A stretch of 64,000 bases of DNA, taken from contig CALIBQ010000035.1 of the NCBI GenBank assembly GCA_938049385.1, forward strand, positions 21,278 to 85,277, given 5' to 3'. The DNA is from an uncultured Anaerolineae bacterium (lineage in GTDB: Bacteria; Chloroflexota; Anaerolineae; JACIWP01). Under the pieces are notes generated by a model. It searched no databases and had not been told where the DNA came from. It saw nothing but the letters and a program-made list of their open reading frames with translations. Of this stretch, positions 1 to 64,000 are shown one piece after another (positions within the stretch are counted from its first letter, which is position 1; every line of letters begins with the position of its first letter). Both the position numbers and the translations under genes were made by a program.

Positions 1-1
1 T

Positions 2-187
2 CTCACAGTAGCGGTGGGGTTAGGGGTGTATCCCAACATGGAAGCCGTGGACGAGCTCATAGAGATCGCCCGTATTGTCGAGCCTCGAGATCAATACCAA
101 GGAAAGTACGATGCTCTATACAGAGAGTATCGGGCAGTGTACGAGGCGCTGAAACCCATTAACCGCCGGCTTCATGACATTGCCTAA
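2..187 (+). CDS. C-terminal fragment of FGGY-family carbohydrate kinase (xylulokinase-like), 5' truncated by window edge
   Basis: Frame 2 reads LTVAVGLGVYPNMEAVDELIEIARIVEPRDQYQGKYDALYREYRAVYEALKPINRRLHDIA*. This resembles FGGY kinase C-termini (AxxGxGxY...EP...Y..LY..Y..LY). Not in the ORF track. Confidence 0.65.
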   Translation, partial: LTVAVGLGVYPNMEAVDELIEIARIVEPRDQYQGKYDALYREYRAVYEALKPINRRLHDIA

Positions 188-203
188 CAGAGTGAAAACC
201 GCC

Positions 204-241
204 GCCTCCCGCAGGGGGATACCCTCTGCGGGAGGCTTTTT
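204..241 (+). terminator. Intrinsic terminator between convergent genes
   Basis: Perfect 11-bp stem GCCTCCCGCAG (204-214) / CTGCGGGAGGC (226-236) followed by TTTTT. Confidence 0.85.
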
Positions 242-2478
242 CACAGCTTGCGCACCTTTGCCAAGCTGACCGCCAGCTTCTTCACTCCCTTGCCGGCAAA
301 GGCCACCACAATCTCCTCGTCCCCGCCGACAACCTGACTGCTGATCACCGTCCCAACACCGAACACCGGATGCTCGACCCTATCGCCGGGAGCAAACTGC
401 TGTCGAGGCGGCGCGGCCGGCCGTGCTGAACCCCACCGCCCCCCGTTCCCCGCGGGTGCAATGCCCGCACCCGGACGCTCCCACATCGCCGGCTCAGGCT
501 GTGACCGCACCGCAGCGTGCACAGGAGCGCCGGCCGGCGCGCCGGCGATGAGCTGGGACGGTATCTCTCGGAGAAATCGCGACGGCTCATTGAGCTGATC
601 CACCCCGAAGAGCGTTCGCCGAAAGGCGTGCACCAAGTACAGCCGATCCTTGGCGCGTGTAACCCCCACGTAAAAGAGCCGGCGCTCCTCGGCCATCTCC
701 TCGGGATCATCGAAACAGCGGCTGTGCGGGAAGATGCGCTCCTCCAGGCCGGCAATGAAAACGACCGGAAATTCCAGTCCCTTGGCCATATGCACCGTCA
801 GCAGGGTAGGCGCGTCCTGGCTCTCGTTCAGGTTGTCAATATCGGAGACCAGGGAGACCTCTTCCAGGAAGCGGGCCAGGCTCTCCACCGGCTCCATGTC
901 CTGATACTGCTGGGCGACGGTGCGCAGTTCCATGATGTTAGCCCAGCGGTCCTCCCCTTCCTCGGTGCCGTCGCGCACGTAGTCCGCGTACCCCGATTCC
1001 TCCAGCACGCGGTCGAGCAGGCCCAGCACCGAGGTATGCCGGCGGGCTTCGGCCCATCCCTCCCATAATTCGAGGAATCCTTTGAGGGCGGCCTCAGCGC
1101 GCCGGCCCAGTGCCGGCGGCGCCACCGCTTCCCGCCCCCCCTCTGGAGCGAGCAGGAGCTGGATGGCCGGCAGCATCGCTAGCCCATGCACCTGCGCCCA
1201 CTGCCCCAGGGTCTCCAGCGTCTTGGCGCCAATGCCTCGCGGCGGCAGATTAATAATGCGGTAGAAGCTGACATCATCGCTGGGATTGTGGATCAGCCGC
1301 AGATAGGCCAGGACATCCTTGATTTCCCTGCGGGCATAGAAGCGCGTGGCTCCCACCAGGCGGTACGGCATGCCGTAGCGCACGAAGGCGTCTTCTATAG
1401 GGCGGGATTGGGCGTTGGTGCGGTACATGACGGCGCAGTCGCCGGGCCGGCACACCCCCCGGGAGACCAACCGCTGAATCTCCTGGACGATGTAGCTTCC
1501 CTCTTCCTGTTCATTATAGGCCTCATAGACCACCACGGGAGTGCCGCCGCCGCGAATGGTGTACAGCCGTTTGGGCGTGCGGTGGGTGTTGCGCGAGATA
1601 ATGGCATTCGCCACATCCAGGATAATTTGGGTGGAGCGGTAGTTCTGTTCGAGCAGGATGACCTTCGCGTCGGGGAAATCTTCGCGAAAGCGGGTGACAT
1701 TGCGCCAATCCGCGCCGCGGAAGCGGTAAATGGACTGGTCCTCGTCTCCGACGACGAAAAGGTTGCGCTGATCGCCGGCCAGCAGTTTCAATAACTCGTA
1801 CTGCACCTGATTGGTATCCTGAAACTCATCCACCAGGATAAAGGGAAAGCGCGTCTGGTACTTGCGGCAGACCGCCGGCTCCCGCTGAAACAGCCGCACG
1901 GCCTCCAACAGCAGGTCATCGAAATCGAGTGCGTCACTCTGCCGCAGGATGGACTGATAGCGCTCGTAGATCCGGCGCACGATCTCATGCCAGTAATCCG
2001 GCGTGGGGAACTGCTCCGGCAGTATCATTTCCGCCTTGGCATGCGAGATGGTGGAGAGGACAGCACGCGGATTGAAGCGCTTGGGGTCCAGGTTCAGCTC
2101 CTTCAGCGCCCGGGTAATGGTCTCCACCTGGTCGCTCTCGTCGAAAATCTGGAAGCTGGCGGAGACCGGCAAGTGCACCGCCTCGCGCCGCAGGATGCGC
2201 GCGCAGGTGGCGTGGAAAGTGCCCACTGTCAGATAATGGGTCTCCGGGCCCATAAGGGACTCCAGCCGGCCCTTCATCTCGCGCGCCGCCTTATTGGTGA
2301 AGGTCACCGCCATGATATGGTGAGCGGGGACGCCGGCCTCCCGCACCAGATACGCCACGCGATGGGTCAGCACGCGTGTCTTGCCAGAGCCGGGGCCGGC
2401 CAGCACCAGCACCGGGCCGTGCACCGCGGTGACGGCCTGACGCTGGGCCTCGTTCAACCCCTCGAGGGCAGAGACCAT
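241..2478 (-). CDS. pcrA: ATP-dependent DNA helicase PcrA/UvrD
   Basis: Motifs AGPGSGKT, VTFTNKAAREM, DEFQDTN, VGDEDQSIYRFRGA, LEQNYRS, YRTNAQSR, TVHMAKGLEF, EERRLFYVGVTRA and a C-terminal Tudor-like tail (GDRVEHPVFGVG). Start moved to ATG 2478, which follows a GGAGG SD. Confidence 0.96.
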   Translation of the reverse strand: MVSALEGLNEAQRQAVTAVHGPVLVLAGPGSGKTRVLTHRVAYLVREAGVPAHHIMAVTFTNKAAREMKGRLESLMGPETHYLTVGTFHATCARILRREAVHLPVSASFQIFDESDQVETITRALKELNLDPKRFNPRAVLSTISHAKAEMILPEQFPTPDYWHEIVRRIYERYQSILRQSDALDFDDLLLEAVRLFQREPAVCRKYQTRFPFILVDEFQDTNQVQYELLKLLAGDQRNLFVVGDEDQSIYRFRGADWRNVTRFREDFPDAKVILLEQNYRSTQIILDVANAIISRNTHRTPKRLYTIRGGGTPVVVYEAYNEQEEGSYIVQEIQRLVSRGVCRPGDCAVMYRTNAQSRPIEDAFVRYGMPYRLVGATRFYARREIKDVLAYLRLIHNPSDDVSFYRIINLPPRGIGAKTLETLGQWAQVHGLAMLPAIQLLLAPEGGREAVAPPALGRRAEAALKGFLELWEGWAEARRHTSVLGLLDRVLEESGYADYVRDGTEEGEDRWANIMELRTVAQQYQDMEPVESLARFLEEVSLVSDIDNLNESQDAPTLLTVHMAKGLEFPVVFIAGLEERIFPHSRCFDDPEEMAEERRLFYVGVTRAKDRLYLVHAFRRTLFGVDQLNEPSRFLREIPSQLIAGAPAGAPVHAAVRSQPEPAMWERPGAGIAPAGNGGRWGSARPAAPPRQQFAPGDRVEHPVFGVGTVISSQVVGGDEEIVVAFAGKGVKKLAVSLAKVRKL

Positions 2479-2531
2479 ATTGGGACCTCCTGCTGGGGAG
2501 TCACACTGCATAGGTGCATGCGCAGTAGAAA

Positions 2532-2560
2532 AGTGTATCATGAAGGGCAGAAGGCGTCAA
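2532..2560 (-). promoter_or_regulatory. sigma70-type promoter for pcrA
   Basis: Minus strand TTGACG-N17-TACACT with TGn extended -10. Confidence 0.6.
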
Positions 2561-2583
2561 ACCGGCGGCGCTACCGACACTTC

Positions 2584-2734
2584 AGGGCTTTTCAATGCTA
2601 TAACATGCTGGGCAACTGAAAGTCGTAGCAACGATGACGAAGCTTACCTGCGTGGGCTTGTCAGTCGGCGCAGGCCGACTTTGTAGCCGTTGGTGCAGTT
2701 TCAACTGCCATTTTGTTAGAACATTGAAAGCCCT
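2584..2734. repeat. REP/MITE-like palindromic element, copy A
   Basis: Outer inverted repeat AGGGCTTTTCAATG (2584-2597) / CATTGAAAGCCCT (2722-2734). Inner arms GGCAACTGAAA...GTTTCAACTGCC and hairpin AGTCGGCGCAGGCCGACT. Shares GTTTCAACTGCCA with copies at ~14.8 kb and ~36.1 kb. Confidence 0.7.
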
Positions 2735-2753
2735 ACCGACGCTTTCGCAGGCC

Positions 2754-2783
2754 TTGAAACCGTCCATGCACATATGGTATAAT
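2754..2783 (+). promoter_or_regulatory. sigma70-type promoter for hybrid histidine kinase
   Basis: TTGAAA-N18-TATAAT with TGn extended -10. Confidence 0.55.
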
Positions 2784-2870
2784 AAGGACACAATACGTAA
2801 CGGAAAGGGTCTGCAAGTTCAATGCCCCCTCAGCGAGGGCCCAGCGGCTTGCTTTGATGGACAAGCGACC

Positions 2871-5800
2871 ATGAATCCCGCGACCCTGTCCTACACCCTG
2901 CCGGCCATGCTCCTTTCCGCCGGCCTGCTGGCGCTGGCGCTGACCGCCTGGCGCCGGCGTATGATGGCCGGCGCGATCAGCTTTACCGTGTTTATAGGCG
3001 TGGTCGCGGTATGGACATTCTTCTCCGCCCTGGAGGTCGCGACCGACTCCCTGCCGGAAAAGGTCCGCTGGGCCCAGGTGCAGTACATCGGCATCACCGT
3101 GGCGCCGGCGGCCTGGTTCGCCTTCACGCTCCAGTACCTTGGTCTGGGCAAGTTCCTCTCCCGCCGGGGCATCCTCGCCCTGGCCATCGAGCCGCTCATC
3201 ATCAACATTCTAGTGTGGACGAACTCGTACCATCGCTTGATATGGGCCGAGATCGGGCTGGTCCAGGCCGGCGGCATCACCCTTCTCGCCCTGCGCTACG
3301 GGCTGGGGTTCTGGGCGCATGTCGTGTATGCCTATGCCCTGCTCATTTTCAGCGCCATGATTTTGATACAAAGCTACCGCCGTGCCGCCTCTCCCCTGCG
3401 CCAGCAAATCCTGACCCTGCTGGCCGGCCTGGCCGTCACCATGGGCAGTAATCTGCTCTATGTGATGCGGATACTGCCCGTGCTGGTGGACCCGACCCCG
3501 TTGAGCTTCGCCGTCGGCGGGGTGCTCATCAGTTGGGGTTTGTACCGCTACCGCTTCCTGGATGTCATGCCGACGGCGTACAGCACCATCGTCGAGCAAC
3601 TGCAGGACGGCATTATCGTGCTGGACGCCTATGACCGAGTGGTGGACATGAACCCCCTGGCCCAGCGCGTGCTGGGCTGTTCGCCGTCCCGGGTCATCGG
3701 CCGGCCGGCGGACGATGTCTTCCGGGGCCGTCTCGAACGCTTTCACCCAGGGCGGCTGACCCCTGGGCTGGCTCAGGAAGTCACGCTGGGCAGTGGCCCT
3801 GCCGCGCGCTGTTTCGAACTGCGCGTGACCCCCATCTATAACGACCGCCGGCAGATCACCGGTCGGCTCGCCATGCTCCACGAGATCACCGACCGCAAGC
3901 AGGCTGAGCTGGCCCTGCGCCGGCGGCTCGAATTCGAGCAGTTGGTGATGACCATCTCCACCACCTTCCTCAGCCTGCCGGCGGCCGACCTGGACCTGGG
4001 GCTGGCCGAAGCCCTGCGCTGGATCGGCGAGCTGACGGGCGCCGACCGCTGTACCCTGATGCATCTGGTCGAGAACGACAGCTTCCTCTCCGCGTCGCAC
4101 GAGTGGCTTTCTCCCCATGCACCCTCACGGATGGAATTTCGCCGGCGCCTGCCCTTAAGCCGCTTCCCCTGGTGGACCGGCCAAATCCTGCGGCTCCATT
4201 CCGTCCTGCTGGAAAGCGCCGAGGACCTGCCGCCCGAGGCTGACCAGGAGCGCATGTTCTTCGAACAGCACCAGCTTCAGGCCTTTCTATCCGTTCCCAT
4301 GAGCGCCGGCCAGCGCGCCATGGGCGTCATTATCCTGGAATACCTGCGGCCGGATGCGGAACGGCCGTCCGAGGACCTCATCGCTCTGCTCCGCATCGTT
4401 GGGGATATCTTTGCGAACGCTATTCAGCGGCGCAAAGCCGAAGAGGAACTGCGCACCGCCAAGGAGGCCGCCGAGGCGGCCAATCGGGCGAAAAGCACCT
4501 TCCTGGCCAACGTCAGCCATGAACTGCGCACCCCCATGAACGCCATCCTGGGCATGACGGAGCTGGCACTGGACACACCCTTACAGCCCGAACAGCGCGA
4601 GTATCTGGAAACGGTGCACGCATCGGCCGAGTCCCTGCTGGCCCTGCTGAATGACCTGCTGGACCTGTCGAAGATTGAGGCCGGCCGGCTGGAGCTGGAG
4701 CAGGTGCCGTTTGACCCGCGGCAGATCGTGCAAGAGGTGGCGGAAATGATGCGCGGGCGCGCCGAGCGAAAAGGCCTCCGGCTCCACCTCGAGCTTGACC
4801 CCAAACTGCCGGCCGGCGTCATCGGCGACCCGACACGCTTCCGCCAGATATGGGTCAACCTGGTGGATAATGCCATCAAGTTCACCCATCAGGGTGTGGT
4901 TACCATGAAGGCTTTACTGCTGGAGGAGGCGGAGGACCGGGTTACCTTGTGCGGGGTGGTCAGCGACACGGGCATCGGCATCCCACCCGACAAACAGGAT
5001 ATCATCTTCGAAAGCTTCTCTCAGGCGGATGCCAGCATGAGCCGGCAGTACGGCGGCACAGGCCTGGGATTAGCCATTTGTAAACAGTTGGTCGAGATGA
5101 TGGGCGGCCGCATCGAGGTGGAGAGCGAGGTCGGCCAGGGAAGCACCTTTACCTTTACGGTCCGTCTGGAACGCGCGGCAGAACTGGCTCCCGGTGCCGC
5201 AGAGCCGGCCCTCGTCGAAGCTCCGACGACGGTCGGCGCCCATATCCTGCTGGTCGAAGATAACCCGGTGAACCGGCGTGTGGCCGAGGCACTCCTCACA
5301 CGCGCCGGCTATCAGGTGCGATCGGCGGAGAACGGCCGGCAAGCCCTGGAGGTGCTGGGCGCGCACCCGGAAATCAACCTGATCCTGATGGATGTGCAGA
5401 TGCCGGAGATGGACGGCTACCAGACCACTGCGGCAATACGCGCGGACCCGCGCTGGCGCGACCTCCCCATTATCGCCATGACCGCTCACGCCATGAGCGG
5501 GGACCGCGAGCGCTGTCTGGCCGCCGGCATGAACGACTATGTGGCCAAGCCCATCCGCCGGCAGGAGCTGATGCGCGCCGTGGAATCTGCTCTGCGTCGG
5601 GAGCCTTCCGCTGTGGTATCTTCTGCCCCCGCATCAGCGGAAGCATCCCCGCCGGCCATCTTAGATGCCGAAGGCGTCATGCGCGATTGGAGCTTGGACC
5701 ACACTATGTACGCCGGCTATCTGCACATGTTCCTGGAAGACCTGGAAGGCCATCTGGCGCGCCTCCGGGAGGCATACAGGGGCAGTGACCTGGAAGCCCT

Positions 5801-5987
5801 GCGCACCACCGCCCATGCCCTGAAAGGAAGTGCCGCCACAGTGGGGGCAGAGCGTTTGCACAGAGCCGCCGCCCAATTGGAGACGGCCGCCCGTCAGCAG
5901 GAAACCGCACACATCCAGCACGCCCTGCAGGTCCTCCTGGATGAGGCAGTCTTGCTCCAGGAATACGTGCGCGATAACGGGATTTAA
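2871..5987 (+). CDS. Hybrid sensor histidine kinase (N-terminal 7TM, PAS, GAF, HisKA, HATPase, REC, Hpt)
   Basis: About 7 hydrophobic N-terminal segments; PAS (DGIIVLD...DMNP); H-box [18 protein letters not shown]; N-box [10 protein letters not shown]; G-boxes DTGIGI and GGTGLGLAI; receiver LLVEDN...[11 protein letters not shown]...AKP; Hpt [13 protein letters not shown]. Start set at ATG 2871; the ORF-track extension runs through the repeat element. Confidence 0.93.
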
Positions 5988-6616
5988 TCCGCCGGCAGGG
6001 TGCCGAACACCCAATCCCACAGCGGCGAACTGACCCCGAAGCGCTGGTCCGGCGTCTTAAAGTGATGCCGCATGTGGTGCAGTTTCAGGAAGCGGAAGTA
6101 GCCGCGCACGGGGAAATGGTGCGTGGCGTAATGGACCATGTCATACGAGATGTAGCCGGCCACAAAGCCGGCGAACGTCGGCGCAAACCACGCGTACAGC
6201 CCTACCCCGTAGAAAAACGCCCGGAAAAGCAGATAGAACAGCACCGCCAGCGGGATGCTGACCGCCGGCGGCATCACCAGCCGCGTCTTCACCATCGGCT
6301 GGGCATGGTGCACTCCATGAAAGAGGAAGGCCATCCGTTCCTGCCAGGGCGCCCGCGGGTGAAAGTGGAAGACAAAGCGGTGCAGGGTGTACTCCGCCAG
6401 CGTCCACAGGAAGACGCCGAGCGCCAACCCCGCCGGCACCACGGCCAGCGAGACCCCCACCGGCTTGTCCTGGGTGCCGCGCACCAGGAAATATAGGAAC
6501 ACCGGCACCCAGATGACCAGCACCGTGACAGGATGCACATGCGTGAAGAATTCCAGAAAATCGGAGCGAAACAGGCGGATGGGTTCTTCCTGCCGGCGGG
6601 CACGAGTTCCTTCCAT
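5984..6616 (-). CDS. Fatty acid hydroxylase / sterol desaturase family membrane protein
   Basis: His boxes [27 protein letters not shown], plus [17 protein letters not shown] 6616 has an AGGAG SD. Its stop shares the TTAA at 5984-5987 with the convergent kinase. Confidence 0.9.
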
Positions 6617-6845
6617 AAAGCATCTCCTGAAATTATACAGAAAAGCTGACAGATTTTTGCACAATCATCATACTATACCTCGACATTTTCCGCAACAAGC
6701 GCTCCCCCAACCCCAGGGACAGCGGCGGCGCCGGCCAGGGTGTGCTTGCACTGGCGCTAAAACAGGCCCCGCCGGTTTGACAGTACCCAACATTGCGGTA
6801 TCCTGTGTGAGGCATGGCTTTGCGTGAGAAGGAGGCATGTAGGCT

Positions 6846-7820
6846 ATGTGGCTGGTCGGAGATGTAGGCGGCACCAAAACGTCCCTCGCCATCGTGGATC
6901 CATCCGCCGGCCCGCGCCGCTGGGTGCGCGCCGCCACCCTGCCCAGCCGGGATTTCCCCGACCTGGTCAGCCTGGTGCGGGCATTCCTCGCCCAGGGAAA
7001 CGAGCGCATCGAACGCGCCTGCTTTGGCGCGGCCGGCCCGGTGCGCGCCGGCCGCGTCCACCTCACGAACTTGAACTGGCTCCTCGACGAACAGGAACTG
7101 ACGAGCACCCTTCAGCTCAGCGAGGCTGTCCTCATCAATGACCTGGAGGCCATCGCCGCGGCTGTTCCGCACCTTCTGCCCGATGAACTGCGCACCCTGA
7201 ACGCCGGCCGGCCAGAACCGCACGCCGCCATCGCCGTCATTGCCCCCGGCACAGGCCTGGGAGAGGCTTTCCTGACCTGGGACGGCATGCGCTATCGCGC
7301 CCACCCATCCGAGGGCGGCCATACCGATTTTGCGCCGCGAGATGCGCAGGAGCTGGAGCTTCTGCGCTTCCTGCTGGAACGGTTTGACCACGTCAGCTAT
7401 GAGCGGTTGTGCTCCGGCCAGGGAATGCCCAATATCTACGCCTTTTTGAAGGAGACCGGCCGAGCAGAAGAGCCGGCATGGCTGGCCGAACGGCTCGCCG
7501 GCGCCCCAGACCCCACTCCGATCATCGTGGAGGCCGCGCTGGGAGCAGACCCTCCGCCGATCTGCCAAAACACTCTGGAGCTTTTCGTCTCGATACTGGG
7601 TGCGGAAGCCGGCAACCTCGCCCTGAAAATCCTCGCCCTGGGCGGCGTGTACGTCGCCGGCGGCATCCCCCCGCGCATCCTGCCCAAGCTGAAAGACGGC
7701 ACGTTCATGCGTGCCTTCCAGGCCAAGGGCCGGCTCTCCGACATCATGGCCGGCATCCCCGTGCATGTGGTGACCCAGCCGCAAGCGCCCCTTATCGGCG
7801 CCGCATACCGGTTGATGTAA
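6846..7820 (+). CDS. glk: Glucokinase (E. coli Glk-type)
   Basis: GDVGGTKT, LINDLEA, APGTGLGEA, SEGGHTDFAP, HVSYERLCSGQG, GGVYVAGGIPPRI. Confidence 0.93.
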   Translation: MWLVGDVGGTKTSLAIVDPSAGPRRWVRAATLPSRDFPDLVSLVRAFLAQGNERIERACFGAAGPVRAGRVHLTNLNWLLDEQELTSTLQLSEAVLINDLEAIAAAVPHLLPDELRTLNAGRPEPHAAIAVIAPGTGLGEAFLTWDGMRYRAHPSEGGHTDFAPRDAQELELLRFLLERFDHVSYERLCSGQGMPNIYAFLKETGRAEEPAWLAERLAGAPDPTPIIVEAALGADPPPICQNTLELFVSILGAEAGNLALKILALGGVYVAGGIPPRILPKLKDGTFMRAFQAKGRLSDIMAGIPVHVVTQPQAPLIGAAYRLM

Positions 7821-7883
7821 CCATGCCCCTTCCCTAACACGCATGAAGGGATAAACGCATCACCTCGAAAGGAACCCACTGCG

Positions 7884-7911
7884 CTGTGGACAGCGGTGGG
7901 TGAAAACAGGG
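7884..7911. terminator. Possible terminator hairpin between convergent glk and ttcA-like genes
   Basis: ACCCAC-TG-CGCTGT/ACAGCG-GTGGGT bulged stem; U-tracts are weak. Confidence 0.35.
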
Positions 7912-7933
7912 GGATCGAAAAAGGGCCGGGTTA

Positions 7934-8704
7934 TTATTCTTTCCCTTCCTGAGGCTCTCCCGCTTCCTTCAACGCATACCCGGCGGCCTTCAGCAGATTG
8001 CGTTTGACGCGTGGATTCAGCGCTTCCAACTGCCGCAGGATGCCGGCCAGGTGCGCGCGCCGCGTATCCTGCCCGCGCGCGCAGGTGCTGAGCCGAAACG
8101 TAAGCGTCAGCGACTGAACAAATGCCGCGATCTCCCGCTCCTCCAGCAGATAGAGAGGGCGAATGAGGACGATTTCCCCGCCGAACATCTCAAGCGCCGG
8201 CGCCATGGTCTCGCATTTGCCGTGGTACACCAGGTTCAGGAGCGTGGTCACCGCAACGTCATCGGCATGATGCGCCAGGGCAACCCGCCGGCATCCCAGC
8301 TCTTTCGCCGCGAAGAAGAGGGCCTTGCGCCGGCGCCATGCGCAGTGGAAGCAGGGACCCATATCCGCCCGCGCCGGCTTCCCGGACGGCGGTTCCATGG
8401 GCACGATGCGGTAGGGAATGTCTAACTGCTGAAACCATGCCTCCAGGCCGGCGGTATCGGTCTGTCCATCACAGCCGGCCGCACCGGCCGGCGCCACATG
8501 CACCGCCGCCAGCTCCAGACGTGGAAGCCCCTGCCATCGGCGCAGAAGCTCCAGCAGGGCCGCGCTGTCCTTGCCGCCCGATACGGCCACCGCGATGCGC
8601 TCGCCGGGCGAGAACAAATGATACAGCCGGTTGGCCCTGGCAACGCCCTTGAGGAGATAAAAGGCCAGGCGGTCCGCATCCTGCCGGCCGGCATTATCCC
8701 CCAT
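7934..8704 (-). CDS. ttcA: TtcA-family tRNA 2-thiocytidine biosynthesis protein (PP-loop ATPase)
   Basis: PP-loop AVSGGKDS, CFHC (CxxC), RRRKALF, ALAHHADD, LIRPL; only one Cys in the second Cys region (STCARG). Confidence 0.8.
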   Translation of the reverse strand: MGDNAGRQDADRLAFYLLKGVARANRLYHLFSPGERIAVAVSGGKDSAALLELLRRWQGLPRLELAAVHVAPAGAAGCDGQTDTAGLEAWFQQLDIPYRIVPMEPPSGKPARADMGPCFHCAWRRRKALFFAAKELGCRRVALAHHADDVAVTTLLNLVYHGKCETMAPALEMFGGEIVLIRPLYLLEEREIAAFVQSLTLTFRLSTCARGQDTRRAHLAGILRQLEALNPRVKRNLLKAAGYALKEAGEPQEGKE

Positions 8705-8736
8705 GCGTTCGCATCCCTCCGGTATGGGTCACGTCA

Positions 8737-8811
8737 AGTATAAAATGGCGTATGGTCGGCGTCAAATCCGTGCCGAGGCAGGTTGCCCTCCGCACCAGCC
8801 TATGCTATACT
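8737..8811. promoter_or_regulatory. Divergent sigma70 promoter pair (ttcA-like / ssnA)
   Basis: Minus strand TTGACG-N17-TATACT (8737-8765); plus strand TTGCCC-N17-TATACT with TGn (8783-8811). Confidence 0.55.
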
Positions 8812-8849
8812 GAGCCGGCAGGCGAACAGCCACGAAGGAGCAGTGCCCC

Positions 8850-10181
8850 ATGCTCATCACACACGGCACACTGATCACCATGGACCCCGAACGGCCGCTG
8901 GTCTCGGACGGTGCTCTGCGCATCGCCGGCGACCGCATCACGGACATCGGGGCCAGCGCGGAACTCACGGCGCGCTATCCGAGCGACGAGGTGCTGGATG
9001 CCGGCGGCATGCTGGTCATGCCCGGTTTTATCTGCGCCCACACCCATTTCTACGGCGCGCTGTCGCGCGGCATCCCGCCGCGCGGCATCGAACCGCCGGC
9101 AGACCTGCGCGCCAAACTGGAGAACCTGTGGTGGCGGCTGGATAAAGCCCTGCGGCCAGAGGATATCCGCTCCAGCGTGGAGGTCTGTCTGGTTGACGCC
9201 GTCCGTCACGGCACTACTACCTTGTTCGACCATCATGCCTCACCAAAGTTTATTGACGGCATCCTCGACCTGATCGCGGAGACAACCAGCCGCGCCGGCG
9301 TGCGCGTCTGCCTGTGCTATGAGGTATCCGATCGGGACGGCCCTGAGGCGGCCGCGGCCGGCATCCGGGAGAACGCCCGCTTCATCCGGCAGTGCCAGAC
9401 CAACCCATCACCGCTGTTGGCCGGCATGATGGGCCTGCACGCCTCTTTCACCCTCTCGGACAAAACCCTGCACGAAGCGGTCGAAACGGCGCGCGGGCTG
9501 GATGCCGGCTGTCATATCCACGTCGCGGAAGGAAAGGTGGATGTGTCCGAGACCCTGCGCCGCACCAGCAAGCGGGTGGTGGAGCGTCTGCACGCCGCCG
9601 GCGTGCTCGGTCCCAAGACCATCGCCGCGCACTGCGTCCACATTGACGACTTCGAGGTAGACATCCTGCGGGAAACCCGCACCATGGTGGCGCATAATCC
9701 CCGTTCCAACATGAACAACGCCGTGGGCACCACGCGCGTGCCCCGTTTGCGGCGCGCCGGCGTCGTCGTTGGGCTGGGCAACGATGGCTTTTCCAACAAC
9801 ATGCTGGCCGAGATGCAGGCCGCTTTCCTGGTGCATAAGCTGGCGGCGCTGGACCCGCGCGTCATGCCGGCGGAAGAGGTGCTGGACATCGCGGTCACCG
9901 GCGGCCGCACCATTGCCGGCGCATACTTCTCCACCCCGCTCGGAATCCTCCGGCCGGGGGCTGGTGCGGACATCATCCTCGTCGAGTATCATCCGCGCAC
10001 GCCGCTGACCGCGGACAATTACGCCTGGCACCTCATCTTTGGCCAGGATGACATACGGGTGCATACGACCATTGCCGGCGGGCGGGTGCTGATGCGCGCC
10101 GGCGAGCTTCTCACCCTAGACGAAGAACGCATCACTGCCCAGGCGCGGGAGCGCGCCGCCAAACTCTGGGCACGATACTGA
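8850..10181 (+). CDS. ssnA: SsnA-like metal-dependent amidohydrolase (putative purine-catabolism aminohydrolase)
   Basis: CAHTHFYGALSRG, LENLWWRLDKAL, GTTTLFDHHASP, CYEVSDRDG, GLHASFTLSD, HIHVAE, AAHCVH, HNPRSNMNNAVG, GLGNDG. Confidence 0.85.
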   Translation: MLITHGTLITMDPERPLVSDGALRIAGDRITDIGASAELTARYPSDEVLDAGGMLVMPGFICAHTHFYGALSRGIPPRGIEPPADLRAKLENLWWRLDKALRPEDIRSSVEVCLVDAVRHGTTTLFDHHASPKFIDGILDLIAETTSRAGVRVCLCYEVSDRDGPEAAAAGIRENARFIRQCQTNPSPLLAGMMGLHASFTLSDKTLHEAVETARGLDAGCHIHVAEGKVDVSETLRRTSKRVVERLHAAGVLGPKTIAAHCVHIDDFEVDILRETRTMVAHNPRSNMNNAVGTTRVPRLRRAGVVVGLGNDGFSNNMLAEMQAAFLVHKLAALDPRVMPAEEVLDIAVTGGRTIAGAYFSTPLGILRPGAGADIILVEYHPRTPLTADNYAWHLIFGQDDIRVHTTIAGGRVLMRAGELLTLDEERITAQARERAAKLWARY

Positions 10182-10201
10182 TTGCTGGGAGGCAGGTCTT
10201 T

Positions 10202-10456
10202 ATGAAATTCCCTTCCTGGTGGAGCAAAGTGAGCGGGCCGGCTAAAATCGGCCTGGCCTTCGGCTTGCTGGGAGCGGTGCTGGCCGCCGTCGGCATGTTT
10301 CGCGGCTTCGCCCCCTTCACCCTGCGGGCGTTCCTGATGGCGGTGCTTATCTCTGGGGTGAGCTGGGGACTGGTGAGCTGGGCCATCGCCGCGGCAGTCG
10401 TCGAGGTGGAACAAGACGTTTCCAACGACAACAACTCCTCCCGATCCACAGATTGA
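10202..10456 (+). CDS. Small two-TM membrane protein, unknown function
   Basis: 84 aa with two hydrophobic helices; GGGAGG SD; in operon position between ssnA and the flavoprotein. Confidence 0.75.
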   Translation: MKFPSWWSKVSGPAKIGLAFGLLGAVLAAVGMFRGFAPFTLRAFLMAVLISGVSWGLVSWAIAAAVVEVEQDVSNDNNSSRSTD

Positions 10457-10530
10457 CTTTACGGCGACCTGGAACGGCTGTTGACGCCGGCCGTCGTCGT
10501 TCTCTTGTGATCAATTAAGGAGATTGTACA

Positions 10531-11625
10531 ATGGCTGACCTCAGCGTCCACTTCCTGGGGATGAGCTTCCGCAATCCGGTGCTTCCTGCCGCCGGCCCGC
10601 CGGGCTGGAACGGCGAAGCCCTGCGCAAATGTGCGGAGGGCGGCGCCGGCGCCCTGGTTACCAAGACCATCTCCGACACCGCCGCCCAGGTGCCCCACCC
10701 TAACATGGCGCAGGTCCCCGGCGGCTTCCTCAACACGGAACTCTGGTCGGAGCTTCCTCCTGAACAGTGGTTCGAGAAGGAACTGCCCCTCGCACGAGAG
10801 CTGGGACTGCCCCTTATCGTCAGCATGGGCTACACCGCGCGCCAGATCGCCGCACTCGCCCCAAAAGTGCGCCCCTTCGCCGATGCCATCGAGCTTTCCA
10901 CCCATTACCTTGGGGATGACTCGCGCCCCATGATGGAAGCGATTGACGCGGCTAAGTCCGGTGCCGGCAAGCCCGTCATCGTCAAGCTGTCCCCCATGCG
11001 CGACATGAAAGCCGCCGCGCAGGCCGCCAAAGAGGCCGGCGCGGACGCCATCGCCGCCATCAACTCCTTCGGCCCCGCTATGGGCATCGACATCGAGACC
11101 GGTCAGCCCTGGATGGGAAGCGCAGACGGCTACGGATGGCTTTCTGGGCCGGCGCTCCGCCCGCTGGCAGTGCGCTGTATCTTCGACATTGCCCGTACCG
11201 TGGACCTGCCCATCCTCGGTGTGGGAGGGGTGTCCAGAGGGACCGACGCTATCGAGCTGATTATGGCCGGCGCCTGGGCAGTGCAGGTCTGCACCGCCGT
11301 CATCCTGCAGGGGCATGCGGTGCTCGGCAAGATTGCGGGCGAGATCAACCAGTGGCTGGACAGCCACGGCTATGTCAACGTCCAATCTGTGCGCGGCCTG
11401 GCCATCGAGCGCGTTTCCGGGCGCGCCGGCGTGCGCACCCAGGCGCGCCCGCCGGAATTTGAGCCGGAGTTGTGCACGGGATGCCGGCTGTGCGAGCAAA
11501 GCTGTGTCTATGATGCCATTCACGTCGTAGATGGGCTGGCGCAGTTGGACGAGGCGCTTTGCTGGGGGTGCGGGCTGTGCGTGACCCGCTGTAAGCCGCG
11601 CGCCCTTTCCATGCGCTATGACTGA
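10531..11625 (+). CDS. Dihydroorotate/dihydropyrimidine dehydrogenase (PreA-like) FMN protein with C-terminal 2x[4Fe-4S] ferredoxin
   Basis: FRNPVLPAAGP, LVTKT, PVIVKLSP, AINS, WLSGPALRP, GVGGV, VQVCTA; CTGCRLCEQSC and CWGCGLCVTRC. The usual ELNxSCPN loop reads ELSTHY. Confidence 0.88.
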   Translation: MADLSVHFLGMSFRNPVLPAAGPPGWNGEALRKCAEGGAGALVTKTISDTAAQVPHPNMAQVPGGFLNTELWSELPPEQWFEKELPLARELGLPLIVSMGYTARQIAALAPKVRPFADAIELSTHYLGDDSRPMMEAIDAAKSGAGKPVIVKLSPMRDMKAAAQAAKEAGADAIAAINSFGPAMGIDIETGQPWMGSADGYGWLSGPALRPLAVRCIFDIARTVDLPILGVGGVSRGTDAIELIMAGAWAVQVCTAVILQGHAVLGKIAGEINQWLDSHGYVNVQSVRGLAIERVSGRAGVRTQARPPEFEPELCTGCRLCEQSCVYDAIHVVDGLAQLDEALCWGCGLCVTRCKPRALSMRYD

Positions 11626-12055
11626 ACGGGAAATCTCAGCCGCGTCTCCGGGCCTCCGTCAGGCGTGGATCGCCGGCCTCCTCGGTCTGCTGGCCAACAT
11701 GACGGCCGTGCTGGTGCTGGTCGTCCTGCACTCCCGTCTGGCCGGCACCAGCCCCATCGTGCGCGCGTTCCCCTTCCTGGGGCAGGAACCACTGCGCACG
11801 TGGTGGTTGTGGGGCTGGTTCGCGTTCTTCCTTCTTCTATCACTGATCGAGATACCGATCATGGCGCTGGCCCTGCGGGCGCTGTCGCGCTCCTCCGCGC
11901 GCCGGCCCTTGCTCCTGACAGCGGCCGCCTTTGTCTTTTTCCCAGCGGTGTATGCGTGGATGAACTGGCTGTTCAACGCCGGCCTGGTTCATTCGCTTAT
12001 CACTGCCGCCGGCGCCCTGGTGCGCCTGCTGATCGTTCACTTCTCAATCCAATAA
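11618..12055 (+). CDS. Hypothetical 4-TM membrane protein
   Basis: 145 aa, four hydrophobic segments; start overlaps the upstream stop. Confidence 0.7.
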   Translation: MTEREISAASPGLRQAWIAGLLGLLANMTAVLVLVVLHSRLAGTSPIVRAFPFLGQEPLRTWWLWGWFAFFLLLSLIEIPIMALALRALSRSSARRPLLLTAAAFVFFPAVYAWMNWLFNAGLVHSLITAAGALVRLLIVHFSIQ

Positions 12056-13221
12056 GGCGTTCGATGAAGCGGCTCGGCGCCGCCGGCGGTGATAAGGTAC
12101 CCATTTTCGACCCGCAGTCCGCCCCACGGCGCGTGGAAAATGGGGATGTCCACCGAAATCACCATGTTCTCTTCCAGCACGGCGCCACTGCTGGGACCAA
12201 AGATGGGGGGCTCAAATTCAATCACCCCCACGCTGTGGACGCCGGAATACAAGAAATACTGGCCCAGGCCGGCTTCCGCTACGATGCGCCGGCCAACCGC
12301 CTCGACCTGCCGGCCCTCGATGCCGGGGCGCAGTGCCCGGAAACATGCTTCCTGCGCCTGCACCGCCGTTTCCAGCGCATGCCGAACCTCCCCGCCTGGA
12401 TCACCCACCAGCACGACCCGGCCGATGGCGGCATGATAGCCCTCATAGCGCGGTGCAACGGTCAATACTACCAGATCATTCTTCTCAATGCGCCGAAAGG
12501 TGGAGCGCGCCAGGATGGGCCGGCTGTTAGGCCCCGATGCCACAATGGTATCAATCCCTGTGCCCTCGGCGCCGGCACGCCGCATCGCCGCCTCAATCTC
12601 TGCCGCCACCTCCCGCTCGGTCACTCCGGCTTCGACCGCCGCGACGCCGGCCTGCATACCGGCTTCTGCAATGCGGTACGCTCTGCGGATAACCTCGATC
12701 TCCGCCGGCGACTTTCGCGCCCGCAGATCGCACAGGGCGTTTTCCACGTCCACAAACTCCGCGCCGGGCAGGGCGGATTCCAGGGCCTGCAGAATATCTG
12801 CGCTCATGATTCCCCGTCCGCCCAATCCGACCCGGCGCACCGCAGACGTGCTCGGCACGAAGCCGGCGATGATTTCCTCCAGCCCCTGGGGATGGGAGTA
12901 CGGGTAATCCTCATCCGGATGGGTCAGCTCCTTCAGGACGCGGACGTCGGGCATCCGCCCGATGAGAAGGGCATACTGTTCGCTTTCCGGGCCGACCAGC
13001 AGTGCCGGCATCCCCTGCCGCGGCATCAGCACCAGCGCCGGCTCAAAATGCACCGGGAAATTCGCCAGCCAGCGGGCATGGGCGGGGCCGGCGGTTGCCC
13101 GGTCATCGGCGTACGCCGCCACCAGGTCAAGCCCTTGTTCGCGCATCATGCGCTGAACCTTTTCCCAGCGCAGAGGATACTCTTCCGGTGGAATGATTGG
13201 CCTTTCCTGCTCCGACAGCAT
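12037..13221 (-). CDS. M24 (pita-bread fold) Xaa-Pro peptidase/creatinase-like hydrolase with degenerate metal site
   Basis: N-terminal creatinase-like domain; LRARKSPAEIEVIRRA, VTEREVAAEIE, IVASGPNS, GVHSVG, GGLRVEN. Start at ATG 13221 with AGGAGG SD. Confidence 0.85.
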   Translation of the reverse strand: MLSEQERPIIPPEEYPLRWEKVQRMMREQGLDLVAAYADDRATAGPAHARWLANFPVHFEPALVLMPRQGMPALLVGPESEQYALLIGRMPDVRVLKELTHPDEDYPYSHPQGLEEIIAGFVPSTSAVRRVGLGGRGIMSADILQALESALPGAEFVDVENALCDLRARKSPAEIEVIRRAYRIAEAGMQAGVAAVEAGVTEREVAAEIEAAMRRAGAEGTGIDTIVASGPNSRPILARSTFRRIEKNDLVVLTVAPRYEGYHAAIGRVVLVGDPGGEVRHALETAVQAQEACFRALRPGIEGRQVEAVGRRIVAEAGLGQYFLYSGVHSVGVIEFEPPIFGPSSGAVLEENMVISVDIPIFHAPWGGLRVENGYLITAGGAEPLHRTPYWIEK

Positions 13222-13426
13222 GTTATCGCACCTCCTATCCCATGTGCCGGCGGTTTCCTCCGCATTGTAGCACATCACCTTTAGCAATCAAGGCCCGCCC
13301 AAGCCGGTCACAGCTACCCGCCTCACGGCCGGCGGTATCCTCGCTTCCAGCGGCGTGCGATTTGCCTCTTTCATCCAGGCCTCATACAATATTCTTCATG
13401 TGCATTACGGATATCAGGAAGAAGAA

Positions 13427-14365
13427 ATGACTGACTCTTCATCTCCGTTCGGCAAACGTTGCTACGGTATCGCCGCGTTGACGCTGGCGGTTCTGCTGTG
13501 GGGTTCGACATTCATCACCACCAAGCTGATCCTGAACGCTATCGGTCCTTTCGCCCTGACCTTTCTACGCTTCGTCGTTGCGTTCCTAGGCCTACTGCCG
13601 TTTGCGCTGCGCCGGGGGTTTCACCCGCGGATTATCTTTCGGCCGGCCTTCCTGCTCTTCGGCCTGACCGGCATTGCCCTGGGCTACTCCCTCCAGAACG
13701 TGGGCCTGGCCTACACCTCCGCCGGCAATGCCTCGCTCATCATGGCCGGCCTCCCGGCCATCACTGCTCTGCTCTCCATTCCTATCCTCCATGAGCGAGT
13801 TCCCTTTTGGCGCGTCCTCGGCATTGGCCTGAGCATCGCCGGCGTCGCGCTGGTCAGCCTCTCCAGCGGGTCCGTCGGCGGCGGCTCCCTCCTGGGCGAT
13901 GCCCTGGTCCTCGGCGCGGTGCTGAACTTCGCCCTGTACACCGTCCAGGGACGTCTGCTGGGGCCTCACCATCCGGCGTTGGTGACGACAACCGCCGGCT
14001 TCGGCGCCGGCTTGCTCTTCCTCTTTCCAGGAGCGGTATGGGAATGCACGCGCGCTGGCATTCCCCCGCTGAGGGCCGCCGCATGGGGAGCGATCATCTA
14101 TCTCGGGCTGGGTGCCTCCGCCTTGACGCTGTTCCTCTGGAACTTTGCGCTCCAATCGCTGGACGCCTCCGAGGCGGCGCTATACACCAGCCTGGTGCCG
14201 ATCGTCGGCCTAGGCTTCGCTGTGCTTTTTGGCGAGGGGATTCGTGCGCTTCAGCTTCTGGGCGGGGCCATGGCTGTCGCCGGCGTCTGGATGGGTCACC
14301 GCCGTGCCGGGGAGCATCTGCCATCGCCGTCGGTAGAACCAGCCAGGAAAGGAGCGCTCGAATGA
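13427..14365 (+). CDS. EamA/DMT-family drug/metabolite transporter
   Basis: About 10 TM in two repeats; LLWGSTF, LTFLRF, GLAYTSAGNASLI, EAALYTSLVP. Confidence 0.92.
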   Translation: MTDSSSPFGKRCYGIAALTLAVLLWGSTFITTKLILNAIGPFALTFLRFVVAFLGLLPFALRRGFHPRIIFRPAFLLFGLTGIALGYSLQNVGLAYTSAGNASLIMAGLPAITALLSIPILHERVPFWRVLGIGLSIAGVALVSLSSGSVGGGSLLGDALVLGAVLNFALYTVQGRLLGPHHPALVTTTAGFGAGLLFLFPGAVWECTRAGIPPLRAAAWGAIIYLGLGASALTLFLWNFALQSLDASEAALYTSLVPIVGLGFAVLFGEGIRALQLLGGAMAVAGVWMGHRRAGEHLPSPSVEPARKGALE

Positions 14366-14712
14366 GCGAATCACCACTACCGCGCCAGAAGGTACTGTGG
14401 ATCAAGCCAGAATACCTGCAGGAAATCCTGGCTGGGCGCAAGACCATCGAGGTGCGGGTCGGTTACACCAACATCCGCCGGCTCCAGGCCGGCGACATCC
14501 TTCTTCTGAATCAGGAGCATCCCTACCGCATCCGGCGCATCAACATTTATCCTGACTTCGATGCTTTGGTAGCGCAGGAGCCGGCAGACCGCATTGCTCC
14601 AGGGCTTTCCCCCCAAGAGCTGTTAGCCGCACTGCGGGCATTCTATCCTCCTGACAAAGAGGCGCTCGGAGCGGTAGCCATCGAACTGGAACCCATCTCT
14701 CATGCCGGATGA
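14362..14712 (+). CDS. ASCH-domain (PUA-like) protein
   Basis: ATG 14362 overlaps the EamA stop (ATGA), with GGAG SD. 116 aa with ILAGRKTIEVR...LQAGDIL, the ASCH GxKxxExR signature. It is the in-frame 3' part of track ORF 13807..14712. Confidence 0.85.
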   Translation: MSESPLPRQKVLWIKPEYLQEILAGRKTIEVRVGYTNIRRLQAGDILLLNQEHPYRIRRINIYPDFDALVAQEPADRIAPGLSPQELLAALRAFYPPDKEALGAVAIELEPISHAG

Positions 14713-14759
14713 CAGGTACCTGCGAGGTAACTGTCATTTAACTGTGCGCTCAACGCCTG

Positions 14760-14921
14760 GAGAGTGTTGGAAAGAGTCCGAACATACAATCTGTGGAAGC
14801 GGCCTAGCGGCTGAAGCCACGGCTACAAGAAGCCTGCCTACGCAGGCTTCGCGAAGTCGACGCCGGCCCGCCGTTTCAACTGCCAGGCGATGAGCCAATA
14901 CCCGCTTTTTCAACGCCCTCT
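14760..14921. repeat. REP/MITE-like palindromic element, copy B
   Basis: Imperfect outer IR GAGAGTGTTGGAAAG / CTTTTTCAACGCCCTCT; arms GCCTAGCGGCTGAAGC / GTTTCAACTGCCAGGC; perfect inner hairpin GAAGCCTGC-CTAC-GCAGGCTTC. Confidence 0.75.
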
Positions 14922-15023
14922 GCCCAAGCAATTTGCCAGATTTCCCCGCCTATGCTAGACTTTTTGAATAATACTTATTCTACCAGAACGGGCATCCCAA
15001 CGCAATATTCTCTAGGAGAGGTC

Positions 15024-16448
15024 ATGCGCGTCCTGTTCGTCGTGGATCAGATAGACTACGAGCCTCACGGCATCATGCATCTATCCAGCGCCCTCAAGGC
15101 CGCCGGCCATGAGGTTCGTCTCGCTGTTGCCAAATACCAGGACCCCGTGCAGGTCGCCAAGGAGTGGCGGCCCGGCATTGTCGGTTTCAGCGTCATCACT
15201 GGCTCCCATCAGAAATACCTGGAGCTGAGCCGGCGCATTAAACAGGTCGTACCGGCCTTTTCCGCCTTTGGCGGCCCCCATCCCACGTTTTTCCCCGAAA
15301 TGATCGAGGCAGAGGGTGTGGACGGCATCTGCATTGGCGAGGGCGAAGAGGCGCTGGTGGACCTGGCCAACGCCCTGGACGCCGGCACGTTCGAGCCTAC
15401 TATCCCCAATTGGCACTTCAAGTGGAACGGCGAGATCGTGCGCAACCCCGTGCGCCGGCTCCAGGCGGACCTGGACGCGCTCCCTCCACCGGATCGCGCT
15501 CTCGTTTATGATGCGGACCCGGTCTCGCGCACTAGCCGCATCAAACACTTCATCGCCGGCCGCGGCTGTCCGTACCGCTGTACGTACTGCTTCAACCATG
15601 CTCTGCTGGAGCTGTACCGCGGCAAAGGCCCCTTCGTCCGCATGCGCTCGGTCACCAGCGTGCTGGAAGAAATCAAGCTGGTGCGCGAGCGCTACGGGCT
15701 GGATTTCGTCATTTTCCTGGATGACACGTTCATCGTCATCCGCAAATGGCTGCGCGAGTTCGCCGAGCGCTACCCACGCGAAATCGGCCTGCCGTTCTTC
15801 TGCAACGTGCGCGCCAACCTCGTGGATGAAGAAATGATTCAGCTTCTTTCTCGCGCTGGCTGTCACTCCGTCAGCATGGGGGTGGAAGTCGGCAACGAAC
15901 GGGTGCGCAATGAACTGCTCCAGCGCGATATGACGCGCGAAGAGATTTTGAACGCGGCGCGCCTGCTCCGCCAGGCCGGCATCCAGTTTACCACCACGAA
16001 CATGATCGGCCTGCCCAACACCACGTTCGAGAACGACCTGGAGACGCTGGACCTAAATATTGAGTGCAAGCCGGCCTACGCCCACGTCATGATCTTCCAG
16101 CCTTACCCGCGCACCGCCCTCGGGGAATACACCCGCGAACACGATCTGATGTACGGCTCCTTTGACGATTTCGGTGAGGTTGCCTGGGACGATTCGGTGC
16201 TGAAATTCTCGCCCGCACACAAGCGCAAACTGCGCAACCTTCAGCGCTTCTTCGCCATCTTGGTGGAATGGCCGGCCCTGCGGCCTTTCGTCGAGCGCTT
16301 CCTGCTGAACCTGCCCACCAACTGGCTCTACTGGCTGATCTATAAGCTCTGGAAGGGCTACGCACTGAAACAGCGCGTCCATCCCGTGCGGCTTTCCTTG
16401 AAAGAGACCATTCTGCTGGCCTGGCATTACCTGCGCATCAAATCATAG
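15024..16448 (+). CDS. B12-binding radical SAM enzyme (class B methyltransferase-like)
   Basis: N-terminal cobalamin-binding domain (IVGFSVIT...GGPHPTFFP...DGICIGEGE), AGRGCPYRCTYC (CxxxCxxC), FLDDTF, SMGVEVG, MIGLP. ATG 15024 with AGGAGAGG SD. Confidence 0.92.
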   Translation: MRVLFVVDQIDYEPHGIMHLSSALKAAGHEVRLAVAKYQDPVQVAKEWRPGIVGFSVITGSHQKYLELSRRIKQVVPAFSAFGGPHPTFFPEMIEAEGVDGICIGEGEEALVDLANALDAGTFEPTIPNWHFKWNGEIVRNPVRRLQADLDALPPPDRALVYDADPVSRTSRIKHFIAGRGCPYRCTYCFNHALLELYRGKGPFVRMRSVTSVLEEIKLVRERYGLDFVIFLDDTFIVIRKWLREFAERYPREIGLPFFCNVRANLVDEEMIQLLSRAGCHSVSMGVEVGNERVRNELLQRDMTREEILNAARLLRQAGIQFTTTNMIGLPNTTFENDLETLDLNIECKPAYAHVMIFQPYPRTALGEYTREHDLMYGSFDDFGEVAWDDSVLKFSPAHKRKLRNLQRFFAILVEWPALRPFVERFLLNLPTNWLYWLIYKLWKGYALKQRVHPVRLSLKETILLAWHYLRIKS

Positions 16449-16464
16449 GCGGAAAGGGCCTGTG

Positions 16465-18750
16465 ATGAGCCTGGCCGGTCCTATCTCCGTTGCCGCCCGC
16501 CGCATATCTACCCTGCTCCCGGAATGGGCATGGGGGTTGGCCGGCGTCATCCTGCTGGGACTGCCGGCGGTAATCCCATTGTGTCGGGCCGGCTATTTCG
16601 CCTCGCACGACGGCATGCTCCACCTGTACCGCCTGATGGGATTGGACGACGCCCTGCGCGCCGGCGTGCTCTACCCGCGCTGGTTCCCGGATTTTGCCTT
16701 CGGCTACGGACATCCGGTGCTGAATTTTTATGGTCCGCTGTCCTATTACATTGCCGCTTGGTTCCGGGGCCTTGGCCTGGGACTGATTCCCGCCATGAAA
16801 ACGGCATACGCTTTCGCCGGCCTCTCCGCCGGCGCCGCCATGTACGCCTTCGCCTATGAAAGCTTGCGCGGGAAAATCCTCCCGGCCGTCGCCGCCGGCG
16901 CGGTCTATATCTACATCCCCTATCACCTGGCAGACCTGTACGTGCGCGGCGCCATCGCCGAATCGCTGGCCTTTGTCTGGTTCCCTCTGATCCTGTGGGG
17001 GATGGAGCGCATCCTGGATGGGCGCCGGAGCGGCATTCCGCTGGTTTCTGTGAGCCTGGCCGGCCTTATGATCACCCATAGCCTCTCGCTGGTCTTTTTC
17101 GGCCCATTCCTGGCCGCGTACATGGTCATCATGCTCCTGATCCGCCGCCGGCAGGCCACTGCCTTCATCCGGGACTGGCTCACCGCCGGCCTGCTGGGCC
17201 TGGGCCTCAGCGCTTTCTACTGGCTGCCCGTCCTGCTGGAAGGCCAGTATGTGGGGCTGGCCGGCGGCGCTTCCGCCGGCTATCAGCGCCACCTTGCGCC
17301 GCTCGCCGGCGCTCTCTCGCCTTACTTCCTATACCGCTATTTCCCAGCCCAGGGAACGCCGGCCGAGCATCCTGCCGGCCTGGTGACATCCTTGGTCGCT
17401 CTAGCCGGCCTGCTCCTCGGCCTGTCGCGCCTCCGGCGCGTTTCCCCGCGCATCCTGGGGCTGATGTCCCTGGCCGCAGTCGGCGGCTGGTTCATGACTA
17501 CAACGCCCTCCCTTCCCCTCTGGAAGCTGGGCGAAGCCCTACTGAGCTATCTGCAGTACCCTTGGCGGTTCATGGCACTGCATGCCTTGGGTGCGGCCTG
17601 GTTGGCCGGCGCCGGTACCTTAGCTATCCAAGACATATTTCCCCCTCGCTCCGCCAGTCGGTTCGTCAGCGTCATCTCGCCGGCGGTGATAGCCCTCGTG
17701 GCCGCATCCTCGCTGGCTCGTCTGCCGTATCAGACACTGGAACTGCGCGATGATGGGCTGACCTATCAGCGTATGTGGGCGGAGGAGCGCGAGGTGGGAC
17801 AGATCGGCACGACCTGGACCGGGGAATATCTGCCCATCTGGGTGCGGGAACAGCGCTGGGCTATCGGGCGCTCCTGGCGCGACGCCGGCGGGCCGGACCT
17901 GGCCGAGGCGGCCGCGCTCCGGCCCCCGGACTCTGTACGCCTGTTGGATGCAGGATATAACCGCCTGGACCTCATGGTCGAAAGCGCATCGCCGGCCAGC
18001 CTGATAATGCACCAGTTCTACTTCCCGGGCATGGCAGCGTACCTGGACGGCCGGCGCACGCCGGCCTATCCCTTCGGCACCCTGGGTCTGGCGGCGGTGG
18101 ACATCCCCGCCGGCGCGCATCAGGTGCGCTGGCGCTTCACCCCCACCCCACCCCACCTCTGGGGCACGGTGATTGCCCTCGCGTCCCTCATCATCGGGAT
18201 CGTATTGTGGATCAAGCCGCGCTCCCCCTTACTCCGCTGGAGATGGGGACTTCTCTATCTCGCTGGCATCATCGCGGTGTCCTTCCCGCTCTTCCTGCCG
18301 GCGCTCACCTCCCGCACCCGGACGCTTTGGGAAGAGGTGCAGGCTGATTTCGAGGGCCGAGCTGTACTGCTGGCGATGGGCCGGCCATCCGCCTCCGTCG
18401 CCGCCGGCGCCCGCCTGTCGGTAACCCTTTACTGGCTCGCACGGGCAGGCTTCGCCGAAGACCTGGTAACCTTCGTGCACCTCACGACGCCGGACGGCGC
18501 GGTCCTGCTGGCGCAGTCCGATCATGAGCCGGACGGCGGCTTCACCCCGACCACGCGCTGGCTGGCCGGCGAAATCATCCCCGACCGGCACTTCCTGGAT
18601 ATCCCAGCCGGCCTTTCCCCTGGCCGCTATGCCCTGTACGGCGGGATATACGCCTATCCATCCGTACAGCCGCTGGCAATCCTTTCGGCAGGAAAGCCCG
18701 TCAGCAGTGGGCGCGTCCTGCTGGGCTGTGTGGAGGTCGTCGCGCCATGA
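16465..18750 (+). CDS. GT-C fold membrane glycosyltransferase-like protein (YfhO / PTPS-related family) with C-terminal beta domain
   Basis: SHDGMLHLYR, YPRWFPDFAFGYGHPVLNFYGPLSYY, RGAIAE, LQYPWRF, ~12 TM; C-terminal VTLYW...TFVHL...AQSDHEPDGGFTPTTRWLAGEIIPD domain. Confidence 0.8.
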   Translation: MSLAGPISVAARRISTLLPEWAWGLAGVILLGLPAVIPLCRAGYFASHDGMLHLYRLMGLDDALRAGVLYPRWFPDFAFGYGHPVLNFYGPLSYYIAAWFRGLGLGLIPAMKTAYAFAGLSAGAAMYAFAYESLRGKILPAVAAGAVYIYIPYHLADLYVRGAIAESLAFVWFPLILWGMERILDGRRSGIPLVSVSLAGLMITHSLSLVFFGPFLAAYMVIMLLIRRRQATAFIRDWLTAGLLGLGLSAFYWLPVLLEGQYVGLAGGASAGYQRHLAPLAGALSPYFLYRYFPAQGTPAEHPAGLVTSLVALAGLLLGLSRLRRVSPRILGLMSLAAVGGWFMTTTPSLPLWKLGEALLSYLQYPWRFMALHALGAAWLAGAGTLAIQDIFPPRSASRFVSVISPAVIALVAASSLARLPYQTLELRDDGLTYQRMWAEEREVGQIGTTWTGEYLPIWVREQRWAIGRSWRDAGGPDLAEAAALRPPDSVRLLDAGYNRLDLMVESASPASLIMHQFYFPGMAAYLDGRRTPAYPFGTLGLAAVDIPAGAHQVRWRFTPTPPHLWGTVIALASLIIGIVLWIKPRSPLLRWRWGLLYLAGIIAVSFPLFLPALTSRTRTLWEEVQADFEGRAVLLAMGRPSASVAAGARLSVTLYWLARAGFAEDLVTFVHLTTPDGAVLLAQSDHEPDGGFTPTTRWLAGEIIPDRHFLDIPAGLSPGRYALYGGIYAYPSVQPLAILSAGKPVSSGRVLLGCVEVVAP

Positions 18751-20528
18751 TCGCGCAGGAACCGCGCCGGCCATCACCCCTTGTTTTCATCCTGCTGGCC
18801 TACTTCATCCTGGCGGCCGCGTACAGCGTCGTCGTGCCGCTGGGTGAGGGGCCGGATGAGGCGCCGCATTTCACCGTCATCCGCTACATCGTCCAGCACC
18901 GGCACTTGCCGAGCACCGCGGAAGAGCATGAGGCTTTTCAGCCGCCGCTGTATTATCTCCTGGGCGCCGGCCTGACCCTCTGGGCAGATTACAGCGGTTA
19001 CACTATCAAGGCCAACGCCGATTATTCGCTGGAACCCGGCCGGCCGCACAATCTCTTGCTCCACACCTCCGAGGAATCCTGGCCGTACCGTGGGTGGGCG
19101 ATGGCCTGGCACATCCTGCGCCTGTTCTCCGTGCTCTGCGGCGCGCTCACGGTCTGGGCGGTGTACGCGCTGGGTCGCGCGGCCTTCCCAAACGAGCCTG
19201 CGGTGGCTGTGCTCATGGCCGGCATCACCGCCTTTACCCCCGGCTTCCTGTTCCTCTCCGCCATGGTCAACAACGACAACCTGGCCGCGGCGCTCAGCGC
19301 CTGCCTGCTCTGGCAGGCCGCCCAGGTCATGCGCGGCCGGCATGAAGGCTGGCGTATTGCCGGCCTGGGCATCGCCCTGGGGCTGGGCGTGCTGTCCAAG
19401 GCCAACGTGGGGCTGACCGCCGTGCCCATCGGTGCCGCCCTGGCCTATGCCGCCTGGCGGCGGGAAGGTAGCCTGCCGGGCACTATCCGGCGGGTACTGC
19501 GCTGGGGGGTAACAGCGGCCGGCCTGGCGCTGGCGGTCTGCGGCTGGTGGTTCTGGCACAACTATCAGGCACACGGCGACCTGACCGGCTGGTCGTTCAT
19601 CCTGCAGACCAACGCCCTGCGGGAAGGCCCGCTGACGCCGGCGGTGCTCTGGTGGCTGGCAAAGGGCCTGTTCACCTCGTTCTGGTTGCGATGGCAGGGG
19701 CTGGTACTGCCGGGCTGGATGTATGCGCTCCTGCTGGCGCTCTGCCTGACGGCGGCCGCCGGCTGGATTCGGCTGGTCCTGCGCCGGCGGTCCATTTTCC
19801 CCGAAACCTGGGCCATCCTGGCCATGCTGACCCTGCAGTCGCTGGTGGTGCTGGCCGCACTGCTCAAGTGGACCGCCACGGTGCTGGGCACCGACCAGGC
19901 GCGCCTGATATATCCAGCACTGCCGGCCATCGCTCTCTTTCTGGCGAAGGGTTTGCTGGCATGGGCGCCGGCGCGCTACCAACAAACCGCCGGCGGCGGC
20001 CTGGTTACCGCTTTCGCCGTCTTTGGCCTGTTCACCTTGTTCGCCGCTGTCGCGCCCACTTTCGCCCCTCCGACCCCCATTACCGTAGAGGCACTGCCGG
20101 CCGATACGGTGAAACAAGCCGTTCGGTTCCAGGGAGGCGATTCATCAGCGTCCATTGAGCTGATCGGATACCGACTGCGCACGCCGAAGGTGCGCGCCGG
20201 CGGCTGGGTGGTCTTTGACCTGTACTGGCGCGCCAGCGCGAGGATTCCCGGCGATATCTGGCTGTCCATCGCCCTGGCGCAGGATGTGGATCATCCGCTG
20301 GTGGTCAAGGATGGTTCGCCCTCCGCCGGCCGCGACACCACCGACCGCTGGCCGGCCGGCGTCATTATTCCCGCCGAGCACTGGTTGCGCGTGCCGGAAC
20401 ATGCCGCGCCCGGGGAATACACCCTCTGGCTGGGGCTACATCCATTCGGGAGCTGGGACTGGCTAAGACCATCTCCATCGCCCGACCCGTACCGCCTGCC
20501 GCTGGCCGCTGTCACTGTAACGCAGTAA
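18747..20528 (+). CDS. GT-C fold membrane glycosyltransferase-like protein (ArnT/PMT/DUF2142-like)
   Basis: GEGPDEAPHF acidic first loop, QPPLYY, VNNDNL, LSKA, ~11 TM; C-terminal beta domain homologous to that of the upstream gene (DLYW...WPAGVIIP...APGEYTLWLG). Confidence 0.8.
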   Translation: MIAQEPRRPSPLVFILLAYFILAAAYSVVVPLGEGPDEAPHFTVIRYIVQHRHLPSTAEEHEAFQPPLYYLLGAGLTLWADYSGYTIKANADYSLEPGRPHNLLLHTSEESWPYRGWAMAWHILRLFSVLCGALTVWAVYALGRAAFPNEPAVAVLMAGITAFTPGFLFLSAMVNNDNLAAALSACLLWQAAQVMRGRHEGWRIAGLGIALGLGVLSKANVGLTAVPIGAALAYAAWRREGSLPGTIRRVLRWGVTAAGLALAVCGWWFWHNYQAHGDLTGWSFILQTNALREGPLTPAVLWWLAKGLFTSFWLRWQGLVLPGWMYALLLALCLTAAAGWIRLVLRRRSIFPETWAILAMLTLQSLVVLAALLKWTATVLGTDQARLIYPALPAIALFLAKGLLAWAPARYQQTAGGGLVTAFAVFGLFTLFAAVAPTFAPPTPITVEALPADTVKQAVRFQGGDSSASIELIGYRLRTPKVRAGGWVVFDLYWRASARIPGDIWLSIALAQDVDHPLVVKDGSPSAGRDTTDRWPAGVIIPAEHWLRVPEHAAPGEYTLWLGLHPFGSWDWLRPSPSPDPYRLPLAAVTVTQ

Positions 20529-20533
20529 AATAA

Positions 20534-20568
20534 CAAAGGGGTGCAGTGAATTGTCCTGCACCCCTTTG
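20534..20568. terminator. Bidirectional intrinsic terminator
   Basis: Perfect 13-bp stem CAAAGGGGTGCAG / CTGCACCCCTTTG, flanked by an A-rich run, between convergent operons. Confidence 0.85.
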
Positions 20569-20590
20569 GACTGCGCATGGAGGCGGCCGG

Positions 20591-21925
20591 CTATTCGAGC
20601 TTGTCCTCCCAGCGGATGGGAGAGAAGGTCAGCCCGGTCAGCACCTTCGGGTAGAAGTCGGTGGACTTCTGCGGCATCTTCTCCCCTTTCGCCGCGCAAG
20701 CGGCTACCTGCTGAGGCTTGGTGGGGTTCAGCAGGAAGAGGAAGTTAGCCTCGCCGGCGGCCACCGCGGTGTAGCCCGGGCCGGGATCGCGCAGGTAGTC
20801 AATGTTCTCCTTGCGCTCGATGCTCTCCTTGGTCAGCCCCATGATGTGCTCCAGGATAAGCTCATGCAGGATAGAGACATCCAGGGCCTTCCACTCCGGC
20901 GCGCGCGGTTCCTTGACCACCTGGTCCATGGCCGAGAGGTCGCGCAGGGTCAGCAGGTAATACCCCTTGCCGTCGTAGAAGCCGATGACATGCGCCTGAT
21001 TCGCCAGCTCCCGCATCCGGGCTTCCAGCGCCTCGCGGCTGGGCAGTTCCTGCACGTCGAAGTACTGGCGGGCCTTGTCGAGGATTTCGCCGGCGCTCAT
21101 GTGGGTGTACGAATGGATCAAACGGTGCGTCGGCAGGATCACCAGGCCGGGGTCGCTCATGCTGACCAGCGTAGCCATGACGTAGTTGAAGGCGTGCTGT
21201 TCAGTCCAGTCCGGATGCTTGGCGCGCATCTCATCGCGATAGGCCAGCGCCGTCTCGTAGCGGTGATGGCCGTCCGCAATAATGAGATTGCGCTTGGGTG
21301 CCATCTCCTGCTGGATGGCCGCCAGCACTTTCGGGTCATCAATCACCCAGACCTTGTGCCGCACATCCGACTCACCCACCGCCACCGCGTCGATGTCCGG
21401 CTCCCGCGTGATGTATGGGTCCAGCAGTTGATTGATGCGGTTCTCCGGGTCCGGATACAGGATGAAGATCTGTCCCAGGTGAACCTCCATGGCCCGCAGG
21501 AGGTTCAGGCGGTCCACTTTCGGCCCGGAAAGGGTGCGTTCGTGCGGCAGGATGGTGCCCTCGTCAAAGGGCACCAGCTTGATCATCCCGATGATGCCGC
21601 GCCGCGCCAGGCGGTCGTCCGTGCCCGGGACGGTGAACTCCTCGGTGTAAGCGTAGAAGCACGGCTTGGGGTCCCGGGCTAGCACGCCCTCTTTCAACCA
21701 ATCGTCGAAGTACTTGCGGGCGCGGGTGTAGACGTTGTTGGTCTCGTTGTCATCGGGGAAGCGCTTGCCCAGGCTCATCCGCACGACGTTGTACGGGGAC
21801 AGGTTGTAGTATGTCTCCTGCAGTTTCTCGTCAATGCGGTCGTAGGGCAGGGCAATGACTTTGTCCAGCGGCCCGACTTTGGCGGGATTATAGCGTACTG
21901 CTCGGAAAGATTTTACAACGGCCAT
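20591..21925 (-). CDS. DUF1015 family protein (ParB/Srx-like fold; candidate free-serine kinase)
   Basis: PYD, ILPHERTL, IIADGHHRYETA, LPTHRL, MPQKSTDFYPK; last gene of the riboswitch-led operon. Confidence 0.88.
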   Translation of the reverse strand: MAVVKSFRAVRYNPAKVGPLDKVIALPYDRIDEKLQETYYNLSPYNVVRMSLGKRFPDDNETNNVYTRARKYFDDWLKEGVLARDPKPCFYAYTEEFTVPGTDDRLARRGIIGMIKLVPFDEGTILPHERTLSGPKVDRLNLLRAMEVHLGQIFILYPDPENRINQLLDPYITREPDIDAVAVGESDVRHKVWVIDDPKVLAAIQQEMAPKRNLIIADGHHRYETALAYRDEMRAKHPDWTEQHAFNYVMATLVSMSDPGLVILPTHRLIHSYTHMSAGEILDKARQYFDVQELPSREALEARMRELANQAHVIGFYDGKGYYLLTLRDLSAMDQVVKEPRAPEWKALDVSILHELILEHIMGLTKESIERKENIDYLRDPGPGYTAVAAGEANFLFLLNPTKPQQVAACAAKGEKMPQKSTDFYPKVLTGLTFSPIRWEDKLE

Positions 21926-21956
21926 GAGCTACTCCTCTGGCGAAAGATATCAGGCA

Positions 21957-22865
21957 TCAGCCGGCATGCGCCTTGGCGAACTCGATGACGATGCTGGCCA
22001 CTTCATCGCCCACCCGGTCCTGGGCCTCTTTGGTCTGCGCGCCGATGTGCGGCGAGCAGATGACATTCGGATGGGAGACCAAGGCCATGTTGTTGGTCGG
22101 CTCTTCGGCGAAGACGTCAAGGGCCGCGCCGGCGACCTTGCCGCTGTTCAGCGCTTCCAGCAGGGCTTCCTCATCCACGGTGCCGCCGCGCCCGCAGTGG
22201 ACGATGTACACGCCGTCCTTCATCATGGCGAACTGCTCCCGGCTCAGCATGTTGGCCGTCTCCGGGGTCAGCGGGACATGCATGGAGATAAAGTCGGAGG
22301 TGCGGAGCAGTTCCTCCAGCGGGACCTGGCGGGCACCCGGCATTTCCGTGGGCGTGCGGCGGTAGAAGATGCAGTTCATGCCCAGGGCATTGGCGCGTTT
22401 GATGAGCTCCGCGCCGATGCGGCCGGCGCCGATGACACCCAGGGTCTTGCCGGCCAGCTCGATGCCCTCAAACTGCTTCTTCTCCCACTTGCCGGCCTTC
22501 ATCGAGGCAGTGGCCTGCGGGATACTGCGCGCCAGCGCGAACATAAAGCCCAGCGCCAGCTCCGCCACCGAGGCCGAGGAAGCCGCCGGCGTGTTCATGA
22601 CCTTGATGCCCTTCGCCTCGGCATATTCGACATCAATGTTGTCCAAGCCGACGCCGCCGCGCACGATGAGCTTCATGTCCGTCGCGGCGTCAATGGCCGG
22701 CTTACGGAACTTGGTGGCCGAGCGGACAATGGCCACGTGGAAGCCGGGCACCGTAGCAACCAGCTCCTCCGGGGTCATGCCGGTTTTGACGACGACCTCC
22801 AGGCCGGCGTCCCGCATGGCCTGCACGGCGCTGTCTGCCAGCTTATCACATACCAGAACCTTCAT
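21957..22865 (-). CDS. serA: D-3-phosphoglycerate dehydrogenase / D-2-hydroxyacid dehydrogenase (short form, no ACT domain)
   Basis: RSATK, RGGVGLDNID, NTPAASSASVAE, GKTLGVIGAGRIG, HVPLTPET, RGGTVDE, ALDVFAEEP, PHIGAQTKEAQ. Confidence 0.85.
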   Translation of the reverse strand: MKVLVCDKLADSAVQAMRDAGLEVVVKTGMTPEELVATVPGFHVAIVRSATKFRKPAIDAATDMKLIVRGGVGLDNIDVEYAEAKGIKVMNTPAASSASVAELALGFMFALARSIPQATASMKAGKWEKKQFEGIELAGKTLGVIGAGRIGAELIKRANALGMNCIFYRRTPTEMPGARQVPLEELLRTSDFISMHVPLTPETANMLSREQFAMMKDGVYIVHCGRGGTVDEEALLEALNSGKVAGAALDVFAEEPTNNMALVSHPNVICSPHIGAQTKEAQDRVGDEVASIVIEFAKAHAG

Positions 22866-22893
22866 CTCGATCCCTCCTTATCCCGTCACACCT

Positions 22894-23961
22894 TCAGCTC
22901 AGCTTGAGGATGTCTTCGATCTGGGCGGTGAGCCAGCGCAGATCGTCCAGGGTCAGGTCGCCCATATGCGCGATGCGGAAGCACTTGCCCTTCAGCGGGC
23001 CGTAGCCGTCGGAAATCATGGCGCCGCGCCGGCCCAACTCGTCGTTGAGCGCCTTGATGTCCACCTCGCGGGTGTTGACGATGTTGGTGACGGTGAGGGA
23101 GAGATAGCGCTCGTCGGAGAACAGCGCCCAGTACTTGCGCGCCCAATCCTGGACGAACTTCGCCATGTCCTTGTGGCGCTGCCAGCGGTTCTCCAGGCCT
23201 TCCGCCAGGATGTCGTCCATCTGCTTGTTGAGCGCCTGGATGAGGCTGATGGCCGGCGTCGCCGGGGTCTGATTCTTCTGATAGAATTTGTACATGTCAA
23301 TGAAGTCGAAATACAGGCCGCGATACGGCACCGTCTCCGCCTTCTTGAGCGCCTTCTCGCTGACCGCGCAGACGGTCAGTCCGGGCGGCAGGGCAAAGCA
23401 CTTCTGCACGCCGGCCAGCAGGACGTCGATGCCCAGCCGGTCGAACTCGATCTTGACGCCGGCCATGGAGCTGACCGAGTCCACCAGAAACATAACGTCA
23501 GGGTATTTCTTCATCACCTCGGCGATTTCCTCGATGGGGTTCATGACGCCGGTGGAGGTCTCGTTGTGCACCACGGTTACAGCGTCATACTGGCCGGTGG
23601 CCAGCTTCTCGTCAATCATCTCGGGCAGGACGGCTTTGCCAATGGGAACTTCGAGGACATCGCAGTCCTTGCCGTTGGCCTTGGTGATCTCATGCCAGCG
23701 GCGGGAGAACTCGCCGCAGACGGTGTTGAGGCACTTCTTGGCCACGCAGTTGCGGATGGCCGCTTCCATGACACCGGTGGACGATGAGGCGAAGAGGAAC
23801 ACCGGTTGGGTGGTGTAGAGCAGTTTCTGGAGCTTCGGGGTGACCGCGGCCTGCAGGTCGGAGTACTCTTTGGCGCGGTGGCCAATCATCGGGACGGCCT
23901 GCGCCTGCAGGATTTCCTCACGCACATGGGTTGGGCCAGGGATAAAGAGCTTCTTGTACAT
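22894..23961 (-). CDS. Class V PLP aminotransferase (serine-pyruvate / alanine-glyoxylate / phosphoserine type)
   Basis: FIPGPT, IGHR, SSSTGVMEAA, VHNETSTG, VDSVSS, GVQKCFALPPGL (PLP Lys), TPATPA, FRIAHMG. Confidence 0.92.
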   Translation of the reverse strand: MYKKLFIPGPTHVREEILQAQAVPMIGHRAKEYSDLQAAVTPKLQKLLYTTQPVFLFASSSTGVMEAAIRNCVAKKCLNTVCGEFSRRWHEITKANGKDCDVLEVPIGKAVLPEMIDEKLATGQYDAVTVVHNETSTGVMNPIEEIAEVMKKYPDVMFLVDSVSSMAGVKIEFDRLGIDVLLAGVQKCFALPPGLTVCAVSEKALKKAETVPYRGLYFDFIDMYKFYQKNQTPATPAISLIQALNKQMDDILAEGLENRWQRHKDMAKFVQDWARKYWALFSDERYLSLTVTNIVNTREVDIKALNDELGRRGAMISDGYGPLKGKCFRIAHMGDLTLDDLRWLTAQIEDILKLS

Positions 23962-24050
23962 CGGAACCCTCCTTGTGTGAAATAATCAGGAAACGCCTCG
24001 TGTTATGGCTGAACCGGCAGGGTATGCCGGCGAAACCCCTCGGCCGCTCC

Positions 24051-24091
24051 AAACAAAAAGTGGGAACAGGAAACCTGCACCTGTATCCCAC
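24051..24091 (-). terminator. Riboswitch expression-platform terminator
   Basis: Minus strand GTGGGA-TACAGG...CCTGT-TCCCAC followed by TTTTTGTTT. Its 5' arm overlaps the 3' strand of aptamer-2 P1. Confidence 0.8.
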
Positions 24092-24294
24092 TCTGTCCCT
24101 GGACCTGAGAGATTTCCCCAGAGGTGGTATGCGGCATGGGAAACTGGGGTTGCCCCTTCGGTGTGGCGTCCACACTGCGTGGCGCCAGCTCTCCAGAGTG
24201 CGCCTCAACGCGATCCTTTTGCCTGAGAGTTTAGCAGGTGCGCTTGCCATTCCCCTTCGGCGGCCGGCCAGGCCGGCACTCTCTCGCGCTGAGG
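24089..24294 (-). ncRNA. Tandem glycine riboswitch
   Basis: Minus strand aptamer 1: P1 CCTCAGCGCG/CGCGTTGAGG, GAGAG...GCCGAAGGGG...AAACTCTCAGGCAAAAGGA. Aptamer 2: CACTCTGGAGAG...CACCGAAGGGGCAA...AATCTCTCAGGT...GACAGAGTG. These are hallmark glycine aptamer conserved strings. Confidence 0.92.
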
Positions 24295-24340
24295 TGTAAA
24301 TATGCACTTGATGAGATAAAGCTTCAACTAACCCACTATA

Positions 24341-24369
24341 AGTGTACCACAACCTGGCAAACTTGTCAA
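24341..24369 (-). promoter_or_regulatory. sigma70 promoter upstream of glycine riboswitch
   Basis: Minus strand TTGACA-N17-TACACT with TGn. Confidence 0.75.
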
Positions 24370-24422
24370 CGTCGGGTCTGGGATAGTTTTGTGCCCCTCC
24401 CGACACCCCCTCAATGCAGACA

Positions 24423-24451
24423 TTGACATACTTCGGAAAAGCCCATATACT
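24423..24451 (+). promoter_or_regulatory. sigma70 promoter of two-component operon
   Basis: TTGACA-N17-TATACT. Confidence 0.7.
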
Positions 24452-24569
24452 GTATATTGACATGCGAGACGCTCCTCGCTGTACATAGGAACAATCACTG
24501 AGTGCAATAAGGTATCTGGCCGGGCCGGCCATCCACGCGCGGGGAAGGTCTCCAAGGAGATCCCTTCAT

Positions 24570-26168
24570 ATGAATCTCGCAGTGCTCCTCGAGGAACAGA
24601 GGAACGCCATCGCCCAACGTTGGGCGGAGCTGATCCAGCGCGAGATGCCGCATACGCGATACGGCCAATGCGATATCGAACAGATCACCTATTTCAATCA
24701 CGTCGCCATTGACCTTATCCTGTCGCTGATGCGTTCCCCCAATACCCTCCCTTCCTGGATCTTTGATGAACCGCGTCGAAAATATCTGGCGTTGGGTGTT
24801 CCGCTGAGCGATGTGATCGAATCTGGCCTGCTCCTGCAGGAGACGTTGTGCAAGGAGGTACTGCAGGGCGCCGGCGAAACGGTGTACCGCGACATCCTCC
24901 CCGAACTCCAGTATATGGTGCGCAAATTCGTCACCCTGGTCGTGGATTACTACGCCGGTCAGCTCAATCTCCAGCTCGAGGAGCAGCGCGCCCGCTTGGC
25001 CTTTCTTCTGGACATCATCCGCCGTGCCAGCCGCACCCTCTCCGTCGAACAGCAGATTGACCTCGCGATTCAGAGCCTGAAGTCGGCGATAGGCACCGAG
25101 TACGGCATGCTCTATGTCATGAACGAGGAGCGCACCGCCGGCATCTTGCGAGGCGATATTGACGCCTTCCCTCCATCCCGGGACCCCAGTGTTCGAGAAT
25201 CGTTCCGCTATCCGCTTCCCCTTGCGAACACCGTCTTCACCCGCAAAGTGGCTGCTACCGGCCGGCCGGTCATCTATCAGGAAGAAGCCCCGGAGCGGGC
25301 GGATGACGAGATCGTCCAAACCTGTAGAAGATGGGATGTCCGCGCCATGCTGGGCATCCCATTCGTCGTGGAAGAGCGTATAGTCGCGGTGGGCCTGCTG
25401 TTTTCCACTGCCTCATCCGCTCTCATTTCTGACGAAAGGGTCGACCTGGCGGTGGATATCGCCAAGGCATTGGCGCCGGCGCTGGCCAATGCCCTGCTCC
25501 ACCAGCGTGTGAAGCAGTTGGCCATCATTGAGGAGCGGACCCGCCTGGCGCAGGAGCTTCACGATGACCTGGCGCAACTGCTCGGTGTCATGCAGTTGAA
25601 GGCCTCTCTGGCGGAACAACTGCTTGTCGAGGGCGATCTGAACCGGACGCTATCGCTACTGCTGGAGCTCCAAGAGACATTGAGCAAAGCGTATATTGAT
25701 ATGCGGGAGATCATCTTCAATCTGCGGGTCGCCGGCGCCGGCGGCAAAGCTCCGCTCCTGCCGGCGCTCCAGGAATACCTGGCGGACCTGAAGCGCTATT
25801 ACGGCATTGATGTCCTGCTGGAGGTCCGAGGATCGGTCACTGCCCAGCTCTCCGACCAAGAGCGCCTTCAGGTTATCCGCATCATTCAAGAGGCGCTGAC
25901 CAACGCCCGCAAGCATGCCAGCGCTACCCAGATCGGCCTGCGCCTATCCCAGGACCTGCATGCCTTGAGAATCTGCGTTAAGGACAACGGTCTGGGGTTT
26001 GACCCGACCCAGCTCGAGGATATCGGCAAAGAGCGGTTCGGACTGCAGGTCATGCGCGAGCGTGCCGCCAGCATCGGCGCCTCCATCGCCCTTTACTCAC
26101 AGCCCGGCCAGGGAACGCGGCTCACGCTGGAACTGCCGCTGACCGCCGGCCGAGGAGGTCCGCAGTGA
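24570..26168 (+). CDS. Soluble NarX/LiaS-type histidine kinase (N-terminal RsbRD_N/globin-like helical domain, GAF, HisKA_3, HATPase)
   Basis: EERTRLAQELHDDLAQ H-box, QEALTNARKHASA, KDNGLGFD, FGLQVMRERA, PGQGT; no TM segments. Confidence 0.9.
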   Translation: MNLAVLLEEQRNAIAQRWAELIQREMPHTRYGQCDIEQITYFNHVAIDLILSLMRSPNTLPSWIFDEPRRKYLALGVPLSDVIESGLLLQETLCKEVLQGAGETVYRDILPELQYMVRKFVTLVVDYYAGQLNLQLEEQRARLAFLLDIIRRASRTLSVEQQIDLAIQSLKSAIGTEYGMLYVMNEERTAGILRGDIDAFPPSRDPSVRESFRYPLPLANTVFTRKVAATGRPVIYQEEAPERADDEIVQTCRRWDVRAMLGIPFVVEERIVAVGLLFSTASSALISDERVDLAVDIAKALAPALANALLHQRVKQLAIIEERTRLAQELHDDLAQLLGVMQLKASLAEQLLVEGDLNRTLSLLLELQETLSKAYIDMREIIFNLRVAGAGGKAPLLPALQEYLADLKRYYGIDVLLEVRGSVTAQLSDQERLQVIRIIQEALTNARKHASATQIGLRLSQDLHALRICVKDNGLGFDPTQLEDIGKERFGLQVMRERAASIGASIALYSQPGQGTRLTLELPLTAGRGGPQ

Positions 26169-26830
26169 GTGCATCCATACGAGTTCTGGTGGTGGATGAC
26201 CATTTGCTGTTCCGCCGCGGTGTCCTGGCGGCCCTGGCTTCACGCCCTCACATCGAAGTGGTCGGGGAGGCCGGCGACGGCGAGGAAGCCGTCCGACTGG
26301 CGCGCCAGACCCAACCCGATGTCATCCTCATGGATATCGCCATGCCGGTATGCAGTGGGTTGGAGGCCACCCGCCAGATCAAGCGCGAACTGCCGCGGGT
26401 GAAGATCATTATGCTCACGGTTTCCGAGGAAGATGAGGCGCTCTTCGAAGCGATCCGCGCCGGCGCCGAGGGCTATCTGCTCAAAGACCTAAAGGTCAAC
26501 CAGCTTTTCGACGCCATCGAATCCGTGGTGCGCGGCGAGGCCCCGCTTTCCGGCGCCATCGCCGCCAAAATCCTGCGGGAGTTTCAGCGCTCGGCCCCTG
26601 CGCATGCCGCCGCATCGGGGCTTCCCGAGGCTCTCTCCGACAGGGAGATCGAAATCCTCACCCTGGTCGGTCAGGGCTTGTCCAATAAGGAAATCGCCGA
26701 GCGGCTGTACATTTCCGAGAGCACGGTGAAGAATCATCTGCGTACCATCCTGGACAAACTGCATCTCCGCAACCGCATCCAGGCCGCCATCTACGCCGCA
26801 CGCATCGGCCTGGTCAAAGACGTGCTCTGA
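26165..26830 (+). CDS. NarL/LuxR-family response regulator
   Basis: VLVVDDH, PDVILMDIAMP, GYLLKD, LSDREIEIL...GLSNKEIAERLYISESTVKNH; GTG start overlapping the kinase stop. Confidence 0.95.
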   Translation: MSASIRVLVVDDHLLFRRGVLAALASRPHIEVVGEAGDGEEAVRLARQTQPDVILMDIAMPVCSGLEATRQIKRELPRVKIIMLTVSEEDEALFEAIRAGAEGYLLKDLKVNQLFDAIESVVRGEAPLSGAIAAKILREFQRSAPAHAAASGLPEALSDREIEILTLVGQGLSNKEIAERLYISESTVKNHLRTILDKLHLRNRIQAAIYAARIGLVKDVL

Positions 26831-26846
26831 CCTTCCGCCATCCCTT

Positions 26847-26885
26847 TTGTCCAAAAGTACTATTGCGATTTGTCCATTTGGGCAA
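26847..26885. promoter_or_regulatory. Two 16-bp imperfect palindromes, candidate NarL-family binding sites
   Basis: TTGTCCAAAAGTACTA (26847-26862) and TTGTCCATTTGGGCAA (26870-26885), upstream of a TACAAT -10 (26930-26935) that lacks a good -35. Confidence 0.4.
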
Positions 26886-27018
26886 TCAATTTGGGCCGGC
26901 AGGACCTTCCCAACGGCCTGCTACACCGCTACAATATCCGCAGACGCAGAGGTAATCCCCATCGTTCTTGCTTCGTCCTGCCCGGGCGTTGGTCCGTTAC
27001 AAGCGTGGGGTGATTGGA

Positions 27019-27423
27019 ATGGTCCTTGAGCCGGCGCCGGCTAACCATACACCCCAACCTCCAGCACGACCGCGCGTGTTACTGCTGGCGGACGAGACCG
27101 TGCTTACCACGGGGCTCCGCGACCTGCTCAAGGAACGGGTCGAGCTAAAGGTTCTGCAAGCACACCAGCCGGAAGAGGAAATCACCGCCCACGTCCTGGA
27201 TTGGCAGCCCGATGTTATCTTGCTAACCTCACTGCCGGCCGCTTCCCTTCCATGTCCATGGGAGTGGGTGCGCCGGCTGAAGCACAAACACTGCTACCTG
27301 ATTCGACTGCCGCTACAGGACAATTCTATCGACGTTTGCGATGTCCAAACCCTGACTATCACCGACCTGGAGGCGCTGGTGCGGTTGATCGCCGCTAGGC
27401 CGGCCAGCGATACAAACCCATAA
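27019..27423 (+). CDS. Hypothetical protein with degenerate receiver-like fold
   Basis: RVLLLADE...GLRDLL...WQPDVILLT resembles REC beta1-beta3, but the phospho-Asp position is Thr. Confidence 0.6.
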   Translation: MVLEPAPANHTPQPPARPRVLLLADETVLTTGLRDLLKERVELKVLQAHQPEEEITAHVLDWQPDVILLTSLPAASLPCPWEWVRRLKHKHCYLIRLPLQDNSIDVCDVQTLTITDLEALVRLIAARPASDTNP

Positions 27424-27447
27424 CCAACATGCTCAGGAGACAGTGCA

Positions 27448-28551
27448 GTGGACTCCGTACTGGCAGTGACCGCTCACACTCACGCTTGTTGTGAAGATCG
27501 GACTATACCGCCGGCACGGCATCTGCGTAAGCCGGTGACGTTCGTTACCGGCTTTCTGGGCGCCGGCAAGACCACCCTCATCAATCACCTCCTCTCCCTG
27601 CGCCGGCCGGCCGAACGCGTCGAGGTCGTCCTGCGCGAGTTCGGCGAGGTCGGCATCGACCAGGAGCTGATCGAAGATGAAGGGGTCAATGTCCAGGTCT
27701 TTGCCGGCAACTCCATCTTCATTGACCCGCAGACCAAGCTCCTCTGGGACCTGGAACGCCTCTACTCCCGCTGTGACCGCCTCGGCTCCGGCCAGTTCTC
27801 CTGGCAGGACGTGGACTTCGACCGCATCCTGCTGGAATCGAGCGGGCTGGACATCCCGGAATACATGGTAACGCTTTTCTATATTGACCGCATCCGCAAT
27901 CACTTCCGGCTGGACGCCGTGATTGCGGTGGTGGACGCGCAGTTCGGCGAGTTGAACCTGGAGGAGTACCGCAAGACACGCGAGCAGGTTTGCCTGGCGG
28001 ATATCCTTCTGCTCAATAAGATTGACCTGGCGACGCCAGAACAGATCGCCAGGCTGGAACGCCGGCTGTACCGCCTGAACCCCCTCGCCCGGCTGTATCA
28101 CACCCAATTCTGTCGGGCCAGCCGCGAGGCCCTCATGGATGTGGACCTGTTCGACGGCATCCCCGGCTTTGACCTGCTCCCTGAAGCCGCCGCGCGTCAT
28201 ACTTTCGGCCACAACGAGGAGGAACCCGTGGACGACTTCCAGAGCATCGTGCTCACCGAATCGCGCCCTCTGGACAAGGAGAAGGTCAACGTCTGGATCA
28301 GCGATATCATCACCCACAGCGGCCGGAAAATCCTGCGCGGCAAGGGGGTGCTGTGGTTCGCCGGCTACGACCACCGCTTCGTCTTCCAATGCGTGCGCAC
28401 CGCCTTCCACTCCAAGGCGGACCGGCTGTGGAAGCCCGATGAGGAGCGCAGAACCACCATCGTCTTCATCGGCGAGGACATCGCCGGCCTGGCGGAGGAG
28501 TGGCAGAGCGGGTTGAGTGCTTGTGCCGTATCTTCAGAGAAAGGAGGATAA
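27448..28551 (+). CDS. CobW/COG0523 (G3E) GTPase metallochaperone-like protein
   Basis: [42 protein letters not shown]-terminal CobW_C (ILRGKGVL...FQCV...IVFIG). The CxCC motif is absent. Confidence 0.9.
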
Positions 28552-28559
28552 CATCAACA

Positions 28560-28898
28560 GTGGCGGACGGCAGAGACCTCATCGAAGAGACCGTGGCCAT
28601 CATCGGCCAGATCAAGGAAGGGCTTCCAGCGGTCCAACCCCACTACTCGGCGGATGAGCTCGAGGAGCTGAAATCCTACCTCGAGAGCGCCGGCAAATGG
28701 GTCGCGGCCTGCCGCAAGAAAGTGTGGCTGCGCGGCCAGGAGGGCACAAGCATGGCCCAGAAGTGCCTGGATGTGGCCAAACACCTGCAAGAGATCCTCG
28801 ACAAGCCGGCGGCCGCGCTGGAGACCGCGGCGGACCTCTCTTATCAACTGGAAAACCTGGCACGGGTCATCGCGACCAAGTCCCAGGTCATGACCTAG
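28560..28898 (+). CDS. Hypothetical helical protein (112 aa)
   Basis: GTG 28560 downstream of AGGAGG; host-like codon usage; in operon position. Confidence 0.65.
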   Translation: MADGRDLIEETVAIIGQIKEGLPAVQPHYSADELEELKSYLESAGKWVAACRKKVWLRGQEGTSMAQKCLDVAKHLQEILDKPAAALETAADLSYQLENLARVIATKSQVMT

Positions 28899-29028
28899 GG
28901 AGGACAGCGGAAAGGAGGTGGAACGGATTCCGAGCCGGCCGAATGCTTACCCCTCGTCACAGCCAACTGCGGGACAGTCATGCATATGGTGAAACTGCTC
29001 ATGCCTAGCGATTGTCAAGGAGGGTAAA

Positions 29029-30402
29029 ATGGCGTCCCAAGTGTTCTTCATGAACGACCGGGCCAACAGCCTGGCAGAGAGCATCAAATTCAAGGCGGTA
29101 AAGGTATTCCGCGATGCCGGCCTGGGCGAACTCTTTCTCCCTGGCGATTGGGTCGGCGTCAAAGTGCACTTCGGCGAGCACGGCAACTCGCTCAGTCTTC
29201 GCCCGCAGTACGTGCGCTCCATCGTGGAGGAGATTCAGCGGCTTGGCGCTAACCCGGTGGTGGTGGACTGCACGACCATCTGCTTCAACGAATACAGCTC
29301 CCGCGCTACCCGCACCGACATGCTGCGCACCGCGGCCCGCCACGGCTTCACCGAGGAAACCCTTGGCTGTCCCATATGGATCGCCGATGGCGAGTTCGGT
29401 GAGGAAGAGGTGAAGGTAGAGATCCCACACGGCGTCTATCTGACCCACAGCTACATGGGCCGCGGCCTCAAGTACCTCGATGCGATGATCGTGGTAACCC
29501 ATTTCAAAGGGCACCCCATGGGGGTGTTCGGCGGCGCGCTGAAGAACGTCGGAATCGGATGCGGCTCCAAGCGCGGCAAACTCTGCACCCACCTGCTGAA
29601 CCATCCGCTGTACGGCATCCGCAACTGGGGGATCAACCAGCAGGCCGCCCAGGCCGCCGCCCAGGCGCCGCATCCCAATGGGATTGACAGGTTGATGAAA
29701 AACTGCCCCTTCGATGCTTTCCGCTGGGAGAACGACACCCTGCATTTCGACCGTGAGAAATGCCAGATGTGCGCGGCCTGTTTTGGCCCTGGCCTTTTCT
29801 CCGGCATCCTCCAGCCCCCACCTGAGATCATGCTGATGTGGGCGGCGACCATCCCAGACGCCTTCGCCGGCTACGTCAACGCCATTGGCAAGGACAAGGT
29901 CGGCTACGTCACCTATGCGGTGGATATGACCCCCTGGTGCGACTGCGTCAACTGGAGCGATAAACCGCTGGTATTCAGCCTGGGCGTGTTCGCTTCCAAA
30001 GACCCGGTCGCCATTGACATGGCCTGCCTGGAGATGTCTGAGGCCCACTCCGCCGTCCCCGGTTCCAAGGCGGATGAACTGGGCTTCGCCGAGCCGGGCA
30101 CCGAGCGCTTCACCAACTGCGCCGGCTTCGCCGGCGTCAGCCAGTGGGCGCAGATCAACTCCGCCATTTACAACGGCCTCGGCACCTCCGAATATGAGCT
30201 GATCCTCTCCTCCCCAGTGACCGATGACACCCAGTTCTGGATGAAACCATACACCCCGGAGAATCCATGGGGATGGGTCCACCGCAAGGAGCACCATAAG
30301 ATTGACTGGACAGTGGAGCCGTACACGCATCGCGATCTGCAGTTCTCCATGGTTGACATGAGCGTCAAACCCAAGGGCAAGGTCGCCGAGCGCGAACTGT
30401 AA
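29029..30402 (+). CDS. DUF362-domain Fe-S protein
   Basis: VGVKVHFGEHGN, VVTHFKGHPMGVFGGALKNVGIGC, ferredoxin-like CQMCAAC, PWCDC, ASKDPVAIDMAC. Confidence 0.88.
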   Translation: MASQVFFMNDRANSLAESIKFKAVKVFRDAGLGELFLPGDWVGVKVHFGEHGNSLSLRPQYVRSIVEEIQRLGANPVVVDCTTICFNEYSSRATRTDMLRTAARHGFTEETLGCPIWIADGEFGEEEVKVEIPHGVYLTHSYMGRGLKYLDAMIVVTHFKGHPMGVFGGALKNVGIGCGSKRGKLCTHLLNHPLYGIRNWGINQQAAQAAAQAPHPNGIDRLMKNCPFDAFRWENDTLHFDREKCQMCAACFGPGLFSGILQPPPEIMLMWAATIPDAFAGYVNAIGKDKVGYVTYAVDMTPWCDCVNWSDKPLVFSLGVFASKDPVAIDMACLEMSEAHSAVPGSKADELGFAEPGTERFTNCAGFAGVSQWAQINSAIYNGLGTSEYELILSSPVTDDTQFWMKPYTPENPWGWVHRKEHHKIDWTVEPYTHRDLQFSMVDMSVKPKGKVAEREL

Positions 30403-30436
30403 CGCTTCGGGCAAGCGAGCACAAGGAGGGAATCTC

Positions 30437-32290
30437 ATGAAAGGCGGGTATGTCGGCAAGATTCTGGTGGTGGACCTCTCCAACAACTCCACCGAGGTGC
30501 AAGAGCTCCCCGAGGAAATGTACCGGAACTTCCTGGGCGGTTACGGTCTGGGCGCTCGCATCCTGTACAGCATGATGAAGCCCGGCATTGACCCTTTGGG
30601 GCCGGACAATATCATCGGCTTCGTGCCAGGACTGCTCACCGGCACGGGAGCTCCTTTCACCGGTCGTTATATGGTGGTGTGCAAATCCCCTGTTACCGGC
30701 GGCTGGAATGACGCGAATTCTGGCGGCTTTTTCGGTCCGGAATTGAAGAAAGCCGGCTTCGACGGGGTCTTTATCAAGGGCGCCGCCAAGGAACCGGTCT
30801 ACCTCTGGATCCACGACGGAAAGGCGGAGATCCGCTCTGCTAAACATCTGTGGGGCCTGGATTCCGAGGCCGGCCGCGAGGCACTGCGGAAAGAGACTGA
30901 CCCCGAGGCCCAAGAAGCCATGATCGGTCCCGCCGGCGAAGCGCTGTCCTACATGGCGGCCGTGATGAATGACAAACATCGCGCCGCCGGCCGCGGCGGG
31001 GCCGGCGCTGTCATGGGCTCCAAGAAACTCAAAGCGGTCGTCGTGCGGGGGACCGACGAGGTGCCCGTCGCGTACCCCGAACGGCTGAAAGAAGTCCAGC
31101 GCGCGCTGTCCGCTGCGATGAAGAACTCTGACCTGGCCAAACTGTTCCACGAGCACGGCACCGGTGCCTTCAACGGCCCCTCCGCGCTGAGCGGCGACAC
31201 ACCCGTGAAGAACTGGGCCGGCGTGGGCATCATCGATTTCGGCGAGGACGGCGCCAACGCTATCGCCGGCCCAACCCTTGATCCCAAGTACAAGGTCAAA
31301 CCTTACGGGTGCGCCAACTGCCCCCTGGTCTGCGGCGCCCACTACGAGGTCAAGGACGGCAAGTGGATCAAGGGCATGACCGAACGGCCAGAGTACGAGA
31401 CGGCGGCATCCTTCGGCACCCTGCTCCTGAACAAGGACGCGGAAGCCATCTTCGCCTGCAACGATATCTGCAACCGCTATGGCCTCGACACCATCTCCAC
31501 CGGCATGACCATCGCCTGGGCCATGGAATGCTACGAGAAGGGCATCCTGACCAAGGAGGAGCTGAACGGGCTGGACCTCAAATGGGGCAACGCGGAAGCT
31601 ATCGTTGAACTGACGAAAGCCATCGCCGAGCAGAAGGGCATCGGTAAGGTGCTGGCCAAAGGCTCGGCGAAGGCGGCAGACGAATTAGGCAAGGGTCATG
31701 AGTGCCTGATCACGGTGAAGGGCATTGAACTACCTATGCACGATCCACGGCTCTCCCCTGGCTATGCCCGCACCTATCAGTTCGACCCGACGCCCGGCCG
31801 GCATGTCAAAGGCGGCCTCGGCGGCATGCAGTTGCTGATGCCCAGCCCAGCCAAATACATCCCCGAAGGGACTGGATTCCTGGATGTGCTCCTCACTACC
31901 GGCTCGGAGGTCGAAAGTTCCGCCGGCCTCTGCATGTTCAGCGGATTTCTCGGCATGCAGAATCTCGCCCAGAGGTTGATCGAAGCGGTAACCGGCTGGA
32001 ACTTCAAAGGTCAGGATGTCCTGCGCACCGGCGCTCGCATCCTGAACATGCGCCATGTCTTCAACCTGCGCGAGGGCTTCACGCCCAAGGACTTCGTCAT
32101 CCCGCCGCGCGCCATCGGGGTGCCGCCGCTCCAAGCCGGCCCGACCGCCGGCATCACCATTAACGCCCAGCGCTTGGCGGAGAACTTCTTCCACTTCATA
32201 GGCTGGGATATGGAGACCGGCAAGCCCAGCAAGTACTCTCTGGAGCATCTGGGCAGCATGGATGATGTGATCAAAGACCTCTACGGATGA
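30437..32290 (+). CDS. aor: Aldehyde:ferredoxin oxidoreductase (W/bis-pterin AOR family)
   Basis: GGYVGKILVVDLS, KSPVTGG, SGGFFGPELKKAGFD, GRGGAGAVMGSKKLKAV, CANCPLVC, PEYET, GLDTISTG, LPMHDPR, GLCMF. Confidence 0.93.
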   Translation: MKGGYVGKILVVDLSNNSTEVQELPEEMYRNFLGGYGLGARILYSMMKPGIDPLGPDNIIGFVPGLLTGTGAPFTGRYMVVCKSPVTGGWNDANSGGFFGPELKKAGFDGVFIKGAAKEPVYLWIHDGKAEIRSAKHLWGLDSEAGREALRKETDPEAQEAMIGPAGEALSYMAAVMNDKHRAAGRGGAGAVMGSKKLKAVVVRGTDEVPVAYPERLKEVQRALSAAMKNSDLAKLFHEHGTGAFNGPSALSGDTPVKNWAGVGIIDFGEDGANAIAGPTLDPKYKVKPYGCANCPLVCGAHYEVKDGKWIKGMTERPEYETAASFGTLLLNKDAEAIFACNDICNRYGLDTISTGMTIAWAMECYEKGILTKEELNGLDLKWGNAEAIVELTKAIAEQKGIGKVLAKGSAKAADELGKGHECLITVKGIELPMHDPRLSPGYARTYQFDPTPGRHVKGGLGGMQLLMPSPAKYIPEGTGFLDVLLTTGSEVESSAGLCMFSGFLGMQNLAQRLIEAVTGWNFKGQDVLRTGARILNMRHVFNLREGFTPKDFVIPPRAIGVPPLQAGPTAGITINAQRLAENFFHFIGWDMETGKPSKYSLEHLGSMDDVIKDLYG

Positions 32291-32306
32291 GGCGGCAGGA
32301 GGGAGA

Positions 32307-32337
32307 CGGCCGGCCGGGGATGTCCCCCGGCCGGCCG
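32307..32337 (+). other. Strong GC stem-loop after aor (no U-tract; possible mRNA stabiliser or processing site)
   Basis: 13-bp perfect stem CGGCCGGCCGGGG / CCCCGGCCGGCCG with a 5-nt loop. Confidence 0.55.
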
Positions 32338-32364
32338 CACCTTGCTCGGGAGCAGTCTTCGCCG

Positions 32365-32631
32365 ATGAAAATCCAGGTGAAATTCTTCGTCCCACTGAAT
32401 ATCCAGGTCGGCACAAATCAGTTGGAGATCGAACTGCCGGACGGCGCAACCGGCCGGGACTTACTGCGATACCTGGCAGACCGGTTCTCCGAGAACCAGT
32501 CGGTGCGCAGGCGCTTTCTGGGCGGCCGAGTTCTGTTCCTGGTCGGGAAGGAATTTATCAGCTTGGATTCGCCATTACAGGATCAGATGACGCTGGTCAT
32601 CCTTCCCCAGGGCAGTTGCTGTCATCCATAA
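32365..32631 (+). CDS. MoaD/ThiS-like beta-grasp protein with atypical C-terminus (..ILPQGSCCHP)
   Basis: MKIQVKFF...IELPDGATGRDLL..L...LDSPLQDQMTLVILP gives a MoaD pattern; it ends in CCHP rather than GG. Confidence 0.8.
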   Translation: MKIQVKFFVPLNIQVGTNQLEIELPDGATGRDLLRYLADRFSENQSVRRRFLGGRVLFLVGKEFISLDSPLQDQMTLVILPQGSCCHP

Positions 32632-32654
32632 GCTTGTACGGGGAGTGAATATCC

Positions 32655-33524
32655 ATGAAAACCATCCTCATTACCGGTGGCGCCGGCAGTGTCGGCAAAG
32701 AACTCACCTTCAAGCTGGTATCCCAGGGCCATCGCGTGCGGGTCTTCGACCTGCCTATTTGCGACTTCTCCGACCTGGAGGCCAAGGCCGGCGTCGAAAT
32801 CATCAAGGGCGACATCCGCGACGCGGCCCTCGTGAAAGAGGCCGTTCAGGGCACCGATATCGTGCTCCATCTCGCCGCCATTTTGCCGCCGGCCAGCGAA
32901 CGCGACCGCGCCCGCACCTTCGGCGTCAACGTCGAGGGCACCCAGCGTGTTGTTGAGGCTGGCCGCGAGACCGGCGGCACCAGCCGGCTCATCTTCGCTT
33001 CCAGTGTCGCCACCTACGGCAACACCACCGCCTCCACCCCACCCATCCGCGTGGGCCACCCTCAGCGCCCCATCGACATCTACGGTGAGAGCAAGGTGGC
33101 GGCGGAGCAGATCATCCTGCAGGCCGGCATCCCCTACACCATCCTGCGCATCTCCGGCATCGTCATCCCGGCCCTGCTGGACCCGCCCGACCCCTACCCC
33201 TTCACCGCCGGACAGCGCATCGAACTTGTCTGCCGGGCCGATGTGGTCACGGCACTGCTGGCCGCGATTGACAAGGACGCGGCGGCGAATACAATTTTCA
33301 ATATCGCCGGCGGCCCCTCCTGGCAGATGTACGGGCATGAGTATGTGGAGAAAGTCTTCCCCATCCTCGACATCCCGATCGAGGACGCACATTACCGGGA
33401 GGAGCCGGGCTGGAGCGACTGGTACGATACCGCCGAATCGCAGGCCCTGCTGGGCTACCAGAACACGCCCTTTGAGGTCTACCTGGATCAGCTTGAGAAA
33501 GCCGTCCTGGAAGCGCTGGGATAG
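32655..33524 (+). CDS. NAD-dependent epimerase/dehydratase (extended SDR)
   Basis: ILITGGAGSVG, HLAA, ASSVATYG, YGESK (YxxxK), ILRISG. Confidence 0.92.
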   Translation: MKTILITGGAGSVGKELTFKLVSQGHRVRVFDLPICDFSDLEAKAGVEIIKGDIRDAALVKEAVQGTDIVLHLAAILPPASERDRARTFGVNVEGTQRVVEAGRETGGTSRLIFASSVATYGNTTASTPPIRVGHPQRPIDIYGESKVAAEQIILQAGIPYTILRISGIVIPALLDPPDPYPFTAGQRIELVCRADVVTALLAAIDKDAAANTIFNIAGGPSWQMYGHEYVEKVFPILDIPIEDAHYREEPGWSDWYDTAESQALLGYQNTPFEVYLDQLEKAVLEALG

Positions 33525-33527
33525 GGT

Positions 33528-33773
33528 ATGCAAATCAAGGTGAAATTCCTGCCGCCTGTGCGGGAGCACATCGGGAAGGAGAGCGTTATACTGGACCTGC
33601 CGGCCGGCGCCACCGTTGCCCAGGCGCTGGCCGCCGTGCGTGCCCAATTCCCTGCCCCCAGCGACATGCTAGATAACCTGCTGTTCATGGTCAACTACTA
33701 CCGCGCCCAACCAGATACTGTCCTCCAGGAGGGCGACGAGGTCATCTGTTTCAAACTGCTGGGAGGCGGATGA
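33528..33773 (+). CDS. moaD: MoaD/ThiS-family sulfur carrier (canonical C-terminal GG)
   Basis: MQIKVKFL...LPAGATVAQAL...LQEGDEVICFKLLGGG*. Confidence 0.85.
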   Translation: MQIKVKFLPPVREHIGKESVILDLPAGATVAQALAAVRAQFPAPSDMLDNLLFMVNYYRAQPDTVLQEGDEVICFKLLGGG

Positions 33774-33854
33774 TCGCTACTGACAATGGGTTTCCTCGCC
33801 GCGAAAATTTGACATTTCCACGATAGTATGGAATAGTATGCTGTGTGGCCATGG

Positions 33855-33890
33855 AGAGCCTGGGGAATCGTTCCCCCAGGCTCTTTTATT
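33855..33890 (+). terminator. Intrinsic terminator upstream of fusA
   Basis: AGAGCCTGGGG / CCCCAGGCTCT stem followed by TTTATT. Confidence 0.75.
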
Positions 33891-33945
33891 GCCCTTTGGC
33901 AAGGTGAGATTTTCCTGGTCGTACGCAGTAAAGAGGGGAAGACGA

Positions 33946-36009
33946 ATGACTGTAGAGATTCAGAAAATTCGCAATATCGGCATCATCGCGCATATTGACG
34001 CCGGCAAAACGACGGTTACCGAGCGCATCCTGTTCCATACGGGCAAGACGCACCGCATCGGCAACGTGGACGAAGGCACCACCGTCACCGATTCCATGCC
34101 GCAGGAACGCGAACGCGGCATCACCATCCAGTCGGCGGCGGTAACCACTGAGTGGAAGGGGCATCAGATCACCATCATTGACACCCCCGGCCATATTGAC
34201 TTCACCGCGGAGGTACAGCGCGCCCTGCGCGTGCTGGACGGCGGTGTAGTGGTGTTCGACGGCGTCGCCGGCGTCGAGCCGCAGTCGGAAACCGTTTGGC
34301 GGCAGGCGGACCGCTATCGCGTCCCGCGCATCTGCTTCATCAACAAACTGGATCGCGCCGGCGCCAACTTCTGGTACGCCATCGAGACGATCGAAACGCG
34401 CCTCGGCGCCCGCCCGCTGGCTATCCAGATGCCCATCGGCGCCGAAAAAGCCTTCCAGGGCATGATCGACCTGGTCGAAATGCGCGCCTTCCTTTACCCC
34501 GAGGCGCATGCCGAGCCGGTCACTGCTCCTATCCCGGCTGAGCTGATGGAAGAGGCTCTGGCGCGCCGCGAGACGATGCTGGAAATGCTCGCCGACGCCG
34601 ATGACGAGGTCGCCGAGCGCTACCTGGAGGGGGAGGACATGTCCCCGGACTTTTTGCGGACGGCAGTCCGGCGCGCCACCCTCGCCGGCTCTCTGGTTCC
34701 TGTGCTGTGCGGCACCGCCCTGCACGATATGGGCATCCAGCCCCTGCTGGACGCGGTGGTAGATTACCTGCCGGCCCCGCGCGATATCGAACCCATGCCT
34801 GGCCGCCTGCCCGACACGGGCGAGGAAATCGGCTGTGACAACGACGTATCTCAGCCGCTGGCCGCGCTGGTCTTCAAAGTGAACACCGACCCGTATGTGG
34901 GCCGGCTGGCCTACATCCGGGTCTATGACGGCATCCTGCGCCGCGGCGACACGGTGGTGAACCCCGCCACCGGCAAGAAGGAGCGTATCGGCCGGCTGGT
35001 GCGCATGCACGCCGACCGCCGCGAGGACGTGGAGGAAATCTCCGCCGGCGATATCGGGGCCATCCTGGGCATGAAAATCGCCACCACGGGAGAGACCATC
35101 TGCGCCCTATCCCGCCTGGTGGTGCTGGAGGAAATCAGCTTCCCCGCCCCGGTCGTGCATGTCGCCATCGAACCCAAGACCAAAGCGGACCAGGACCGGC
35201 TTTCCACCTCGCTGGGCGCGCTGGTGGATGAAGACCCCACCTTGCGGGTGCGGTTTGACGAACGCACGGGCCAGACCATTCTCTCGGGCATGGGAGAACT
35301 GCACCTAGAGGTGGTAGTGGATAGACTGCGCCGCGAGTTCAACGTCTCTGCGCGGGTCGGACAGCCGCAGGTGGCCTACTGCGAGACCATCACGCGGCCG
35401 GCCCAGGGAGAAGGCCGGCTGGTGCGCCAGACCGGCGGCCGCGGCCAATTCGCCCACGTCATCCTGGCGGTGGAACCACTGCCGGCCGGCACGGGCAACA
35501 TCGTCGAGAACCACATCGTGGGCGGTGCCATCCCGCGGCAGTTCATCCCGGCGGTGGAGGCCGGCATCAAAGAGGGCCTTGCCATGGGTGCCCTCATTGG
35601 TCAGCCCATCATTGACGTCAAGGTATCCATCCTGGACGGCCGCTTCCACGAGGTGGATTCGTCGGAGCAGGCCTTCCGCACCGCGGCGTCCATGGCGCTG
35701 AAGGATGCGGTTCTGCGTGCCGGCCCCATCATTCTCGAACCCATCATGAAGGTTGAGGTCATCGCACCCGAGGAATACATCGGCGGCATCCTGGGAGACC
35801 TGAGCAGTAAGGGCGGGACGGTTATCGGGCTGGACCCGCGTGTCGGCGGCGTGCAGGGCATCATCGCCCACGTGCCGCTGGCGGCCATGTTCGGGTATGC
35901 CGGCAACCTCCGCTCCATTACCCAGGGTCGGGGCACCTTTGTCATGGAATTTGACCACTACGCCGAGGTGCCGGCGAAAGTCGCCGAGGAACTGCGGCGA
36001 GTGGCCTAA
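33946..36009 (+). CDS. fusA: Elongation factor G (stand-alone, probably a second copy)
   Basis: IRNIGIIAHIDAGKTT, QERERGITIQSA, IDTPGHIDF, INKLDR, GMGELHLE, GQPQVAYCETI, HEVDSSE, LEPIMKVEV. No rpsL/rpsG/tuf neighbours. Start at ATG 33946. Confidence 0.95.
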   Translation: MTVEIQKIRNIGIIAHIDAGKTTVTERILFHTGKTHRIGNVDEGTTVTDSMPQERERGITIQSAAVTTEWKGHQITIIDTPGHIDFTAEVQRALRVLDGGVVVFDGVAGVEPQSETVWRQADRYRVPRICFINKLDRAGANFWYAIETIETRLGARPLAIQMPIGAEKAFQGMIDLVEMRAFLYPEAHAEPVTAPIPAELMEEALARRETMLEMLADADDEVAERYLEGEDMSPDFLRTAVRRATLAGSLVPVLCGTALHDMGIQPLLDAVVDYLPAPRDIEPMPGRLPDTGEEIGCDNDVSQPLAALVFKVNTDPYVGRLAYIRVYDGILRRGDTVVNPATGKKERIGRLVRMHADRREDVEEISAGDIGAILGMKIATTGETICALSRLVVLEEISFPAPVVHVAIEPKTKADQDRLSTSLGALVDEDPTLRVRFDERTGQTILSGMGELHLEVVVDRLRREFNVSARVGQPQVAYCETITRPAQGEGRLVRQTGGRGQFAHVILAVEPLPAGTGNIVENHIVGGAIPRQFIPAVEAGIKEGLAMGALIGQPIIDVKVSILDGRFHEVDSSEQAFRTAASMALKDAVLRAGPIILEPIMKVEVIAPEEYIGGILGDLSSKGGTVIGLDPRVGGVQGIIAHVPLAAMFGYAGNLRSITQGRGTFVMEFDHYAEVPAKVAEELRRVA

Positions 36010-36044
36010 CCCCAGCACAACGGCGTGCTGAACTCTTCAACAAA

Positions 36045-36076
36045 GGCCTGGCAGAACATGCCAGGCCATTTTCTTT
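36045..36076 (+). terminator. fusA terminator
   Basis: GGCCTGGCA-GAACA-TGCCAGGCC followed by ATTTTCTTT. Confidence 0.8.
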
Positions 36077-36080
36077 GCGC

Positions 36081-36187
36081 CGCCTGGCGGCTGAAGCCAC
36101 GGCAACAGCTGCGAAGCCTATGCAAGCTTCGTAAGGTCGGCGCCGGCCCGTAGTTTCAACTGCCAGGCGACCTTTTCAACACCCTCT
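36081..36187. repeat. REP/MITE-like palindromic element, copy C (left outer end missing)
   Basis: CGCCTGGCGGCTGAAGCCACGGC...CGCCGGCCCGTAGTTTCAACTGCCAGGCGA-CCTTTTCAACACCCTCT. A 17-nt stretch GCGGCTGAAGCCACGGC is identical to copy B. Confidence 0.75.
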
Positions 36188-36199
36188 AGACAATTGGTG

Positions 36200-36228
36200 T
36201 TGCCAAAACTTGACAATCGTGTTATAAT
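36200..36228 (+). promoter_or_regulatory. sigma70 promoter for surface-protein genes
   Basis: TTGCCA-N17-TATAAT with TGn. Confidence 0.65.
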
Positions 36229-36284
36229 AACAACAGTATGGTCTTCGCGATGGCCCGGTTGTTCCGCCCCGTGGAGGAAGTGGC

Positions 36285-38918
36285 ATGCGCGCCCGGTTGC
36301 TCTTGTTCGCTTCGCTCGGAATGTGGATCATCTTTGCACTGGTCGTCGCTTTCTCTGGCATTGGCCCCTTCACGTACGCAGTGGTGGCCCCTGCTCCGTA
36401 TGCACAGTCCACCAGCACGCCCACCGCTACCTCCACGCCGGCCGCCATCGTGGACCTCACGTTACTGCCTCCCTCGTACACCGCCTACCTGGGCGAGACC
36501 TTTGCCATGACAGTGCGCGTGGACGCCGGCCCTCAGTATATTGACGGCGTTGACATGCGGCTCAATTACGACACCTCCAAACTTATCGTCGTGAATATCG
36601 TGAGCGGAACGACCCTGCCCGTTGAACTGGCCAAAAGCATTGACAACAGCGGGCCGGTCGGTGTGGCCCGCTATTCCGCCGGCCGCCATCTGGCCGGCCC
36701 CATCCCCAACGGCACCTTCACGCTCTGCACCGTGTACTTCCAGGCGGTCGGGGCCTCTCCCAGCACGTCGGTTACCTTTGACCCGGTCAATACCGAGGTG
36801 GTGTTCGCCGGCGAATCGGTGCTGGACGAACTCTTTGATGCCAGCGTGCAAATCCTGAACGCCACCGCCACCCCCACGCCGGCATGCGACATCATCCACA
36901 TGGAAGCGGAAGACGGCGTAGTCACCCCGCCTATGGTCATTGTCTCGCCCGGCGAGGTCAACGCCTCCCGCTGTGACTATGTTCACACTCCGTTCGGGTA
37001 TGGTGCCAACGGCTACGTCACGTTCAATTTCACCATCTCCACCCCTTCCCAGTACGTCATCTGGGGGCGCGCTTGGGGGCTGACTACCACCGGCGCGGAC
37101 TCTTTCTGGGTATCCGTGGACGGCGGGCCCGAATTTCGCTGGAACACCCTGCTCGGCAACTGGTACTGGCAGAAGATCGCCGATGCCAACACCGGCATAC
37201 CCTATGTGGTCTGGTTCGACGCCGGCTCGCACTCCATCCGCATCCGCACGCGCGAAGAGCAGACCCGCCTGGACGCCATAGAAGTCGCCCAGAACATCCC
37301 TGGCTGCCAGCTCCTGTATGTGGAACCTTGCACAGCCTTGCCTACCTACACGCCCACGGCGACTTCCTCGCCCACCCCCACCCGCACCTTCACGCCCAGC
37401 GCGACGCCGACCATCACGCAGACGCCTACCCGCACCCCGACCTATACGCCGACGGCGACATTCACGCGTACCCCGACGCCCACGCTCACGCACACGCCGA
37501 CCCACACACCGACACACACACCAACTAATACGCCAACACCGACGGACACGGCCACGCCTACCAATACGCCGACCCATACCGCCACGCCAACGGATACCGC
37601 TACACCTACCGCCACGTACACCCCGACCCATACACCGACGCCGACGGACACGGCCACGCCTACTAATACACCTACGCATACCGCAACGCCGACCGATACC
37701 GCCACGCCGACAGCCACGTCTACACCGACCAACACGCCGACACCGACGGACACGGCCACGCCTACCAATACGCCGACCCATACCGCTACGCCGACGGAGA
37801 CTCATACGCCAACTGTTACAAACACTCCCACGGAAACGCCGACGTTCACCCCTACATTCACGCCCACATCCACGGCTACTCCGACATCCACTCCGACGGA
37901 CACAGCGACCGCCACTCATACGCCGACGCGCACGCCCACGCTGACCCGGACGCCGACGCCGACGAACACCGCCACCTTCACTGCGACGCCGACGCGCACG
38001 CCGACCGCCACCACCACGCCCACGTTGACACCCTGGCCGACGGCTACCGCCACGCACACGCCGGCGCCTGGTCCCGTGCATCCCTCCACGGAATGGGTCA
38101 ACTTCTACGGGACCGTGACCCTGTGGAACGGCAGTCCGGCGCCCATCGGCTCCACCGTGGACGCCTATGACCCCAACCATGTGCGGAGCGGCACCTATTA
38201 CATCACGACCGCCGGCCATTACGGCCCTATGCCCGTCTACCGCGATGACATGACCACCCCCGAGGACGACGGCGCCTCGCCTGGCGACATCATTCGCTTC
38301 GCCGTGAACGGCATGCCGGCCTTCGCCATCGGCCCCGACGCGCCCGTGTGGACCTCCAACGGCGACATCTGGGAGGTCAACCTCATCGCCGGCCCGCTGG
38401 TCCAGCGCATCATCTACCTGGCACCCGGCTGGAACCTCATCTCCTTTGATATCATGCCGCTGAACCCGGACGTCCCCAGCGCGCTCGCCTCCATCAGCGG
38501 GAAATACACCCGGGTGCTGTCCTTCGACTGCACGCTCGGCGCGGTATCGTACTACCCCAGCCTGCCGCCGAGCCTCAACACCCTGAAGACCATGGACCCG
38601 TGGCACGGTTACTGGATTTACATGACGCAGGGGGCGCACCTCGTCGTCCAGGGCATTGAAGCGCCGGACCACTATCCACTGCCGCTGTGCACGGGATATA
38701 ACTTGGTAGGCTACCTGCCCAACGCCGCGCAGAGCCTGCCGGCCGTGCTGACCTCCATCGCCGGCCTGTTCGAAAGCGTGATGGGCTTCGACCCCATCCT
38801 CGGCGCCCAAACGTATTATCCCAGCCTGCCGCCCATGCTTAACACCCTGACTCAGCTACAGCCAGGGCGCGGCTACTGGATTAAGATGACCAGCCCAGGT
38901 ACGCTGATTTACCCGTAG
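36285..38918 (+). CDS. Secreted protein: cohesin-like domain, CBM-like jelly-roll domain, ~240-aa Thr/Pro linker, conserved C-terminal region
   Basis: Signal peptide; [10 protein letters not shown]...[10 protein letters not shown]...[12 protein letters not shown] (cohesin-like); IHMEAEDG...YVIWGR...DSFWVSVDG...HSIRIRTRE...LDAIEV (CBM-like); (TP)n; C-terminal GWNLISF / GYNLVGY half-repeats. Confidence 0.85.
37533..37800 (+). repeat. 102-bp coding tandem repeat (~2.6 copies) inside the Thr/Pro linker
   Basis: CCGACGGACACGGCCACGCCTA recurs at 37539, 37641 and 37743 (period 102 nt = 34 aa). Confidence 0.8.
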
Positions 38919-38967
38919 CCGGCTGGCCACCTGAGACGCGTGTCATCGTAAGGAGATTTGGGAAGCG

Positions 38968-41070
38968 ATGAACCCTCAACCACGCGGACTGTTCCCAGCC
39001 ATTGCGGGGTGGCTCCTCATCGCCGGCGCCATCGCCGCCTTCGCCATCCTGAACATCTCTGCCAGCTCCGCGGCGGTATCCCTTCCTCCATCATTGGTGG
39101 ACGGAGACACGCCCACACCGACGCCCACGCCTGCCGCTGTCGTGGATATGGCCGTGGTCCCTGAAATCTACACCTCGTACATCGGGGAGATATTCTACCT
39201 CGATATCATGGTCTCCGCCGGCCCTCAGCCAGTGGATGCCATTGACGCCCGCCTGTACTTCTCCCCCACCGAAATGCTGGTCATCGGCGTGGACAACGGC
39301 CCAACCCTGGGCAACGTCCTGAACAAAACGGTCAACAACATGACCGGCTATCTGCGTTACTCCGCCGGCCGGCTGTTCGGCGACCCGCCGCCCACCGGCG
39401 ACTTTCTGCTCTGCCGCATCTGGTTCCAGGCCATGGCCGCCACGCCCAGCGCCGACCTGATCTTCGACCCGCTGGACACAGATGTAGTGTTCGCCGGTGA
39501 ATCGGTCCTGCGCGGCCTGTACAACGGCGTGGTCATCATCACCAGCGCCACCGCCACTGCCACCATCACGCCTACCGGCACACCGACCCACACGCCCACC
39601 ATCACACCCACGCCGACCGGCACCGCGACCTTCACGCCCAGCCCTACCCCGTCGGCCACCGCGACACCTACCCATACCAGCACCCCCACACCGACGCATA
39701 CCCACACCGCGACACCGACGGAAACCCATACGCCAACCATCACACCGACACCAACGGAAACCTATACGCCGACTACCACGCCTACGCCAACGCACACCGG
39801 GACACCGACCGAGACACCCACCGTCACACATACGCCTACGGTGACCGCTACGTGGACACCTTCCGCCACACCTACTTCGACCGGTACCTCGACCCATACG
39901 CCGACCAGCACCGCCACCGCCACGGCGACGGCCACGGCTACAGCCACACCAACCGCCACTGCGACCAACACGCCGACATCCACGCCGTCTTCGACAGCGA
40001 CGACTACCTATACTCCGACAGCGACGGGAACGCCCACTTACACGGCCACACCGACCGTGACGGCCACCCCCACGGTTACCATGACGCCCACCCACACCGT
40101 GCGGCCGACGCTGACCCCCACATTCACCCGGACGCCCACGCCCACCTGGATATTCTCACCGACCCCGACGCGCACGCCGTATCCGACGGCCACACCGACC
40201 GCCACATCCACGCCTGGCCCCCTGCACCCGACCACCAACTGGGTGAACTTCTACGGCGTGGTGAACCTGGCGGATGGATCGCCGGCCCCTTACGGGACAC
40301 GCATAGATGCCTATGACCCCACTGGTTTCCGCTGTGGCACCTGGATGGTCACCACACCCGGCCAGTACGGTCCCATGCCGGTGTACTTGGATGACCCCAC
40401 CACGCCGGCCCGCGATGGCGCCCTGCCCGGCGAGCGCATCCGCTTCGTCATCAACGGCCAGCCGGCCGTGCCGCTTGGCCCGGACGCACCGATCTGGACC
40501 ATCACCGGCGATATCTGGCAGGTCAACCTCATCGCCAGCCGCTATACCCAGACTACCCTGTACCTGCGCGTCGGCTGGAACCTCATCTCCTTCCCGCTGG
40601 AGCCGCACAACCCTGCCGTGCTCAACGTATTGGGCGGTCTCATCGGCCGATTTACCCGGGTCCTCTCGCTGGACTGCACGCGCGGCGCTCTCTCCTTCTA
40701 TCCAGGACTGCCCTCGTACATGAACAGCCTGAAAGAGATGGACGGCCGGCACGGTTACTGGATCGAGATGACCCAGGACATACACCTGGTGGTGCCAGGA
40801 GTGCAACTGCCGGCTTCCACGCCGATCCAGCTCTGTGCCGGCTACAACCTGGTCAGCTACCTGCCAGACCGTCCGATGCCGGTGGAGCAGGCCCTGGGGT
40901 CCATCGCCGGCCGCTACACCGCCGTGCTGGGATTCGACCCGGAGCGCGGCGCCCTCTCGTACTACCCCGACCTGCCGCCGGGCATGAACAGCCTGACCCA
41001 GCTTGAGCCTGGCCGGGGCTATTGGATCCGCATGACGACGCCGGCCACATTGATATATCCCACGCCGTGA
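38968..41070 (+). CDS. Secreted paralog: cohesin-like domain, Thr/Pro linker, same C-terminal region
   Basis: Signal peptide; YSAGR..G..P.G.F.LC...FQA shared with the upstream gene; WVNFYG...YGPMPVY.DD..TP..DGA.PG and GWNLISF domains closely match it. Confidence 0.85.
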
Positions 41071-41087
41071 ACCTCATCCTACACAAA

Positions 41088-41122
41088 CACAAAGCCGGCG
41101 GCCTTAGTCTGCCGGCTTTGTG
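41088..41122. terminator. Terminator-like hairpin after the surface-protein pair
   Basis: CACAAAGCCGGC / GCCGGCTTTGTG, 12-bp perfect stem. Confidence 0.7.
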
Positions 41123-41130
41123 CTTCCCAC

Positions 41131-41189
41131 AATTGTAAGCAAATTGTAAGGAAACCCTATTGACATCCCTCCGCCTTTCTGCATACACT
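41131..41189 (+). promoter_or_regulatory. Direct repeat (11-bp period) plus sigma70 promoter for the Flp-like gene
   Basis: AATTGTAAG at 41131 and 41142; TTGACA (41160)-N18-TACACT (41184). Confidence 0.55.
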
Positions 41190-41287
41190 GTTTCGTAGAA
41201 GCACCATTTTGTACATATTGCATCTTCCTATGCATTATGATGGCCTTTCCTTTTTGCGGTGGGGAATCTCGACACGGAGGGATCAGG

Positions 41288-42013
41288 ATGGGACGGCAAA
41301 GAGGCCAGGGCTTGGTGGAGTACGCTTTGCTGATCGCGCTGATTGCGGTGGCCGCCGCCGCATCACTGCGTGCCGTTGGGCCGGCCGCCCGCGAAGCTTT
41401 CCAGCGCGCGGTCCTCACCATCGGTGATGGCGACATCACCTTCGAGACACCGGCGCCGACCTTGACAGCCGAAGCCACATTGACCCCGGGTGCGACCGCG
41501 ACGCCGCCGGCAAGCGTCACCCCCGGCACCACCCCAACACCACAGCCTACTGCAACCCCTGTCTACACGGTAACCCCGGTGCCCACATCAGGGGAGATCA
41601 AAGACGGCTGTAGCGCAGTCCTGAACCTAACGCGTCCCGGGTTGTTCAAAGCGGTCTGCCGATTAAGTTACTCCTTTGACCAATTATCCACCGGCGCCAT
41701 CAGCATCTCGCCGGCCCTGCCCGACGGCATGTCCCTCATCGCTAACCTGCCTGCCGGCTCCTACACCTTCCACGGCGCACTGAAAAACGGCCAGCCGCCC
41801 TTCAGCGGGCCGCTGTCACTGTCGCGGGAGGACCTGGATGCGCTGGCCGGCGGGTCCATCTTCCTCACCGTCAGCTATATGCCTGTAGATGGGGGCTTCA
41901 ACCATCAAACCTGGCGGGGCACTGTGAACATCCAAGTGAGCGGCATCGTCGGTGTCCCTGTGCCCCCTGTGCCCGGCCCGATCGTCCCCAAGCCCCCAGT
42001 GGTCCTGGACTAA
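41288..42013 (+). CDS. Flp/type IVb prepilin N-terminus fused to a Thr/Pro linker and an unknown C-terminal domain
   Basis: MGRQRGQG|LVEYALLIALIAVAAAASL is an Flp class III signal with the E+5/Y motif; TP-rich linker; ~140-aa domain with two Cys; Pro-rich tail. ATG 41288 with GGAGG SD. Confidence 0.8.
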   Translation: MGRQRGQGLVEYALLIALIAVAAAASLRAVGPAAREAFQRAVLTIGDGDITFETPAPTLTAEATLTPGATATPPASVTPGTTPTPQPTATPVYTVTPVPTSGEIKDGCSAVLNLTRPGLFKAVCRLSYSFDQLSTGAISISPALPDGMSLIANLPAGSYTFHGALKNGQPPFSGPLSLSREDLDALAGGSIFLTVSYMPVDGGFNHQTWRGTVNIQVSGIVGVPVPPVPGPIVPKPPVVLD

Positions 42014-42052
42014 CCGACAAAAGATCGGGCTGGACGACGTAACCAAGGCTCC

Positions 42053-42080
42053 TTGCAACTCTGCGCCGGCATGCTATAAT
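42053..42080 (+). promoter_or_regulatory. sigma70 promoter for uvsE operon
   Basis: TTGCAA-N16-TATAAT with TGn extended -10. Confidence 0.65.
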
Positions 42081-42127
42081 GGCCGCAGTTCGCTCGCCGG
42101 CCGGCACAGCCATCCCAGGAGCACCCC

Positions 42128-43081
42128 ACGCGCATCGGTTTCCCAGGCCGCATCCTCGGCCGTCCGCGGCTCAAGACGCACGACGGCCGGCGGCCCCCAC
42201 ACCAGCCGCATCTCAGCGTCAGCCTCCTGTACCTGCGCGATATCCTGGAGTACCTCCATCAGCAGAACATCCGCTTGTACCGCCTCTCCCCGTACCTCCT
42301 GCCCGTCAGCGCCGCGCCTGCGGAACAGATGGAGGAATGTGAGGCAATCCTCGCCTTCGTGGGGGAGCTGGCGTGCCGCCACCGCATCCGCCTGACCATG
42401 CACGCCTTGGCGTACACCACCCTCAGCACGCCGGATGAGCAACTGGCGGAGCGCGGCCGGCGCGAGCTGACGCTCTGGTCCCAGCTCATGGATGCTATGG
42501 GCCTGCCGGCAGACTCTATTATCGTCCTGCACGTGGGCGGTATATATGAGGACAAGGGCGCCAGCATGGAGCGCTTTATGCGCCGGCTGGATTCTCTTCC
42601 GGGAAACGTCCACCGCCGGCTGACCCTGGAGAATGACGACGCTTCCTACAGCCTCGCCGACGTGCACCAGCTTGCCCAACACGCCGGCCTGCCGGTGGTC
42701 CTGGACTACCTGCACTTCCTCAATCACAATCCCGAAGGCATGGCATTGGGCGAAGCAGTACGCAGGGCGCTGGGAAGCTGGCCGGCAAACATGCGCCCCA
42801 AAATGCACTTCTCCAGCCCCCGAACGGAGATGAAGCAGTCCACCGCATCCGGCCCCGGCAGTGTCCTGCCCCCGCAGTGGACCGAACACGCCGATTTCGT
42901 CAACCCGTTCGAGTTCATCCGCTTCCTGCAGGAGACGCCGGACGCCGGCAGAGCGGACTTCATGCTCGAGGCCCGCGCCCGCGACCTGGCCGTCCTGCGC
43001 CTGACCGCAGACCTGCGCCGCTTCGCGCCGGCCCTGGCGCTCTTGCTCGACGAACCGAGGGACGTATCGTGTGGGGAATGA
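42128..43081 (+). CDS. uvsE: UV damage endonuclease UvsE/UvdE (apparent ACG start)
   Basis: RIGF..RILG...LKTHD...HLSVSLLYL..IL.YL....IRLYRLS, RLTMH, IVLHVGG, RLTLENDD, VLDYLHF, PKMHFSSPR, HADFVNP, FMLEARARDLA. The frame opens after TAA 42077; the only SD-coupled candidate start is ACG 42128. Confidence 0.85.
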   Translation, partial: TRIGFPGRILGRPRLKTHDGRRPPHQPHLSVSLLYLRDILEYLHQQNIRLYRLSPYLLPVSAAPAEQMEECEAILAFVGELACRHRIRLTMHALAYTTLSTPDEQLAERGRRELTLWSQLMDAMGLPADSIIVLHVGGIYEDKGASMERFMRRLDSLPGNVHRRLTLENDDASYSLADVHQLAQHAGLPVVLDYLHFLNHNPEGMALGEAVRRALGSWPANMRPKMHFSSPRTEMKQSTASGPGSVLPPQWTEHADFVNPFEFIRFLQETPDAGRADFMLEARARDLAVLRLTADLRRFAPALALLLDEPRDVSCGE

Positions 43082-43848
43082 CGATGGGCCTGGAACCCGC
43101 CGATGAGACGCCGGCGCTGGTGGTCGTGGTCAACAGTGCCCTGGACTGGCATCGCGTGCGGGAGGAACGCTGGTACCGCATCCCACTCCGGCGCGCGCCG
43201 CGTCAGGCCGGCGCCGCCTTCCTCGCCTTCTATCACACCGGCATCTTTGCGGAAGAGCGGTGGAGCATCCGCTGGTACGCGCCGGTGCGCTCCGTACAGG
43301 TATTACCCCGATATGTTTTGCTACCTGACGAGCCGGCTCACCCGCGGGCGCCGGAATGGTACTTCCGCTACAGCCTGGGGCCGCTGGAGGAACTGCCGGC
43401 TCCCATCCCCAGCCGGCGGCTCCGCCGCATCTCTTTTATCCCCACCACCCTGGAACGCCTGCTCTCCGCCCAGGATGTCTCGCAACTGTGGATCAAACAG
43501 TCCCTGCGCGAGCGTCTCTGGGTCGAGATGAACCGGCAGGGCATTCATGCCGAGATGGATGCCGGCATCGAAGGCCTGCCGCACGAAACCTTTGATTTCG
43601 TCATCCCTTGTGCGCAGGGCGGTGTGGTGATTGACTGCCTCGAACGGGAAGAGGGGATTCAACGCGGATGTCGCGAGGCACTGCCGGCTTATGCGCCGGC
43701 GGATACCACAGCCGAGCTTGCTCGCCTGGGCTGGAGCCGGCTGTGTTTCACGCGCGCCGCAGTCCATGACATCGTGCACCGCATCTGGGAGGTGATTGAC
43801 GCCCATGGGGGCATGCGGATGAGGCCGGCAGTCACAGCCGGGCGATAA
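43078..43848 (+). CDS. WYRIP-type N-terminal domain (PUA/EVE-like, inferred) fused to a degenerate DUF559/Vsr-like nuclease domain
   Basis: ALVVVVN...DW..VREERWYRIP...FLAFYHT..F..E...IRWYAPV...EWYFRYSLG.L..LP.PIP...RRISFIPTT; C-terminal ERLW.EM...GI...FDFVIPC....VIDC...GWSRLCF. ATGA overlap with uvsE. Confidence 0.7.
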   Translation: MTMGLEPADETPALVVVVNSALDWHRVREERWYRIPLRRAPRQAGAAFLAFYHTGIFAEERWSIRWYAPVRSVQVLPRYVLLPDEPAHPRAPEWYFRYSLGPLEELPAPIPSRRLRRISFIPTTLERLLSAQDVSQLWIKQSLRERLWVEMNRQGIHAEMDAGIEGLPHETFDFVIPCAQGGVVIDCLEREEGIQRGCREALPAYAPADTTAELARLGWSRLCFTRAAVHDIVHRIWEVIDAHGGMRMRPAVTAGR

Positions 43849-44659
43849 TCTCACCCCGCCCGAACGTGCGCACGGCGATGGTCAAGAGCACGACATCCAG
43901 CACCCATATCACCAGGCCAATCAGCGCCACCGTAGGTGTGCTGAAATACAGGACCCCGCCCATCTGGCCGAACAACAGCAGGATGATGGGAATCACCACC
44001 AGCCCGCTTATCTGATAGGCGTCCTGAAAGCTCTTCGCTTTGGCGGAAACCAGGACGATGAACCCGATGCCCAGGGCGGCGGCCGCCGGCACCACCCACA
44101 GTATCAGCACCAGCCAGGCCAGGTTCGGGAAGAATATCCGCCCCAGCACCATGACGCCGCCGATGTTCACCACCACGCTGTACAGCACAAAGCACACCCA
44201 CGAAACGGTTATCGCCGGCAGGAACGCCGCCAGCACCTTGCCGATGAACAGCTCCGCCGTGGTGATAGGGGTGTAAAGCAGGGCCTCCAGCGTCTTGCGC
44301 TCCTTCTCGCCGGCGAAGCTGTCCGCCCCGATGACGCTGGAGACCATGAGCGGAATAATGAGGAAGAACGGGGCGAACATAAACATGGAGGAAAGCATCA
44401 GCCATGCCTGTTGGTCGTTCAGGCCGGCGAACAGGACGCTCAATTCCGCCGGCATATTGGCGAAAAACGCCCCCATCTCCTGCCGCAGTTCCTCCCCGGC
44501 ATCCATCGGCTCCAGATAGAAGGGGAGAAAGATCATCACCGCCGGCATTACAATCATCATGATCAGCGGCACAATGATGATGGGCAGGACCACCCCTTTG
44601 TTGCGCAGGGCAATCCGCAAATCTTTCCGCACAACGGCGCGTACCGCACGAGTGTTCAT
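43832..44659 (-). CDS. ABC-2 type exporter permease
   Basis: AVVRKDLR, ADSFAGEKERKTLEALLYTP, LFIGKVLAA, VSAKAKSFQDAYQ; 6 TM. Confidence 0.9.
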   Translation of the reverse strand: MNTRAVRAVVRKDLRIALRNKGVVLPIIIVPLIMMIVMPAVMIFLPFYLEPMDAGEELRQEMGAFFANMPAELSVLFAGLNDQQAWLMLSSMFMFAPFFLIIPLMVSSVIGADSFAGEKERKTLEALLYTPITTAELFIGKVLAAFLPAITVSWVCFVLYSVVVNIGGVMVLGRIFFPNLAWLVLILWVVPAAAALGIGFIVLVSAKAKSFQDAYQISGLVVIPIILLLFGQMGGVLYFSTPTVALIGLVIWVLDVVLLTIAVRTFGRGEIIARL

Positions 44660-45606
44660 GTGCTCCCTCCCCGGGCGTCGGCCTGAAGCTGGAAATAGAT
44701 GTCCTCCAGGGAGTGCTCGCGCGGTTTGACCGCATAAATCTCCGCGCCGGCCTCCACCAGCGCCCGCACCACCGCCGGCGTGCGCCCTTCCTCGTCCAGC
44801 AGGATGTGCAGTTCAGTATCGTCCACCTCGACCTGCGCCACACCTTCCACCCGCACCAGGGATGCCACTGCCTCTGCCGAAAGCGGCCGGCCCAGACGCA
44901 CGCTGATGCCGTGCCCATGCCAGATGCGCTGGGCCAGCTCCTCCGGGGTGCCCACAGCGATCAGCTCCCCGCGATTGATGACCCCCACCCGGTCGCACAG
45001 GCGTTCCGCCTCCACCAGGTTGTGGGTGCACAGGAAAATGGTGCGCCTCTCCTCCTGGCTGAGGTGCTCGATAAGCTCCGTCACCTGGCGGGCGGCCTCC
45101 GGGTCCAGGCCGGCGGTCGGTTCATCGAGGAACAGGATATCGGGCGCATGGATAAGGGCGCGCGCCAGCGCCAGGCGCTGTTTCATGCCCTTGCTGTAGC
45201 TGGCTACCTTATCATCCGCCCGCGCGCTCAGCTCGAACATCGCCAGCAGTTCCTCCACCCGCCGGCGCAGTACATCGGGGGGCACATCGTACAGCTCGCC
45301 GAAGAGAAAGAGGTTGTCGCGGGCGCTCAACGGCTCGTACAGGGCCGGCGATTCGGTCAGCACGCCAGTGCGTCGACGCACTGCCGGCCCCTGGGAGATA
45401 GGGTCCAGCCCAAGCACGCGGATTTCGCCGGCGGTGGGGTTCAGCACACCGTTGAGCAGACGGACGGTAGTGGTTTTGCCGGCGCCGTTCGGCCCTAGGA
45501 AGCCGAACACCTCCCCGCGAGCAATCTGCAGATTCACATCGTGCACCGCCACCAGCGCGCCGAAATGCCGCGTCAAGCGGCGGGTTTCAATCACCCATTC
45601 GGGCAT
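44656..45606 (-). CDS. ABC exporter ATP-binding protein
   Basis: GPNGAGKTT, YSKGMKQRL, LFLDEPTAGLDP, CTHNL. Confidence 0.95.
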   Translation of the reverse strand: MPEWVIETRRLTRHFGALVAVHDVNLQIARGEVFGFLGPNGAGKTTTVRLLNGVLNPTAGEIRVLGLDPISQGPAVRRRTGVLTESPALYEPLSARDNLFLFGELYDVPPDVLRRRVEELLAMFELSARADDKVASYSKGMKQRLALARALIHAPDILFLDEPTAGLDPEAARQVTELIEHLSQEERRTIFLCTHNLVEAERLCDRVGVINRGELIAVGTPEELAQRIWHGHGISVRLGRPLSAEAVASLVRVEGVAQVEVDDTELHILLDEEGRTPAVVRALVEAGAEIYAVKPREHSLEDIYFQLQADARGGST

Positions 45607-45639
45607 AATACAGGACCTTCTTTCGTGGAAGGGACGACG

Positions 45640-47109
45640 CTACTTGGTGCGGGAGCGCTCCCTAGCCTCAGCGGCTTCCAGAATCTGCTGGATTTTCTCG
45701 GCCGCGCCGTCGGGAAGAGGTACGGGCTTGTGCGATTCCAGGATGCGGTGCAGTTTGCGCTGGATGCGGTCCAGCATGGTAAGACTGCCGGCGGCCTCCC
45801 AGTTCACCCACGGATCGCGGTCCATCAGCGTCGGTATCCAGATTTCCGTGCGGCACAGCTTGGCTGTCTCTACCGCCGACATGAACTCGCCGCCCGGCCC
45901 TACCTGGTCAATCAGGTCCAGCATGATGGTCTCATCGGTGACCTCGATGCCGCGCATAATGCGGCGGGTCATGGCGATGATTTCATCGTTCATCACCAGC
46001 ATTTCCAGCGACCCAATATCCGCGCAGTCCAGGAATCCCACATCATGGACGAGGGTAGCGCCGCTCAGCGCCGAGAGCAGGACCTGGAAGGTGCTCTCGA
46101 TGGCTGCCTGCTGATCCACCACTTTGGCTTCGGAAGCGCCGGCGGTGCCCATGAACGGCAGGCCCAGGTAGCGCGAGATGTCGGACATGGCCGCGCTGTA
46201 AAGGCTCATCTCCGGTCCGCCGTACGCCGGCCGGCCCGTGCGCAGGTCCATCGGCTCCGGCACCCCACCAATGCACACCGGCGCGCCGCGCTTTTTCAAC
46301 TGCAGGATGGCCAGCCCGCTCAATGCCCCCGCCAGATATGCGACAATCAGGCCGGCGCCGGTCACCGGGCCGGTACTGCCGGCCGCCCCCCCGCCGATGT
46401 AAATCACAGGGATATCATGCTCCATGGCCCAGAAAACGTTTTCCAGGTCATGATCCGTGTGAATGAGCGGCGACTGCCAGGTGGAGAAGAAGCCGAACAG
46501 CGGCCGCCGGCGGAACGCTTCCGCGCTCCCCGTCACCGCCAGCGCAATGGCGTACAGGTCCTTGACCTGGTCCACCTGGAACGCCCAGGGCAGGACGGGC
46601 TTGGTCGTGTTGGCGATCATCTCGGCGTACTCATAGACCGAGGCCAAGGTATGGGTCACATCGCTGATCAGGCCCAGGGACATGACGTAGTCAATGTTGG
46701 GCAGGGCATCACAGACCAGTGCGGTCATGCCTGGGTCACCGCGGCGGGTCGGCCGGCGTTCCCCGGTATATGGGTCTATGAAATAGGTGCAGGTGGGGCC
46801 CGGGCCGTAATAGACCTTATCCGGGACGACGTGCAGGGCATGCCGGCCGTCGCGTCCCCAGATGGTGAAACTGCGCGGCGCGGCGGCAATGGCGTCCTGG
46901 ATAATATGCGGCGGGATGCGCACCCGCACCCCATCCACATCGGCGCCGGCCTTGGCCAGCAGATGCCGCGCCTCCTCGTTCAGCACGTTCACACCGGTGC
47001 GGGAAAGGCATTCCAGCGTCGCTTGGAACAGCTTCTCTATTTGCTCATCGGAAAGGACGCGGAACTGCGGCGTCTGAAGAGGGGCATAATTGGCATACAT
47101 CGCTACCAA
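45640..47109 (-). CDS. mttB: Trimethylamine/quaternary-amine:corrinoid methyltransferase, MttB superfamily, non-pyrrolysine (copy 2)
   Basis: LSDEQIEKLFQATLECLSRTGV, GPGPT, DLRTG...GGPE, GTAGASEAKVVDQQAAIE, GATLVHDVGFLD, SLEMLVMNDEI, VGPGGEF; no in-frame TAG. Confidence 0.9.
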   Translation of the reverse strand: MVAMYANYAPLQTPQFRVLSDEQIEKLFQATLECLSRTGVNVLNEEARHLLAKAGADVDGVRVRIPPHIIQDAIAAAPRSFTIWGRDGRHALHVVPDKVYYGPGPTCTYFIDPYTGERRPTRRGDPGMTALVCDALPNIDYVMSLGLISDVTHTLASVYEYAEMIANTTKPVLPWAFQVDQVKDLYAIALAVTGSAEAFRRRPLFGFFSTWQSPLIHTDHDLENVFWAMEHDIPVIYIGGGAAGSTGPVTGAGLIVAYLAGALSGLAILQLKKRGAPVCIGGVPEPMDLRTGRPAYGGPEMSLYSAAMSDISRYLGLPFMGTAGASEAKVVDQQAAIESTFQVLLSALSGATLVHDVGFLDCADIGSLEMLVMNDEIIAMTRRIMRGIEVTDETIMLDLIDQVGPGGEFMSAVETAKLCRTEIWIPTLMDRDPWVNWEAAGSLTMLDRIQRKLHRILESHKPVPLPDGAAEKIQQILEAAEARERSRTK

Positions 47110-47142
47110 TCCTTAATCATGAGATGAAGCTGGCCGGCATGG

Positions 47143-47469
47143 CTACGCCCGCAGGACAGCACTGCCGGTGAGCCAGACCGCATACACGACGATAAGCGTG
47201 CCAAGCGCGAAAAGGGCGGCTTTAAGCCGGCGGTCCGCCGCCGGCGAAATCCCCAGGTCCAGGATGATAGCGCGCACCCCCATCAAGGCGTGCGCCGTCA
47301 CTACCATCAGGAACACCGTCTCCAGCAAAAATATCACTGGATTCGATAAATAGTGTATCACATCGGCATAGGTGCGCAAGCCGCCCTCCACGACGAAATG
47401 GTTGGCGACCATATGCACCACCAGCAGGACGGTCAGCAGTATCCCCGAGAGTGCCTGCCATATCCACAT
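47143..47469 (-). CDS. sdhD: SdhD/FrdD-like hydrophobic membrane anchor
   Basis: WQALSGILL..LL.VHM, TYADVI..LSNP, AHALMGVRAIILD (heme His); 3 TM. Confidence 0.82.
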   Translation of the reverse strand: MWIWQALSGILLTVLLVVHMVANHFVVEGGLRTYADVIHYLSNPVIFLLETVFLMVVTAHALMGVRAIILDLGISPAADRRLKAALFALGTLIVVYAVWLTGSAVLRA

Positions 47470-47479
47470 CGCTGTGCCC

Positions 47480-47905
47480 TCACCCCATCATCAGAATCAT
47501 GCGCACGGCGACCGCGGTAAGCACAATAGAGAGCACGAAGGCCCCCCAGAACAGCTCAGCCTGCCGCCGGCTCCCCACGCCCAAGCCCAGCAGGATGACC
47601 CGCAGTCCGTTCAGGCCGTGATACAGCATGCCGAAGATGAGCACGCCGTCGAAGGCCACGAAAAGCGGCGAACGCGCCAATGCGATGAACGCATCCCATG
47701 CCTGCGGGCCGCGCGCCAGCGTGCTCAGCACTGTCAGGTGCAGGAAAAGGTAGAACACCAGCCCGATGCCGGTCAGCCGCATGAGGATGAAAGCCAGCCA
47801 GCCCTCGCGCCGGCCGTGCAGGTCCGCCCACGCCGCGGCGCGCCGCCACCAAGGCGTCCGAGCGACATGCTCCGAAACGGGCCGATAAGGGAGCGAGCGT
47901 TCCAT
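47480..47905 (-). CDS. sdhC: SdhC-like cytochrome b556 subunit
   Basis: FILMRLTGIGL..YL.LH, YHGLNGLRVIL (heme His); 3 TM. Confidence 0.85.
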   Translation of the reverse strand: MERSLPYRPVSEHVARTPWWRRAAAWADLHGRREGWLAFILMRLTGIGLVFYLFLHLTVLSTLARGPQAWDAFIALARSPLFVAFDGVLIFGMLYHGLNGLRVILLGLGVGSRRQAELFWGAFVLSIVLTAVAVRMILMMG

Positions 47906-47911
47906 CGGGCA

Positions 47912-48616
47912 TCACCTCCTTTGGGCTTCGGCGGGCTGACGCCGGCCGCGCAGGATCAGATAGCGCCTCAGCCAGCCGATGGCCTGCGATGGGTCCACAT
48001 GAGAGGGGCACACTTCCACGCATTCCATCACCGAGTGACAGCGCCAGGCGCCGTGGGCATCGCCGGCCAGCAGGCACAGGGAGCGGATATCCCTGCCGCG
48101 CGGCTCCTCCAGCAGACGCTTGATCATCGCCAGCGGCGAAGGCCCCAGGTACGCGCTGTCACTGCCCACCACGGGACAGGCGGACATGCATAGGCCGCAT
48201 TCGATGCAGTCCTCGAAGCGCGTGCCTTCTTCCCCGCCGGCGGTCAGCTCATCCCGCCGCACGTACGGCGCCTGGATGGCCGCCATGCGCTCCATCAGCG
48301 GCTTGACATCCACCACCAGATCGCCCACCCAGGGGAAGTTCCGCAGAGGCTCCAGGGTAACCGTCGCACCGTCCGGGAACTCCGCGATTGGCGTCAGGCA
48401 CATCAGCCGTTCGCGCCCGTTGACGCGCACACCGCACAGACCGCAGGAGGCGTGATGACAGGCATGCCGGAACAGCAGAGTCGGGTCCTGGGTCGCCCAG
48501 ACCTTCTGCACCGCATCCAGGATGTTCAGGTGCTCGTCCACAGTAATCCGATAGGTCTGGTAGGCCGCCGGCCGGCCGGGGCCACCGCGTAGAATGCACA
48601 GGTTCAGCGTCCGCAC
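47912..48616 (-). CDS. sdhB: SdhB/FrdB-like iron-sulfur subunit
   Basis: [2Fe-2S] ACHHASCGLC...LMC, LEPLRNFP.V.DLVVD, CIECGLCMSACP [4Fe-4S], WRCHSVMECVEVCP [3Fe-4S]; GTG start. Confidence 0.9.
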   Translation of the reverse strand: MRTLNLCILRGGPGRPAAYQTYRITVDEHLNILDAVQKVWATQDPTLLFRHACHHASCGLCGVRVNGRERLMCLTPIAEFPDGATVTLEPLRNFPWVGDLVVDVKPLMERMAAIQAPYVRRDELTAGGEEGTRFEDCIECGLCMSACPVVGSDSAYLGPSPLAMIKRLLEEPRGRDIRSLCLLAGDAHGAWRCHSVMECVEVCPSHVDPSQAIGWLRRYLILRGRRQPAEAQRR

Positions 48617-48645
48617 AATTCCCCTCCGAATGTCCAGGGTCCGGA

Positions 48646-49818
48646 TCAGACGTAAAAGGCATGATATGGCAGTAGCGGCACTTCGCGCGTGCGGCAGGGG
48701 TTGGTGATGCCCGTTGCCTCGTTGATGACATCCCCCATGACCTCGGCCATCAAGCGCGAGGTGGTGGTCTTGCCGCCGATAATGGAGAACAATCCGGGTG
48801 CACCGTCGCGCGCGTGGTTGAAGCAGGAGAAGCCGCGCGTGACGCCGCGCGCGCCAGGGTCTGCGGTCACCAATTGGCTGGATTCGTGGAGCAGCGGGCG
48901 CGCCGCGGCCGAAATCCCGCGCAGAGGGGCGGAGCGGAAGCCGGGGATGAACTCCTCGCCGGCCGCCAGCATTGCCTCGACCTGTTCGGGCGGAATGGCG
49001 ATGTAGTCCGGGTTTTCCACCGGCCAGGAAGTGGTGCCGACCACGGAGTTGCGCCGCTGGGGCACGATGATGCCGCCGTCACAGGGCGGGCAGAGCCGGT
49101 TGATGACGCGCCGCACCCACCGCCGGCCCACGGCGACCATCGTACCGGCCACCGGCAGGACGGCGATGTGCACGTGCGCCATGGCGCCGATGCGCCCGGC
49201 CCAGGGGCCGGCGGCATTGACCACCAGGTCCGCCCCGATGGCATATTCCCGCCCATCCCGACGATCGCGCACCTTCACCCCGCTCACCGAACGCCCGTTC
49301 CATACCAGGTCCACGACCTCGGTATAGGTGTGCACGGCCGCGCCGTGATGCTTGGCGGTTGCCAGGAAGGCCAGCGTGAAGTGGAAGGGATCAAAGACGC
49401 CGTCCTGCACCTTCACCGCCGCCAGGATGCGCGGGTTGAGGTTAGGCTCCAGCCGCAGGGCCTCTTTGATAGGAATCTCCTCCGCCGGCACGCCGGCCTG
49501 GGCGCATGCTTCGAGGAAGGCCTCTTTGTACGACAGGTCCTCCTCGTTCAGCGCCACGAACAGCCCGCCGTTCAGCTCCAGGATATCGGGCATGAGCTTG
49601 CGCATCAGCGCATTGTCCTCGGCGCACTCCCGCGCCGCCGGCGGGTCGTTCAGCACATAGCGCGCCCCGGAATGCAGTAGCCCGTGGTTGCGTCCTGTCG
49701 TCTCGCAGGCCACTTCACCCCGTTCGACCACGGTGACGCGGTAGCCGCGCAGGGTCAGGTCGTGGGCGACGGCGGCCCCGGTGGAGCCGGCGCCGATGAT
49801 GACCACATGCAGTGTCAT
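48646..49818 (-). CDS. glpA: GlpA-like FAD dehydrogenase (anaerobic glycerol-3-phosphate dehydrogenase subunit A family) lacking the C-terminal extension
   Basis: IIGAGSTG, DLTLRG..V.VVERG, TTGRNHGLLHSGARY, ARECAEDN, VVNAAGPWA, ARPL, GGKTTTSRLMAE...D; 390 aa, ending soon after CRTREVPL. Confidence 0.85.
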   Translation of the reverse strand: MTLHVVIIGAGSTGAAVAHDLTLRGYRVTVVERGEVACETTGRNHGLLHSGARYVLNDPPAARECAEDNALMRKLMPDILELNGGLFVALNEEDLSYKEAFLEACAQAGVPAEEIPIKEALRLEPNLNPRILAAVKVQDGVFDPFHFTLAFLATAKHHGAAVHTYTEVVDLVWNGRSVSGVKVRDRRDGREYAIGADLVVNAAGPWAGRIGAMAHVHIAVLPVAGTMVAVGRRWVRRVINRLCPPCDGGIIVPQRRNSVVGTTSWPVENPDYIAIPPEQVEAMLAAGEEFIPGFRSAPLRGISAAARPLLHESSQLVTADPGARGVTRGFSCFNHARDGAPGLFSIIGGKTTTSRLMAEVMGDVINEATGITNPCRTREVPLLPYHAFYV

Positions 49819-49851
49819 GAAGCCTCTCCAGCAAATGGGAACTGCCGCGTA

Positions 49852-51096
49852 TTATAGCCGAGAAAGGGCTTGGTCCAAATCGGCGATGATGTCCTCGGGG
49901 TCCTCCAGCCCCACCGACAGACGGATGAGGCCGTCATCAATGCCGGCGGCGGCGCGCTCCTCCGGCGTCATATGCTCATGGGTGATGGTCGCCGGATGCA
50001 TGCAGATGGTGCGGCTGGTGCCGAAGGTCACCGCGTGGATGATAAGCTGGAAGCTGTCGATGACTTTGGCCGCGCCGGCGATGCCGCCCGGCACTACAAA
50101 CGACAGCAGGCCGCCCTGTGCCTTCGCCTGACGCTTTGCCAGCTCATGTTGGGGGTGATCCGGCAGACCGGGATAATTGACCCAGCGCACCTTAGGATGA
50201 TCGCGCAGGAACTCCGCCACCTTCTGCGCGTTGGAGCTGTGCCGCTCCATGCGCAGGGAGAGCGTCTCGAGATACTGGAGGGTCAGCCACGATGACAGCG
50301 GGTCCATGATGGAGCCGACGAACTCCGTGGTGTTCCAGCGGATGTCCTCGCACAGGTCCTCCGGCCCGACGATGGCTCCGCCGATGACGGTAGCGTTGCC
50401 GGACAGAAACTTGGTGATGGAGAGCAGGATGATATCCGCGCCCAACTCCATCGGCTTCTGCAGGGCCGCCGTCAGCGTGGTGTTGTCCACCAGCAGGGGC
50501 ACGCCGTGCGCGTGAGCCACGTCAGCGACCGCCTTGATGTCGGTCACGAACAAGCAGGGGTTGCTGGGGGTCTCCACCCAGACCAGCTTGGTGCGTTTGT
50601 CGATCTGCTCCGCCCAGGAATCGGGGTTGGCCGGGTCCTTGACGAAGCGGAATTCCACGTTACAGCGCTCGGGGAAAATGCTGGAGGCCTGCTTGTATCC
50701 CTCGCCAAAGGTGTTGAGGGTCGTTACCACATTATCGCCCGGCCGAGCGATGGTGAAGATCAGGTTGAAGAGCGCTTGGGAGCCGGAGCCGGCCAACACA
50801 GCGCTCTCCCCGCCTTCCAGCGAGGCCAGCCGCTCTTCCAGCACCGCCGCCGTCGGGGTCTTGGTGCGGCCGTACACCGGATAAGGAATCTTGTCAAAGC
50901 GCTCGTAGGGATAGGTCATGGATTGGATGATGGGAACCGTGAAAGTATTGAACTTGCCCATATCCTTAAGCGGCCGAAAGCCGGCATGCAGGGCGCGCGT
51001 GTCGAATCCGAGATGTGCATCCGGCCGCCGGCGCTTCGGCGCCTTCGGGTCATATACCCACGGTTTGCGCATGAAGAACAGCTCTTCCTGGCTCAT
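49852..51096 (-). CDS. Cys/Met-metabolism PLP enzyme (cystathionine gamma-synthase / methionine gamma-lyase family), atypical active site
   Basis: TRALHAG, YGRTKTPT..VLEERLASLEG, SGSQA, VETPSNP, VDNT, LSITKFLSG (PLP Lys), VNYPGL, VTFG...TICMHPATITH, LIRLSVGLED. ATG 51096 with GGAGG SD. Confidence 0.9.
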   Translation of the reverse strand: MSQEELFFMRKPWVYDPKAPKRRRPDAHLGFDTRALHAGFRPLKDMGKFNTFTVPIIQSMTYPYERFDKIPYPVYGRTKTPTAAVLEERLASLEGGESAVLAGSGSQALFNLIFTIARPGDNVVTTLNTFGEGYKQASSIFPERCNVEFRFVKDPANPDSWAEQIDKRTKLVWVETPSNPCLFVTDIKAVADVAHAHGVPLLVDNTTLTAALQKPMELGADIILLSITKFLSGNATVIGGAIVGPEDLCEDIRWNTTEFVGSIMDPLSSWLTLQYLETLSLRMERHSSNAQKVAEFLRDHPKVRWVNYPGLPDHPQHELAKRQAKAQGGLLSFVVPGGIAGAAKVIDSFQLIIHAVTFGTSRTICMHPATITHEHMTPEERAAAGIDDGLIRLSVGLEDPEDIIADLDQALSRL

Positions 51097-51164
51097 TCTG
51101 ATTCTCCTCCGTTTGTTTCCATGACAGCGATTATGGAAGACATTTGGCGATCCCAAAGCCGGCA

Positions 51165-53240
51165 TCAGGCACTGCGGCGAATCACGGGATGAATGGCGTG
51201 CAGGGTGTCGGCCGGCAGATGACAGTAGATGATATGGTCCATACTCATGCGGCGAGCCGGCGGCTCCTCACGCTCGCAGATTTCCCCGATTTTGTAGGGA
51301 CAGCGCGTGTGGAAGCGGCATCCCGCCGGCGGATTCACCGGGCTGGGAATCTCCCCGCTTAAGCGGATGAACTCCTGCTTCAGCGTCGGATCCGGCCGCG
51401 GCACTGCCGCCAGCAGAGCGGCGGTATACGGATGGCTGGGGGGCGAGAAGATCTCCTCCACCTGGCCGTACTCCACGATCTTGCCCAAATACATCACCGC
51501 CACATAGTCGGAGAAAAAGCGCACACTGCTCAGATCATGCGATATCAGGATCATCGCCGTCTGATATTCCTGCTGTATCTCCTGCAGTAGCGTCAGCACC
51601 GCCGCCTGTACGGAGACGTCCAGCGCCGATACCGGCTCATCGCAGATGACCATCTTCGGGTTGGAGGCGATGGCACGGGCGATGCCCACACGCTGTTTCT
51701 CCCCACCGGAGAGCTGTCTGGGCAGGCGGTAATAATAGGTCTCGTTGAGCTTGACTGCCTCGAGCAACTGCACGACGCGTCCGTACACCTCGTCCGCCGG
51801 CACCACGCGGAAGCGCTTCAACGACATGGCGATCTGGTCGCCCACAGTGTAAGACGGGTTCAGTGTGCCGTCTGGGTTCTGGAAGACCATCTGGAGATGG
51901 CGGATGACCTCGCGCCGGCGGCGCTCCACCGGCTCATCCGAGATGTCAATGCCCAGAAACTCCATTTTGCCGCCCGTAGGCGCCTCCAGCCCCACGATGG
52001 TGCGCGCCAGCGAGCTTTTGCCGCATCCCGATTCTCCCACGATGCCCAGGGTATAGCCGCAGTCCACCGAGAGGCTCACGCCGTCCACCGCCCGCACGTA
52101 GCGCCGCTTTTCCAGACCGATCAGACTGCGCACGCTGGTGAAGGGCACCGGGTAATAGGTGCGGACATCCTCCACCTTGAGGATGGGTTCCTCGGCGGCC
52201 GGCTTGGCACAGACGTACGTGCTTGACTGCGCCGGCTTTTTCGTCCACAGCGGCGTCTCCAGCCACTCGCGCGCCCGCCAACAGCGGGAGAAATGACCCG
52301 GGGTAATCTCCTCGAAAGAGGGCCGGCCTTCCGAACACTCCGGCGCGGCATACTCACAGCGCGGGGCGAAGATACAGCCGGCCGGCACCTCGGCCGGCGA
52401 GGGCACCCGCCCAGGTATCGGGTGCAGTTCGCGCGTGCCGCGCGGGGCATCCACATCCGGCAGACAGCGCATCAGCCCCACCGTATAAGGATGCAGAGGG
52501 TGCGAGTAAATCTGCGCCGTGGGCGCTAGCTCCACCAGCTCGCCGGCGTACATCACGCCGACCTTGTCCGCCACGCGCGCGATGACCCCCAGGTTGTGGC
52601 TGATATACAGCGTCGCCGTGCGGAACTTCTCCTGCAATTCGGCCACCAGGTCCAGCACCGCCGCCTCCACCGTTACATCCAGCGCAGTGGTCGGCTCATC
52701 CATGATGAGCAGTTCCGGCTGGTTGAGCATGGCCATGGCGATGCAGACGCGCTGCTGCTGGCCGCCGGAGAGCTGATGGGGATAGCGGACAAGGATGCTC
52801 TCCGGCTCCGGCATATAGACATCCTCCAGGGCCTTGATACAGCGCCGGCGAATCTCATCCGCCGGCAGGTCCGCATGGGCCGCCAGCGCCTCGGCCAACT
52901 GCCGGCCGATGCGCATGGTGGGGTTCAGGGAGGACATCGGCTCCTGATAGACCATGGCGATATGGGCGCCGCGCAGTTCCCGCAGGCTTTTCTCGTCCAG
53001 GCTCTGCATGTCCTGCCCCTTGAAGATAATGCGCCCGTTGGTGATGCGGCCGTTCCTGCCCAGGAATCCCACCAGGGAATAGGCCACCGTGCTTTTGCCA
53101 CAGCCCGATTCCCCCACCAGCCCCAGGTTCTCCCCAGGCATGATCTCGAAGCTCACATCCCGCACCGCCTGGATGAAGCCCTTGCGGGTCTTATACGCAA
53201 TGGCCAGGTTCTGCACCGAAAGGATCGGCTCTTCCTTCAT
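51165..53240 (-). CDS. Fused DppD-DppF oligopeptide/nickel-type ABC ATPase
   Basis: Two NBDs (GESGCGKST / GESGCGKSS; LSGGQQQR / LSGGEKQR; DEPTT / DEPVS), each with a C-terminal Cys-containing oligo_HPY region. Confidence 0.93.
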   Translation of the reverse strand: MKEEPILSVQNLAIAYKTRKGFIQAVRDVSFEIMPGENLGLVGESGCGKSTVAYSLVGFLGRNGRITNGRIIFKGQDMQSLDEKSLRELRGAHIAMVYQEPMSSLNPTMRIGRQLAEALAAHADLPADEIRRRCIKALEDVYMPEPESILVRYPHQLSGGQQQRVCIAMAMLNQPELLIMDEPTTALDVTVEAAVLDLVAELQEKFRTATLYISHNLGVIARVADKVGVMYAGELVELAPTAQIYSHPLHPYTVGLMRCLPDVDAPRGTRELHPIPGRVPSPAEVPAGCIFAPRCEYAAPECSEGRPSFEEITPGHFSRCWRAREWLETPLWTKKPAQSSTYVCAKPAAEEPILKVEDVRTYYPVPFTSVRSLIGLEKRRYVRAVDGVSLSVDCGYTLGIVGESGCGKSSLARTIVGLEAPTGGKMEFLGIDISDEPVERRRREVIRHLQMVFQNPDGTLNPSYTVGDQIAMSLKRFRVVPADEVYGRVVQLLEAVKLNETYYYRLPRQLSGGEKQRVGIARAIASNPKMVICDEPVSALDVSVQAAVLTLLQEIQQEYQTAMILISHDLSSVRFFSDYVAVMYLGKIVEYGQVEEIFSPPSHPYTAALLAAVPRPDPTLKQEFIRLSGEIPSPVNPPAGCRFHTRCPYKIGEICEREEPPARRMSMDHIIYCHLPADTLHAIHPVIRRSA

Positions 53241-53285
53241 GCGTCTTTCTTCCCATGGATGATAGCGTCTGTGCCGGCCGGCTTC

Positions 53286-54167
53286 TCACTGGTACCGCAT
53301 CGTTTCCTCGCGCAGGCCGTCGGCGAACAGGTTCAGCCCAACGACCAGCGTGACGATGGCCACCGTCGCGGACAGCACTGGCCAGACATTGGTGGTCATA
53401 AACTTATGCCCTTCCTGGACCATCCCGCCCCAATCAGGTGTGGGCGGCGGCAGACCCAGGCCGAGGAAGCCCAGCGTACCGATATAGAAGGCGGCATAGC
53501 CGATGCGCAGGAGCAAATCCACGATCAGCGGTCCGCGGCAGTTGGGAAGTATTTCGCGGAACATGATGTGGACAGGACGATCCCCGCGCAGGCGCGCCGC
53601 GGCGATATATTCCCGGGTGCGGATATCCAGCGTCAGGGCACGGATAAGACGCGCAATGCCCGGCGCACCACCGATGGCGATGGCGATGACCACGTTGACA
53701 GGAGATGCGCCCACCGCCGAAATGATAATCATATACAGGAGGATGGTAGGGAAGGCCATGATGGAGTCGAGGATGCGCATCACGACCTCGTCCACCCAGC
53801 CGCCGAAGTAGCCGGCCGGCAGGCCCAGTATCATGCCCAGCAGAAAAGCCACCCCCACCGAGATGGGCGCCAGGAGCAGGATGGTGCGAGCGCCAAAGGC
53901 CACGCGCGCCCACACATCCCGCCCCAGATGGTCGGTCCCCAGAATGTGTTGCGGCGATGGGCCTTTATTCACATTCTTATAGTCCTGTTCGTACGGCGTG
54001 TATTGAGTCAGGTACGGGGCAAAAATCGCGATGAAAACCCATATCAGCACAATGGCCAACCCCAGCACCGCCGTCGGGGAGGAGAATATCAGCCCCACCC
54101 CTTCTTTGAAGCGCCGCCAGCGCAGTTGTGCCGGCGTGATGCGTATGAACGTGCTCTCTACAGCCAT
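53286..54167 (-). CDS. DppC/OppC-type ABC permease
   Basis: HILGTDHLGRDVW, EYIAAARLRG, ILPN, FLGLGLPPPTPDWG. Confidence 0.93.
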   Translation of the reverse strand: MAVESTFIRITPAQLRWRRFKEGVGLIFSSPTAVLGLAIVLIWVFIAIFAPYLTQYTPYEQDYKNVNKGPSPQHILGTDHLGRDVWARVAFGARTILLLAPISVGVAFLLGMILGLPAGYFGGWVDEVVMRILDSIMAFPTILLYMIIISAVGASPVNVVIAIAIGGAPGIARLIRALTLDIRTREYIAAARLRGDRPVHIMFREILPNCRGPLIVDLLLRIGYAAFYIGTLGFLGLGLPPPTPDWGGMVQEGHKFMTTNVWPVLSATVAIVTLVVGLNLFADGLREETMRYQ

Positions 54168-54180
54168 GTTCCTCTCCCGG

Positions 54181-55491
54181 TTATGCGTACCGCACGCGAG
54201 GATTCAGGAACGAGTAGATGATATCCGCAATCAATTGGGTGCCGACCGCCAGCAGGATCAGGAACATGGAGGCGGCCTCAATGGCATAGACATCCTTATA
54301 CAGCGCGGCGTTGAGGATGAAGTTCCCCAGGCCGGGATATCCGAACACCGATTCGACCACTACCAGACCGCCGATGAGCCAGTTCACGTGGAGCATAATA
54401 ACCGTGATCGGCGCCAGCAGTGAGTTGCGGAGCACATGGCGTAGGACCACCTGAGTACGGGAAAGGCCTTTGAGGACGGCGGTGCGGACGTAGTTGCTCT
54501 GCACCACTTCCACCACGCTGGCGCGAGTGATGCGCAGGATGTACCCCATTTCCACCAGGCTGGCGGTCAGCACCGGCAGAACCAGCATCTTGGGGTTATC
54601 CAGGATGGCAGTTTGCGAAGCAAAAACTGTGGCACCCGGCAGGACCTTAAGCCATAGGCTGAAGATCATGATCAGGAAGATGCCCGTGGCGAAATCTGGC
54701 GAAGCAGTTGTTACCAGGCCGAAGAGGGAAAGGATGCGGTCTGCCGGCTTCCCCTCGTTCAGGCCGGCCAGCAGGCCCAATAAGAGACCCAGCGGGATGG
54801 ACACCAGGAAGGCCAGCGCCGCCAGAATGCCCGAGTTCTTCAGCCGGCTGGCGATCAGCTCGCTCACCGGGGCGCGATAGCGCAGGGAAACGCCGGCGTC
54901 CCCTCTCAGCAGTCCTTTGGTCAGGGGGATGTAATCTACCGGCGCGTTCTCGGACTTGCGCCAGCCGGAATATTCGTAGCGGTACTCGACGCCTCCCTGC
55001 CCCTTGATCCACAGCGCGGCGCGGTTGGCATTGTCCACCCCCCAGAAATACTGGATGCCGCTTTCATCCGTCCTCCATGCGCCCTCGTCCGGCACCCCAA
55101 CGGTAGACCCGTCCGGCTGGCGGATATACTTGTACAATTGGCCGTCCTGTATGCCCCAGCGCACCAGGCTCCCATCCTCATCCACGGCCCACCACTGGCG
55201 GAAGCGCTCGACGATGCCCTGCTGGATGACGATTTCCTTCAGCGGCCGGCCAATTTTGCGCTCTGCCTGCCAGTCGGAACCGAACAGCCAGGAGATATAG
55301 CGGGTCGCCACCGGCCGGTCCAGACCCAACTGGTTTTCCATGGACTTTTCCTGTTCCGGCGTGGCATAGGCACCCAGGATATTGCGGGCCACGTTGCCCG
55401 GCGCAATCTCGACCACTGCGAAGATAACGATCGAGACCACCAGCATGGTGATGACCATGGTGAACAGTCGGCGGATGATGTACCTTGCCAT
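54181..55491 (-). CDS. DppB/OppB-type ABC permease with a large extracytoplasmic insertion
   Basis: MARYIIRRL, PGNVARNILG, LGLDRP...RY..WL, GDAGVS, YVRTAVLKGLS...HVLRN, ESVFGYPGLG. Start at ATG 55491. Confidence 0.9.
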   Translation of the reverse strand: MARYIIRRLFTMVITMLVVSIVIFAVVEIAPGNVARNILGAYATPEQEKSMENQLGLDRPVATRYISWLFGSDWQAERKIGRPLKEIVIQQGIVERFRQWWAVDEDGSLVRWGIQDGQLYKYIRQPDGSTVGVPDEGAWRTDESGIQYFWGVDNANRAALWIKGQGGVEYRYEYSGWRKSENAPVDYIPLTKGLLRGDAGVSLRYRAPVSELIASRLKNSGILAALAFLVSIPLGLLLGLLAGLNEGKPADRILSLFGLVTTASPDFATGIFLIMIFSLWLKVLPGATVFASQTAILDNPKMLVLPVLTASLVEMGYILRITRASVVEVVQSNYVRTAVLKGLSRTQVVLRHVLRNSLLAPITVIMLHVNWLIGGLVVVESVFGYPGLGNFILNAALYKDVYAIEAASMFLILLAVGTQLIADIIYSFLNPRVRYA

Positions 55492-55553
55492 GCAAACCTT
55501 TCCTCTGTGTGGTTGGCGCAGACAGTAGTCGCCGGCGCCGACTCCCTCCCCTA

Positions 55554-55590
55554 CCGCTCCTGGCACCTATAGTATCAGTGCCAGGAGCGG
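55554..55590. other. Perfect 13-bp inverted repeat inside the operon (stabiliser or attenuator)
   Basis: CCGCTCCTGGCAC / GTGCCAGGAGCGG with an 11-nt loop. Confidence 0.55.
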
Positions 55591-55621
55591 CTGTGGAAAG
55601 GGGAAAGAGAAAGGAGGCGCT

Positions 55622-57079
55622 TCATTTGCGAGAAGTGCGGTTGATCCACTCCTGTTCGCGCTCCACAATCTTGTGGATGTCGCGCTGGATGTCCGCCGGC
55701 AGTGGCTCCGGCTTGTGGCTCTCCAGGATGCGGTCAATCTCCTGTGCGGCGCGCCCTTCCATGGTCGGCCGGCCCCTCGCCTCCCAGGAGGCGAAATCGC
55801 CCTTCTCCAGCAGTTTGCCGTAGAACGGCTCGCGGAAGTGGCGAAGGGTGTGCTCATGGTTCAGGTAGTTGCCCGTTGGGCCCAGCTCGTCAATCACATC
55901 CAGCGCCAGCGTCTCATCGTTCACCAGCACGCCGGCGGTAGCCGCCCGCAGGAAGCCCAGCCAGTCGTTCGCCATGACCATAATCTGCAGGGAACCCATC
56001 AGGCCAGAATCCATGAAGCCGACGTCATGCACAATGTTGGCGCCGTGAATGAGCGCCGTCATCAAGCTCAGCACCACCTCGCCGCCGGCCTGCTGGTCCA
56101 GCACCTTGGCATCGGTGGAGCCGCCCAGCCCGAACACCGGCAGGTTGTAGTACTTGCCCATGCTGGTGGGCACGCCCTGCTCGTCCGCCAGCACATAGTT
56201 GCCCACCATGGTCTTCAGGTTGTACGGGCCGCCGTTCCAGCCGGGCACCGCGATGGGCACGCCTTCCCGCACGAGCTGGGAGAGCACCACACCCAGGAGG
56301 ATGCCGGCGTTCATGGAGGCCATACAGCCGGCGGTGGTGGCCGGGGAGTTGACGCCGCCGGCGTTCAGCGGGATCCAGAGCTGGGGCAGTCCCTTCTCCG
56401 CCAGATACATGCACTTCTGCAGGGCTTCCTGGTTGATGATCATGCCCGAGGTGACGTTGATGTAGCAAGTGGCGAAGGGGCGCCGCTGGAAGCTCTCGGC
56501 ACCGCCGGCGACAATCTCGCACATCTCGACCGCCGCCTTCGTCCCCTCAAAGTCCGGCGTGACGAAGACGATGGGCTTGGTGGTGTTGTTCAGCATCACT
56601 TCCATCTGGTAGCGGTCGTAAATGCGCTGGTCCACATCCTCGGGCAGGAACATGGACATGACAAAGTCGATCTCGGGGAGCGCGTCCTGGACGATGGCGG
56701 CATCGCGCACATCGCTGAGGAGCGGCCGGCGGCGCTGGCCGGTGCGGTGGTCGAGGATGTTCAGGCAGTCCGAACCGCCGCCGAAGTACGAGTTGTACCC
56801 CCAGGCGCGGATGGCCACCTTGCCGTTGCGGTCGTACAGCGTCATGCGCTTGGGAGCGGTCTGCAGTGCCCAATTGACCAGATGCTCCGGCACGCGCACG
56901 CGGATGCCGTCCACCTTGGCGCCGGCCTTGGCCAAAATCTCGCGCGCCTTTTCATCGTGAACGTCAACGCCCGTCCGTTCCAGGATCTCCAGGGTCGCGA
57001 CGTGGATTTTCTCGCATTCTTGCTGGCCCATACGGGCATAATGGGCGCTCGTCATGCTCAAGCCGTGTGTTTCGATCAT
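55622..57079 (-). CDS. mttB: MttB-superfamily methyltransferase, non-pyrrolysine (copy 1)
   Basis: EKIHVATLEILERTGV, FGGGSDC, GLGGSTDAKVLDQQAGGE, GANIVHDVGFMDSG, GPTGNYL..EHTL..FR; no in-frame TAG. Confidence 0.9.
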   Translation of the reverse strand: MIETHGLSMTSAHYARMGQQECEKIHVATLEILERTGVDVHDEKAREILAKAGAKVDGIRVRVPEHLVNWALQTAPKRMTLYDRNGKVAIRAWGYNSYFGGGSDCLNILDHRTGQRRRPLLSDVRDAAIVQDALPEIDFVMSMFLPEDVDQRIYDRYQMEVMLNNTTKPIVFVTPDFEGTKAAVEMCEIVAGGAESFQRRPFATCYINVTSGMIINQEALQKCMYLAEKGLPQLWIPLNAGGVNSPATTAGCMASMNAGILLGVVLSQLVREGVPIAVPGWNGGPYNLKTMVGNYVLADEQGVPTSMGKYYNLPVFGLGGSTDAKVLDQQAGGEVVLSLMTALIHGANIVHDVGFMDSGLMGSLQIMVMANDWLGFLRAATAGVLVNDETLALDVIDELGPTGNYLNHEHTLRHFREPFYGKLLEKGDFASWEARGRPTMEGRAAQEIDRILESHKPEPLPADIQRDIHKIVEREQEWINRTSRK

Positions 57080-57165
57080 CTTACCTTCCTCACGCGAAGT
57101 AACTGGACCACAATCGGATAAGTTACATTTATATTATACACCATTCCGTCCGAGCACGGACAAAA

Positions 57166-57195
57166 TGGTAGGGGCGGGCCGGCCCGCCCCTACCA
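57166..57195. repeat. Perfect 30-bp palindrome of GTAG-REP type
   Basis: TGGTAGGGGCGGGCC|GGCCCGCCCCTACCA. Confidence 0.75.
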
Positions 57196-57213
57196 CGGCA
57201 GTGCGTACAGGGA

Positions 57214-58932
57214 TTACGCTTCCTTCCAGGTCTCGTAGTAGACGACGTACTCTTCCGGCGAAGGCGGCACATCGTGCACCTTCTTGCTGTGGATGGTCCA
57301 CACGTTCATGAAGAACGGGGTGCAGATGGAGCCGCGCTCCTTCTGGATGGTCTCCAGCTTGCACATGATCTCGCGGCGCTTTTCCAGGTCCAGCGTGCGC
57401 AGGGCTTCCTGGAGAAGCTGTTCGAACTCGGCATCCACCCAGCGGCTCTCGTTCCACGGCACGGGCTGGCCGTCGCGGCTGATGTACGCCAGCGGCAGGG
57501 TCATGATGGCCAGCGGCCGGTGCGCCCACCAGGTAATGCTCATGTTCCACTCGGTCCAGCCATCCCAGAATTGGGACGCCGGCATGGTGTTCAGGGTGAT
57601 GCGGAAGCCCGCCGGCGCGGCATCTTCCTTGAGCGCCTGCGCATAGGCCATGGACTCCGGCCAGTCGCTCACCACCGTCAGGGTCACATCCAGGCCGTCG
57701 GGATAGCCGGCTTCCGCCAGGAGCGCTTTAGCCTTCTCGGGGTCGTAGGGGAAGGGCTCCACCGGGCAGTACTCAGGATGCGCCGGCGCGACGTGGCTGT
57801 CGTTACCAATGGTGCCCTCGCCCATCAGCGCCAGCGCCAGGATTTTCTCGCGGTTGTGGCAGTGCTTGAGCGCCAAGCGCACGCGGTTGTCGGTCCAGGG
57901 CTCCTGATCGACGCGCACCCGCAGGACGCGTGTGGCCGAGGTCGGGGTCGAGATAATCACGAAGTTGGGGTCATCCTTGATGCCTTGCCAGACCGTCACC
58001 GGCGGTTCAATCACGGTATCCACCTCGCCGGTCTTGAGCGCGGAGAGGCCGGCAGTTGGGTCCTCGCCGAGCTGGACCATGATGATTTCATCCAAGTACG
58101 GCAGGGGCTTGCCGTCCACGCCGTTGCGCCAGTACCCCTCACGCCGCACCAGCCGGCAGCGCTCGCCCGGCACATACTCGGCCATGGTGAAGGCGCCAGT
58201 GCCGATGGGCTGGCGGGTGATATCGCCCTCGAACTCCTTGGGCACGATCAGGGCGCCGTAGTGATACATGTCGTAGGGCACGGTAATGGACGGACTCTTC
58301 AAATGGAGGACGACGGTGTAATCGTCCACCTTCTCCACGCCGGAGGCGTCCAGATAGCTCATCTGGCCGAGCAGGGACGAGCCGACGTTGACATCCAGCC
58401 ACTGGTTGAAGTTGAAGACGACATCGTCGGCGGTCAGTTCCTTGCCGTTGTTGAACTTGATGCCCTTGCGCAGGTTGAGCTTCCAGGTCAGCAAGTCATC
58501 GCTGGCTTCCCACGATTCGAGCAGGTACGGGTGGACAATGCCCTTGGCATCGATGTAGGTCAGGTACTCGAAGACGTGGCGCCAGGCGTGAGACTGGCTG
58601 ACTAGGGAGAAGCGGGCCGGATGGTCGACGCGCTCGACGCGGGTGGAGGCTTTCAGGGTGCCGCCGCGCACGGGCATTCCCGCCGGCGTGGGCGTTGCCG
58701 CCGGCGCGCTGGTGGCGGTCGGCGGGACCGGCGTCTCTGTCGCGGCCGGGGCACTCGTCGCCGGCGCCGGCGTGGCCGTTTCCTTCGGCGCACAGGCCGC
58801 CAGCGCCGCCGCGCTCACCGCCGACATGCCCAACAGCGTGGAAATGCGGATGAAGTCACGCCGAGAGATGCGGCCGTTGCGCAGTTGCTCCTGCGCCTCC
58901 TGGATGATGGGATGCAGTTTTTTCTCGCTCAT
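57214..58932 (-). CDS. Family 5 (DppA/OppA) ABC substrate-binding lipoprotein with twin-arginine signal
   Basis: ISRRDFIR Tat motif, LAAC lipobox, Ala/Thr/Pro tether, LRKGIKFNNG..LTADDV.F, PIGTGAF, DNRVRLAL, YDPEKAKALLAEAG. Confidence 0.93.
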   Translation of the reverse strand: MSEKKLHPIIQEAQEQLRNGRISRRDFIRISTLLGMSAVSAAALAACAPKETATPAPATSAPAATETPVPPTATSAPAATPTPAGMPVRGGTLKASTRVERVDHPARFSLVSQSHAWRHVFEYLTYIDAKGIVHPYLLESWEASDDLLTWKLNLRKGIKFNNGKELTADDVVFNFNQWLDVNVGSSLLGQMSYLDASGVEKVDDYTVVLHLKSPSITVPYDMYHYGALIVPKEFEGDITRQPIGTGAFTMAEYVPGERCRLVRREGYWRNGVDGKPLPYLDEIIMVQLGEDPTAGLSALKTGEVDTVIEPPVTVWQGIKDDPNFVIISTPTSATRVLRVRVDQEPWTDNRVRLALKHCHNREKILALALMGEGTIGNDSHVAPAHPEYCPVEPFPYDPEKAKALLAEAGYPDGLDVTLTVVSDWPESMAYAQALKEDAAPAGFRITLNTMPASQFWDGWTEWNMSITWWAHRPLAIMTLPLAYISRDGQPVPWNESRWVDAEFEQLLQEALRTLDLEKRREIMCKLETIQKERGSICTPFFMNVWTIHSKKVHDVPPSPEEYVVYYETWKEA

Positions 58933-59277
58933 CGGATCCTCCTTTCCTGAACGCGAGAAGATTTAGTGAAACCGGACGAGTGAGTCAACGAAGGATAAGC
59001 TACTGCAGAACACAGAGAGGGGAGCATGTGGATGGGAGCACAGACAGCGGGCTTGACCGGGTTCCGACTGCCGGCCAAACAGGAACACATGCTCGCGTGA
59101 CACGAACGGGAGCCGTTGTGTGGAATGGACTGCTGTTCATTTGGCATCAGCCGGCGGCAGTTTCGGTGCCCCATTGTCTCCTCGAATCAACCAGACCTCT
59201 TGGACCGGCCTGTCCGGGCATGCGTCCCCCGACGGGCATCCCCCAACATGGCGAATAGTGTATATTTCCGCACGCCC

Positions 59278-59320
59278 ATTTGATATATCAGATTATAGTT
59301 CAAATGTGATGATTTGTCAA
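59278..59320 (-). promoter_or_regulatory. Consensus sigma70 promoter of the mttB operon with an adjacent palindromic operator
   Basis: Minus strand TTGACA (59320-59315)-N17-TATAAT (59297-59292); palindrome TGATATATCA (59281-59290) over the predicted start site. Confidence 0.8.
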
Positions 59321-59356
59321 ATTGATATGTCCATCCTTGCTCCTAGACGTTAAGAG

Positions 59357-59384
59357 TTGCACTTTGCTCAGGTTATGTTATAAT
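59357..59384 (+). promoter_or_regulatory. Promoter for the GntR regulator
   Basis: TTGCAC-N16-TATAAT with TGn. Confidence 0.6.
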
Positions 59385-59413
59385 CGAGGAAAGTCAGCGG
59401 GAGAGGGAGTGCG

Positions 59414-60085
59414 ATGGTCACCGCAGAGCAAACCGCCACCACCATCAAATACAAGATTTACAAGGAAATTCGGCGCTCCATCATCATGCAGCACCTGCGC
59501 CCTGGCGAGCGCCTCTCTGTGGAAGACCTTGCCCGGCAGTACGGCACCAGCATCACCCCGGTGCGCGAGGCTCTGCAAATGCTGGATCAAGAGGGCTTGG
59601 TGACCATCAAGCCGCGCTCCGGTTATTTCGTCACCCGCCTGACGTTGAAACAACTGCGCGACCTGCTGGAACTGCGCGGCATCCTGGAGCTGGCCTCTGT
59701 GGAGCAGGCCGCTCAGCGCATCACCCCCGAACAGCTTGCCCGCTTGGAAAGGGTACATGCCGGCTATACCGGTGACGATGAGGAATCGTACGACCGCTAC
59801 ACAGATGAGAACCGCGAGTTTCACTATCTGATCGCCGAAGCCGCCGGCAACGAGGAACTGGCCAATCTTCTGCGCCATATCCACGAGCGTCTGGCCCGCT
59901 ACATGGTCATGCGGCGCGGCGGCCAATCCCAGCTTCATACCCACGCCCGGATTCTGGATGCACTGCGCCGGCATGACGTCTCTGCCGCCCGCCAAGCTAT
60001 GTGGGAGGAAATCACCGAGACGCGCGATGCCATTCTGGAGAGGGTAATCCGCGAGGAATCATCCGCTTGGCAGTTGCAGTCCTAA
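59414..60085 (+). CDS. GntR-family (FCD) transcriptional regulator
   Basis: LRPGERLSVEDLARQYGTSITPVREALQML..EGLV..KPRSGYFV; FCD ENREFHYLIAEAAGNEEL...H. Confidence 0.95.
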   Translation: MVTAEQTATTIKYKIYKEIRRSIIMQHLRPGERLSVEDLARQYGTSITPVREALQMLDQEGLVTIKPRSGYFVTRLTLKQLRDLLELRGILELASVEQAAQRITPEQLARLERVHAGYTGDDEESYDRYTDENREFHYLIAEAAGNEELANLLRHIHERLARYMVMRRGGQSQLHTHARILDALRRHDVSAARQAMWEEITETRDAILERVIREESSAWQLQS

Positions 60086-60098
60086 AGAGGAGCAAAAC

Positions 60099-60425
60099 AT
60101 GTACAGCCTTCGACGCGTCGCAGTAGGTTCCGCCTTCAAGGTCATGGCGGTATTGAGCGGGTTGATCTTCGCTGTGGTGGGATTTTTCGCCGTGTTTCTG
60201 CCGGGGATTTTCGGCTTCGGCATCTGGAGCCTGATGGCGGATCACCCCCGCCGGTTCCCGTTCGCGGCCGGCCTAGGCATATTTGGCTCCCTGTTGATCT
60301 ACTTCCTGGGGATCATCCTCTATGCCGTGATCGGTGGGGTCGTCGGCGTCATTTACGCCGCGGTATACAACCTGGTCGCCGGCATCACCGGCGGCCTGCG
60401 CGTGGAGCTGAAGGAGGAGGAATAG
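60099..60425 (+). CDS. Small two-TM membrane protein (DUF3566-like)
   Basis: LRRV.V.SAFK..A....I..., YN..AG..GGL.VEL; GAGGAG SD. Confidence 0.75.
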   Translation: MYSLRRVAVGSAFKVMAVLSGLIFAVVGFFAVFLPGIFGFGIWSLMADHPRRFPFAAGLGIFGSLLIYFLGIILYAVIGGVVGVIYAAVYNLVAGITGGLRVELKEEE

Positions 60426-60471
60426 CCGGCACTGCACGCGCCGGCCAGTCTTCCTTGCGCTTCCTGCTGGC

Positions 60472-61818
60472 TTATCCCAGATACTCCTTCAAATCCACCC
60501 ATTCATAGCTGACGCGGTCGGTATATTCGCGCCGGCCTTTGTGCAGTGTCGCATCCACACCGATCTTGGTATGCACCCCCCGCATATCCGCCGTGGGGTC
60601 CATCTCATGCCCCTGTGCGCCCGGCACCAGGAACACATCCTGCCCCCAATCCACGCGCGTGGTCAGTGCCCACATGACATCCGCCGGGTCATAGATGTTG
60701 ACATCCGGGTCTACCACGATGCACCATTTGATGTTCACGTGCGCCGTGAACGCCGCCAGCGCCACGTTCTTCGGCTCCCCTGGATTATCCTTGTCAATGG
60801 CCACAATGGCGGTGAAGCCGTTGCCGTACGGCGGGATGTGCAGGCCGGCCACCCGTTTGCTCACATGCTGGACATACGACAAAAGGAGCGGCTCGCGCGG
60901 CAGGACATTGCCCAGATAGACGTGCTCATCCCAGCCGGGGATGATGGTCTGGAAAATGGGGTTATCGCGCCAGCAGACAGCGGTGACGTAAAAGACCGGG
61001 CTTTCCCAAATATCGCCGAAGTAGCCGTGGAACTCCGCCAATGGGCCTTCGCCGGCGCGCTCGTTGGGCGCCAAATAGCCCTCGATGACGATCTCGGCCT
61101 CCGCCGGGATGTCCAGGTCCACCGTCACGCCGCGCGTTACCTTGACGCCCTCGCCGCGAATGGCGCCGGCGATGCGCAGTTCGTCGTCGTCATAGCGCGC
61201 GCCGGCGGCAATCATGATGGCCGGGTCCAGACCAATGGCGACAGCGACCTCCAGCCGTTCCCCGCGCGCCTCCTGCACGTCCAGGAACTGCCGCACATGC
61301 CGCCATTCGTTCAGGTTGAAGCCGAACACGCGCGGCCCCTTCACCTGCATGCGGTTGTAGGACAGGTTGCCGCGGCCGGTGATGGGATCCTTGGAAACTA
61401 CCACGCCGCCGGTGATAAATGGGCCGCCGTCGCCGCGCGCGTGCACCGGGATCGGCAGGGTGCGCACATCCACCTCGTCCCCCACGCGGACATTCGCTTT
61501 CCACGGCGCATCGTCCACCCGCACCGGCGGGATGCCGTTGATGGGGTCCAGCGCTCTCTGCATGACCTGCACCACCTCATGCTTTTTGCATCCGAGCGCT
61601 AGGGCGGCGCGGGTCTGGCTGGCGACGGCGGAGGTGAATATGGGCCAGGGACTGCCGACCACATTCTCGAACAGCGGCGCCGGCCCCGATTCCCGCATCA
61701 GCGTGGCGGCCACATCCGCCAGCTCATATTCCAATGAGACCGGCTTGCGGATGCGCACAAGCTGGCCGGCCTCCTCCAGCACCTCCAGGAACGACCGCAG
61801 GTCATGAATACGCGCCAT
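60472..61818 (-). CDS. UbiD-family (prFMN-dependent) decarboxylase
   Basis: DLRSFLEVLEEAGQLVRI, PAPLFENV, LPIPVH..GDGGPFIT, SYNRMQV, AEIVIEGYL, EGPLAEFHGY, IVVDPDVNI.DP.DVMWAL.TR, KIGVDAT. Confidence 0.92.
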   Translation of the reverse strand: MARIHDLRSFLEVLEEAGQLVRIRKPVSLEYELADVAATLMRESGPAPLFENVVGSPWPIFTSAVASQTRAALALGCKKHEVVQVMQRALDPINGIPPVRVDDAPWKANVRVGDEVDVRTLPIPVHARGDGGPFITGGVVVSKDPITGRGNLSYNRMQVKGPRVFGFNLNEWRHVRQFLDVQEARGERLEVAVAIGLDPAIMIAAGARYDDDELRIAGAIRGEGVKVTRGVTVDLDIPAEAEIVIEGYLAPNERAGEGPLAEFHGYFGDIWESPVFYVTAVCWRDNPIFQTIIPGWDEHVYLGNVLPREPLLLSYVQHVSKRVAGLHIPPYGNGFTAIVAIDKDNPGEPKNVALAAFTAHVNIKWCIVVDPDVNIYDPADVMWALTTRVDWGQDVFLVPGAQGHEMDPTADMRGVHTKIGVDATLHKGRREYTDRVSYEWVDLKEYLG

Positions 61819-61843
61819 CGTCGCTATCCCCTTTCTTTCGCCT

Positions 61844-62929
61844 TCAGCGGTATCTTGCCCATTCATTCACCAGCTCCAGCGCAAACCGATAGGTCTCCAG
61901 CCGGGTACCCGGCGGCAGGGAATGGTCGGAATGGAAGACATATCCGCCGCCAGCCATGGCGATCGGCACCTTTTCCAGTATCTCCCGCCGCAGGCCTTCC
62001 AAGTCATTGGCCTGGAACAGGCGCGCGTCGATATTCCCGATAAAGGCCAGCCGCTCACCGTACTCCTTCTTGAGCGGTCGGATGTCCATGCCGGCTTTCA
62101 CCTCTAGCGGATGCAAACAGTCCATGCCGGCCTCAATCAGCAGGGGGATGGCCTGCTGGACGTTCCCATCGCTGTGATAAATGACCTGACAGCCGTAGCG
62201 GTGACCCAAATCCGCCAGCCGGCGGTGAAACGGCATCAGCACATCCCGGTACACCTGCGGCGAGAAGAACAGCCCGTGATTGTAGGCGATATCACCGAAT
62301 ATCCACAGGCCATCGGGGCGCAGTCCGCGTCCCCACAAGTCCTCAAACGCATCCTCGACAAGCCGTACATCCGCCTCATACATATCACGCAGCCAGTCCG
62401 GGTCCGTCACCAACGCCGTGAGCTGTGCCTCGGGGCCGATCTTGTGCCAGGTGCACTCGAACGGGTCCAGCACTGAAAGGACGACATAGCGGTCCAGCCG
62501 GCGCAGATGCTGATAGCGCGCCTCCAGCGCCGGCCAATCTATGCGAGACGGGCGATATTCCAGCAGAGGCCGGTATTCCTCCCATGCCCTGCGGTCCTGG
62601 ATGAGGAAGCCCAGCAAACCCGGCGTCGCCTGGTGGTCGGTATACTCTTTCGTCAGTGTGCCCCATTCATCGGTGATCAAGCGGTAACCGGGGCCTTCTT
62701 CCTTGACCTCGGTGGGGAGCAGGAAGGACTGCGAGAACCAGAACATGCCCATATCCAGGCCGAAATAATCCTCGGCGGAAACATCCGCCGGCATGCCCTG
62801 TGTATGGAATTCCTGCTCCGTCTCCCACCAGAAGGATTCGAAGATGCCCACCCGGTCCGCCGGCTGGTGGTCTATCAGCAGTCGAATGCGTTCCTGTCCA
62901 GTCAATTTCCCCTCCAGAATCACTCCCAT
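61844..62929 (-). CDS. Uroporphyrinogen decarboxylase / MtaA-CmuA superfamily TIM-barrel protein
   Basis: ERI..LI.HQP.DRV, GDIAYNHGLFFSP..YR....P, YHSDGN, LIEAGMDCL.PLE, LAFIGNID, GGYVFHSDHSLPP; only one Cys. Confidence 0.85.
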   Translation of the reverse strand: MGVILEGKLTGQERIRLLIDHQPADRVGIFESFWWETEQEFHTQGMPADVSAEDYFGLDMGMFWFSQSFLLPTEVKEEGPGYRLITDEWGTLTKEYTDHQATPGLLGFLIQDRRAWEEYRPLLEYRPSRIDWPALEARYQHLRRLDRYVVLSVLDPFECTWHKIGPEAQLTALVTDPDWLRDMYEADVRLVEDAFEDLWGRGLRPDGLWIFGDIAYNHGLFFSPQVYRDVLMPFHRRLADLGHRYGCQVIYHSDGNVQQAIPLLIEAGMDCLHPLEVKAGMDIRPLKKEYGERLAFIGNIDARLFQANDLEGLRREILEKVPIAMAGGGYVFHSDHSLPPGTRLETYRFALELVNEWARYR

Positions 62930-64000
62930 CCAAGGCGCCGGCGCAGATGCCGCAGGACGGCCTCCGCCTCTTCCAGCAGTGCCGGCTCATCCAGCACCAG
63001 CACCCGGCCGTCCTCCATGAGGATGCGGCCGTCCACGATGACCGTCTCCACATCGCACCCGTGGGTGCAGAGCACCAGCGCCGAATCCAGGTCATGCACC
63101 GGCACAGCACGCGCATGGCGGACGTTCACAATGATGATGTCCGCCGACGCGCCTTCCTGCACCGTTCGCCCATCCGTAATGAGCCGCAGAGCCTGGGCCG
63201 GCGGCAGAAGCGTGGGGTCGAGGTTCGCCACGCGCGCCAGCCCCACCGCCGCCTTCAGCGTCTCCCAGATGTCCTGCGTGTCATTGCTGGCCGGCCCGTC
63301 CGTCCCCAGCAGTACCCGCACACCGCGACGCATGAGGTCTGCCGCCGGCGCGATGCCCGATCCCAGCACCATGTTGCTCACCGGGCAGTGCACTACCGTT
63401 GCCCCGCGCTGGGCCAGAAGCTCTTTCTCGCTCTCCTCCAGCCAGACGGCGTGCACCACCTGGGTGCGCTGGTCCAGCACGCCGATGCTCTCCAGCCAGT
63501 GCACCGGCCGCCGGCCGAACAGCTCCAGCGTCATGCGCACCTCGTCCTGGGACTCTGCCACATGGACGTGGGTCGGCGCGCCGTACTCGCCGGCCAGGGC
63601 ATGGGTCGCCTGCATGGTCCTCTCGGAACAGCGCCAGGTGCTGATGGGGCCGTTGGCGATTTCCAGCCAGCCAGGACGATGCCAGGCGCGGTACAGCCGT
63701 CGGAGGTCCTCCAGAATCGCTTCCGCCGGCTCCGGATTGGCGCCCATATCCGCCCAGGAGCGTGCTAGGGTCATGCGCAGTCCGACCGTCTGCGCGGCCC
63801 GACAGACGGCATCGGTGAATGCCGGCCCGCGCACCACTTTGTGGTGCTGAACCACATGGGTGACGCCGCAGTGCAGGTTCTCCACTAACCCCAACAGCCC
63901 GGCCAGATGCATCTCCTCGGGCGTCAGGGCGTTCTGCAGGGGCCAAATCAGCTCCTTCAGCCACTGCACCAGCGGCCGGCCGCCGGCCAGCCCGCGCATC
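62920..64000 (-). CDS. Amidohydrolase (MtaD/AtzA-like deaminase), 5' truncated by window edge
   Basis: WLKELIWP, HVHVAES, VVHAVWL, VHCPVSNMVLGSG, LGTDGPASND, GASADII. Confidence 0.88.
   Translation of the reverse strand, partial: MRGLAGGRPLVQWLKELIWPLQNALTPEEMHLAGLLGLVENLHCGVTHVVQHHKVVRGPAFTDAVCRAAQTVGLRMTLARSWADMGANPEPAEAILEDLRRLYRAWHRPGWLEIANGPISTWRCSERTMQATHALAGEYGAPTHVHVAESQDEVRMTLELFGRRPVHWLESIGVLDQRTQVVHAVWLEESEKELLAQRGATVVHCPVSNMVLGSGIAPAADLMRRGVRVLLGTDGPASNDTQDIWETLKAAVGLARVANLDPTLLPPAQALRLITDGRTVQEGASADIIIVNVRHARAVPVHDLDSALVLCTHGCDVETVIVDGRILMEDGRVLVLDEPALLEEAEAVLRHLRRRLGWE

Follow-up and report, generated by a model that had tools for sequence, protein, structure and literature searches.

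A 64,000-nt stretch of DNA from an uncultured Anaerolineae bacterium (the window, below) carried a three-gene operon behind a predicted tandem glycine riboswitch with a transcription terminator, which would hold the operon off until glycine accumulates. The explanation proposed here, that of a glycine-ON switch and of surplus glycine passing via serine and phosphoserine into 3-phosphoglycerate (3-PG), is in our judgement evenly balanced as a whole. Neither the RNA nor the gene trio is new; the regulatory argument for the direction of the pathway appears to be unpublished. The operon and its leader elements all lay on the minus strand, where the earlier note had placed them, and are listed here with the hairpin at the operon end.

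24369–24341, minus strand: sigma-70-like promoter TTGACA-17-TACACT with a TG extension (10/12 matches)
24296–24201, minus strand: glycine aptamer 1 (RF00504, 63.1 bits, E 1e-10, full-length model match)
24203–24086, minus strand: glycine aptamer 2 (custom model R1, 50.4 bits, E 1.3e-8)
24092–24051, minus strand: predicted intrinsic terminator, the expression platform (present in the minimum free energy, MFE, fold)
23968–23972, minus strand: Shine-Dalgarno GGAGG of the first gene (read from the sequence)
22894–23961, minus strand: class-V (AGXT-type) aminotransferase, 355 aa (PF00266, 83.7 bits)
21957–22865, minus strand: short 3-phosphoglycerate dehydrogenase, 302 aa (TIGR01327, 365.7 bits)
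20591–21925, minus strand: DUF1015/SerBK, 444 aa, putative serine kinase (PF06245, 329 bits)
20527–20564, no strand assigned: bidirectional terminator hairpin GGGGUGCAG/CUGCACCCC, separating the operon from a convergent glycosyltransferase gene (read from the sequence)

The window was compared with 80 metagenomic loci of the aminotransferase (68–95% identity). The consensus promoter proposed earlier was borne out by its 10/12 matches, and similar TTGACA...TAnAAT promoters were found in related loci 30–40 nt 5′ of aptamer 1. As for the proposed tandem aptamer, a scan with RF00504 (gathering score 32 bits) recovered aptamer 1, whose P1 was CCUCAGCGCG/CGCGUUGAGG, but left aptamer 2 unreported at thresholds up to E ≤ 10. 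By eye, the P3b region of aptamer 2 was unusually long, enough to escape the Rfam model, and in this it differed from the Bacillus subtilis gcvT riboswitch. Because Rfam was silent, a custom covariance model (R1) was built from 33 aptamers of other loci, leaving out the window and the conspecific L070, and this independent model detected aptamer 2. RNAalifold captured only P3 (13 pairs) for the model, which is thus mostly sequence-driven. The conserved core of aptamer 2 (GGAGAG, ACCGAAGGGGCAA, CUCUCAGG...GGAC) could be read from the sequence, its P1 paired CACUCUG (24200–24194) with CAGAGUG (24095–24089), and it folded as a three-way junction once P1 was enforced. By these matches the leader is of the tandem glycine riboswitch type (RF00504 family) and a putative glycine binder. 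Glycine aptamers were located directly 5′ of the operon in 39 of the 80 related loci, indicating that this arrangement is not due to chance.

The terminator consisted of a 5′ arm AGUGGGAUACAGG (24092–24080), a 3′ arm CCUGUUCCCACU (24070–24059) and a tract UUUUGUUU (24058–24051), and its 5′ arm had four nucleotides, AGUG, in common with the 3′ strand of aptamer-2 P1. The complete terminator was present in the ligand-free MFE fold; when P1 was enforced, it was gone from the MFE fold and the U-tract was separated from the leftover stem. The predicted hairpin energy was −16.9 kcal/mol intact versus −7.7 kcal/mol without the shared 4 nt. A homologous hairpin and U-tract occurred in ~30 loci, with compensatory changes at five of nine pairs, and the overlap with P1 was kept in ~30 related loci with differing stems (for example GUGGGA, GUAAGGA, GAGGACG and GGGGGAAUG). 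The predicted pairing of the Shine-Dalgarno sequence was the same in either P1 state. A simple terminator scan listed neither this terminator nor the bidirectional hairpin at 20527–20564, because each has a 9-nt loop. The folds, energies and covarying stems uphold the terminator overlap and glycine-ON logic that had been proposed, and an ON-type transcriptional riboswitch, in which the terminator stem competes with P1 and whose polarity is predicted from its anatomy, is well supported. Glycine binding would stabilise aptamer-2 P1 and withhold from the terminator stem its lowest four bases, from which anatomy it would follow that RNA polymerase reads through. This resembles the switch of B. subtilis gcvT-gcvPA-gcvPB (RF00504, ON, intrinsic terminator), which also has two tandem aptamers, an aptamer-2 P1 3′ strand overlapping the terminator 5′ arm and predicted read-through with glycine, but controls the glycine cleavage system, whereas the genes here are serC-like, serA and DUF1015.

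The dehydrogenase comprised the catalytic core only, the ASB and ACT domains being absent. Its match to TIGR01327 spanned model positions 1–303 of 525 and fell under the 454-bit cut-off, as expected because the C-terminal half is absent. The human PHGDH core matched it with 297 bits and ~50% identity, with RSATK, GRGG, EEP and PH(I/L)GA aligned and the Arg/Glu/His triad of a PGDH-type core present, compared with ~180 bits for glyoxylate/hydroxypyruvate reductases. Judged by sequence, this enzyme is of the PGDH type and not a hydroxypyruvate reductase.

For the aminotransferase, the label serC in the earlier note did not hold in its canonical sense. The protein is AGXT-type, and every NCBIfam equivalog, SerC and BhcA included, scored under its cut-off: SerC models TIGR01364, TIGR01366 and PRK05355 gave 34.8, 81.5 and 35.4 bits (cut-offs 443, 401 and 253), and BhcA gave 224.5 bits (cut-off 650). 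The nearest PDB entry was 2dr1, a “serine aminotransferase” (230 bits), and SGAT (6pk1) gave 154 bits. Its synteny with PGDH and DUF1015 was kept across phyla, and we infer, from this synteny only, that it is the phosphoserine aminotransferase of the cassette.

The PF06245 match of the third gene product was full length (profile positions 1–325 of 325), and the motifs PYD, HE and IADGHHR were invariant among 32 diverse DUF1015 members. This family presumably corresponds to COG4198. An AF2 model of the protein (pLDDT 94.8) was searched with Foldseek against the PDB at E ≤ 1e-3, and the only hits were SerK (5x0*), the SerK homologue 1vk1 and SbnI (E 1e-7 to 8e-5, target-normalised TM 0.5–0.6). 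The sole significant structural matches were thus free serine kinases, which supports at the fold level the earlier claim of a kinase: as modelled, the protein is of free-serine-kinase-like fold, with putative serine kinase activity. It resembles SerK (Thermococcus kodakarensis, ADP-dependent) and SbnI (Staphylococcus) in fold, but has no detectable sequence similarity to them and is ~200 residues longer.

The operon would then encode the DUF1015 version of the phosphorylated serine pathway, made up of SerBK, a PGDH lacking ACT and an aminotransferase of the AGXT type. In glycine excess, glycine would be converted to serine by SHMT and the glycine-cleavage T, H and P proteins, serine to phosphoserine by SerBK, and phosphoserine by transamination to 3-phosphohydroxypyruvate, which would be reduced to 3-PG. 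Glycine carbon would thereby have an outlet that is both gluconeogenic and redox-neutral, with the dehydrogenase reusing the NADH of glycine cleavage. The serine kinase reaction lies strongly towards phosphoserine; the equilibrium constant of its reverse is estimated at 4e-4 (PMC13759103). The Bacteroides DUF1015 gene BT1151 is required for use of serine as nitrogen source, and a comparable SerK route from serine via phosphoserine to 3-PG has been proposed for Thermococcus (PMC13759103). Among the known targets of glycine riboswitches is sdaA, a gene of serine catabolism (PMC3766115). The catabolic reading is suggested as the best fit by the thermodynamics, the fold of the kinase, the PGDH type of the dehydrogenase and the Bacteroides fitness data taken together.

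The same cassette is also a documented route of serine synthesis, a DUF1015 gene having complemented E. coli serB (PMC13759103), and the switch might be glycine-ON yet biosynthetic: glycine, as a by-product, would signal one-carbon demand (serine being used by SHMT) and feed forward to serine formation from 3-PG. The supply of serine by the cassette elsewhere agrees with this, as does the T-box, its specifier probably serine (UCC), that was found to precede the cassette in Clostridium sp. cel8. In 16 related loci, of which 12 had the riboswitch, a fused SHMT-GcvT gene (PF00464 and PF01571) was divergent and adjoined the operon. This neighbourhood counts for the catabolic reading but is compatible with both directions; within the window no SHMT-GcvT gene was found, which counts against that reading. 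By end-product logic, however, glycine should repress rather than induce a biosynthetic operon, thermodynamics disfavour the kinase step in reverse (PMC13759103), and a cell with no other serine route would starve if it depended almost absolutely on glycine. We consider serine synthesis under this switch unlikely. Far less probable is a non-phosphorylated route, in which a serine:glyoxylate/pyruvate aminotransferase and a hydroxypyruvate reductase would act with a DUF1015 protein phosphorylating glycerate. As an AGXT-family enzyme with 2dr1, SGAT and BhcA as best named relatives, the aminotransferase fits this route, but the dehydrogenase is closer to PHGDH than to the reductases and keeps the RSATK segment, the DUF1015 protein resembles serine kinases and not glycerate kinases, and it was a member of this family that complemented serB (PMC13759103). 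The phosphorylated route is accordingly favoured over the serine-hydroxypyruvate-glycerate alternative that had been raised earlier.

A different objection concerns the leader itself, which may not be a glycine-ON switch but a decaying element, or one whose overlap of only 4 nt is too small, so that the operon would be expressed constitutively at the level of terminator leakage or be controlled otherwise. With P1 formed, an 8-bp remnant hairpin (−7.7 kcal/mol) survived. Decay was seen in relatives: the aptamer cores were mutated in L072, aptamer 2 was missing from L139, and it was degenerate in L080 and L085. Against this, both aptamer cores in the window were intact, the overlap and U-tract were conserved with covarying stems in ~30 loci, and the conspecific contigs L001 and L070 retained the leader architecture unchanged. 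We therefore regard a leader without glycine-ON function as quite improbable, though not to the degree of the non-phosphorylated route.

The physiological direction of DUF1015 (SerBK), as a kinase consuming serine or in reverse making serine, was left open by GapMind 2026 (PMC13759103), and the conservation of a glycine-ON switch across dozens of Anaerolineae lineages would be independent regulatory evidence for the serine-consuming direction. If the catabolic reading is true, glycine carbon joins central metabolism at 3-PG via phosphoserine, by a redox-balanced route missing from current models of glycine assimilation and the reductive glycine pathway. The leader and operon with and without glycine would make a simple test system.

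Like the clusters of Clostridioides difficile, Clostridium botulinum (CBO1128) and Bacteroides thetaiotaomicron (BT1151), the operon combines serC, serA and DUF1015 genes, with the same DUF1015 family (PF06245) and SerK/SbnI-like fold. Serine synthesis was the role described for those clusters, along with a possible catabolic one in Bacteroides, and a riboswitch was not discussed (PMC13759103); here, and in many Anaerolineae relatives, a glycine riboswitch precedes the operon. Glycine riboswitches have been listed in metagenomes before serC and COG4198 genes (Kazanov 2007, PMC2211319), and before serCA of Clostridium cellulolyticum H10 and sdaA of beta-proteobacteria and Mycobacterium (Sun 2013, PMC3766115). 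These studies, on Proteobacteria and Firmicutes, listed the association without analysing polarity or linking it to a serine kinase, and their COG4198 cases were single-aptamer, versus the tandem here. Near DUF1015 genes of other phyla, the custom model detected no glycine aptamers in 68 genome loci, nor did Rfam in 22 of those.

Upstream sequence was sufficient in 70 related loci, and 31 of these had no riboswitch. A new RNA motif was suspected in a riboswitch-free sister clade (L002, L003, L057, L133, L138, L145, L148 and L149) and was rejected: the conserved parts were the promoter and Shine-Dalgarno region only, and neither a covarying structure nor an Rfam match was found in these loci. 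A divergent two-component system (24570–26830) was likewise rejected as a candidate co-regulator, since it adjoined the operon only within the species itself (L001 and L070). In some loci, ORFs lay between the dehydrogenase and DUF1015 genes, and by inspection they looked like unrelated insertions.

In a nested clade of six loci, the expression platform was remodelled and predicted to be glycine-OFF. The terminator, minus its U-tract, appears in the predicted folds to have become the anti-sequestrator of a new helix that would hide the ribosome-binding site. On this branch the PYD motif of DUF1015 had His in place of its Tyr, a residue invariant elsewhere, and this hints that regulation and enzyme direction were switched together. 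Such an apparent inversion from ON to OFF between orthologous operons would illustrate, in nature, how expression platforms evolve. The wider proposal, a glycine-induced reverse phosphoserine pathway in a large Anaerolineae group, with a DUF1015 serine kinase standing where the classical serine/glycerate route has glycerate kinase and one nested clade of inverted riboswitch polarity, is a tentative one that we rate somewhat short of an even chance. The six OFF-like loci, the serine T-box of Clostridium sp. cel8 and the riboswitch-free loci count against a simple catabolic story.

RNA sequencing runs contained at most 10% of the organism's words, and it was found in none of them; in DNA runs, the organism was detected in hot-spring and marine metagenomes.

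An operon for the DUF1015-form phosphorylated serine pathway is headed by a tandem glycine riboswitch of ON-type anatomy, a conserved arrangement. The features of leader and operon are as follows.

24369..24341, minus strand: promoter-like site TTGACA-17-TACACT with TG extension, from sequence
24296..24201, minus strand: glycine aptamer 1 (Rfam glycine model, 63.1 bits; gathering score 32)
24203..24086, minus strand: glycine aptamer 2 (custom covariance model, 50.4 bits, E 1.3e-8)
24092..24051, minus strand: terminator hairpin (AGUGGGAUACAGG, 9-nt loop, CCUGUUCCCACU, then UUUUGUUU), starting inside the P1 3' strand
23961..22894, minus strand: class-V aminotransferase, AGXT family, first gene
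22865..21957, minus strand: PGDH core (TIGR01327), 302 aa, without ASB or ACT domains, second gene
21925..20591, minus strand: full-length DUF1015 protein, third gene
20527..20564, between the operon end and a convergent PMT_2 glycosyltransferase gene: bidirectional terminator hairpin with U-tracts on both sides, from sequence

The tandem aptamer described in the earlier note was confirmed by Rfam for aptamer 1; for 24203..24086 (aptamer 2) RF00504 gave no report even at E<=10, and aptamer 2 was detected by a custom covariance model trained on 33 aptamers from other loci (window and conspecific contig excluded), which likewise recovered aptamer 1. The core of aptamer 2 was canonical (GGAGAG, ACCGAAGGGGCAA, CUCUCAGG...GGGAC), and its P3b region, judged by eye, was unusually long. 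Standard pipelines will label the tandem riboswitches of this lineage as singlets, the RF00504 model missing a bona fide aptamer 2.

The closing helix (P1) of aptamer 2 was CACUCUG/CAGAGUG. The terminator hairpin starts within its 3' strand. The earlier note described the leader correctly, GTGGGA arm included. Without constraints, the MFE fold of the leader contained this hairpin; when both P1 helices were enforced, the three-way junction of aptamer 2 formed and the terminator was gone from the MFE. Withholding the four shared bases changed the energy of the hairpin alone from -16.9 to -7.7 kcal/mol, and the remnant no longer adjoined the U-tract. Polarity calls here, both ON and OFF, rest on structure prediction, by which the window leader is a classical glycine-ON switch design. 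The hairpin at 20527-20564 was absent from a consensus terminator scan because its loop is 9 nt.

Synteny of the aminotransferase-PGDH-DUF1015 cassette was seen in Anaerolineae, Bipolaricaulota-type MAGs, one Clostridium and one Thermosyntropha, and the DUF1015 protein of the window, which comes from an uncultured Anaerolineae bacterium, was 96% identical to one encoded on an 'Anaerolineae bacterium isolate RSWS7' contig. Among 69 DUF1015 loci of reference genomes, glycine aptamers were found at the conspecific locus only. A metagenome scan with the aminotransferase yielded 80 loci (68–95% identity), and nearly all that reached far enough contained the dehydrogenase and DUF1015 genes. Glycine aptamers lay directly upstream of the aminotransferase in 39 of the 80 (two model hits in 30 of them) and were not found in 31, each with at least 300 nt upstream; the other 10 were too short upstream for scoring. 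In about 30 loci the 5' arm of the terminator started within the P1 3' strand (CAGAGG, CAGGGG or CAGAGU); stem sequences differed, with compensatory changes at 5/9 aligned pairs. Riboswitch loci occupied several deep Anaerolineae branches of a quick aminotransferase tree, interspersed with riboswitch-free ones, which fits an old association of riboswitch and operon that was lost repeatedly, the topology being indicative only.

Six loci (L075, L102, L107, L120, L142 and L144) kept both aptamers and the P1-overlapping hairpin and had lost the U-tract; in each, this platform lay ~90 nt upstream of the start codon of the aminotransferase gene. The 3' arm of the hairpin (GCGCCUCC) was complementary to the ribosome-binding region GGAGGCG, downstream of which come a U-run and the start codon. 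The pairing was CGCCUCCUA/UAGGAGGCG; in L075 one A-U pair is replaced by G-C, a compensatory change. When the P1 3' strand was blocked in folding, mimicking bound glycine, CCUCC was freed and paired with the SD; the unpaired probability of the SD fell from 0.27–0.29 to 0.00 in three of the six loci; in the remaining three it was ~0 whether or not the strand was blocked. As modeled, this is a standard three-helix OFF architecture, so that the six operons are predicted, by thermodynamic folding only, to be glycine-repressed, a polarity opposite to that of the window. In a quick DUF1015 tree, the four variant loci with a complete DUF1015 gene formed one clade (99% SH-aLRT) nested among ON-type loci. 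At residue 28 of DUF1015, all five variant loci with an N-terminus (L075, L107, L120, L142 and L144) had PHD, not PYD. The PYD form was found in 33/33 other metagenome loci with the N-terminus, in 64/66 genome loci (the exceptions being PLD, a regex artefact, and an apparent PID in L069) and in 117/120 database homologues. As PHD and the OFF-type platform occur together in a single clade and so reflect one evolutionary event, their coincidence can serve as a lead but carries no statistical weight.

Against every NCBIfam equivalog, three SerC models and BhcA among them, the aminotransferase scored far below the cut-off; its closest solved structure was the Pyrococcus 'serine aminotransferase' 2dr1, with SGAT next. 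The dehydrogenase matched TIGR01327 with 365.7 bits (model positions 1–303 of 525) and shared ~50% identity with the core of human PHGDH, with the RSATK, GRGG, EEP and PH(I/L)GA segments aligned; in these segments lie the residues for substrate binding and catalysis. A PDB sequence search found no relative of the DUF1015 protein. When its AlphaFold2 model (pLDDT 94.8) was compared with the PDB by Foldseek, just nine entries matched significantly, and every one was a free serine kinase (Thermococcus SerK, its Pyrococcus homologue 1vk1, and SbnI), which reproduces for this protein the family-level finding on SerBK in GapMind 2026 (PMC13759103). An unphosphorylated route is disfavoured because of these two identities: the dehydrogenase is PHGDH-like, scoring only ~180 bits against glyoxylate/hydroxypyruvate reductases, and the DUF1015 model matches serine kinases.

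We infer that glycine induces flow from serine to 3-PG, which would run through phosphoserine and 3-phosphohydroxypyruvate. The consuming direction is favoured because the equilibrium of the serine kinase step lies strongly toward phosphoserine and BT1151 is required for growth with serine as nitrogen source (PMC13759103), because sdaA counts among the accepted targets of glycine riboswitches (PMC3766115), and because end-product induction suits a biosynthetic operon poorly. The chief alternative is a feed-forward control, in which one-carbon demand would let glycine accumulate and so induce serine synthesis; both the kinase equilibrium and the poor fit of end-product induction to a biosynthetic operon speak against it. 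In its favour, the cassette of Clostridium sp. cel8 is preceded by a T-box (L050:3553-3758, 126 bits) whose specifier, read off the alignment, is probably UCC (Ser), and such control is biosynthetic logic. If serine is consumed, two glycine, ATP and 2-oxoglutarate would yield 3-PG, CO2, NH3 and glutamate with zero net NADH, a glycine-to-3-PG route thus expected to be NADH-neutral.

In 16 related loci (e.g. L136:173-3643, minus strand), the gene just upstream of the leader, in divergent orientation, coded for SHMT fused to the aminomethyltransferase T-protein GcvT (1157 aa; PF00464 plus PF01571). A riboswitch was present in 12 of these loci, four OFF-type ones included. No glycine aptamer preceded the fused gene, and the window had no such gene. 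This adjacency links the operon to glycine/serine interconversion and is compatible with either direction.

We take COG4198 to be the COG of DUF1015. A list published in 2007 has glycine riboswitches ahead of serC and COG4198 genes (PMC2211319), another of 2013 has one ahead of serCA in Clostridium cellulolyticum (PMC3766115, supplement), and SerBK was described in 2026 (PMC13759103); in the literature searched, no paper joined a glycine riboswitch to the serine kinase route. The riboswitch is ordinary in kind; its target is unusual and informative.

Several other leaders differed in form. In the close relative L072 (150-450; aminotransferase 81% identical) both aptamers had mutated cores (CCGCAGGGGC, CUCUCUGGC, CACAAGAGCGA) and were undetected by either covariance model; the riboswitch is decaying or else has an altered specificity. 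Little of aptamer 2 and the terminator was left in L139 (1670-1750), which had a short ACCAATCT-type repeat. L080 (405-667) and L085 (3738-4000) contained long insertions, and their aptamer-2 core was degenerate (CGCCCAGG), which recalls singlet riboswitches with a ghost aptamer. A riboswitch-free sister clade (L002, L003, L057, L133, L138, L145, L148 and L149; ~200 nt upstream of the aminotransferase) shared a promoter, AAGUUGCC-N17-UGGUACAAU, together with a short hairpin in the SD region; no conserved structure was found in the 150–200-nt leaders between the two. In the window, a near-consensus promoter (TTGACA-17-TATACT, 11/12; 24423-24451, plus strand) drives a divergent gene pair (24570-26830, plus strand), one gene for a histidine kinase of GAF-HisKA_3 type and one for a LuxR-type response regulator; this two-component pair adjoined the operon solely within the same species.

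Follow-up and report, generated by a model that had tools for sequence, protein, structure and literature searches.

A rare branch of MoaD-like proteins with a conserved Cys-Cys-His(-Pro) terminus in place of Gly-Gly, encoded beside a tungsten-type aldehyde:ferredoxin oxidoreductase

The window, a 64,000-nt stretch of DNA from an uncultured Anaerolineae bacterium, contains a conserved ten-gene cluster with a tungsten-type aldehyde:ferredoxin oxidoreductase (AOR), a CobW-like GTPase devoid of the CxCC motif, a DUF362 protein, an SDR and, depending on the locus, two or three types of MoaD-like Ubl proteins (Table 1). The leading trio of sensor kinase, response regulator and receiver-like protein also precedes the cluster in three related loci (L012, L013 and L142; L numbers denote the loci used for comparison). 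The loss of the CxCC motif in the GTPase is common to the whole cluster family, and the start of the small helical protein was assigned from homologs that begin with MADGR. The DUF362 family has been placed in the LarA clan CL0471 (PMC11770544). The AOR gene lies upstream of the gene of main interest, denoted Ubl-CCHP, with 75 nt from the AOR stop to its start, and a second Ubl gene, Ubl-GG, begins 897 bp past the Ubl-CCHP stop, which agrees with the canonical Gly-Gly paralog that an earlier note on this DNA had placed about 900 bp downstream. No Moco/Tuco riboswitch was found upstream of the cluster. The only riboswitch in that region is a glycine riboswitch at 24201-24296.

Table 1. Genes of the AOR cluster in the window.
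Feature	Coordinates	Strand	Remarks
Sensor kinase	24570-26168	+	Part of the trio 24570-27423
LuxR/GerE-type response regulator	26165-26830	+	
Receiver-like 151-aa protein	26968-27423	+	
CobW/COG0523-type GTPase	27448-28551	+	CxCC metal motif reads GNSIF; N-terminus with HTHACC
Small helical protein, ~112 aa	28560-28898	+	Conserved; no family match
DUF362 protein	29029-30402	+	Inserted ferredoxin-like, 4Fe-4S dicluster-like segment
Tungsten-type aldehyde:ferredoxin oxidoreductase	30437-32290	+	AOR sensu stricto; nearest solved structure 1AOR (P. furiosus), E 9e-115
Ubl-CCHP	32365-32631	+	88-aa MoaD/ThiS fold, Cys-Cys-His-Pro end
Extended SDR, 289 aa	32655-33524	+	NAD-dependent epimerase/dehydratase family; TGGAGxxG and YxxxK present
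Ubl-GG, 81 aa	33528-33773	+	MoaD/ThiS-fold partner, ends ...FKLLGGG

Translation of the window gives an intact 88-codon reading frame for Ubl-CCHP, with the product MKIQVKFFVPLNIQVGTNQLEIELPDGATGRDLLRYLADRFSENQSVRRRFLGGRVLFLVGKEFISLDSPLQDQMTLVILPQGSCCHP followed by the stop. The C-terminus reads ...ILPQGSCCHP, so that the last four residues are Cys85-Cys86-His87-Pro88, and the terminal codons are TGC TGT CAT CCA TAA. The protein matches the Pfam ThiS profile PF02597 with 26 bits (E 1.4e-5), above the gathering score of 22.5; the score against the MoaD equivalog TIGR01682 is 24.1 bits, far under the cut-off of 66.15, and that against TIGR01687 is 22.1 bits, under the cut-off of 49.5. The Gly-Gly terminus, which is the hallmark of the MoaD sulfur carriers, is absent, and the Cys-Cys-His-Pro sequence is found instead. 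The chemistry of the E1 enzyme MoeB needs the carboxylate of a terminal Gly-Gly for adenylation and thiocarboxylation. As Ubl-CCHP has no terminal Gly carboxylate, it can be soundly inferred that both reactions would be impossible for it in the manner of MoaD.

An AlphaFold2 model of Ubl-CCHP, calculated from an alignment of 28 sequences, has a mean pLDDT of 91.9 and a pTM of 0.81 and displays the beta-grasp order of elements. The confidence falls only at the last eight residues, where the pLDDT is 63, and the C-terminal arm is for this reason predicted to be probably flexible. The best structural matches found with Foldseek in the PDB are the E. coli MoaD (1fm0_D), a mycobacterial MoaD (6jc0), SAMP1 (3po0) and the P. 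furiosus MoaD-like protein (1vjk), with TM scores of 0.71-0.77, and the last of these is also the top match of Ubl-CCHP in a sequence-profile search of the PDB. Pro81 closes the strand 5 and is followed four residues further by Cys85-Cys86, a spacing equal to that between the first Pro of the PPxSGG motif and the Gly-Gly in MoaD; likewise, the two cysteines sit in the Gly-Gly columns of a MAFFT alignment. The Cys-Cys pair is thus confirmed to take the structural place of the canonical Gly-Gly. With the PF02597 match, the MoaD fold and the position of the cysteines in agreement, Ubl-CCHP is confirmed as a paralog within the MoaD/ThiS beta-grasp superfamily, which bears out the earlier note's description of a MoaD paralog with a di-cysteine in place of the di-glycine.

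The unusual terminus is not confined to a single genome. Orthologs in two genomes of the same genus are just 60% identical to Ubl-CCHP and end with LIPSGSCCHP, so that the GSCCHP sequence is kept exactly; in both, the gene order is AOR, the Ubl-CCHP ortholog, SDR, GG-Ubl and EF-G. Family members were sought exhaustively with HMMER among 1.84 billion representative proteins and then, with a profile, among 5.8 billion clusters. These searches yielded 14 protein clusters that share 33-63% identity with Ubl-CCHP and score 98-136 bits. Ordinary MoaD proteins ending with ...PPVSGG reach at most 42 bits in the same profile search and trail the family by more than 55 bits. All 14 clusters end with either CCHP (the 88-aa type) or CCH (the 82-aa type), and the residues corresponding to C85, C86 and H87 are invariant among them; the close relatives thus do not carry Gly-Gly at this position. 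The codons of the tail, on the other hand, vary synonymously among the members, with TGC or TGT for Cys, CAT or CAC for His and CCN for Pro, and the stop codons differ as well. Such turnover at the codon level beneath an unchanged peptide indicates that the Cys-Cys-His(-Pro) tail is under purifying selection.

With Ubl-CCHP alone as the query, a word-based search for homologs matched nothing but the query itself, and of 400 genomes sampled from the same phylum only the window's genome contained a family member. The immediate surroundings of 80 related AOR genes from reference genomes yielded 13 Ubls, of which 12 end with GG, one with EAG and none with CC. No description of a MoaD or ThiS with a Cys tail came up in the literature searched. 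Judging by these comparisons, the CCH and CCHP proteins constitute a rare, discrete and previously undescribed branch of the MoaD/ThiS proteins.

The separate standing of the branch is also apparent from a Ubl tree built from sequences trimmed of their last seven residues to keep the tail itself from driving the grouping. In this tree, the CCH and CCHP proteins form one clade (96/91) together with a third family, which ends with ...R(I/L)(S/A)GI and is hereafter referred to as SGI; the clade is separate from that of the partner GG-Ubls (87/94) and from the housekeeping MoaDs. About 20 clusters (P0006, P0019 and P0046-P0063) make up the SGI family, which has an equally rigid tail and is nested among the CC types. 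The simplest reading of the tree would be that Cys-Cys-His is ancestral to the clade and that a tandem duplication probably preceded the later appearance of SGI.

The window's genome encodes four Ubl-type genes in all. One of them, on contig C34, encodes a canonical MoaD that ends with ...PPVSGG and immediately precedes MoaE, while two E1-like genes are found on contigs C63 and C3, so that both MoaE and E1 are located outside the Ubl-CCHP cluster. Because a housekeeping MoaD-MoaE pair is present elsewhere, bulk molybdopterin synthesis does not depend on Ubl-CCHP. Of the roughly 14 AOR paralogs in the genome, the one linked to Ubl-CCHP is alone in having adjacent Ubls, and the 13 others have none; Ubl-CCHP is accordingly specific to one AOR clade.

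The earlier note had proposed a search for homologs ending with CC near aor genes, and such homologs were indeed found. In every contig that extends upstream of the family gene, an AOR or a TIGR04317 gene is located no more than three genes away: the AOR gene lies directly upstream in the window, L002, L003, L012, L010 and L061 and within three genes in L013, and L009 contains the TIGR04317 maturase. Each of the nine loci long enough to show it includes a GG-type partner Ubl, and the DUF362 and CobW neighbors named in the same note are conserved along with this partner and the AOR. The cluster recurs even in the metagenome contigs L012 and L013, whose family members are only 33-38% identical. 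The 82-aa CCH type is found in simpler surroundings, in the order AOR, Ubl-CCH, Ubl-GG in L010 and L061 and Ubl-GG, Ubl-CCH in L011, whereas in L009 it follows a TIGR04317 maturase, a GG-Ubl and a 122-aa Ubl-like reading frame. The L009 radical SAM protein scores 403.8 bits against TIGR04317, "tungsten cofactor oxidoreductase radical SAM maturase", for which the cut-off is 380.

The position between the AOR and the SDR can be regarded as a slot, the content of which varies among the clusters. The CCHP type alone occupies it in the window, L002, L003 and L012; in L013, L057 and L060 the CCHP type is found in tandem with a second Ubl of the SGI type; in L142-L144 only the SGI type is present. 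The SDR, which in the window sits between the two Ubl genes, is retained in both CCHP-type and SGI-type clusters. Finally, the slot is empty in L063, a Chloroflexi MAG, and in L070, the cultured Youngiibacter multivorans DSM 6139, both of which still hold the CobW, helical protein, DUF362, AOR, SDR and GG-Ubl genes; Ubl-CCHP is therefore dispensable for that AOR clade. Differences in the slot are found between closely related enzymes, as the AOR of L142, where only the SGI type is present, shares 79% identity with that of L012, which is linked to a CCHP type. In some clusters, a PrxU-type peroxiredoxin and a ThiO/DAO-type flavoprotein precede the slot. Within the YISCCHP clade (L013, L057-L060), the start of the Ubl gene overlaps the stop of the ThiO/DAO-type FAD oxidoreductase by 4 nt, and the SGI-type gene in L142-L144 is coupled to the DAO likewise.

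A comparison of AOR residues with the presence of the CC protein revealed none that co-varies with it. Two possible partners for the tail and the cluster were considered and set aside. A role of the CCH tail in supplying the missing CxCC motif to the CobW-like GTPase in trans was not supported, as the motif is missing also in L142, which has only the SGI type, and in L070, which has no slot protein. LarC adjoins the cluster in L012 and L013. A link to the nickel-pincer cofactor, for which these LarC neighbors and the placement of DUF362 in the LarA clan might be taken, was likewise dropped, since the larE-larB-larC genes of the window's genome reside on a different contig and are accounted for by four ordinary LarA homologs.

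Taken together, we tentatively favor, at somewhat less than even confidence, a model where Ubl-CCHP is a non-activatable and optional accessory of one clade of tungsten AORs, with a flexible thiol- and imidazole-bearing tail that would hold a cargo or make a contact through its side chains. In this model, Ubl-CCHP would cooperate with the co-encoded GG-type Ubl, and its arm might enter a partner protein much as the MoaD tail enters MoaE or MoeB. Two thiolates and the imidazole would carry the cargo or make the contact; speculatively, the cargo might be persulfide or polysulfide sulfur obtained from the thiocarboxylate of the GG partner, or a soft metal or thiometallate species, although with its three ligands the Ubl-CCHP monomer cannot complete a metal site alone. 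An Fe-S cargo or a capping of the pterin dithiolene, which the earlier note had suggested next to a persulfide or metal, would be further hypothetical options. Delivery would then serve the maturation or upkeep of the AOR cofactor. The model builds on the observed fold, the position of the tail, its invariance under selection and the linkage to the AOR, the GG-Ubl and the radical-SAM maturase, and it gains from the family remaining its own clade when the tail is removed, from the location of the housekeeping MoaD elsewhere and from the published cases of AOR-linked MoaD-like proteins described below. Against it count the empty slot, the presence of the thiol-less SGI type alone in the slot, the AOR paralogs without a Ubl and the lack of co-variation in the AOR, all of which also weaken the idea that the cluster cannot do without the CC thiols.

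An alternative is a non-catalytic adaptor or decoy, in which the proteins of the CCH, CCHP and SGI clade would use the beta-grasp surface to bind a partner of the GG-Ubl, such as an E1, a MoaE-like enzyme, the SDR or the AOR, and perform no sulfur or metal chemistry. The tail would then be a mere binding epitope that tunes or blocks this partner. That a thiol-less sister nested in the CC clade fills the same slot, that the slot is sometimes empty and that its content changes fast relative to the AOR divergence are all consistent with such a role. The invariance of Cys-Cys-His in members of 33% identity along with the synonymous turnover, however, exceeds what is expected of an epitope, and the occurrence of the CCHP and SGI types in tandem implies that the two are not simply interchangeable. 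We consider the adaptor role doubtful.

A redox function analogous to a swinging arm appears unlikely. Here the C-terminal vicinal dithiol or disulfide would shuttle reducing equivalents, or bind substrate-derived sulfur, between neighboring oxidoreductases, by analogy with the cysteine tails of the large thioredoxin reductases, MerA and DsrC described below, a notion that draws on the vicinal cysteines being located on a low-confidence and probably flexible tail and on the YISCCHP-clade gene, which overlaps the ThiO/DAO stop and follows the PrxU-type peroxiredoxin. Such neighbors are not, however, general to the family, as neither DAO nor Prx is found beside the gene in the window, in L012 or in the CCH-type loci, while the thiol-less SGI type is equally DAO-coupled; moreover, the flavoproteins of the DAO family are not disulfide reductases.

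Still less probable is that Ubl-CCHP serves as a precursor or substrate, with the CCH(P) sequence modified or cleaved, for example by an AOR-associated radical SAM/SPASM maturase, so that a modified terminus or a small product containing sulfur results. SPASM enzymes commonly act on the C-terminal residues of small proteins, and the CCH-type gene of L009 is flanked by two radical SAM/SPASM genes, one of them the TIGR04317 gene. Most of the loci, the window included, nevertheless have no radical SAM gene nearby, the closest TIGR04317-like gene of the window's genome is 36% identical and lies on another contig beside a permease, and the clusters contain no protease or cyclodehydratase. Lastly, a private mutation, decaying pseudogene or sequencing error of a Gly-Gly MoaD, for which the distance of a single base between each Cys codon (TGC, TGT) and a Gly codon might speak, is refuted by the tail being kept in the two congeners and in 14 clusters from independent metagenomes, by the synonymous codon turnover and by the intact frames and confident fold prediction.

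A more far-reaching version of the favored accessory model would have the family represent a new mode of beta-grasp carrier, where the cargo travels on the side-chain thiolates of a MoaD-type arm and not on a terminal thiocarboxylate, and is delivered to the tungsten AOR clade or to its DUF362 or SDR partners. The cargo might in this case be sulfane sulfur from the thiocarboxylate of the GG-Ubl, or tungsten, thiotungstate or another metal species. We regard this as rather improbable; if true, it would expose an undescribed late step in the maturation of tungsten enzymes, a process that is poorly understood and that forms the setting of the cluster. The MoaD, ThiS and ubiquitin-type proteins are defined by the carboxylate chemistry of their terminal Gly-Gly, and the conserved branch described here replaces the Gly-Gly with Cys-Cys-His, which suggests that the beta-grasp fold has been reused for side-chain cargo, or for plugging the active site of a partner. 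Ubl-CCHP thus departs from the textbook motif in a clean, conserved and chemically suggestive way, yet is optional in its own cluster. With only 14 clusters among 5.8 billion the family is very rare, and its general importance is therefore limited unless the chemistry proves to be new; the presence of the core cluster in the cultured Y. multivorans makes the biology experimentally accessible.

Among known proteins, C-terminal adjacent or nearly adjacent cysteines occur in the CC tail of MerA, the GCUG or SCCS tail of the large thioredoxin reductases and the arm of DsrC, where mobile Cys tails reach another active site and carry metal, electrons or sulfur. These have neither sequence nor fold kinship to Ubl-CCHP, and the resemblance is an analogy only: in MerA and thioredoxin reductase the tail belongs to the enzyme itself, and in DsrC to a different fold. 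MoaD (1fm0, 1jw9; TIGR01682), in contrast, shares with Ubl-CCHP the beta-grasp fold, the length and the spacing from strand 5 to the terminal dipeptide, but the family lacks the Gly-Gly and has one or two extra residues after the cysteines; moreover, neither MoaE nor MoeB is encoded next to Ubl-CCHP, and the canonical MoaD-MoaE pair of the genome is a separate one. The (S/A)GI sister family, which appears to be likewise undescribed, belongs to the same clade, matches Ubl-CCHP in length and occupies the slot ahead of the SDR in the same AOR cluster, whereas its tail is devoid of both cysteine and histidine.

Closest in genomic setting are the AOR-linked MoaD-family Ubls. MoaD genes linked to AOR were recognized within "tungsten cofactor biosynthesis" neighborhoods by Iyer, Burroughs and Aravind in 2006 (PMC1779556). 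In T. kodakarensis, the TK1065/UblC gene is flanked by aor on one side and a radical SAM gene on the other (PMC11323500), and in Aromatoleum aromaticum AorD and AorE (WP_041646405, WP_041646407) are AOR-linked MoaD-like proteins (PMC6365974, PMC9295118), the co-expression of which lifted the activity of the recombinant AOR from 4.5 to 16 U/mg (PMC9295118). The effect of aorDE and the aor-ublC-radical SAM gene order in Thermococcus demonstrate the importance of AOR-linked MoaD-like proteins to such enzymes. Like Ubl-CCHP, these proteins have a small MoaD fold and are encoded beside an AOR, sometimes as paired Ubl genes and sometimes with a Cmo-type radical SAM, features that are shared by the loci of the present family. 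Where their terminus is stated, it is Gly-Gly, as in TK1065, which is competent for adenylation and conjugation, whereas Ubl-CCHP ends with Cys-Cys-His(-Pro) and belongs to a clade of its own. The nearest known kind of protein is thus the AOR-linked MoaD-family Ubl, from which Ubl-CCHP departs at the defining Gly-Gly.

The tungsten aldehyde:ferredoxin oxidoreductase (AOR) of the window is encoded in a cluster of some ten genes that is conserved and also present in a Chloroflexi MAG (L063), Youngiibacter multivorans (L070), the CCHP-carrying metagenome contigs L012 and L013, and L142. The order starts with a two-component system, a receiver-like protein, a CobW-like GTPase without CxCC and a helical protein of about 112 residues, and continues with DUF362/Fe-S, AOR, (Prx, DAO), (Ubl slot), the epimerase/dehydratase SDR and the Gly-Gly-ending GG-Ubl. 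The loss of CxCC in the CobW/COG0523 GTPase is common to the whole cluster family, with GGCLF or GVSMH as the replacement in relatives, and the N-termini of these GTPases are His/Cys-rich: Youngiibacter has a long run of His-rich sequence there, the window protein HTHACC. Directly 5′ of divergent serine-pathway genes the window has a glycine riboswitch aptamer (RF00504, 63 bits), which has no relation to the AOR cluster.

The slot 5′ of SDR can be occupied, in the same cluster as the CCHP type, by a sister family of 87-residue MoaD-fold proteins, comprising about 20 protein clusters (P0006, P0019, P0046-P0063), which appears to be undescribed. Its invariant C-terminus is ...R(I/L)(S/A)GI in place of GG, and the Ubl gene is often preceded by a ThiO/DAO-type flavoprotein gene so closely that stop and start overlap. 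At L009, a CCH-type locus, a 122-residue ORF has a ThiS/MoaD-like beginning (MTLKLEVWLYGELRKYAK...) and a long C-terminal extension, and gave no match in Pfam or NCBIfam. AOR-linked Ubls vary more at the C-terminus than the GG rule implies. One AOR-adjacent Ubl ends in ...RSVEAG, and the MoaD relatives P0021 and P0022 carry GG followed by a Cys-containing extension (...PPVSGGCHV or ...PPVSGGCGAG).

Features of the AOR cluster, its relatives and the window's genome
Feature	Location	Strand	Remark
AOR cluster	window 24570-33773
CobW/COG0523 GTPase	window 27448-28551		GNSIF where CxCC metal motif expected
Glycine riboswitch aptamer	window 24201-24296	-
122-aa ORF	L009:1520-1888		between GG-Ubl and CCH-Ubl
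Ubl ending RSVEAG	L068:7865-8110
SGI-type Ubl genes	L057:1784-2047; L060:942-1205; L142:9521-9784
AOR-family paralogs	genome contigs C1, C7, C12, C15, C17, C23, C33, C40, C43, C51, C73
lar/LarA/DUF362 genes	genome C24:19710-22509; C57, C55, C3, C25

With about 14 AOR-family paralogs, the genome shows a heavy investment in tungsten enzymes; only the window's copy has adjoining Ubl genes. The organism probably also makes the nickel-pincer cofactor, since larE, larB and larC form an operon in its genome, which also codes for four LarA (DUF2088) homologs and six DUF362 proteins. In L012 and L013, though not in the window, LarC adjoins the AOR cluster. The cluster is common to Chloroflexota MAGs and Y. 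multivorans DSM 6139, and as the latter is in culture, the function of the cluster is open to experiment.

Follow-up and report, generated by a model that had tools for sequence, protein, structure and literature searches.

The window, a 64-kb stretch of DNA from an uncultured, thermophilic Anaerolineae-type Chloroflexota, carries a long minus-strand gene array and, opposite to it, a divergent regulator gene. Domain and open reading frame analysis recovered all genes named in the initial annotation on this one strand and in the proposed order, with short intergenic gaps of -4 to 134 nt. The array starts with a substrate-binding protein (SBP) of the SBP_bac_5 family (57214-58932), assigned by domain match to the Dpp/Opp/Nik/opine class, whose SRRDFI twin-arginine motif and LAAC lipobox, with a Thr/Pro linker behind it, mark it as a Tat-signal lipoprotein. 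Then come MttB1 (55622-57079), a member of the non-pyrrolysine MttB superfamily (PF06253, 272.7 bits), a DppB-like permease (54181-55491) with an extra loop domain of ~160 aa, which is called in a 436-aa form in the sister contig L001, a DppC-like permease (53286-54167), both permeases being domain matches, and a fused DppD/DppF double ATPase (51165-53240) with two ABC_tran and two oligo_HPY domains. Downstream lie a diverged Cys/Met-metabolism pyridoxal phosphate (PLP) enzyme (Cys_Met_Meta_PP, PF01053; 49852-51096, 414 aa), a short GlpA-type FAD flavoprotein of the glycerol-3-phosphate (G3P) dehydrogenase catalytic subunit class (48646-49818), an SdhB-like iron-sulfur subunit (47912-48616), and SdhC- and SdhD-like membrane anchors (47480-47905 and 47143-47469; domain matches). 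A second non-pyrrolysine MttB paralogue, MttB2 (45640-47109; PF06253, 267.7 bits), precedes an ABC-2 exporter made up of a DrrA-like ATPase (44656-45606; domain match) and a permease (43832-44659), the genes of which overlap by 4 nt. Judging from this layout, the whole operon is presumably co-transcribed. DNA matches in public sequencing runs came from hot-spring and marine metagenomes only, RNA runs were sought and none turned up, and a search of a plasmid collection returned nothing but trivial ABC motifs. An archaeal origin, suggested by a weak Class_III signal and HVO matches, was discarded in view of the sigma-70 promoter, the Shine-Dalgarno sequences and the Anaerolineae relatives.

The consensus promoter, palindromic operator and divergent GntR regulator that had been proposed for the array were likewise recovered. 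A sigma-70 promoter, TTGACA-17-TATAAT (59292..59320, minus strand), matches the consensus at 12/12 positions and is the sole full match within 43000-60500. Overall, promoter-like and terminator-like matches across the region were no commoner than in shuffled sequences. One nucleotide past the -10 hexamer begins a perfect 10-bp palindrome, TGATATATCA (59281..59290), which is nested in a larger inverted repeat (CATTTGA...TCAAATG) and is unique within the 64 kb at up to one mismatch. The same palindrome stands between the genes for GntR and MttB1, or for GntR and the SBP, in other loci (L007, L009, L014, L016, L017, L018, L019, L022 and L025), making it a candidate operator. The divergent gene (59414-60085, plus strand) encodes a FadR-type GntR/FCD regulator (PF00392 and PF07729); in 10 further loci, an orthologue with 56-68% identity occupies a divergent position next to the cassette. 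As in other FadR-subfamily GntR repressors, an HTH domain is combined with an FCD domain, the gene is divergent and a palindrome overlaps the controlled promoter; here, however, the operator is defined by cross-locus conservation only. Between promoter and SBP gene lies a leader of ~350 nt (58933..59285, minus strand) that contains a Cys-rich upstream ORF of 81 codons (58929-59174, minus strand) with its own Shine-Dalgarno sequence and a stop codon overlapping the SBP start codon. Conservation of the leader and of this ORF was sought in the fetched loci and not seen. The leader had no Rfam match at the gathering threshold, nor any at E values up to 1, and folded no better than shuffled sequences (z = +1.5), and a riboswitch or structured leader was discarded.

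Both MttB proteins cover PF06253 almost completely (positions 27-496 and 27-491 of 500), and their reading frames are continuous without UAG, the pyrrolysine position being occupied by Ser or Ala. With 355 and 384 bits, they fall below the cut-off of 525 for TIGR02369, the model of trimethylamine methyltransferase MttB proper. Comparison with the PDB gave MttB1 and MttB2 scores of 171 and 200 bits for pyrrolysine-containing MttB versus 158 and 175 bits for MtgB. In MtgB, Arg312 binds the substrate carboxylate and is kept in all characterised betaine demethylases (PMC13080624). This residue is replaced by Phe in MttB1, invariantly in 15 orthologues, and by Met in MttB2, invariantly in seven sequences. 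MtgB His348 is retained as an HD pair in both proteins. At the aromatic cation-pi pair Tyr97/Phe356, MttB1 has Ser and Gly and MttB2 has Pro and Ala; other characterised MttB members do not share the aromatic pair either (PMC13080624). Compared with MtgB, MtpB, MtcB, MtyB and MthB, the two proteins thus share the full-length MttB fold and the lack of pyrrolysine, but differ in their low identity (~30%) and in the replacement of Arg312 and the cation-pi aromatics. A classical alpha-carboxy betaine is, on these grounds, a less likely substrate than an amino acid with a methyl-onium group on its side chain.

Genes for a corrinoid protein, a pterin methyltransferase and an activator are all absent from the 64-kb window; the first two, the methyltransferase being of the pterin-binding type, do lie beside the orthologues in L009, L011, L016, L017 and L018. 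With a corrinoid protein, a pterin methyltransferase, a transporter and a GntR-type regulator, the relatives' loci resemble MtgB/MtgC/MtgA(D)-type systems, from which the present one departs by its conserved HD pair, its constant pairing with a PLP enzyme and the missing corrinoid gene in the window. A clue to the ligand was sought by comparing the SBP and the MttB proteins with the PDB and none was found, the best matches of the SBP being generic peptide, nickel and opine binders.

The PLP enzyme matches PF01053 over its full length (392.8 bits), and its 414-aa form agrees with the orthologues. Lys229 (Schiff base), Asp204 (PLP N1) and Arg392 (alpha-carboxylate) are each identical in 62/62 relatives, and the phosphate-loop residues Tyr75 and Arg77 are retained. 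In contrast, the catalytic Tyr, found in 62/62 other family members, is Phe130 in the window enzyme (Phe in 15/17 clade members, Tyr in 2/17). We take this site to correspond to Tyr113/114 of methionine gamma-lyase (MGL), a residue that both stacks against the PLP ring and donates a proton to the leaving group. Further residues unique to the clade are Glu132, Gly133, Thr80, Ala210, Asn234 and Thr360, and the Cys of MGL has become Glu. A Glu-to-Arg change in the 'TSRT' block was also considered as a unique anion-binding feature and discarded, as Lys or Arg occupies this position in 30/62 family members. The clade is confined to Chloroflexota, with 72-82% identity among its members and at most 43% to the next relatives. 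The nearest NCBIfam models are those of O-acetylhomoserine (OAH) sulfhydrylase and MGL, and no cut-off was reached in either case (TIGR01326, the best match, 355.4 bits versus 495.1; MGL models, 342-344 bits versus 550-666). Hence, the enzyme is like MGL, CGL/CGS and OAH sulfhydrylase in fold, length, the catalytic Lys, Asp and Arg, and the phosphate-loop Tyr/Arg, but differs from them in overall identity, in Phe for Tyr and five further substituted near-invariant positions, in scoring below every NCBIfam cut-off and in its genomic tie to MttB. Judged by its sequence, it is not an ordinary Met/cystathionine enzyme, a possibility that the initial annotation had named as one of the points that would count against its pathway. 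Were methionine the product of demethylation, one would not expect a methionine gamma-lyase acting on it to have given up its catalytic Tyr.

The resemblance to MGL raises the question of whether the two enzyme types are joined by a methyl sink, in which the corrinoid-bound methyl group is passed to homocysteine to give methionine and the PLP enzyme acts either like MGL, releasing methanethiol and 2-oxobutyrate, or as a supplier of homocysteine. Its role would in that case concern the methyl group rather than the skeleton of the substrate. Methionine gamma-lyases are the nearest solved structures (E ~1e-93), OAH sulfhydrylase and MGL also head the NCBIfam matches, and methionine synthesis has been tied to MttB-type demethylation in marine bacteria (PMC12478193). 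However, the pterin-binding (folate) methyltransferase beside the corrinoid protein in relatives points to an existing folate route, the Tyr needed for thiolate departure is Phe, the MGL Cys is Glu and none of the models' cut-offs is reached, so that we consider such a shuttle improbable. A literature search for MttB together with methionine gamma-lyase in Chloroflexi, or for MttB together with S-methylmethionine, found no report.

Comparison of orthologous loci revealed which parts of the array belong together. An MttB1 orthologue (65-78% identity) lies directly upstream of the PLP gene in 16/17 Chloroflexota loci with enough flanking sequence. Among the orthologous loci, the pair is accompanied by GntR in 11, by a Dpp-type transporter in 9 and by MttB2 in 8, with MttB2 orthologues of 52-71% identity in L008, L010, L015, L016, L018 and L019 and one of 93% in L001. 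SBP orthologues (51-63% identity) adjoin the cassette in L007, L008, L009, L015 and L017. Recurrent in the relatives' loci are also a corrinoid protein, a pterin-binding methyltransferase, a GPH-type MFS transporter and a class-I aminotransferase, the importer being either of the Dpp-type ABC or of the GPH type. GPH-family transporters typically carry glycosides, and their presence in some relatives has no obvious fit to an amino acid. In L010, the PLP gene is followed by one for a PrpD-like protein, which was considered as a hint at the methylcitrate cycle and set aside, as it occurs in this single locus only.

MttB paralogues abound in such Chloroflexota loci, with as many as five or six per locus in relatives, and the gene order around them is fluid, which could make MttB1 and the PLP enzyme unrelated neighbours thrown together in methylamine-utilisation islands as a chance operon. 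Yet the pair persists amid rearrangement, despite an IS insertion in L007 and transporter insertions in L020 and in the window, the operator is conserved and shared, and none of the 62 control loci encoding other Cys/Met-family members has an MttB nearby. We therefore regard mere adjacency as highly improbable. Instead, the data support the view of a co-conserved, putatively catabolic cassette in which a GntR operator governs an importer, MttB-type demethylases and an atypical PLP enzyme. The gene-set conservation expected from the initial annotation thus holds for importer, MttB, PLP enzyme and GntR operator, and fails for the GlpA-SdhBCD genes, which are absent from 20/20 other orthologous cassette loci.

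These genes turned out to have a history of their own. The flavoprotein is of the GlpA type, as annotated, but not a full-length GlpA: with 390 aa, it lacks the C-terminal third of true GlpA and reaches 411.8 bits against the TIGR03377 cut-off of 552.8, matching model positions 1-377 of 530. It is not part of a GlpABC enzyme, as SdhBCD homologues stand in the place of GlpB and GlpC, nor of a succinate:quinone oxidoreductase, as the flavoprotein belongs to the DAO/GlpA class and no SdhA is adjacent. The SdhB-like subunit carries all three cluster Cys motifs (2Fe-2S, 4Fe-4S and 3Fe-4S). In the loci compared, short GlpA and SdhBCD invariably form a four-gene unit. In L002, L004, L089, L090 and L092 this unit is a neighbour of glpK, in some cases together with glpF/dhaKLM, whereas in L091 and L093 it has no such company; its placement within an MttB operon is confined to the window and to L001, from a 95%-identical sister genome. 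The window protein keeps 147/153 residues that are invariant in the glycerol-cluster homologues, and a homologue search yielded >4000 matches, Verrucomicrobia and Ktedonobacteria included. A truncated glpA followed by sdhB/C/D-like genes, with homologues in a glycerol-catabolic context, is characteristic of the GlpA-SdhBCD class, and we predict an autonomous G3P:quinone oxidoreductase module. This type was earlier predicted by synteny in Thermofilum pendens, in a study stating that bacterial glpA accompanies glpBC (Commun Biol 2025, PMC11962113). The present module is alike in gene order, truncated GlpA then SdhB, SdhC and SdhD, and in the association of its homologues with glycerol kinase; unlike the Thermofilum type, it is bacterial and widespread, and it lies here inside a methylamine-type operon without glpK. 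E. coli GlpABC is the other known system close to it. The gaps around it are short (33 nt between the PLP gene and glpA, 39 nt between sdhD and mttB2), so it is probably co-transcribed with the cassette. Such tight spacing suggests that cassette and module may be functionally connected in this lineage, a connection which we treat as incidental.

Taken at face value, the joint operon had suggested one substrate uniting all three activities, the DGTS-derived head group glyceryl-O-(N,N,N-trimethyl)homoserine: this compound, or homoserine betaine, would be imported and demethylated by MttB, the PLP enzyme would release glycerol by gamma-elimination and GlpA-SdhBCD would oxidise the C3 unit. The three activities do share one probable transcript with narrow gaps around the G3P module, five or six MttB paralogues in some loci make three demethylations numerically possible, and the GPH-type transporter of some relatives belongs to a glycoside or lysolipid class. 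However, the joining of cassette and G3P module is peculiar to this lineage, which makes a DGTS substrate unlikely; elsewhere, the module is found in glpK/glpF/dhaKLM clusters. Free glycerol would moreover require a kinase, but the operon lacks glpK, which usually adjoins the module's homologues. The unusual active sites argue in the same direction, as Arg312, expected to be needed for an alpha-carboxy betaine such as trimethylhomoserine, is missing from MttB1 and MttB2, and Phe in place of the leaving-group-protonating Tyr is unfavourable for departure of an alkoxide such as glycerol. Finally, PLP enzymes of the Cys/Met family require a primary amine substrate, which would call for three demethylations; for the two acting on tertiary and secondary amines, we know of no precedent among non-pyrrolysine MttB proteins. 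The single-substrate proposal is thus weakened and improbable. Similarly doubtful is the broader idea of a new corrinoid-dependent pathway in which the Arg312-less, HD-pair MttB would demethylate an amino-acid-type onium or N-methyl compound and the Tyr-less gamma-family PLP enzyme would cleave its skeleton, the joining to the G3P module in this lineage then pointing to a glycerol or glycerophosphate conjugate, for example glyceryl-trimethylhomoserine.

Together, these findings lead us to favour, with modest confidence, a mosaic operon of three units under GntR/FCD repression. In the first, the Dpp-type ABC importer would take up a methylated compound, MttB1 and probably MttB2 would transfer one or more methyl groups from it to a corrinoid protein encoded outside the window, and the amino-acid skeleton left after demethylation would then be broken down by the PLP enzyme in an elimination that yields a 2-oxo acid and ammonia. 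The second unit, GlpA(short)-SdhBCD, would be an insertion, confined to this lineage, that separates the PLP gene from MttB2, and the third, the ABC-2 exporter, kept beside the cassette in L001 only, would be a lineage-specific passenger. Gene content, promoter and operator, co-conservation and active-site substitutions are direct observations, whereas methyl transfer, elimination chemistry, substrate class and co-transcription are all inferred. In L020, the PLP gene is followed by genes for RidA and a PALP enzyme, which favours elimination. The substrate class follows from the missing residues only, and our best guess is an L-alpha-amino acid with a side-chain methyl-onium group, of the S-methylmethionine type or a nitrogen analogue.

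Thousands of non-pyrrolysine MttB proteins have no assigned substrate, and substrates have been assigned in about six cases. The unit described here, found in Chloroflexota only, combines an Arg312-less MttB, a PLP enzyme whose active site has been rebuilt, a cognate repressor and its operator, and two alternative importers. The comparison of loci also indicates that the GlpA-SdhBCD G3P dehydrogenase, earlier described by synteny only and in Thermofilum-related archaea, is common in bacteria. Should the glycerol-conjugate reading prove true after all, the operon would represent the first catabolic route for betaine lipids. More generally, the MttB-PLP cassette bears on the recycling of methylated osmolytes or lipids by anaerobic and thermophilic Chloroflexota and offers a concrete, expressible protein set for finding a new class of methylated substrates, which might be a sulfonium or side-chain onium amino acid.

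Within the window (~63% G+C, bacterial), thirteen genes run on the minus strand from 58932 down to 43832, spaced -4 to 134 nt apart. The first encodes an SBP_bac_5 protein carrying a twin-arginine signal (SRRDFI), an LAAC lipobox and a Thr/Pro linker, followed by MttB1 (MttB family), a DppB-like and then a DppC-like permease, a fused double ATPase with two oligo_HPY tails, a Cys_Met_Meta_PP enzyme (hereafter PLP enzyme; 414 aa, 49852-51096), a DAO/GlpA-like flavoprotein of 390 aa, SdhB-, SdhC- and SdhD-like proteins, a second MttB (MttB2) and, last, an ABC-2 ATPase and permease pair. A GntR/FCD gene (59414-60085) is divergent from the operon. The region's sole perfect sigma-70 match, TTGACA-17-TATAAT, lies at 59320-59292, and a 10-bp palindrome, TGATATATCA, starts one base past its -10 hexamer, with no other match at one mismatch or fewer across the 64 kb. 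Gene order, strand, short gaps, promoter, palindrome and divergent GntR were thus all seen as the initial annotation had described them. The leader downstream (~350 nt) had no Rfam match and folded no better than shuffled sequences (z = +1.5). It holds a Cys-rich uORF of 81 codons (58929-59174, minus strand) with a GAGGAG Shine-Dalgarno and a TGA stop overlapping the SBP ATG; this uORF showed no conservation in the fetched loci. The window DNA was traced to hot-spring and marine metagenomes. No RNA runs containing it were found, and co-transcription of the operon is suggested by gene spacing. Near-identical proteins occur in an Anaerolineae MAG, whose sister contig L001 (GCA_052743915.1) carries the operon from dppB through the ABC-2 pair, with proteins 78-97% identical to those of the window.

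Several further features accompany the operon. The DppB-like permease (54181-55491, minus strand) carries a ~160-aa insert, rich in Trp, Tyr and Gly, between its N-terminal TM segment and the BPD_transp_1 core, so that it is 436-461 aa long instead of the usual ~310-340; long forms (399-437 aa) were also called in L001 and four relatives' loci (L006, L008, L015 and L020). A convergent 323-aa ORF (42877-43848, plus strand) shares 17 nt with the end of the ABC-2 permease gene and has no Pfam match; its homologues in L001 adjoin UvdE. Upstream on the operon strand, 60472-63999 encodes a UbiD-family decarboxylase, a TRZ/ATZ-type amidohydrolase and a weak URO-D/MtaA-like protein (361 aa), none of which was found beside the cassette in relatives. 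The window's sole Rfam match is a glycine riboswitch aptamer (RF00504, 24201-24296, minus strand, 63.1 bits).

The PLP enzyme has very many metagenomic homologues at 76-82% identity. Among one-genome-per-species contigs, its orthologues (72-82%) were confined to Chloroflexota, namely Anaerolineales, Thermoflexia, Aggregatilineaceae and 'Chloroflexia', and relatives beyond that clade reached at most 43% identity. A tblastn tally across the orthologous PLP loci placed an MttB1 orthologue (65-78% identity) immediately upstream of the PLP gene in 16 of the 17 loci with enough upstream flank, the exception being L011, where another MttB paralogue is found. Divergent GntR orthologues (56-68%) occurred in 11 loci, SBP5 and/or DppBCDF orthologues in nine, and MttB2 orthologues (52-71%, and 93% in L001) in eight. 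The MttB1-PLP pairing is kept in L020 and the window despite inserted transporter genes, and it survives in L007, where two IS elements (DDE_Tnp_1 and IS110-type; 7076-9956) lie between the two genes, showing that mobile DNA can split the pair. As a control, we searched within 10 kb of the genes of other PLP-family members and found MttB at 0 of 62 loci. Moreover, nine other loci have TGATATATCA or a variant differing by 1-2 bases between the GntR gene and that of MttB1 or the SBP, often directly against a -10 box. Because of the MttB1-PLP conservation, the empty control and the operator recurrence, the cassette core is, on comparative sequence evidence, a real, co-regulated and co-inherited unit, and its ancestral order appears to be GntR diverging from MttB1-PLP(-MttB2).

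Relatives add genes for a B12-binding corrinoid protein, a pterin-binding methyltransferase, DUF1638, a GPH-family MFS transporter, a class-I aminotransferase and a racemase-fold protein. The aminotransferase gene is translationally coupled to, or directly before, the MttB2 orthologue in L008 (18523-21245) and L016 (12337-15000), a second pairing of an MttB with a PLP enzyme beside that of MttB1 with the gamma-family enzyme. In L011, L014, L019 and L023, a third MttB type (~38% identity to MttB2) is encoded upstream of the PLP gene at a distance of ~3-7 kb and repeatedly adjoins a xanthine-dehydrogenase-family molybdopterin subunit (~760 aa), which suggests that these islands also encode a distinct pathway, perhaps one acting on a methylated N-heterocycle.

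Conservation of the gene set, a check proposed by the initial annotation, held for the MttB1-PLP core and did not extend to GlpA-SdhBCD, of which the other 20 loci with an orthologous cassette showed no trace. Among fetched loci, these four genes sit within an MttB operon in the window and L001 only. The proposed 'GlpA' is indeed a GlpA-type flavoprotein, but the C-terminal third of true GlpA is missing: it matches positions 1-377 of 530 in TIGR03377 (411.8 bits versus a cut-off of 552.8). Over 4000 homologues match this short GlpA in length, and SdhB-, SdhC- and SdhD-like genes come after it in all fetched neighbourhoods. The window protein retains 147 of the 153 residues invariant in glycerol-cluster homologues, and SdhB has the Cys motifs of the 2Fe-2S, 4Fe-4S and 3Fe-4S clusters. 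Glycerol kinase adjoins the four genes in L002, L004/L005, L089, L090 and L092, usually together with GlpF and DhaK/L/M-PTS genes, and the set stands without companions in L091 and L093. Given these glycerol kinase contexts, the stand-alone loci, the absence from 20 cassette loci and the retained residues, the module is best read as a putative autonomous glycerol-3-phosphate:quinone oxidoreductase inserted in the MttB operon. A 'GlpA-SdhBCD' class has been described from synteny for Thermofilum-related archaea (PMC11962113), and the window set is a bacterial member of that predicted class. Short GlpA with SdhBCD-like genes is common in bacteria (Chloroflexota, Verrucomicrobia, Ktedonobacteraceae), in contrast to the statement that bacterial glpA goes with glpBC (PMC11962113).

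These results bear on the proposal that one glycerol conjugate, glyceryl-trimethylhomoserine (the DGTS head group), feeds the MttBs, the PLP enzyme and GlpA-SdhBCD alike. The tight gaps flanking the module (33 and 39 nt) speak for it, as do the abundant MttB paralogues and GPH-type transporters in relatives; however, cassette and module are not co-conserved, and the operon lacks a glycerol kinase. The substrate pockets add a further objection. MtgB binds glycine betaine through Tyr97 and Phe356 (cation-pi) and Arg312 and His348 (carboxylate), with Arg312 common to all characterised members (PMC13080624). MttB1 and MttB2, both non-pyrrolysine (Ser or Ala at the pyrrolysine position), share His348 with MtgB but lack the rest, with Ser and Pro, respectively, at Tyr97, Phe and Met at Arg312, and Gly and Ala at Phe356, so that the arginine expected to be needed for an alpha-carboxy betaine is missing. 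Neither the Phe or Met at Arg312 nor an HD pair varies within its clade, and acidic residues have been gained near the pocket.

Alignment of the PLP enzyme, which scored below every NCBIfam cut-off, with Citrobacter methionine gamma-lyase and 62 diverse family members revealed that Schiff-base Lys229, Asp204, Arg392, Tyr75 and Arg77 are retained. Elsewhere its clade departs from the family: Tyr (62/62) is replaced by Phe130 (15 Phe, 2 Tyr), Asn (61/62) by Thr80, Pro (61/62) by Ala210, His (61/62) by Asn234, Asp (54/62) by Thr360 and Thr/Ser (60/62) by Gly133, while Glu132 is invariant in the clade and occurs in 0 of 62 family members. Without the proton-donating Tyr, which is Phe here, the alkoxide leaving group of glyceryl-trimethylhomoserine would be disfavoured. 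The enzyme's requirement for a primary amine would also impose three demethylations, two of which, to our knowledge, lack precedent in the absence of pyrrolysine. With five points against it, the single-substrate reading is improbable: a new conserved cassette is supported, its unification through a glycerol conjugate is not. A further rival, a methyl-sink shuttle that would methylate homocysteine to methionine and cleave the latter to methanethiol, is opposed by the folate-type methyltransferase in relatives and by the PLP enzyme's lack of the Tyr.

Instead, we favour as candidate substrate an alpha-amino acid whose side chain bears a methyl-onium group, for example S-methylmethionine or its nitrogen counterpart. 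This class would fit the lost carboxylate-binding Arg, the acidic residues gained near the MttB pocket and a PLP enzyme with no need to protonate its leaving group. In L020, genes for RidA and a PALP enzyme follow the PLP gene, compatible with an elimination giving an enamine or imine. The data support a predicted Chloroflexota cassette for import, corrinoid-linked demethylation and skeleton breakdown: a methylated compound would be imported, its methyl groups taken off via a corrinoid system, and the leftover amino-acid skeleton degraded by the specialised PLP enzyme. Among corrinoid-dependent demethylation pathways, the MttB-PLP cassette would count as a new variant.

Follow-up and report, generated by a model that had tools for sequence, protein, structure and literature searches.

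A 64-kb stretch of Anaerolineae DNA, analyzed as a whole and called the window here, contains a four-gene cassette that most probably encodes one membrane-bound respiratory dehydrogenase, a glycerol-3-phosphate (G3P):menaquinone oxidoreductase of a "GlpA-SdhBCD" type; we put the probability of this reading at roughly 0.78. The SdhB/SdhCD module of complex II is usually regarded as inseparable from SdhA. Judging by sequence, this electron-transfer module would serve an unrelated DAAO-fold dehydrogenase in the cassette, and a clean, widespread case of this kind would inform models of respiratory-complex evolution by module swapping. The genes (Table 1) follow each other in the order GlpA, SdhB, SdhC, SdhD with intergenic spacings of 29, 6, and 10 nt. 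An earlier note on this DNA had described a GlpA-type flavoprotein gene followed by an sdhB gene and two anchor genes; the open reading frames were recovered at exactly the coordinates it gave, and the domain matches agree with its description.

Table 1. Genes of the cassette and the promoter-like site upstream of it, in window coordinates
Feature	Coordinates	Strand	Description
Short GlpA-type FAD flavoprotein	48646..49818	-	390 aa; DAAO fold, no BFD [2Fe-2S] tail
SdhB/FrdB-family iron-sulfur subunit	47912..48616	-	234 aa; GTG start; [2Fe-2S], [4Fe-4S], and [3Fe-4S] ligands
SdhC-like membrane anchor	47480..47905	-	141 aa; conserved R43, H56, H96
SdhD-like membrane anchor	47143..47469	-	108 aa; conserved H19, H24, H60, D71
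Sigma-70 consensus promoter, upstream of the SBP gene	59292..59320	-	12/12 consensus positions

The flavoprotein matches Pfam DAO (E value of 8.5e-52) and the NCBIfam GlpA model TIGR03377 (E value of 3.7e-123), the latter only over profile positions 1 to 377 of 530. Lacking the C-terminal domain, it scores 411.8 bits on TIGR03377, below the equivalog cutoff of 552.8. Alignment with 36 canonical GlpA proteins (502 to 557 aa) identified the missing segment as the Cys-rich BFD-like tail. The four-Cys C-terminal BFD-like [2Fe-2S] domain of canonical GlpA is absent from the protein, which stops at residue 390, and this bears out the claim in the note of a chain ending there without the Fe-S extension. 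Its C-terminal end carries a conserved motif, C375-R-T-x-E...L382..Y385. The GlpA signature that had been claimed, as opposed to that of SdhA/FrdA, was likewise confirmed by the TIGR03377 match and by the lack of pairwise similarity to Morganella FrdA (BLASTP E value of 2.4, not significant). Homology of the FAD domain of short GlpA (GlpA') with SdhA, considered as an explanation of docking, was dropped on the same BLASTP result.

What remains of the protein is thoroughly GlpA-like. The motif TGRNHGLLHSGARY occupies residues 41 to 54. In common with E. coli-type GlpABC, it has the catalytic DAAO-fold domain (38 to 44% identity), the GRNHxLLHSGxRY motif, and 60 positions with at least 95% conservation in short and canonical GlpA alike, with only one fixed difference between the two forms. 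All 60 are intact in the window flavoprotein, the Arg, Lys, and His set among them, and it shows zero deviations at the positions at least 95% conserved across the short family. In the tree, all short forms group in a single clade (SH-aLRT support of 100). The AlphaFold2 (AF2) model of the flavoprotein has a pLDDT of 80 and a short C-terminal helix at residues 385 to 388; its closest folds in the PDB are GlpD and GlpO (TMq of 0.78 to 0.84), with aerobic GlpD (E. coli 2QCU; Bacillus halodurans 3DA1; TMq of 0.73 to 0.84) as the top structural match. GlpD would share its substrate with the window copy; unlike the cassette, it forms a monotopic homodimer, carries a cap domain of roughly 110 aa at its C terminus, and reduces quinone directly, without Fe-S or heme subunits.

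The second protein has Fer2_3 and Fer4_8 domains, scores 170.7 bits on TIGR00384 (cutoff of 88), stays below every SdhB or FrdB equivalog cutoff, and has E. coli FrdB as its top PDB match (1.2e-32). As expected of the three-cluster SdhB that had been claimed, all 11 cluster cysteines are present (C53/58/61/73, C137/140/143/203, and C147/193/199); they are kept across 46 distinct relatives, all of which also have the family signature C53-H54-H55. Both anchors match Sdh_cyt, the SdhC-like one at 3.3e-13 and the SdhD-like one at 3.8e-11. The former also passes TIGR02970 (57.6 bits against a cutoff of 52.3), with chain C of the diheme Mycobacterium smegmatis Sdh2 (6LUM_C) as its nearest solved chain; the latter matches the same chain at 4.3e-06. 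Conserved His residues, two in the SdhC-like and three in the SdhD-like anchor (Table 1), would fit the earlier description of both as heme-His anchors: four or five lie at the expected helices as read from sequence, from which the heme content itself cannot be read. The three-cluster SdhB and the paired anchors, each with three helices and two conserved His residues, resemble M. smegmatis Sdh2 (PDB 6LUM; complex II type A). In contrast to Sdh2, the cassette lacks SdhA, the covalent-FAD motif, and SdhF, and its predicted substrate is not succinate.

A synteny search, which the earlier note had proposed as a check, found sdhB, sdhC, and sdhD directly downstream of short GlpA in 35 of the 40 species-representative genomes that encode it and beside canonical long GlpA at none of 38 loci. 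Since the same four-gene order recurs with the short form and never with the long one, the cassette is a conserved unit and not a chance neighborhood. Fourteen loci were retrieved from nine relatives at 55 to 96% identity, and every one of them has the cassette. Short-form cassette genomes span classes of Chloroflexota as well as Actinomycetota, Verrucomicrobiota, and Dormiibacterota, and the short forms from the scan of genome contigs were bacterial only. Four short GlpA genes stand alone without sdhBCD, all in one subclade. An SdhA/FrdA gene was seen in the flank of a single relative locus (L025), not adjacent to the cassette. Two further genes recur beside relatives of the cassette: a 210-aa gene, weakly methyltransferase-like, after SdhD in many glycerol-type loci, and a coupled gene of 143 to 148 aa upstream in L007 and L013. 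Both lack a homologue in the window, so we placed them outside the core enzyme.

At some loci the genes are joined more tightly by translational coupling, with 4-nt overlaps between GlpA' and SdhB' (L009 and L014). Natural GlpA'::SdhB' fusion proteins form 15 clusters of 664 to 737 aa, carried by Actinomycetota, including Cellulomonas sp. SG140, and by a Bacillota metagenome-assembled genome (MAG). SdhC and SdhD follow right after the fusion gene in all four loci examined (L095 to L098), in three of them (L095, L096, and L097) with a 4-nt overlap between the fusion gene and SdhC. An AF2 model of one natural fusion has a pLDDT of 80 and a pTM of 0.68, against our own estimate of about 0.58 for unplaced domains; this is suggestive of a defined GlpA'-SdhB' domain placement. 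The fusions also bear on the alternative that SdhB'C'D' are parts of a split succinate dehydrogenase or fumarate reductase with a distant SdhA, next to an unrelated GlpA-like protein that uses another electron route. SdhB' does pass the SdhB/FrdB subfamily model, as such an enzyme should; however, it reaches no SdhB or FrdB equivalog cutoff, short GlpA is left without another electron outlet, GlpA' is naturally fused to SdhB' in some genomes, and the adjacency is kept in 35 of 40. We consider a split enzyme very improbable.

Using phmmer with Yersinia GlpB and GlpC and Morganella FrdA as queries, we found no GlpB, GlpC, or SdhA/FrdA homologue in the 64 kb, as the note had maintained for both sets of partners. 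Its central proposal, that a GlpA-type module replaces SdhA and feeds electrons through SdhB and a heme anchor to quinone, is supported by a cassette conserved across several phyla, by the start/stop overlaps and the fusions, and by the lack of an adjacent SdhA gene. In such an enzyme, short GlpA would oxidize sn-glycerol-3-phosphate to dihydroxyacetone phosphate (DHAP) on non-covalently bound FAD and, having lost the BFD-type [2Fe-2S] tail, would dock on the SdhB-like subunit at its N-terminal ferredoxin domain. Electrons would pass from [2Fe-2S] to [4Fe-4S] to [3Fe-4S] and into the two-subunit anchor, which probably holds two b hemes and within which menaquinone would be reduced. The substrate and the quinone-linked role would be those of E. 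coli-type GlpABC. Unlike GlpABC, the cassette has neither the BFD [2Fe-2S] tail nor adjacent glpB and glpC genes, and its electron outlet would be SdhB with heme anchors instead of GlpC, an Fe-S protein with CCG domains. GlpA-CoxG of Sulfolobus acidocaldarius (Saci_2032/2031) is comparable in that its flavoprotein, also of the GlpA cluster, is truncated, has no Fe-S tail, and depends on a separately encoded partner for membrane association. However, that partner is a small CoxG-like protein without Fe-S clusters or heme, unlike SdhBCD, and the S. acidocaldarius flavoprotein ends in a tail of some 50 aa, unlike the window protein.

The gene context of the relatives bears on the substrate. About 23 short-GlpA species loci, and closer relatives of the window copy at 66 to 69% identity, lie within glycerol/dihydroxyacetone operons (GlpF, GlpK, and DhaKLM). 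The order GlpF-DhaK-DhaL-GlpK stands directly upstream of the cassette in L001, L004, L009, and L011 and in the roughly 23 species loci, with DhaM/HPr/EI nearby in these same loci; the Bacillota locus reads GlpP-GlpF-GlpK-[fusion]-SdhC-SdhD-DhaKLM. The glycerol operons of most relatives and an active site in common with canonical GlpA point to G3P as the substrate, which the earlier note had left open and need not have. The same operons argue against a menaquinol:DHAP reductase, an enzyme working mostly in the reverse direction to make G3P for lipid synthesis or to serve as an electron sink. Reversibility is a property of complex II enzymes, and an anaerobic host is probable; both would suit this direction. 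However, the reduction of DHAP by menaquinol is unfavorable because the standard potential of G3P/DHAP is about -190 mV and that of menaquinone about -74 mV, and in the relatives the cassette sits in catabolic operons adjoining genes for glycerol kinase and dihydroxyacetone kinase. Mainly reverse operation is thus highly improbable.

An arrangement of this type has been described from archaea. In Thermofilum pendens and relatives, a flavoprotein of the GlpA cluster is followed by sdhB, sdhC, and sdhD and was read as a membrane-bound G3P dehydrogenase; "GlpA-SdhBCD (T. pendens)" was drawn as a complex from gene order, with a GlpA (Tpen_1127, A1RZ95) that "almost entirely lacks a C-terminal extension" (Schmerling et al. 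2025, Commun Biol 8:539; PMC11962113). The window flavoprotein is likewise essentially without the extension, and homologues of sdhB, sdhC, and sdhD lie directly downstream of its gene. As judged from these features, the window cassette is a bacterial member of an architecture already noted by synteny in Thermofilum archaea, and is therefore new as a bacterial member only. The earlier note had not known the architecture from characterized enzymes; its wording still holds because no enzyme of this type has been characterized, but as a first record it is preceded by the T. pendens gene order (PMC11962113). Literature searches for a bacterial description of GlpA-SdhBCD returned nothing beyond the Thermofilum note. 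In contrast to the archaeal cluster, which was inferred from synteny, the type is found here in at least four named bacterial phyla, and fusions occur in Actinomycetota and in a Bacillota MAG; kinship with the Thermofilum clade is putative. Bacterial glpA has been stated to be always accompanied by glpBC (PMC11962113); these results go beyond that statement and in part contradict it.

At present, these genes carry the label "FAD-dependent oxidoreductase" alongside "succinate dehydrogenase subunits," or simply "glycerol-3-phosphate dehydrogenase." As a consequence, metabolic models built from MAGs of Chloroflexota and other groups may predict succinate dehydrogenase too often and connect glycerol respiration wrongly. 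An easy entry to biochemistry and structure would be the natural fusions, such as that of the isolate-named Cellulomonas sp. SG140.

The window itself differs from the glycerol-type loci in its gene context. Many relatives have glycerol-catabolism genes and the glycerol-kinase link that goes with GlpA-SdhBCD, whereas none of glpK, glpF, and dhaKLM is found in the 64 kb. The operon that holds the cassette contains two methyltransferases of the MttB family, a PLP enzyme of the Cys/Met family, and an Opp-type importer, a context common only to one 95%-identical MAG. The site upstream of the SBP gene (57214 to 58932; Table 1) is the only strong promoter-like site on the minus strand within 43.5 to 59.6 kb, which makes co-transcription of the cassette with the MttB, PLP, and ABC genes probable; the gene gaps on either side of it are 33 nt or less. 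In addition, the window flavoprotein has Gly at position 249, a residue that is Asp in 96% of the short proteins and 100% of the canonical ones. It shares Gly249 with the three other members of its subclade (L012, L013, and L007), and glycerol genes are near none of the four loci. Counting against the main reading are this missing glycerol context, the MttB/PLP/Opp operon, the D249G change, and the four solitary short GlpA genes.

These features would fit a complex that forms as proposed but whose copy in this lineage was recruited to an MttB/PLP/ABC pathway, oxidizing a substrate other than G3P, such as an N-methyl amino acid (dimethylglycine or sarcosine) or another 2-hydroxy or phospho compound derived from the imported molecule. 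Apart from the single consensus promoter with short gene gaps, the 64 kb without glycerol genes, and D249G in four copies away from such genes, the DAAO-fold relatives of the flavoprotein include sarcosine and dimethylglycine oxidases. Recruitment to a new substrate is nevertheless quite unlikely in our judgment: besides retaining every near-invariant position of the short family and of canonical GlpA, the protein is 66 to 69% identical to copies in glycerol operons and nested with them in a clade with a support of 99, and its 30 deviations from the consensus are near the 21 to 23 of these relatives.

Building on the preferred G3P:menaquinone oxidoreductase, a broader and tentative proposal has two parts: that GlpA'-SdhBCD is the main, as yet unrecognized, respiratory G3P dehydrogenase in Chloroflexota and in several further bacterial phyla, and that the D249G copy of this thermophilic Anaerolineae lineage has moved into the single-promoter operon with the two MttB proteins, the PLP enzyme of the gamma-lyase family, and the Opp-type importer. 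There it would be the quinone-linked step of a new catabolic pathway, acting on G3P from an imported glycerol- or glycerophospho-conjugate or on a new substrate. Taken together, we regard the two parts as unlikely. Among the sequencing runs that contain the window stretch, there are no RNA runs; the stretch occurs in DNA metagenomes from hot springs and from one marine study.

Four genes on the minus strand form a compact cassette, at the positions that an earlier note had assigned to them from the sequence alone. They encode a short GlpA-type flavoprotein (GlpA') and SdhB-, SdhC-, and SdhD-like proteins (SdhB', SdhC', and SdhD'), separated in this order by gaps of 29, 6, and 10 nt. The flavoprotein is indeed of the GlpA type: it has a Pfam DAO match, it matches the NCBIfam GlpA equivalog TIGR03377 at an E value of 3.7e-123, and its residues 41 to 54 form the motif TGRNHGLLHSGARY, most positions of which are near-invariant in short and canonical GlpA. 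It falls below the equivalog cutoff because it covers only profile positions 1 to 377 of 530. Aligned with 36 canonical GlpA proteins (502 to 557 aa), it ends just ahead of the cysteine-rich BFD-like [2Fe-2S] tail, in agreement with the note's reading that the C-terminal Fe-S extension is missing. SdhB' passes the SdhB/FrdB subfamily model (170.7 bits; cutoff, 88) and reaches no equivalog cutoff for SdhB or FrdB in the profile search; all 11 cluster cysteines are present, as expected for the complete three-cluster protein described earlier. The closest solved structure for both anchors is the SdhC chain of the diheme Mycobacterium smegmatis Sdh2 (6LUM). No homologs of GlpB, GlpC, GlpK, GlpF, DhaK, or DhaL were found within the 64-kb window, nor any of FrdA/SdhA, which bears out the reported lack of GlpB/GlpC partners and of SdhA.

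Features of the window and of related loci (L numbers, loci fetched from relatives)
Feature	Location	Strand	Basis or remark
GlpA-type flavoprotein, 390 aa	49818-48646	minus	ORF
SdhB-like iron-sulfur subunit, 234 aa	48616-47912	minus	ORF, profile match
SdhC-like anchor, 141 aa	47905-47480	minus	ORF, Sdh_cyt match
SdhD-like anchor, 108 aa	47469-47143	minus	ORF, Sdh_cyt match
Apparent single operon, ~15.5 kb	43832-59320	minus	12/12 promoter, short gaps
Sigma-70 consensus	59320-59292	minus	ahead of gene series
GntR/FCD regulator	59414-60085		divergent
UbiD-family decarboxylase and URO-D-family protein	60472-62929		just past GntR gene
Aldehyde:ferredoxin oxidoreductase	30437-32290		
DhaM (EIIA-man)-HPr-enzyme I polypeptides	L009:7434-9968, L011:4856-7354, L014:1273-3801		~830-845 aa
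~210-aa gene after SdhD	L001:10622-11254, L004:10690-11340		
143- to 148-aa protein	L007:9094-9540, L013:2457-2888		upstream of short GlpA
Split cassette (Anaerolinea MAG)	L051:7804-9249		~1.4 kb between sdhB and sdhC-sdhD

The best 120 database clusters resembling the flavoprotein (55 to 96% identity) all have lengths of 383 to 421 aa. A search for glpA-sdhBCD synteny, as suggested in the earlier note, found SdhB-, SdhC-, and SdhD-like genes directly downstream in 14 of 14 fetched loci (nine relatives). When each prokaryotic species was represented by one genome, a scan gave 80 loci, which fall cleanly into two groups. The short form (379 to 402 aa) accounts for 40 loci, all with at least 51% identity; sdhB-C-D follows immediately in 35, the contig ends after sdhB in 1, and GlpA stands alone in 4. 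The long form, with the tail, accounts for 38 complete loci with at most 44% identity, and sdhBCD is found in none of them. Two contig-truncated fragments (L056 and L072) were left out of both length classes. Most hosts of the short form belong to the Chloroflexota (Anaerolineae, Thermoflexales, Ktedonobacteraceae, Chloroflexia, and Limnocylindria), with further copies in MAGs labeled Actinomycetota, Verrucomicrobiota, and Dormiibacterota.

Maximum-likelihood analysis places the short forms in a single clade (SH-aLRT, 100); the four stand-alone genes (L036, L037, L038, and L049) group in one subclade, compatible with one event of relocation or loss. In these four loci, GlpA is convergent with a gene reading as a LacI-type regulator, and sdhBCD is absent within 6 kb; the partner may be encoded elsewhere, or these proteins may work differently. 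The GlpA of the split cassette (table) is on a long branch. Among the 50%-identity representatives there are also GlpA relatives of 920 to 1,000 aa (P0162, P0181, P0185, P0201, P0209, P0217, and P0224), which may be GlpA-GlpB fusions.

With a concatenate of the window GlpA' and SdhB' as the query, we found natural GlpA'::SdhB' fusions in 15 clusters, with lengths of 664 to 737 aa and spanning 95 to 97% of the query; the sources include Cellulomonas sp. SG140 and a Bacillota MAG. In the four fusion loci examined, SdhC and SdhD follow with 4-nt overlaps. The Bacillota locus has the order GlpP antiterminator-GlpF-GlpK-fusion-SdhC-SdhD-DhaK-DhaL-DhaM, a Bacillus-type glp arrangement in which the fusion occupies the usual place of glpD. 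The AlphaFold2 model of one natural fusion (pLDDT, 80) has a disordered linker and a pTM of 0.68, above the ~0.58 that by our own estimate unplaced domains would give; this is no more than suggestive. SdhB'C'D' could instead serve an SdhA encoded elsewhere, but the gene fusion, the start-stop overlaps, and the strict adjacency argue strongly against this. Because of the same three features, a complex of GlpA' with SdhB'C'D' is by far the simplest reading, and they support the earlier proposal that a GlpA module would feed electrons through SdhB to quinone.

In Thermofilum-related archaea, sdhB, sdhC, and sdhD homologs follow glpA, and "GlpA-SdhBCD (T. pendens)" has been drawn as a putative complex, while in Bacteria glpA is described as consistently co-occurring with glpBC (Schmerling et al., Commun Biol 2025, PMC11962113). 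No report of the bacterial form or of the fusions, and no biochemical work, came up in our literature search. The window locus, with a gene order like that of Thermofilum, adds a new bacterial representative to a type so far known from gene order alone. The statement that this architecture is not among characterized enzymes thus stands, but its novelty is lower than first thought because it is already in print for archaea. This putative enzyme type is widespread and misannotated, and with its natural fusions it should be easy to test.

The 11 cysteines are conserved in 46 of 46 distinct SdhB' sequences. At the first [2Fe-2S] ligand (residues 53 to 55), all 46 unfused cassettes have Cys-His-His, whereas in Escherichia coli FrdB and SdhB this Cys is followed by Arg; the actinobacterial fusions have Cys-Cys-His. 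The signature may mark the flavoprotein-facing surface. Conserved residues are kept in both anchors (R43, H56, and H96 in SdhC'; H19, H24, H60, and D71 in SdhD'), consistent with the heme histidines noted previously, and the pattern resembles that of diheme type A anchors such as 6LUM, in which two three-helix subunits supply four axial His. Electrons would pass from GlpA' through the SdhB' Fe-S clusters and the putative heme anchors to menaquinone. The potentials of glycerol-3-phosphate (G3P)/dihydroxyacetone phosphate (~-190 mV) and menaquinone (~-74 mV) make this reduction exergonic, and unlike succinate:menaquinone reductases, the enzyme would not rely on proton motive force.

Many relatives are encoded in glycerol operons. 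Two loci (L001 and L004) have the order GlpF(MIP)-DhaK-DhaL-GlpK-cassette-...-DhaM-HPr-EI; L009 and L011, whose flavoproteins are 68 and 66% identical to that of the window, have the same order with DhaM-HPr-EI fused, and L014 (69%) keeps the fused gene and a partial GlpK. In these Anaerolineae glycerol/dihydroxyacetone operons, the fused protein is a single polypeptide whose gene immediately precedes the cassette. Overall, genes for GlpK, Dak, or PtsI flank 23 of the 40 species-level short-form loci. Short and canonical GlpA share 60 positions with a conservation of at least 95% in each form and show a single fixed difference (H19 in the short form versus R). Wherever conservation within the short family reaches 95%, the window protein has the conserved residue. 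Its AlphaFold2 model (pLDDT, 80; pTM, 0.82) has GlpD and GlpO as best structural matches. Given the operon context and a catalytic domain that looks unchanged, the family substrate is most likely G3P. Glycerol-type loci (L001, L004, and about 13 species loci) have a gene of ~210 aa, with weak similarity to class I SAM methyltransferases, directly after SdhD; it often overlaps SdhD and is usually followed by a DJ-1/PfpI gene. No homolog is present in the window.

The window cassette itself lies outside any glycerol operon. A perfect sigma-70 consensus precedes a series of genes for SBP_bac_5, MttB-1, two Dpp-type permeases, a double ATPase, a Cys/Met-family PLP enzyme (437 aa; under all equivalog cutoffs), the cassette, MttB-2, and an ABC-2 exporter, with no convincing internal signal, and this layout is shared only with one 95%-identical MAG contig. 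No glycerol genes lie close to the cassettes of the nearest subclade (the window, L012, L013, and L007), which share D249G at a position where Asp is found in 96% of short-form and 100% of canonical sequences. These features could indicate that the window copy has changed its substrate, which we consider unlikely, as the subclade nests among glycerol-operon copies in a clade with a support of 99. For the MttB genes, the URO-D-family protein is a possible methyltransferase partner. In sister lineages without glycerol genes (L007 and L013), the short GlpA is translationally coupled to an upstream gene whose product has weak similarity to nucleoside 2-deoxyribosyltransferase.
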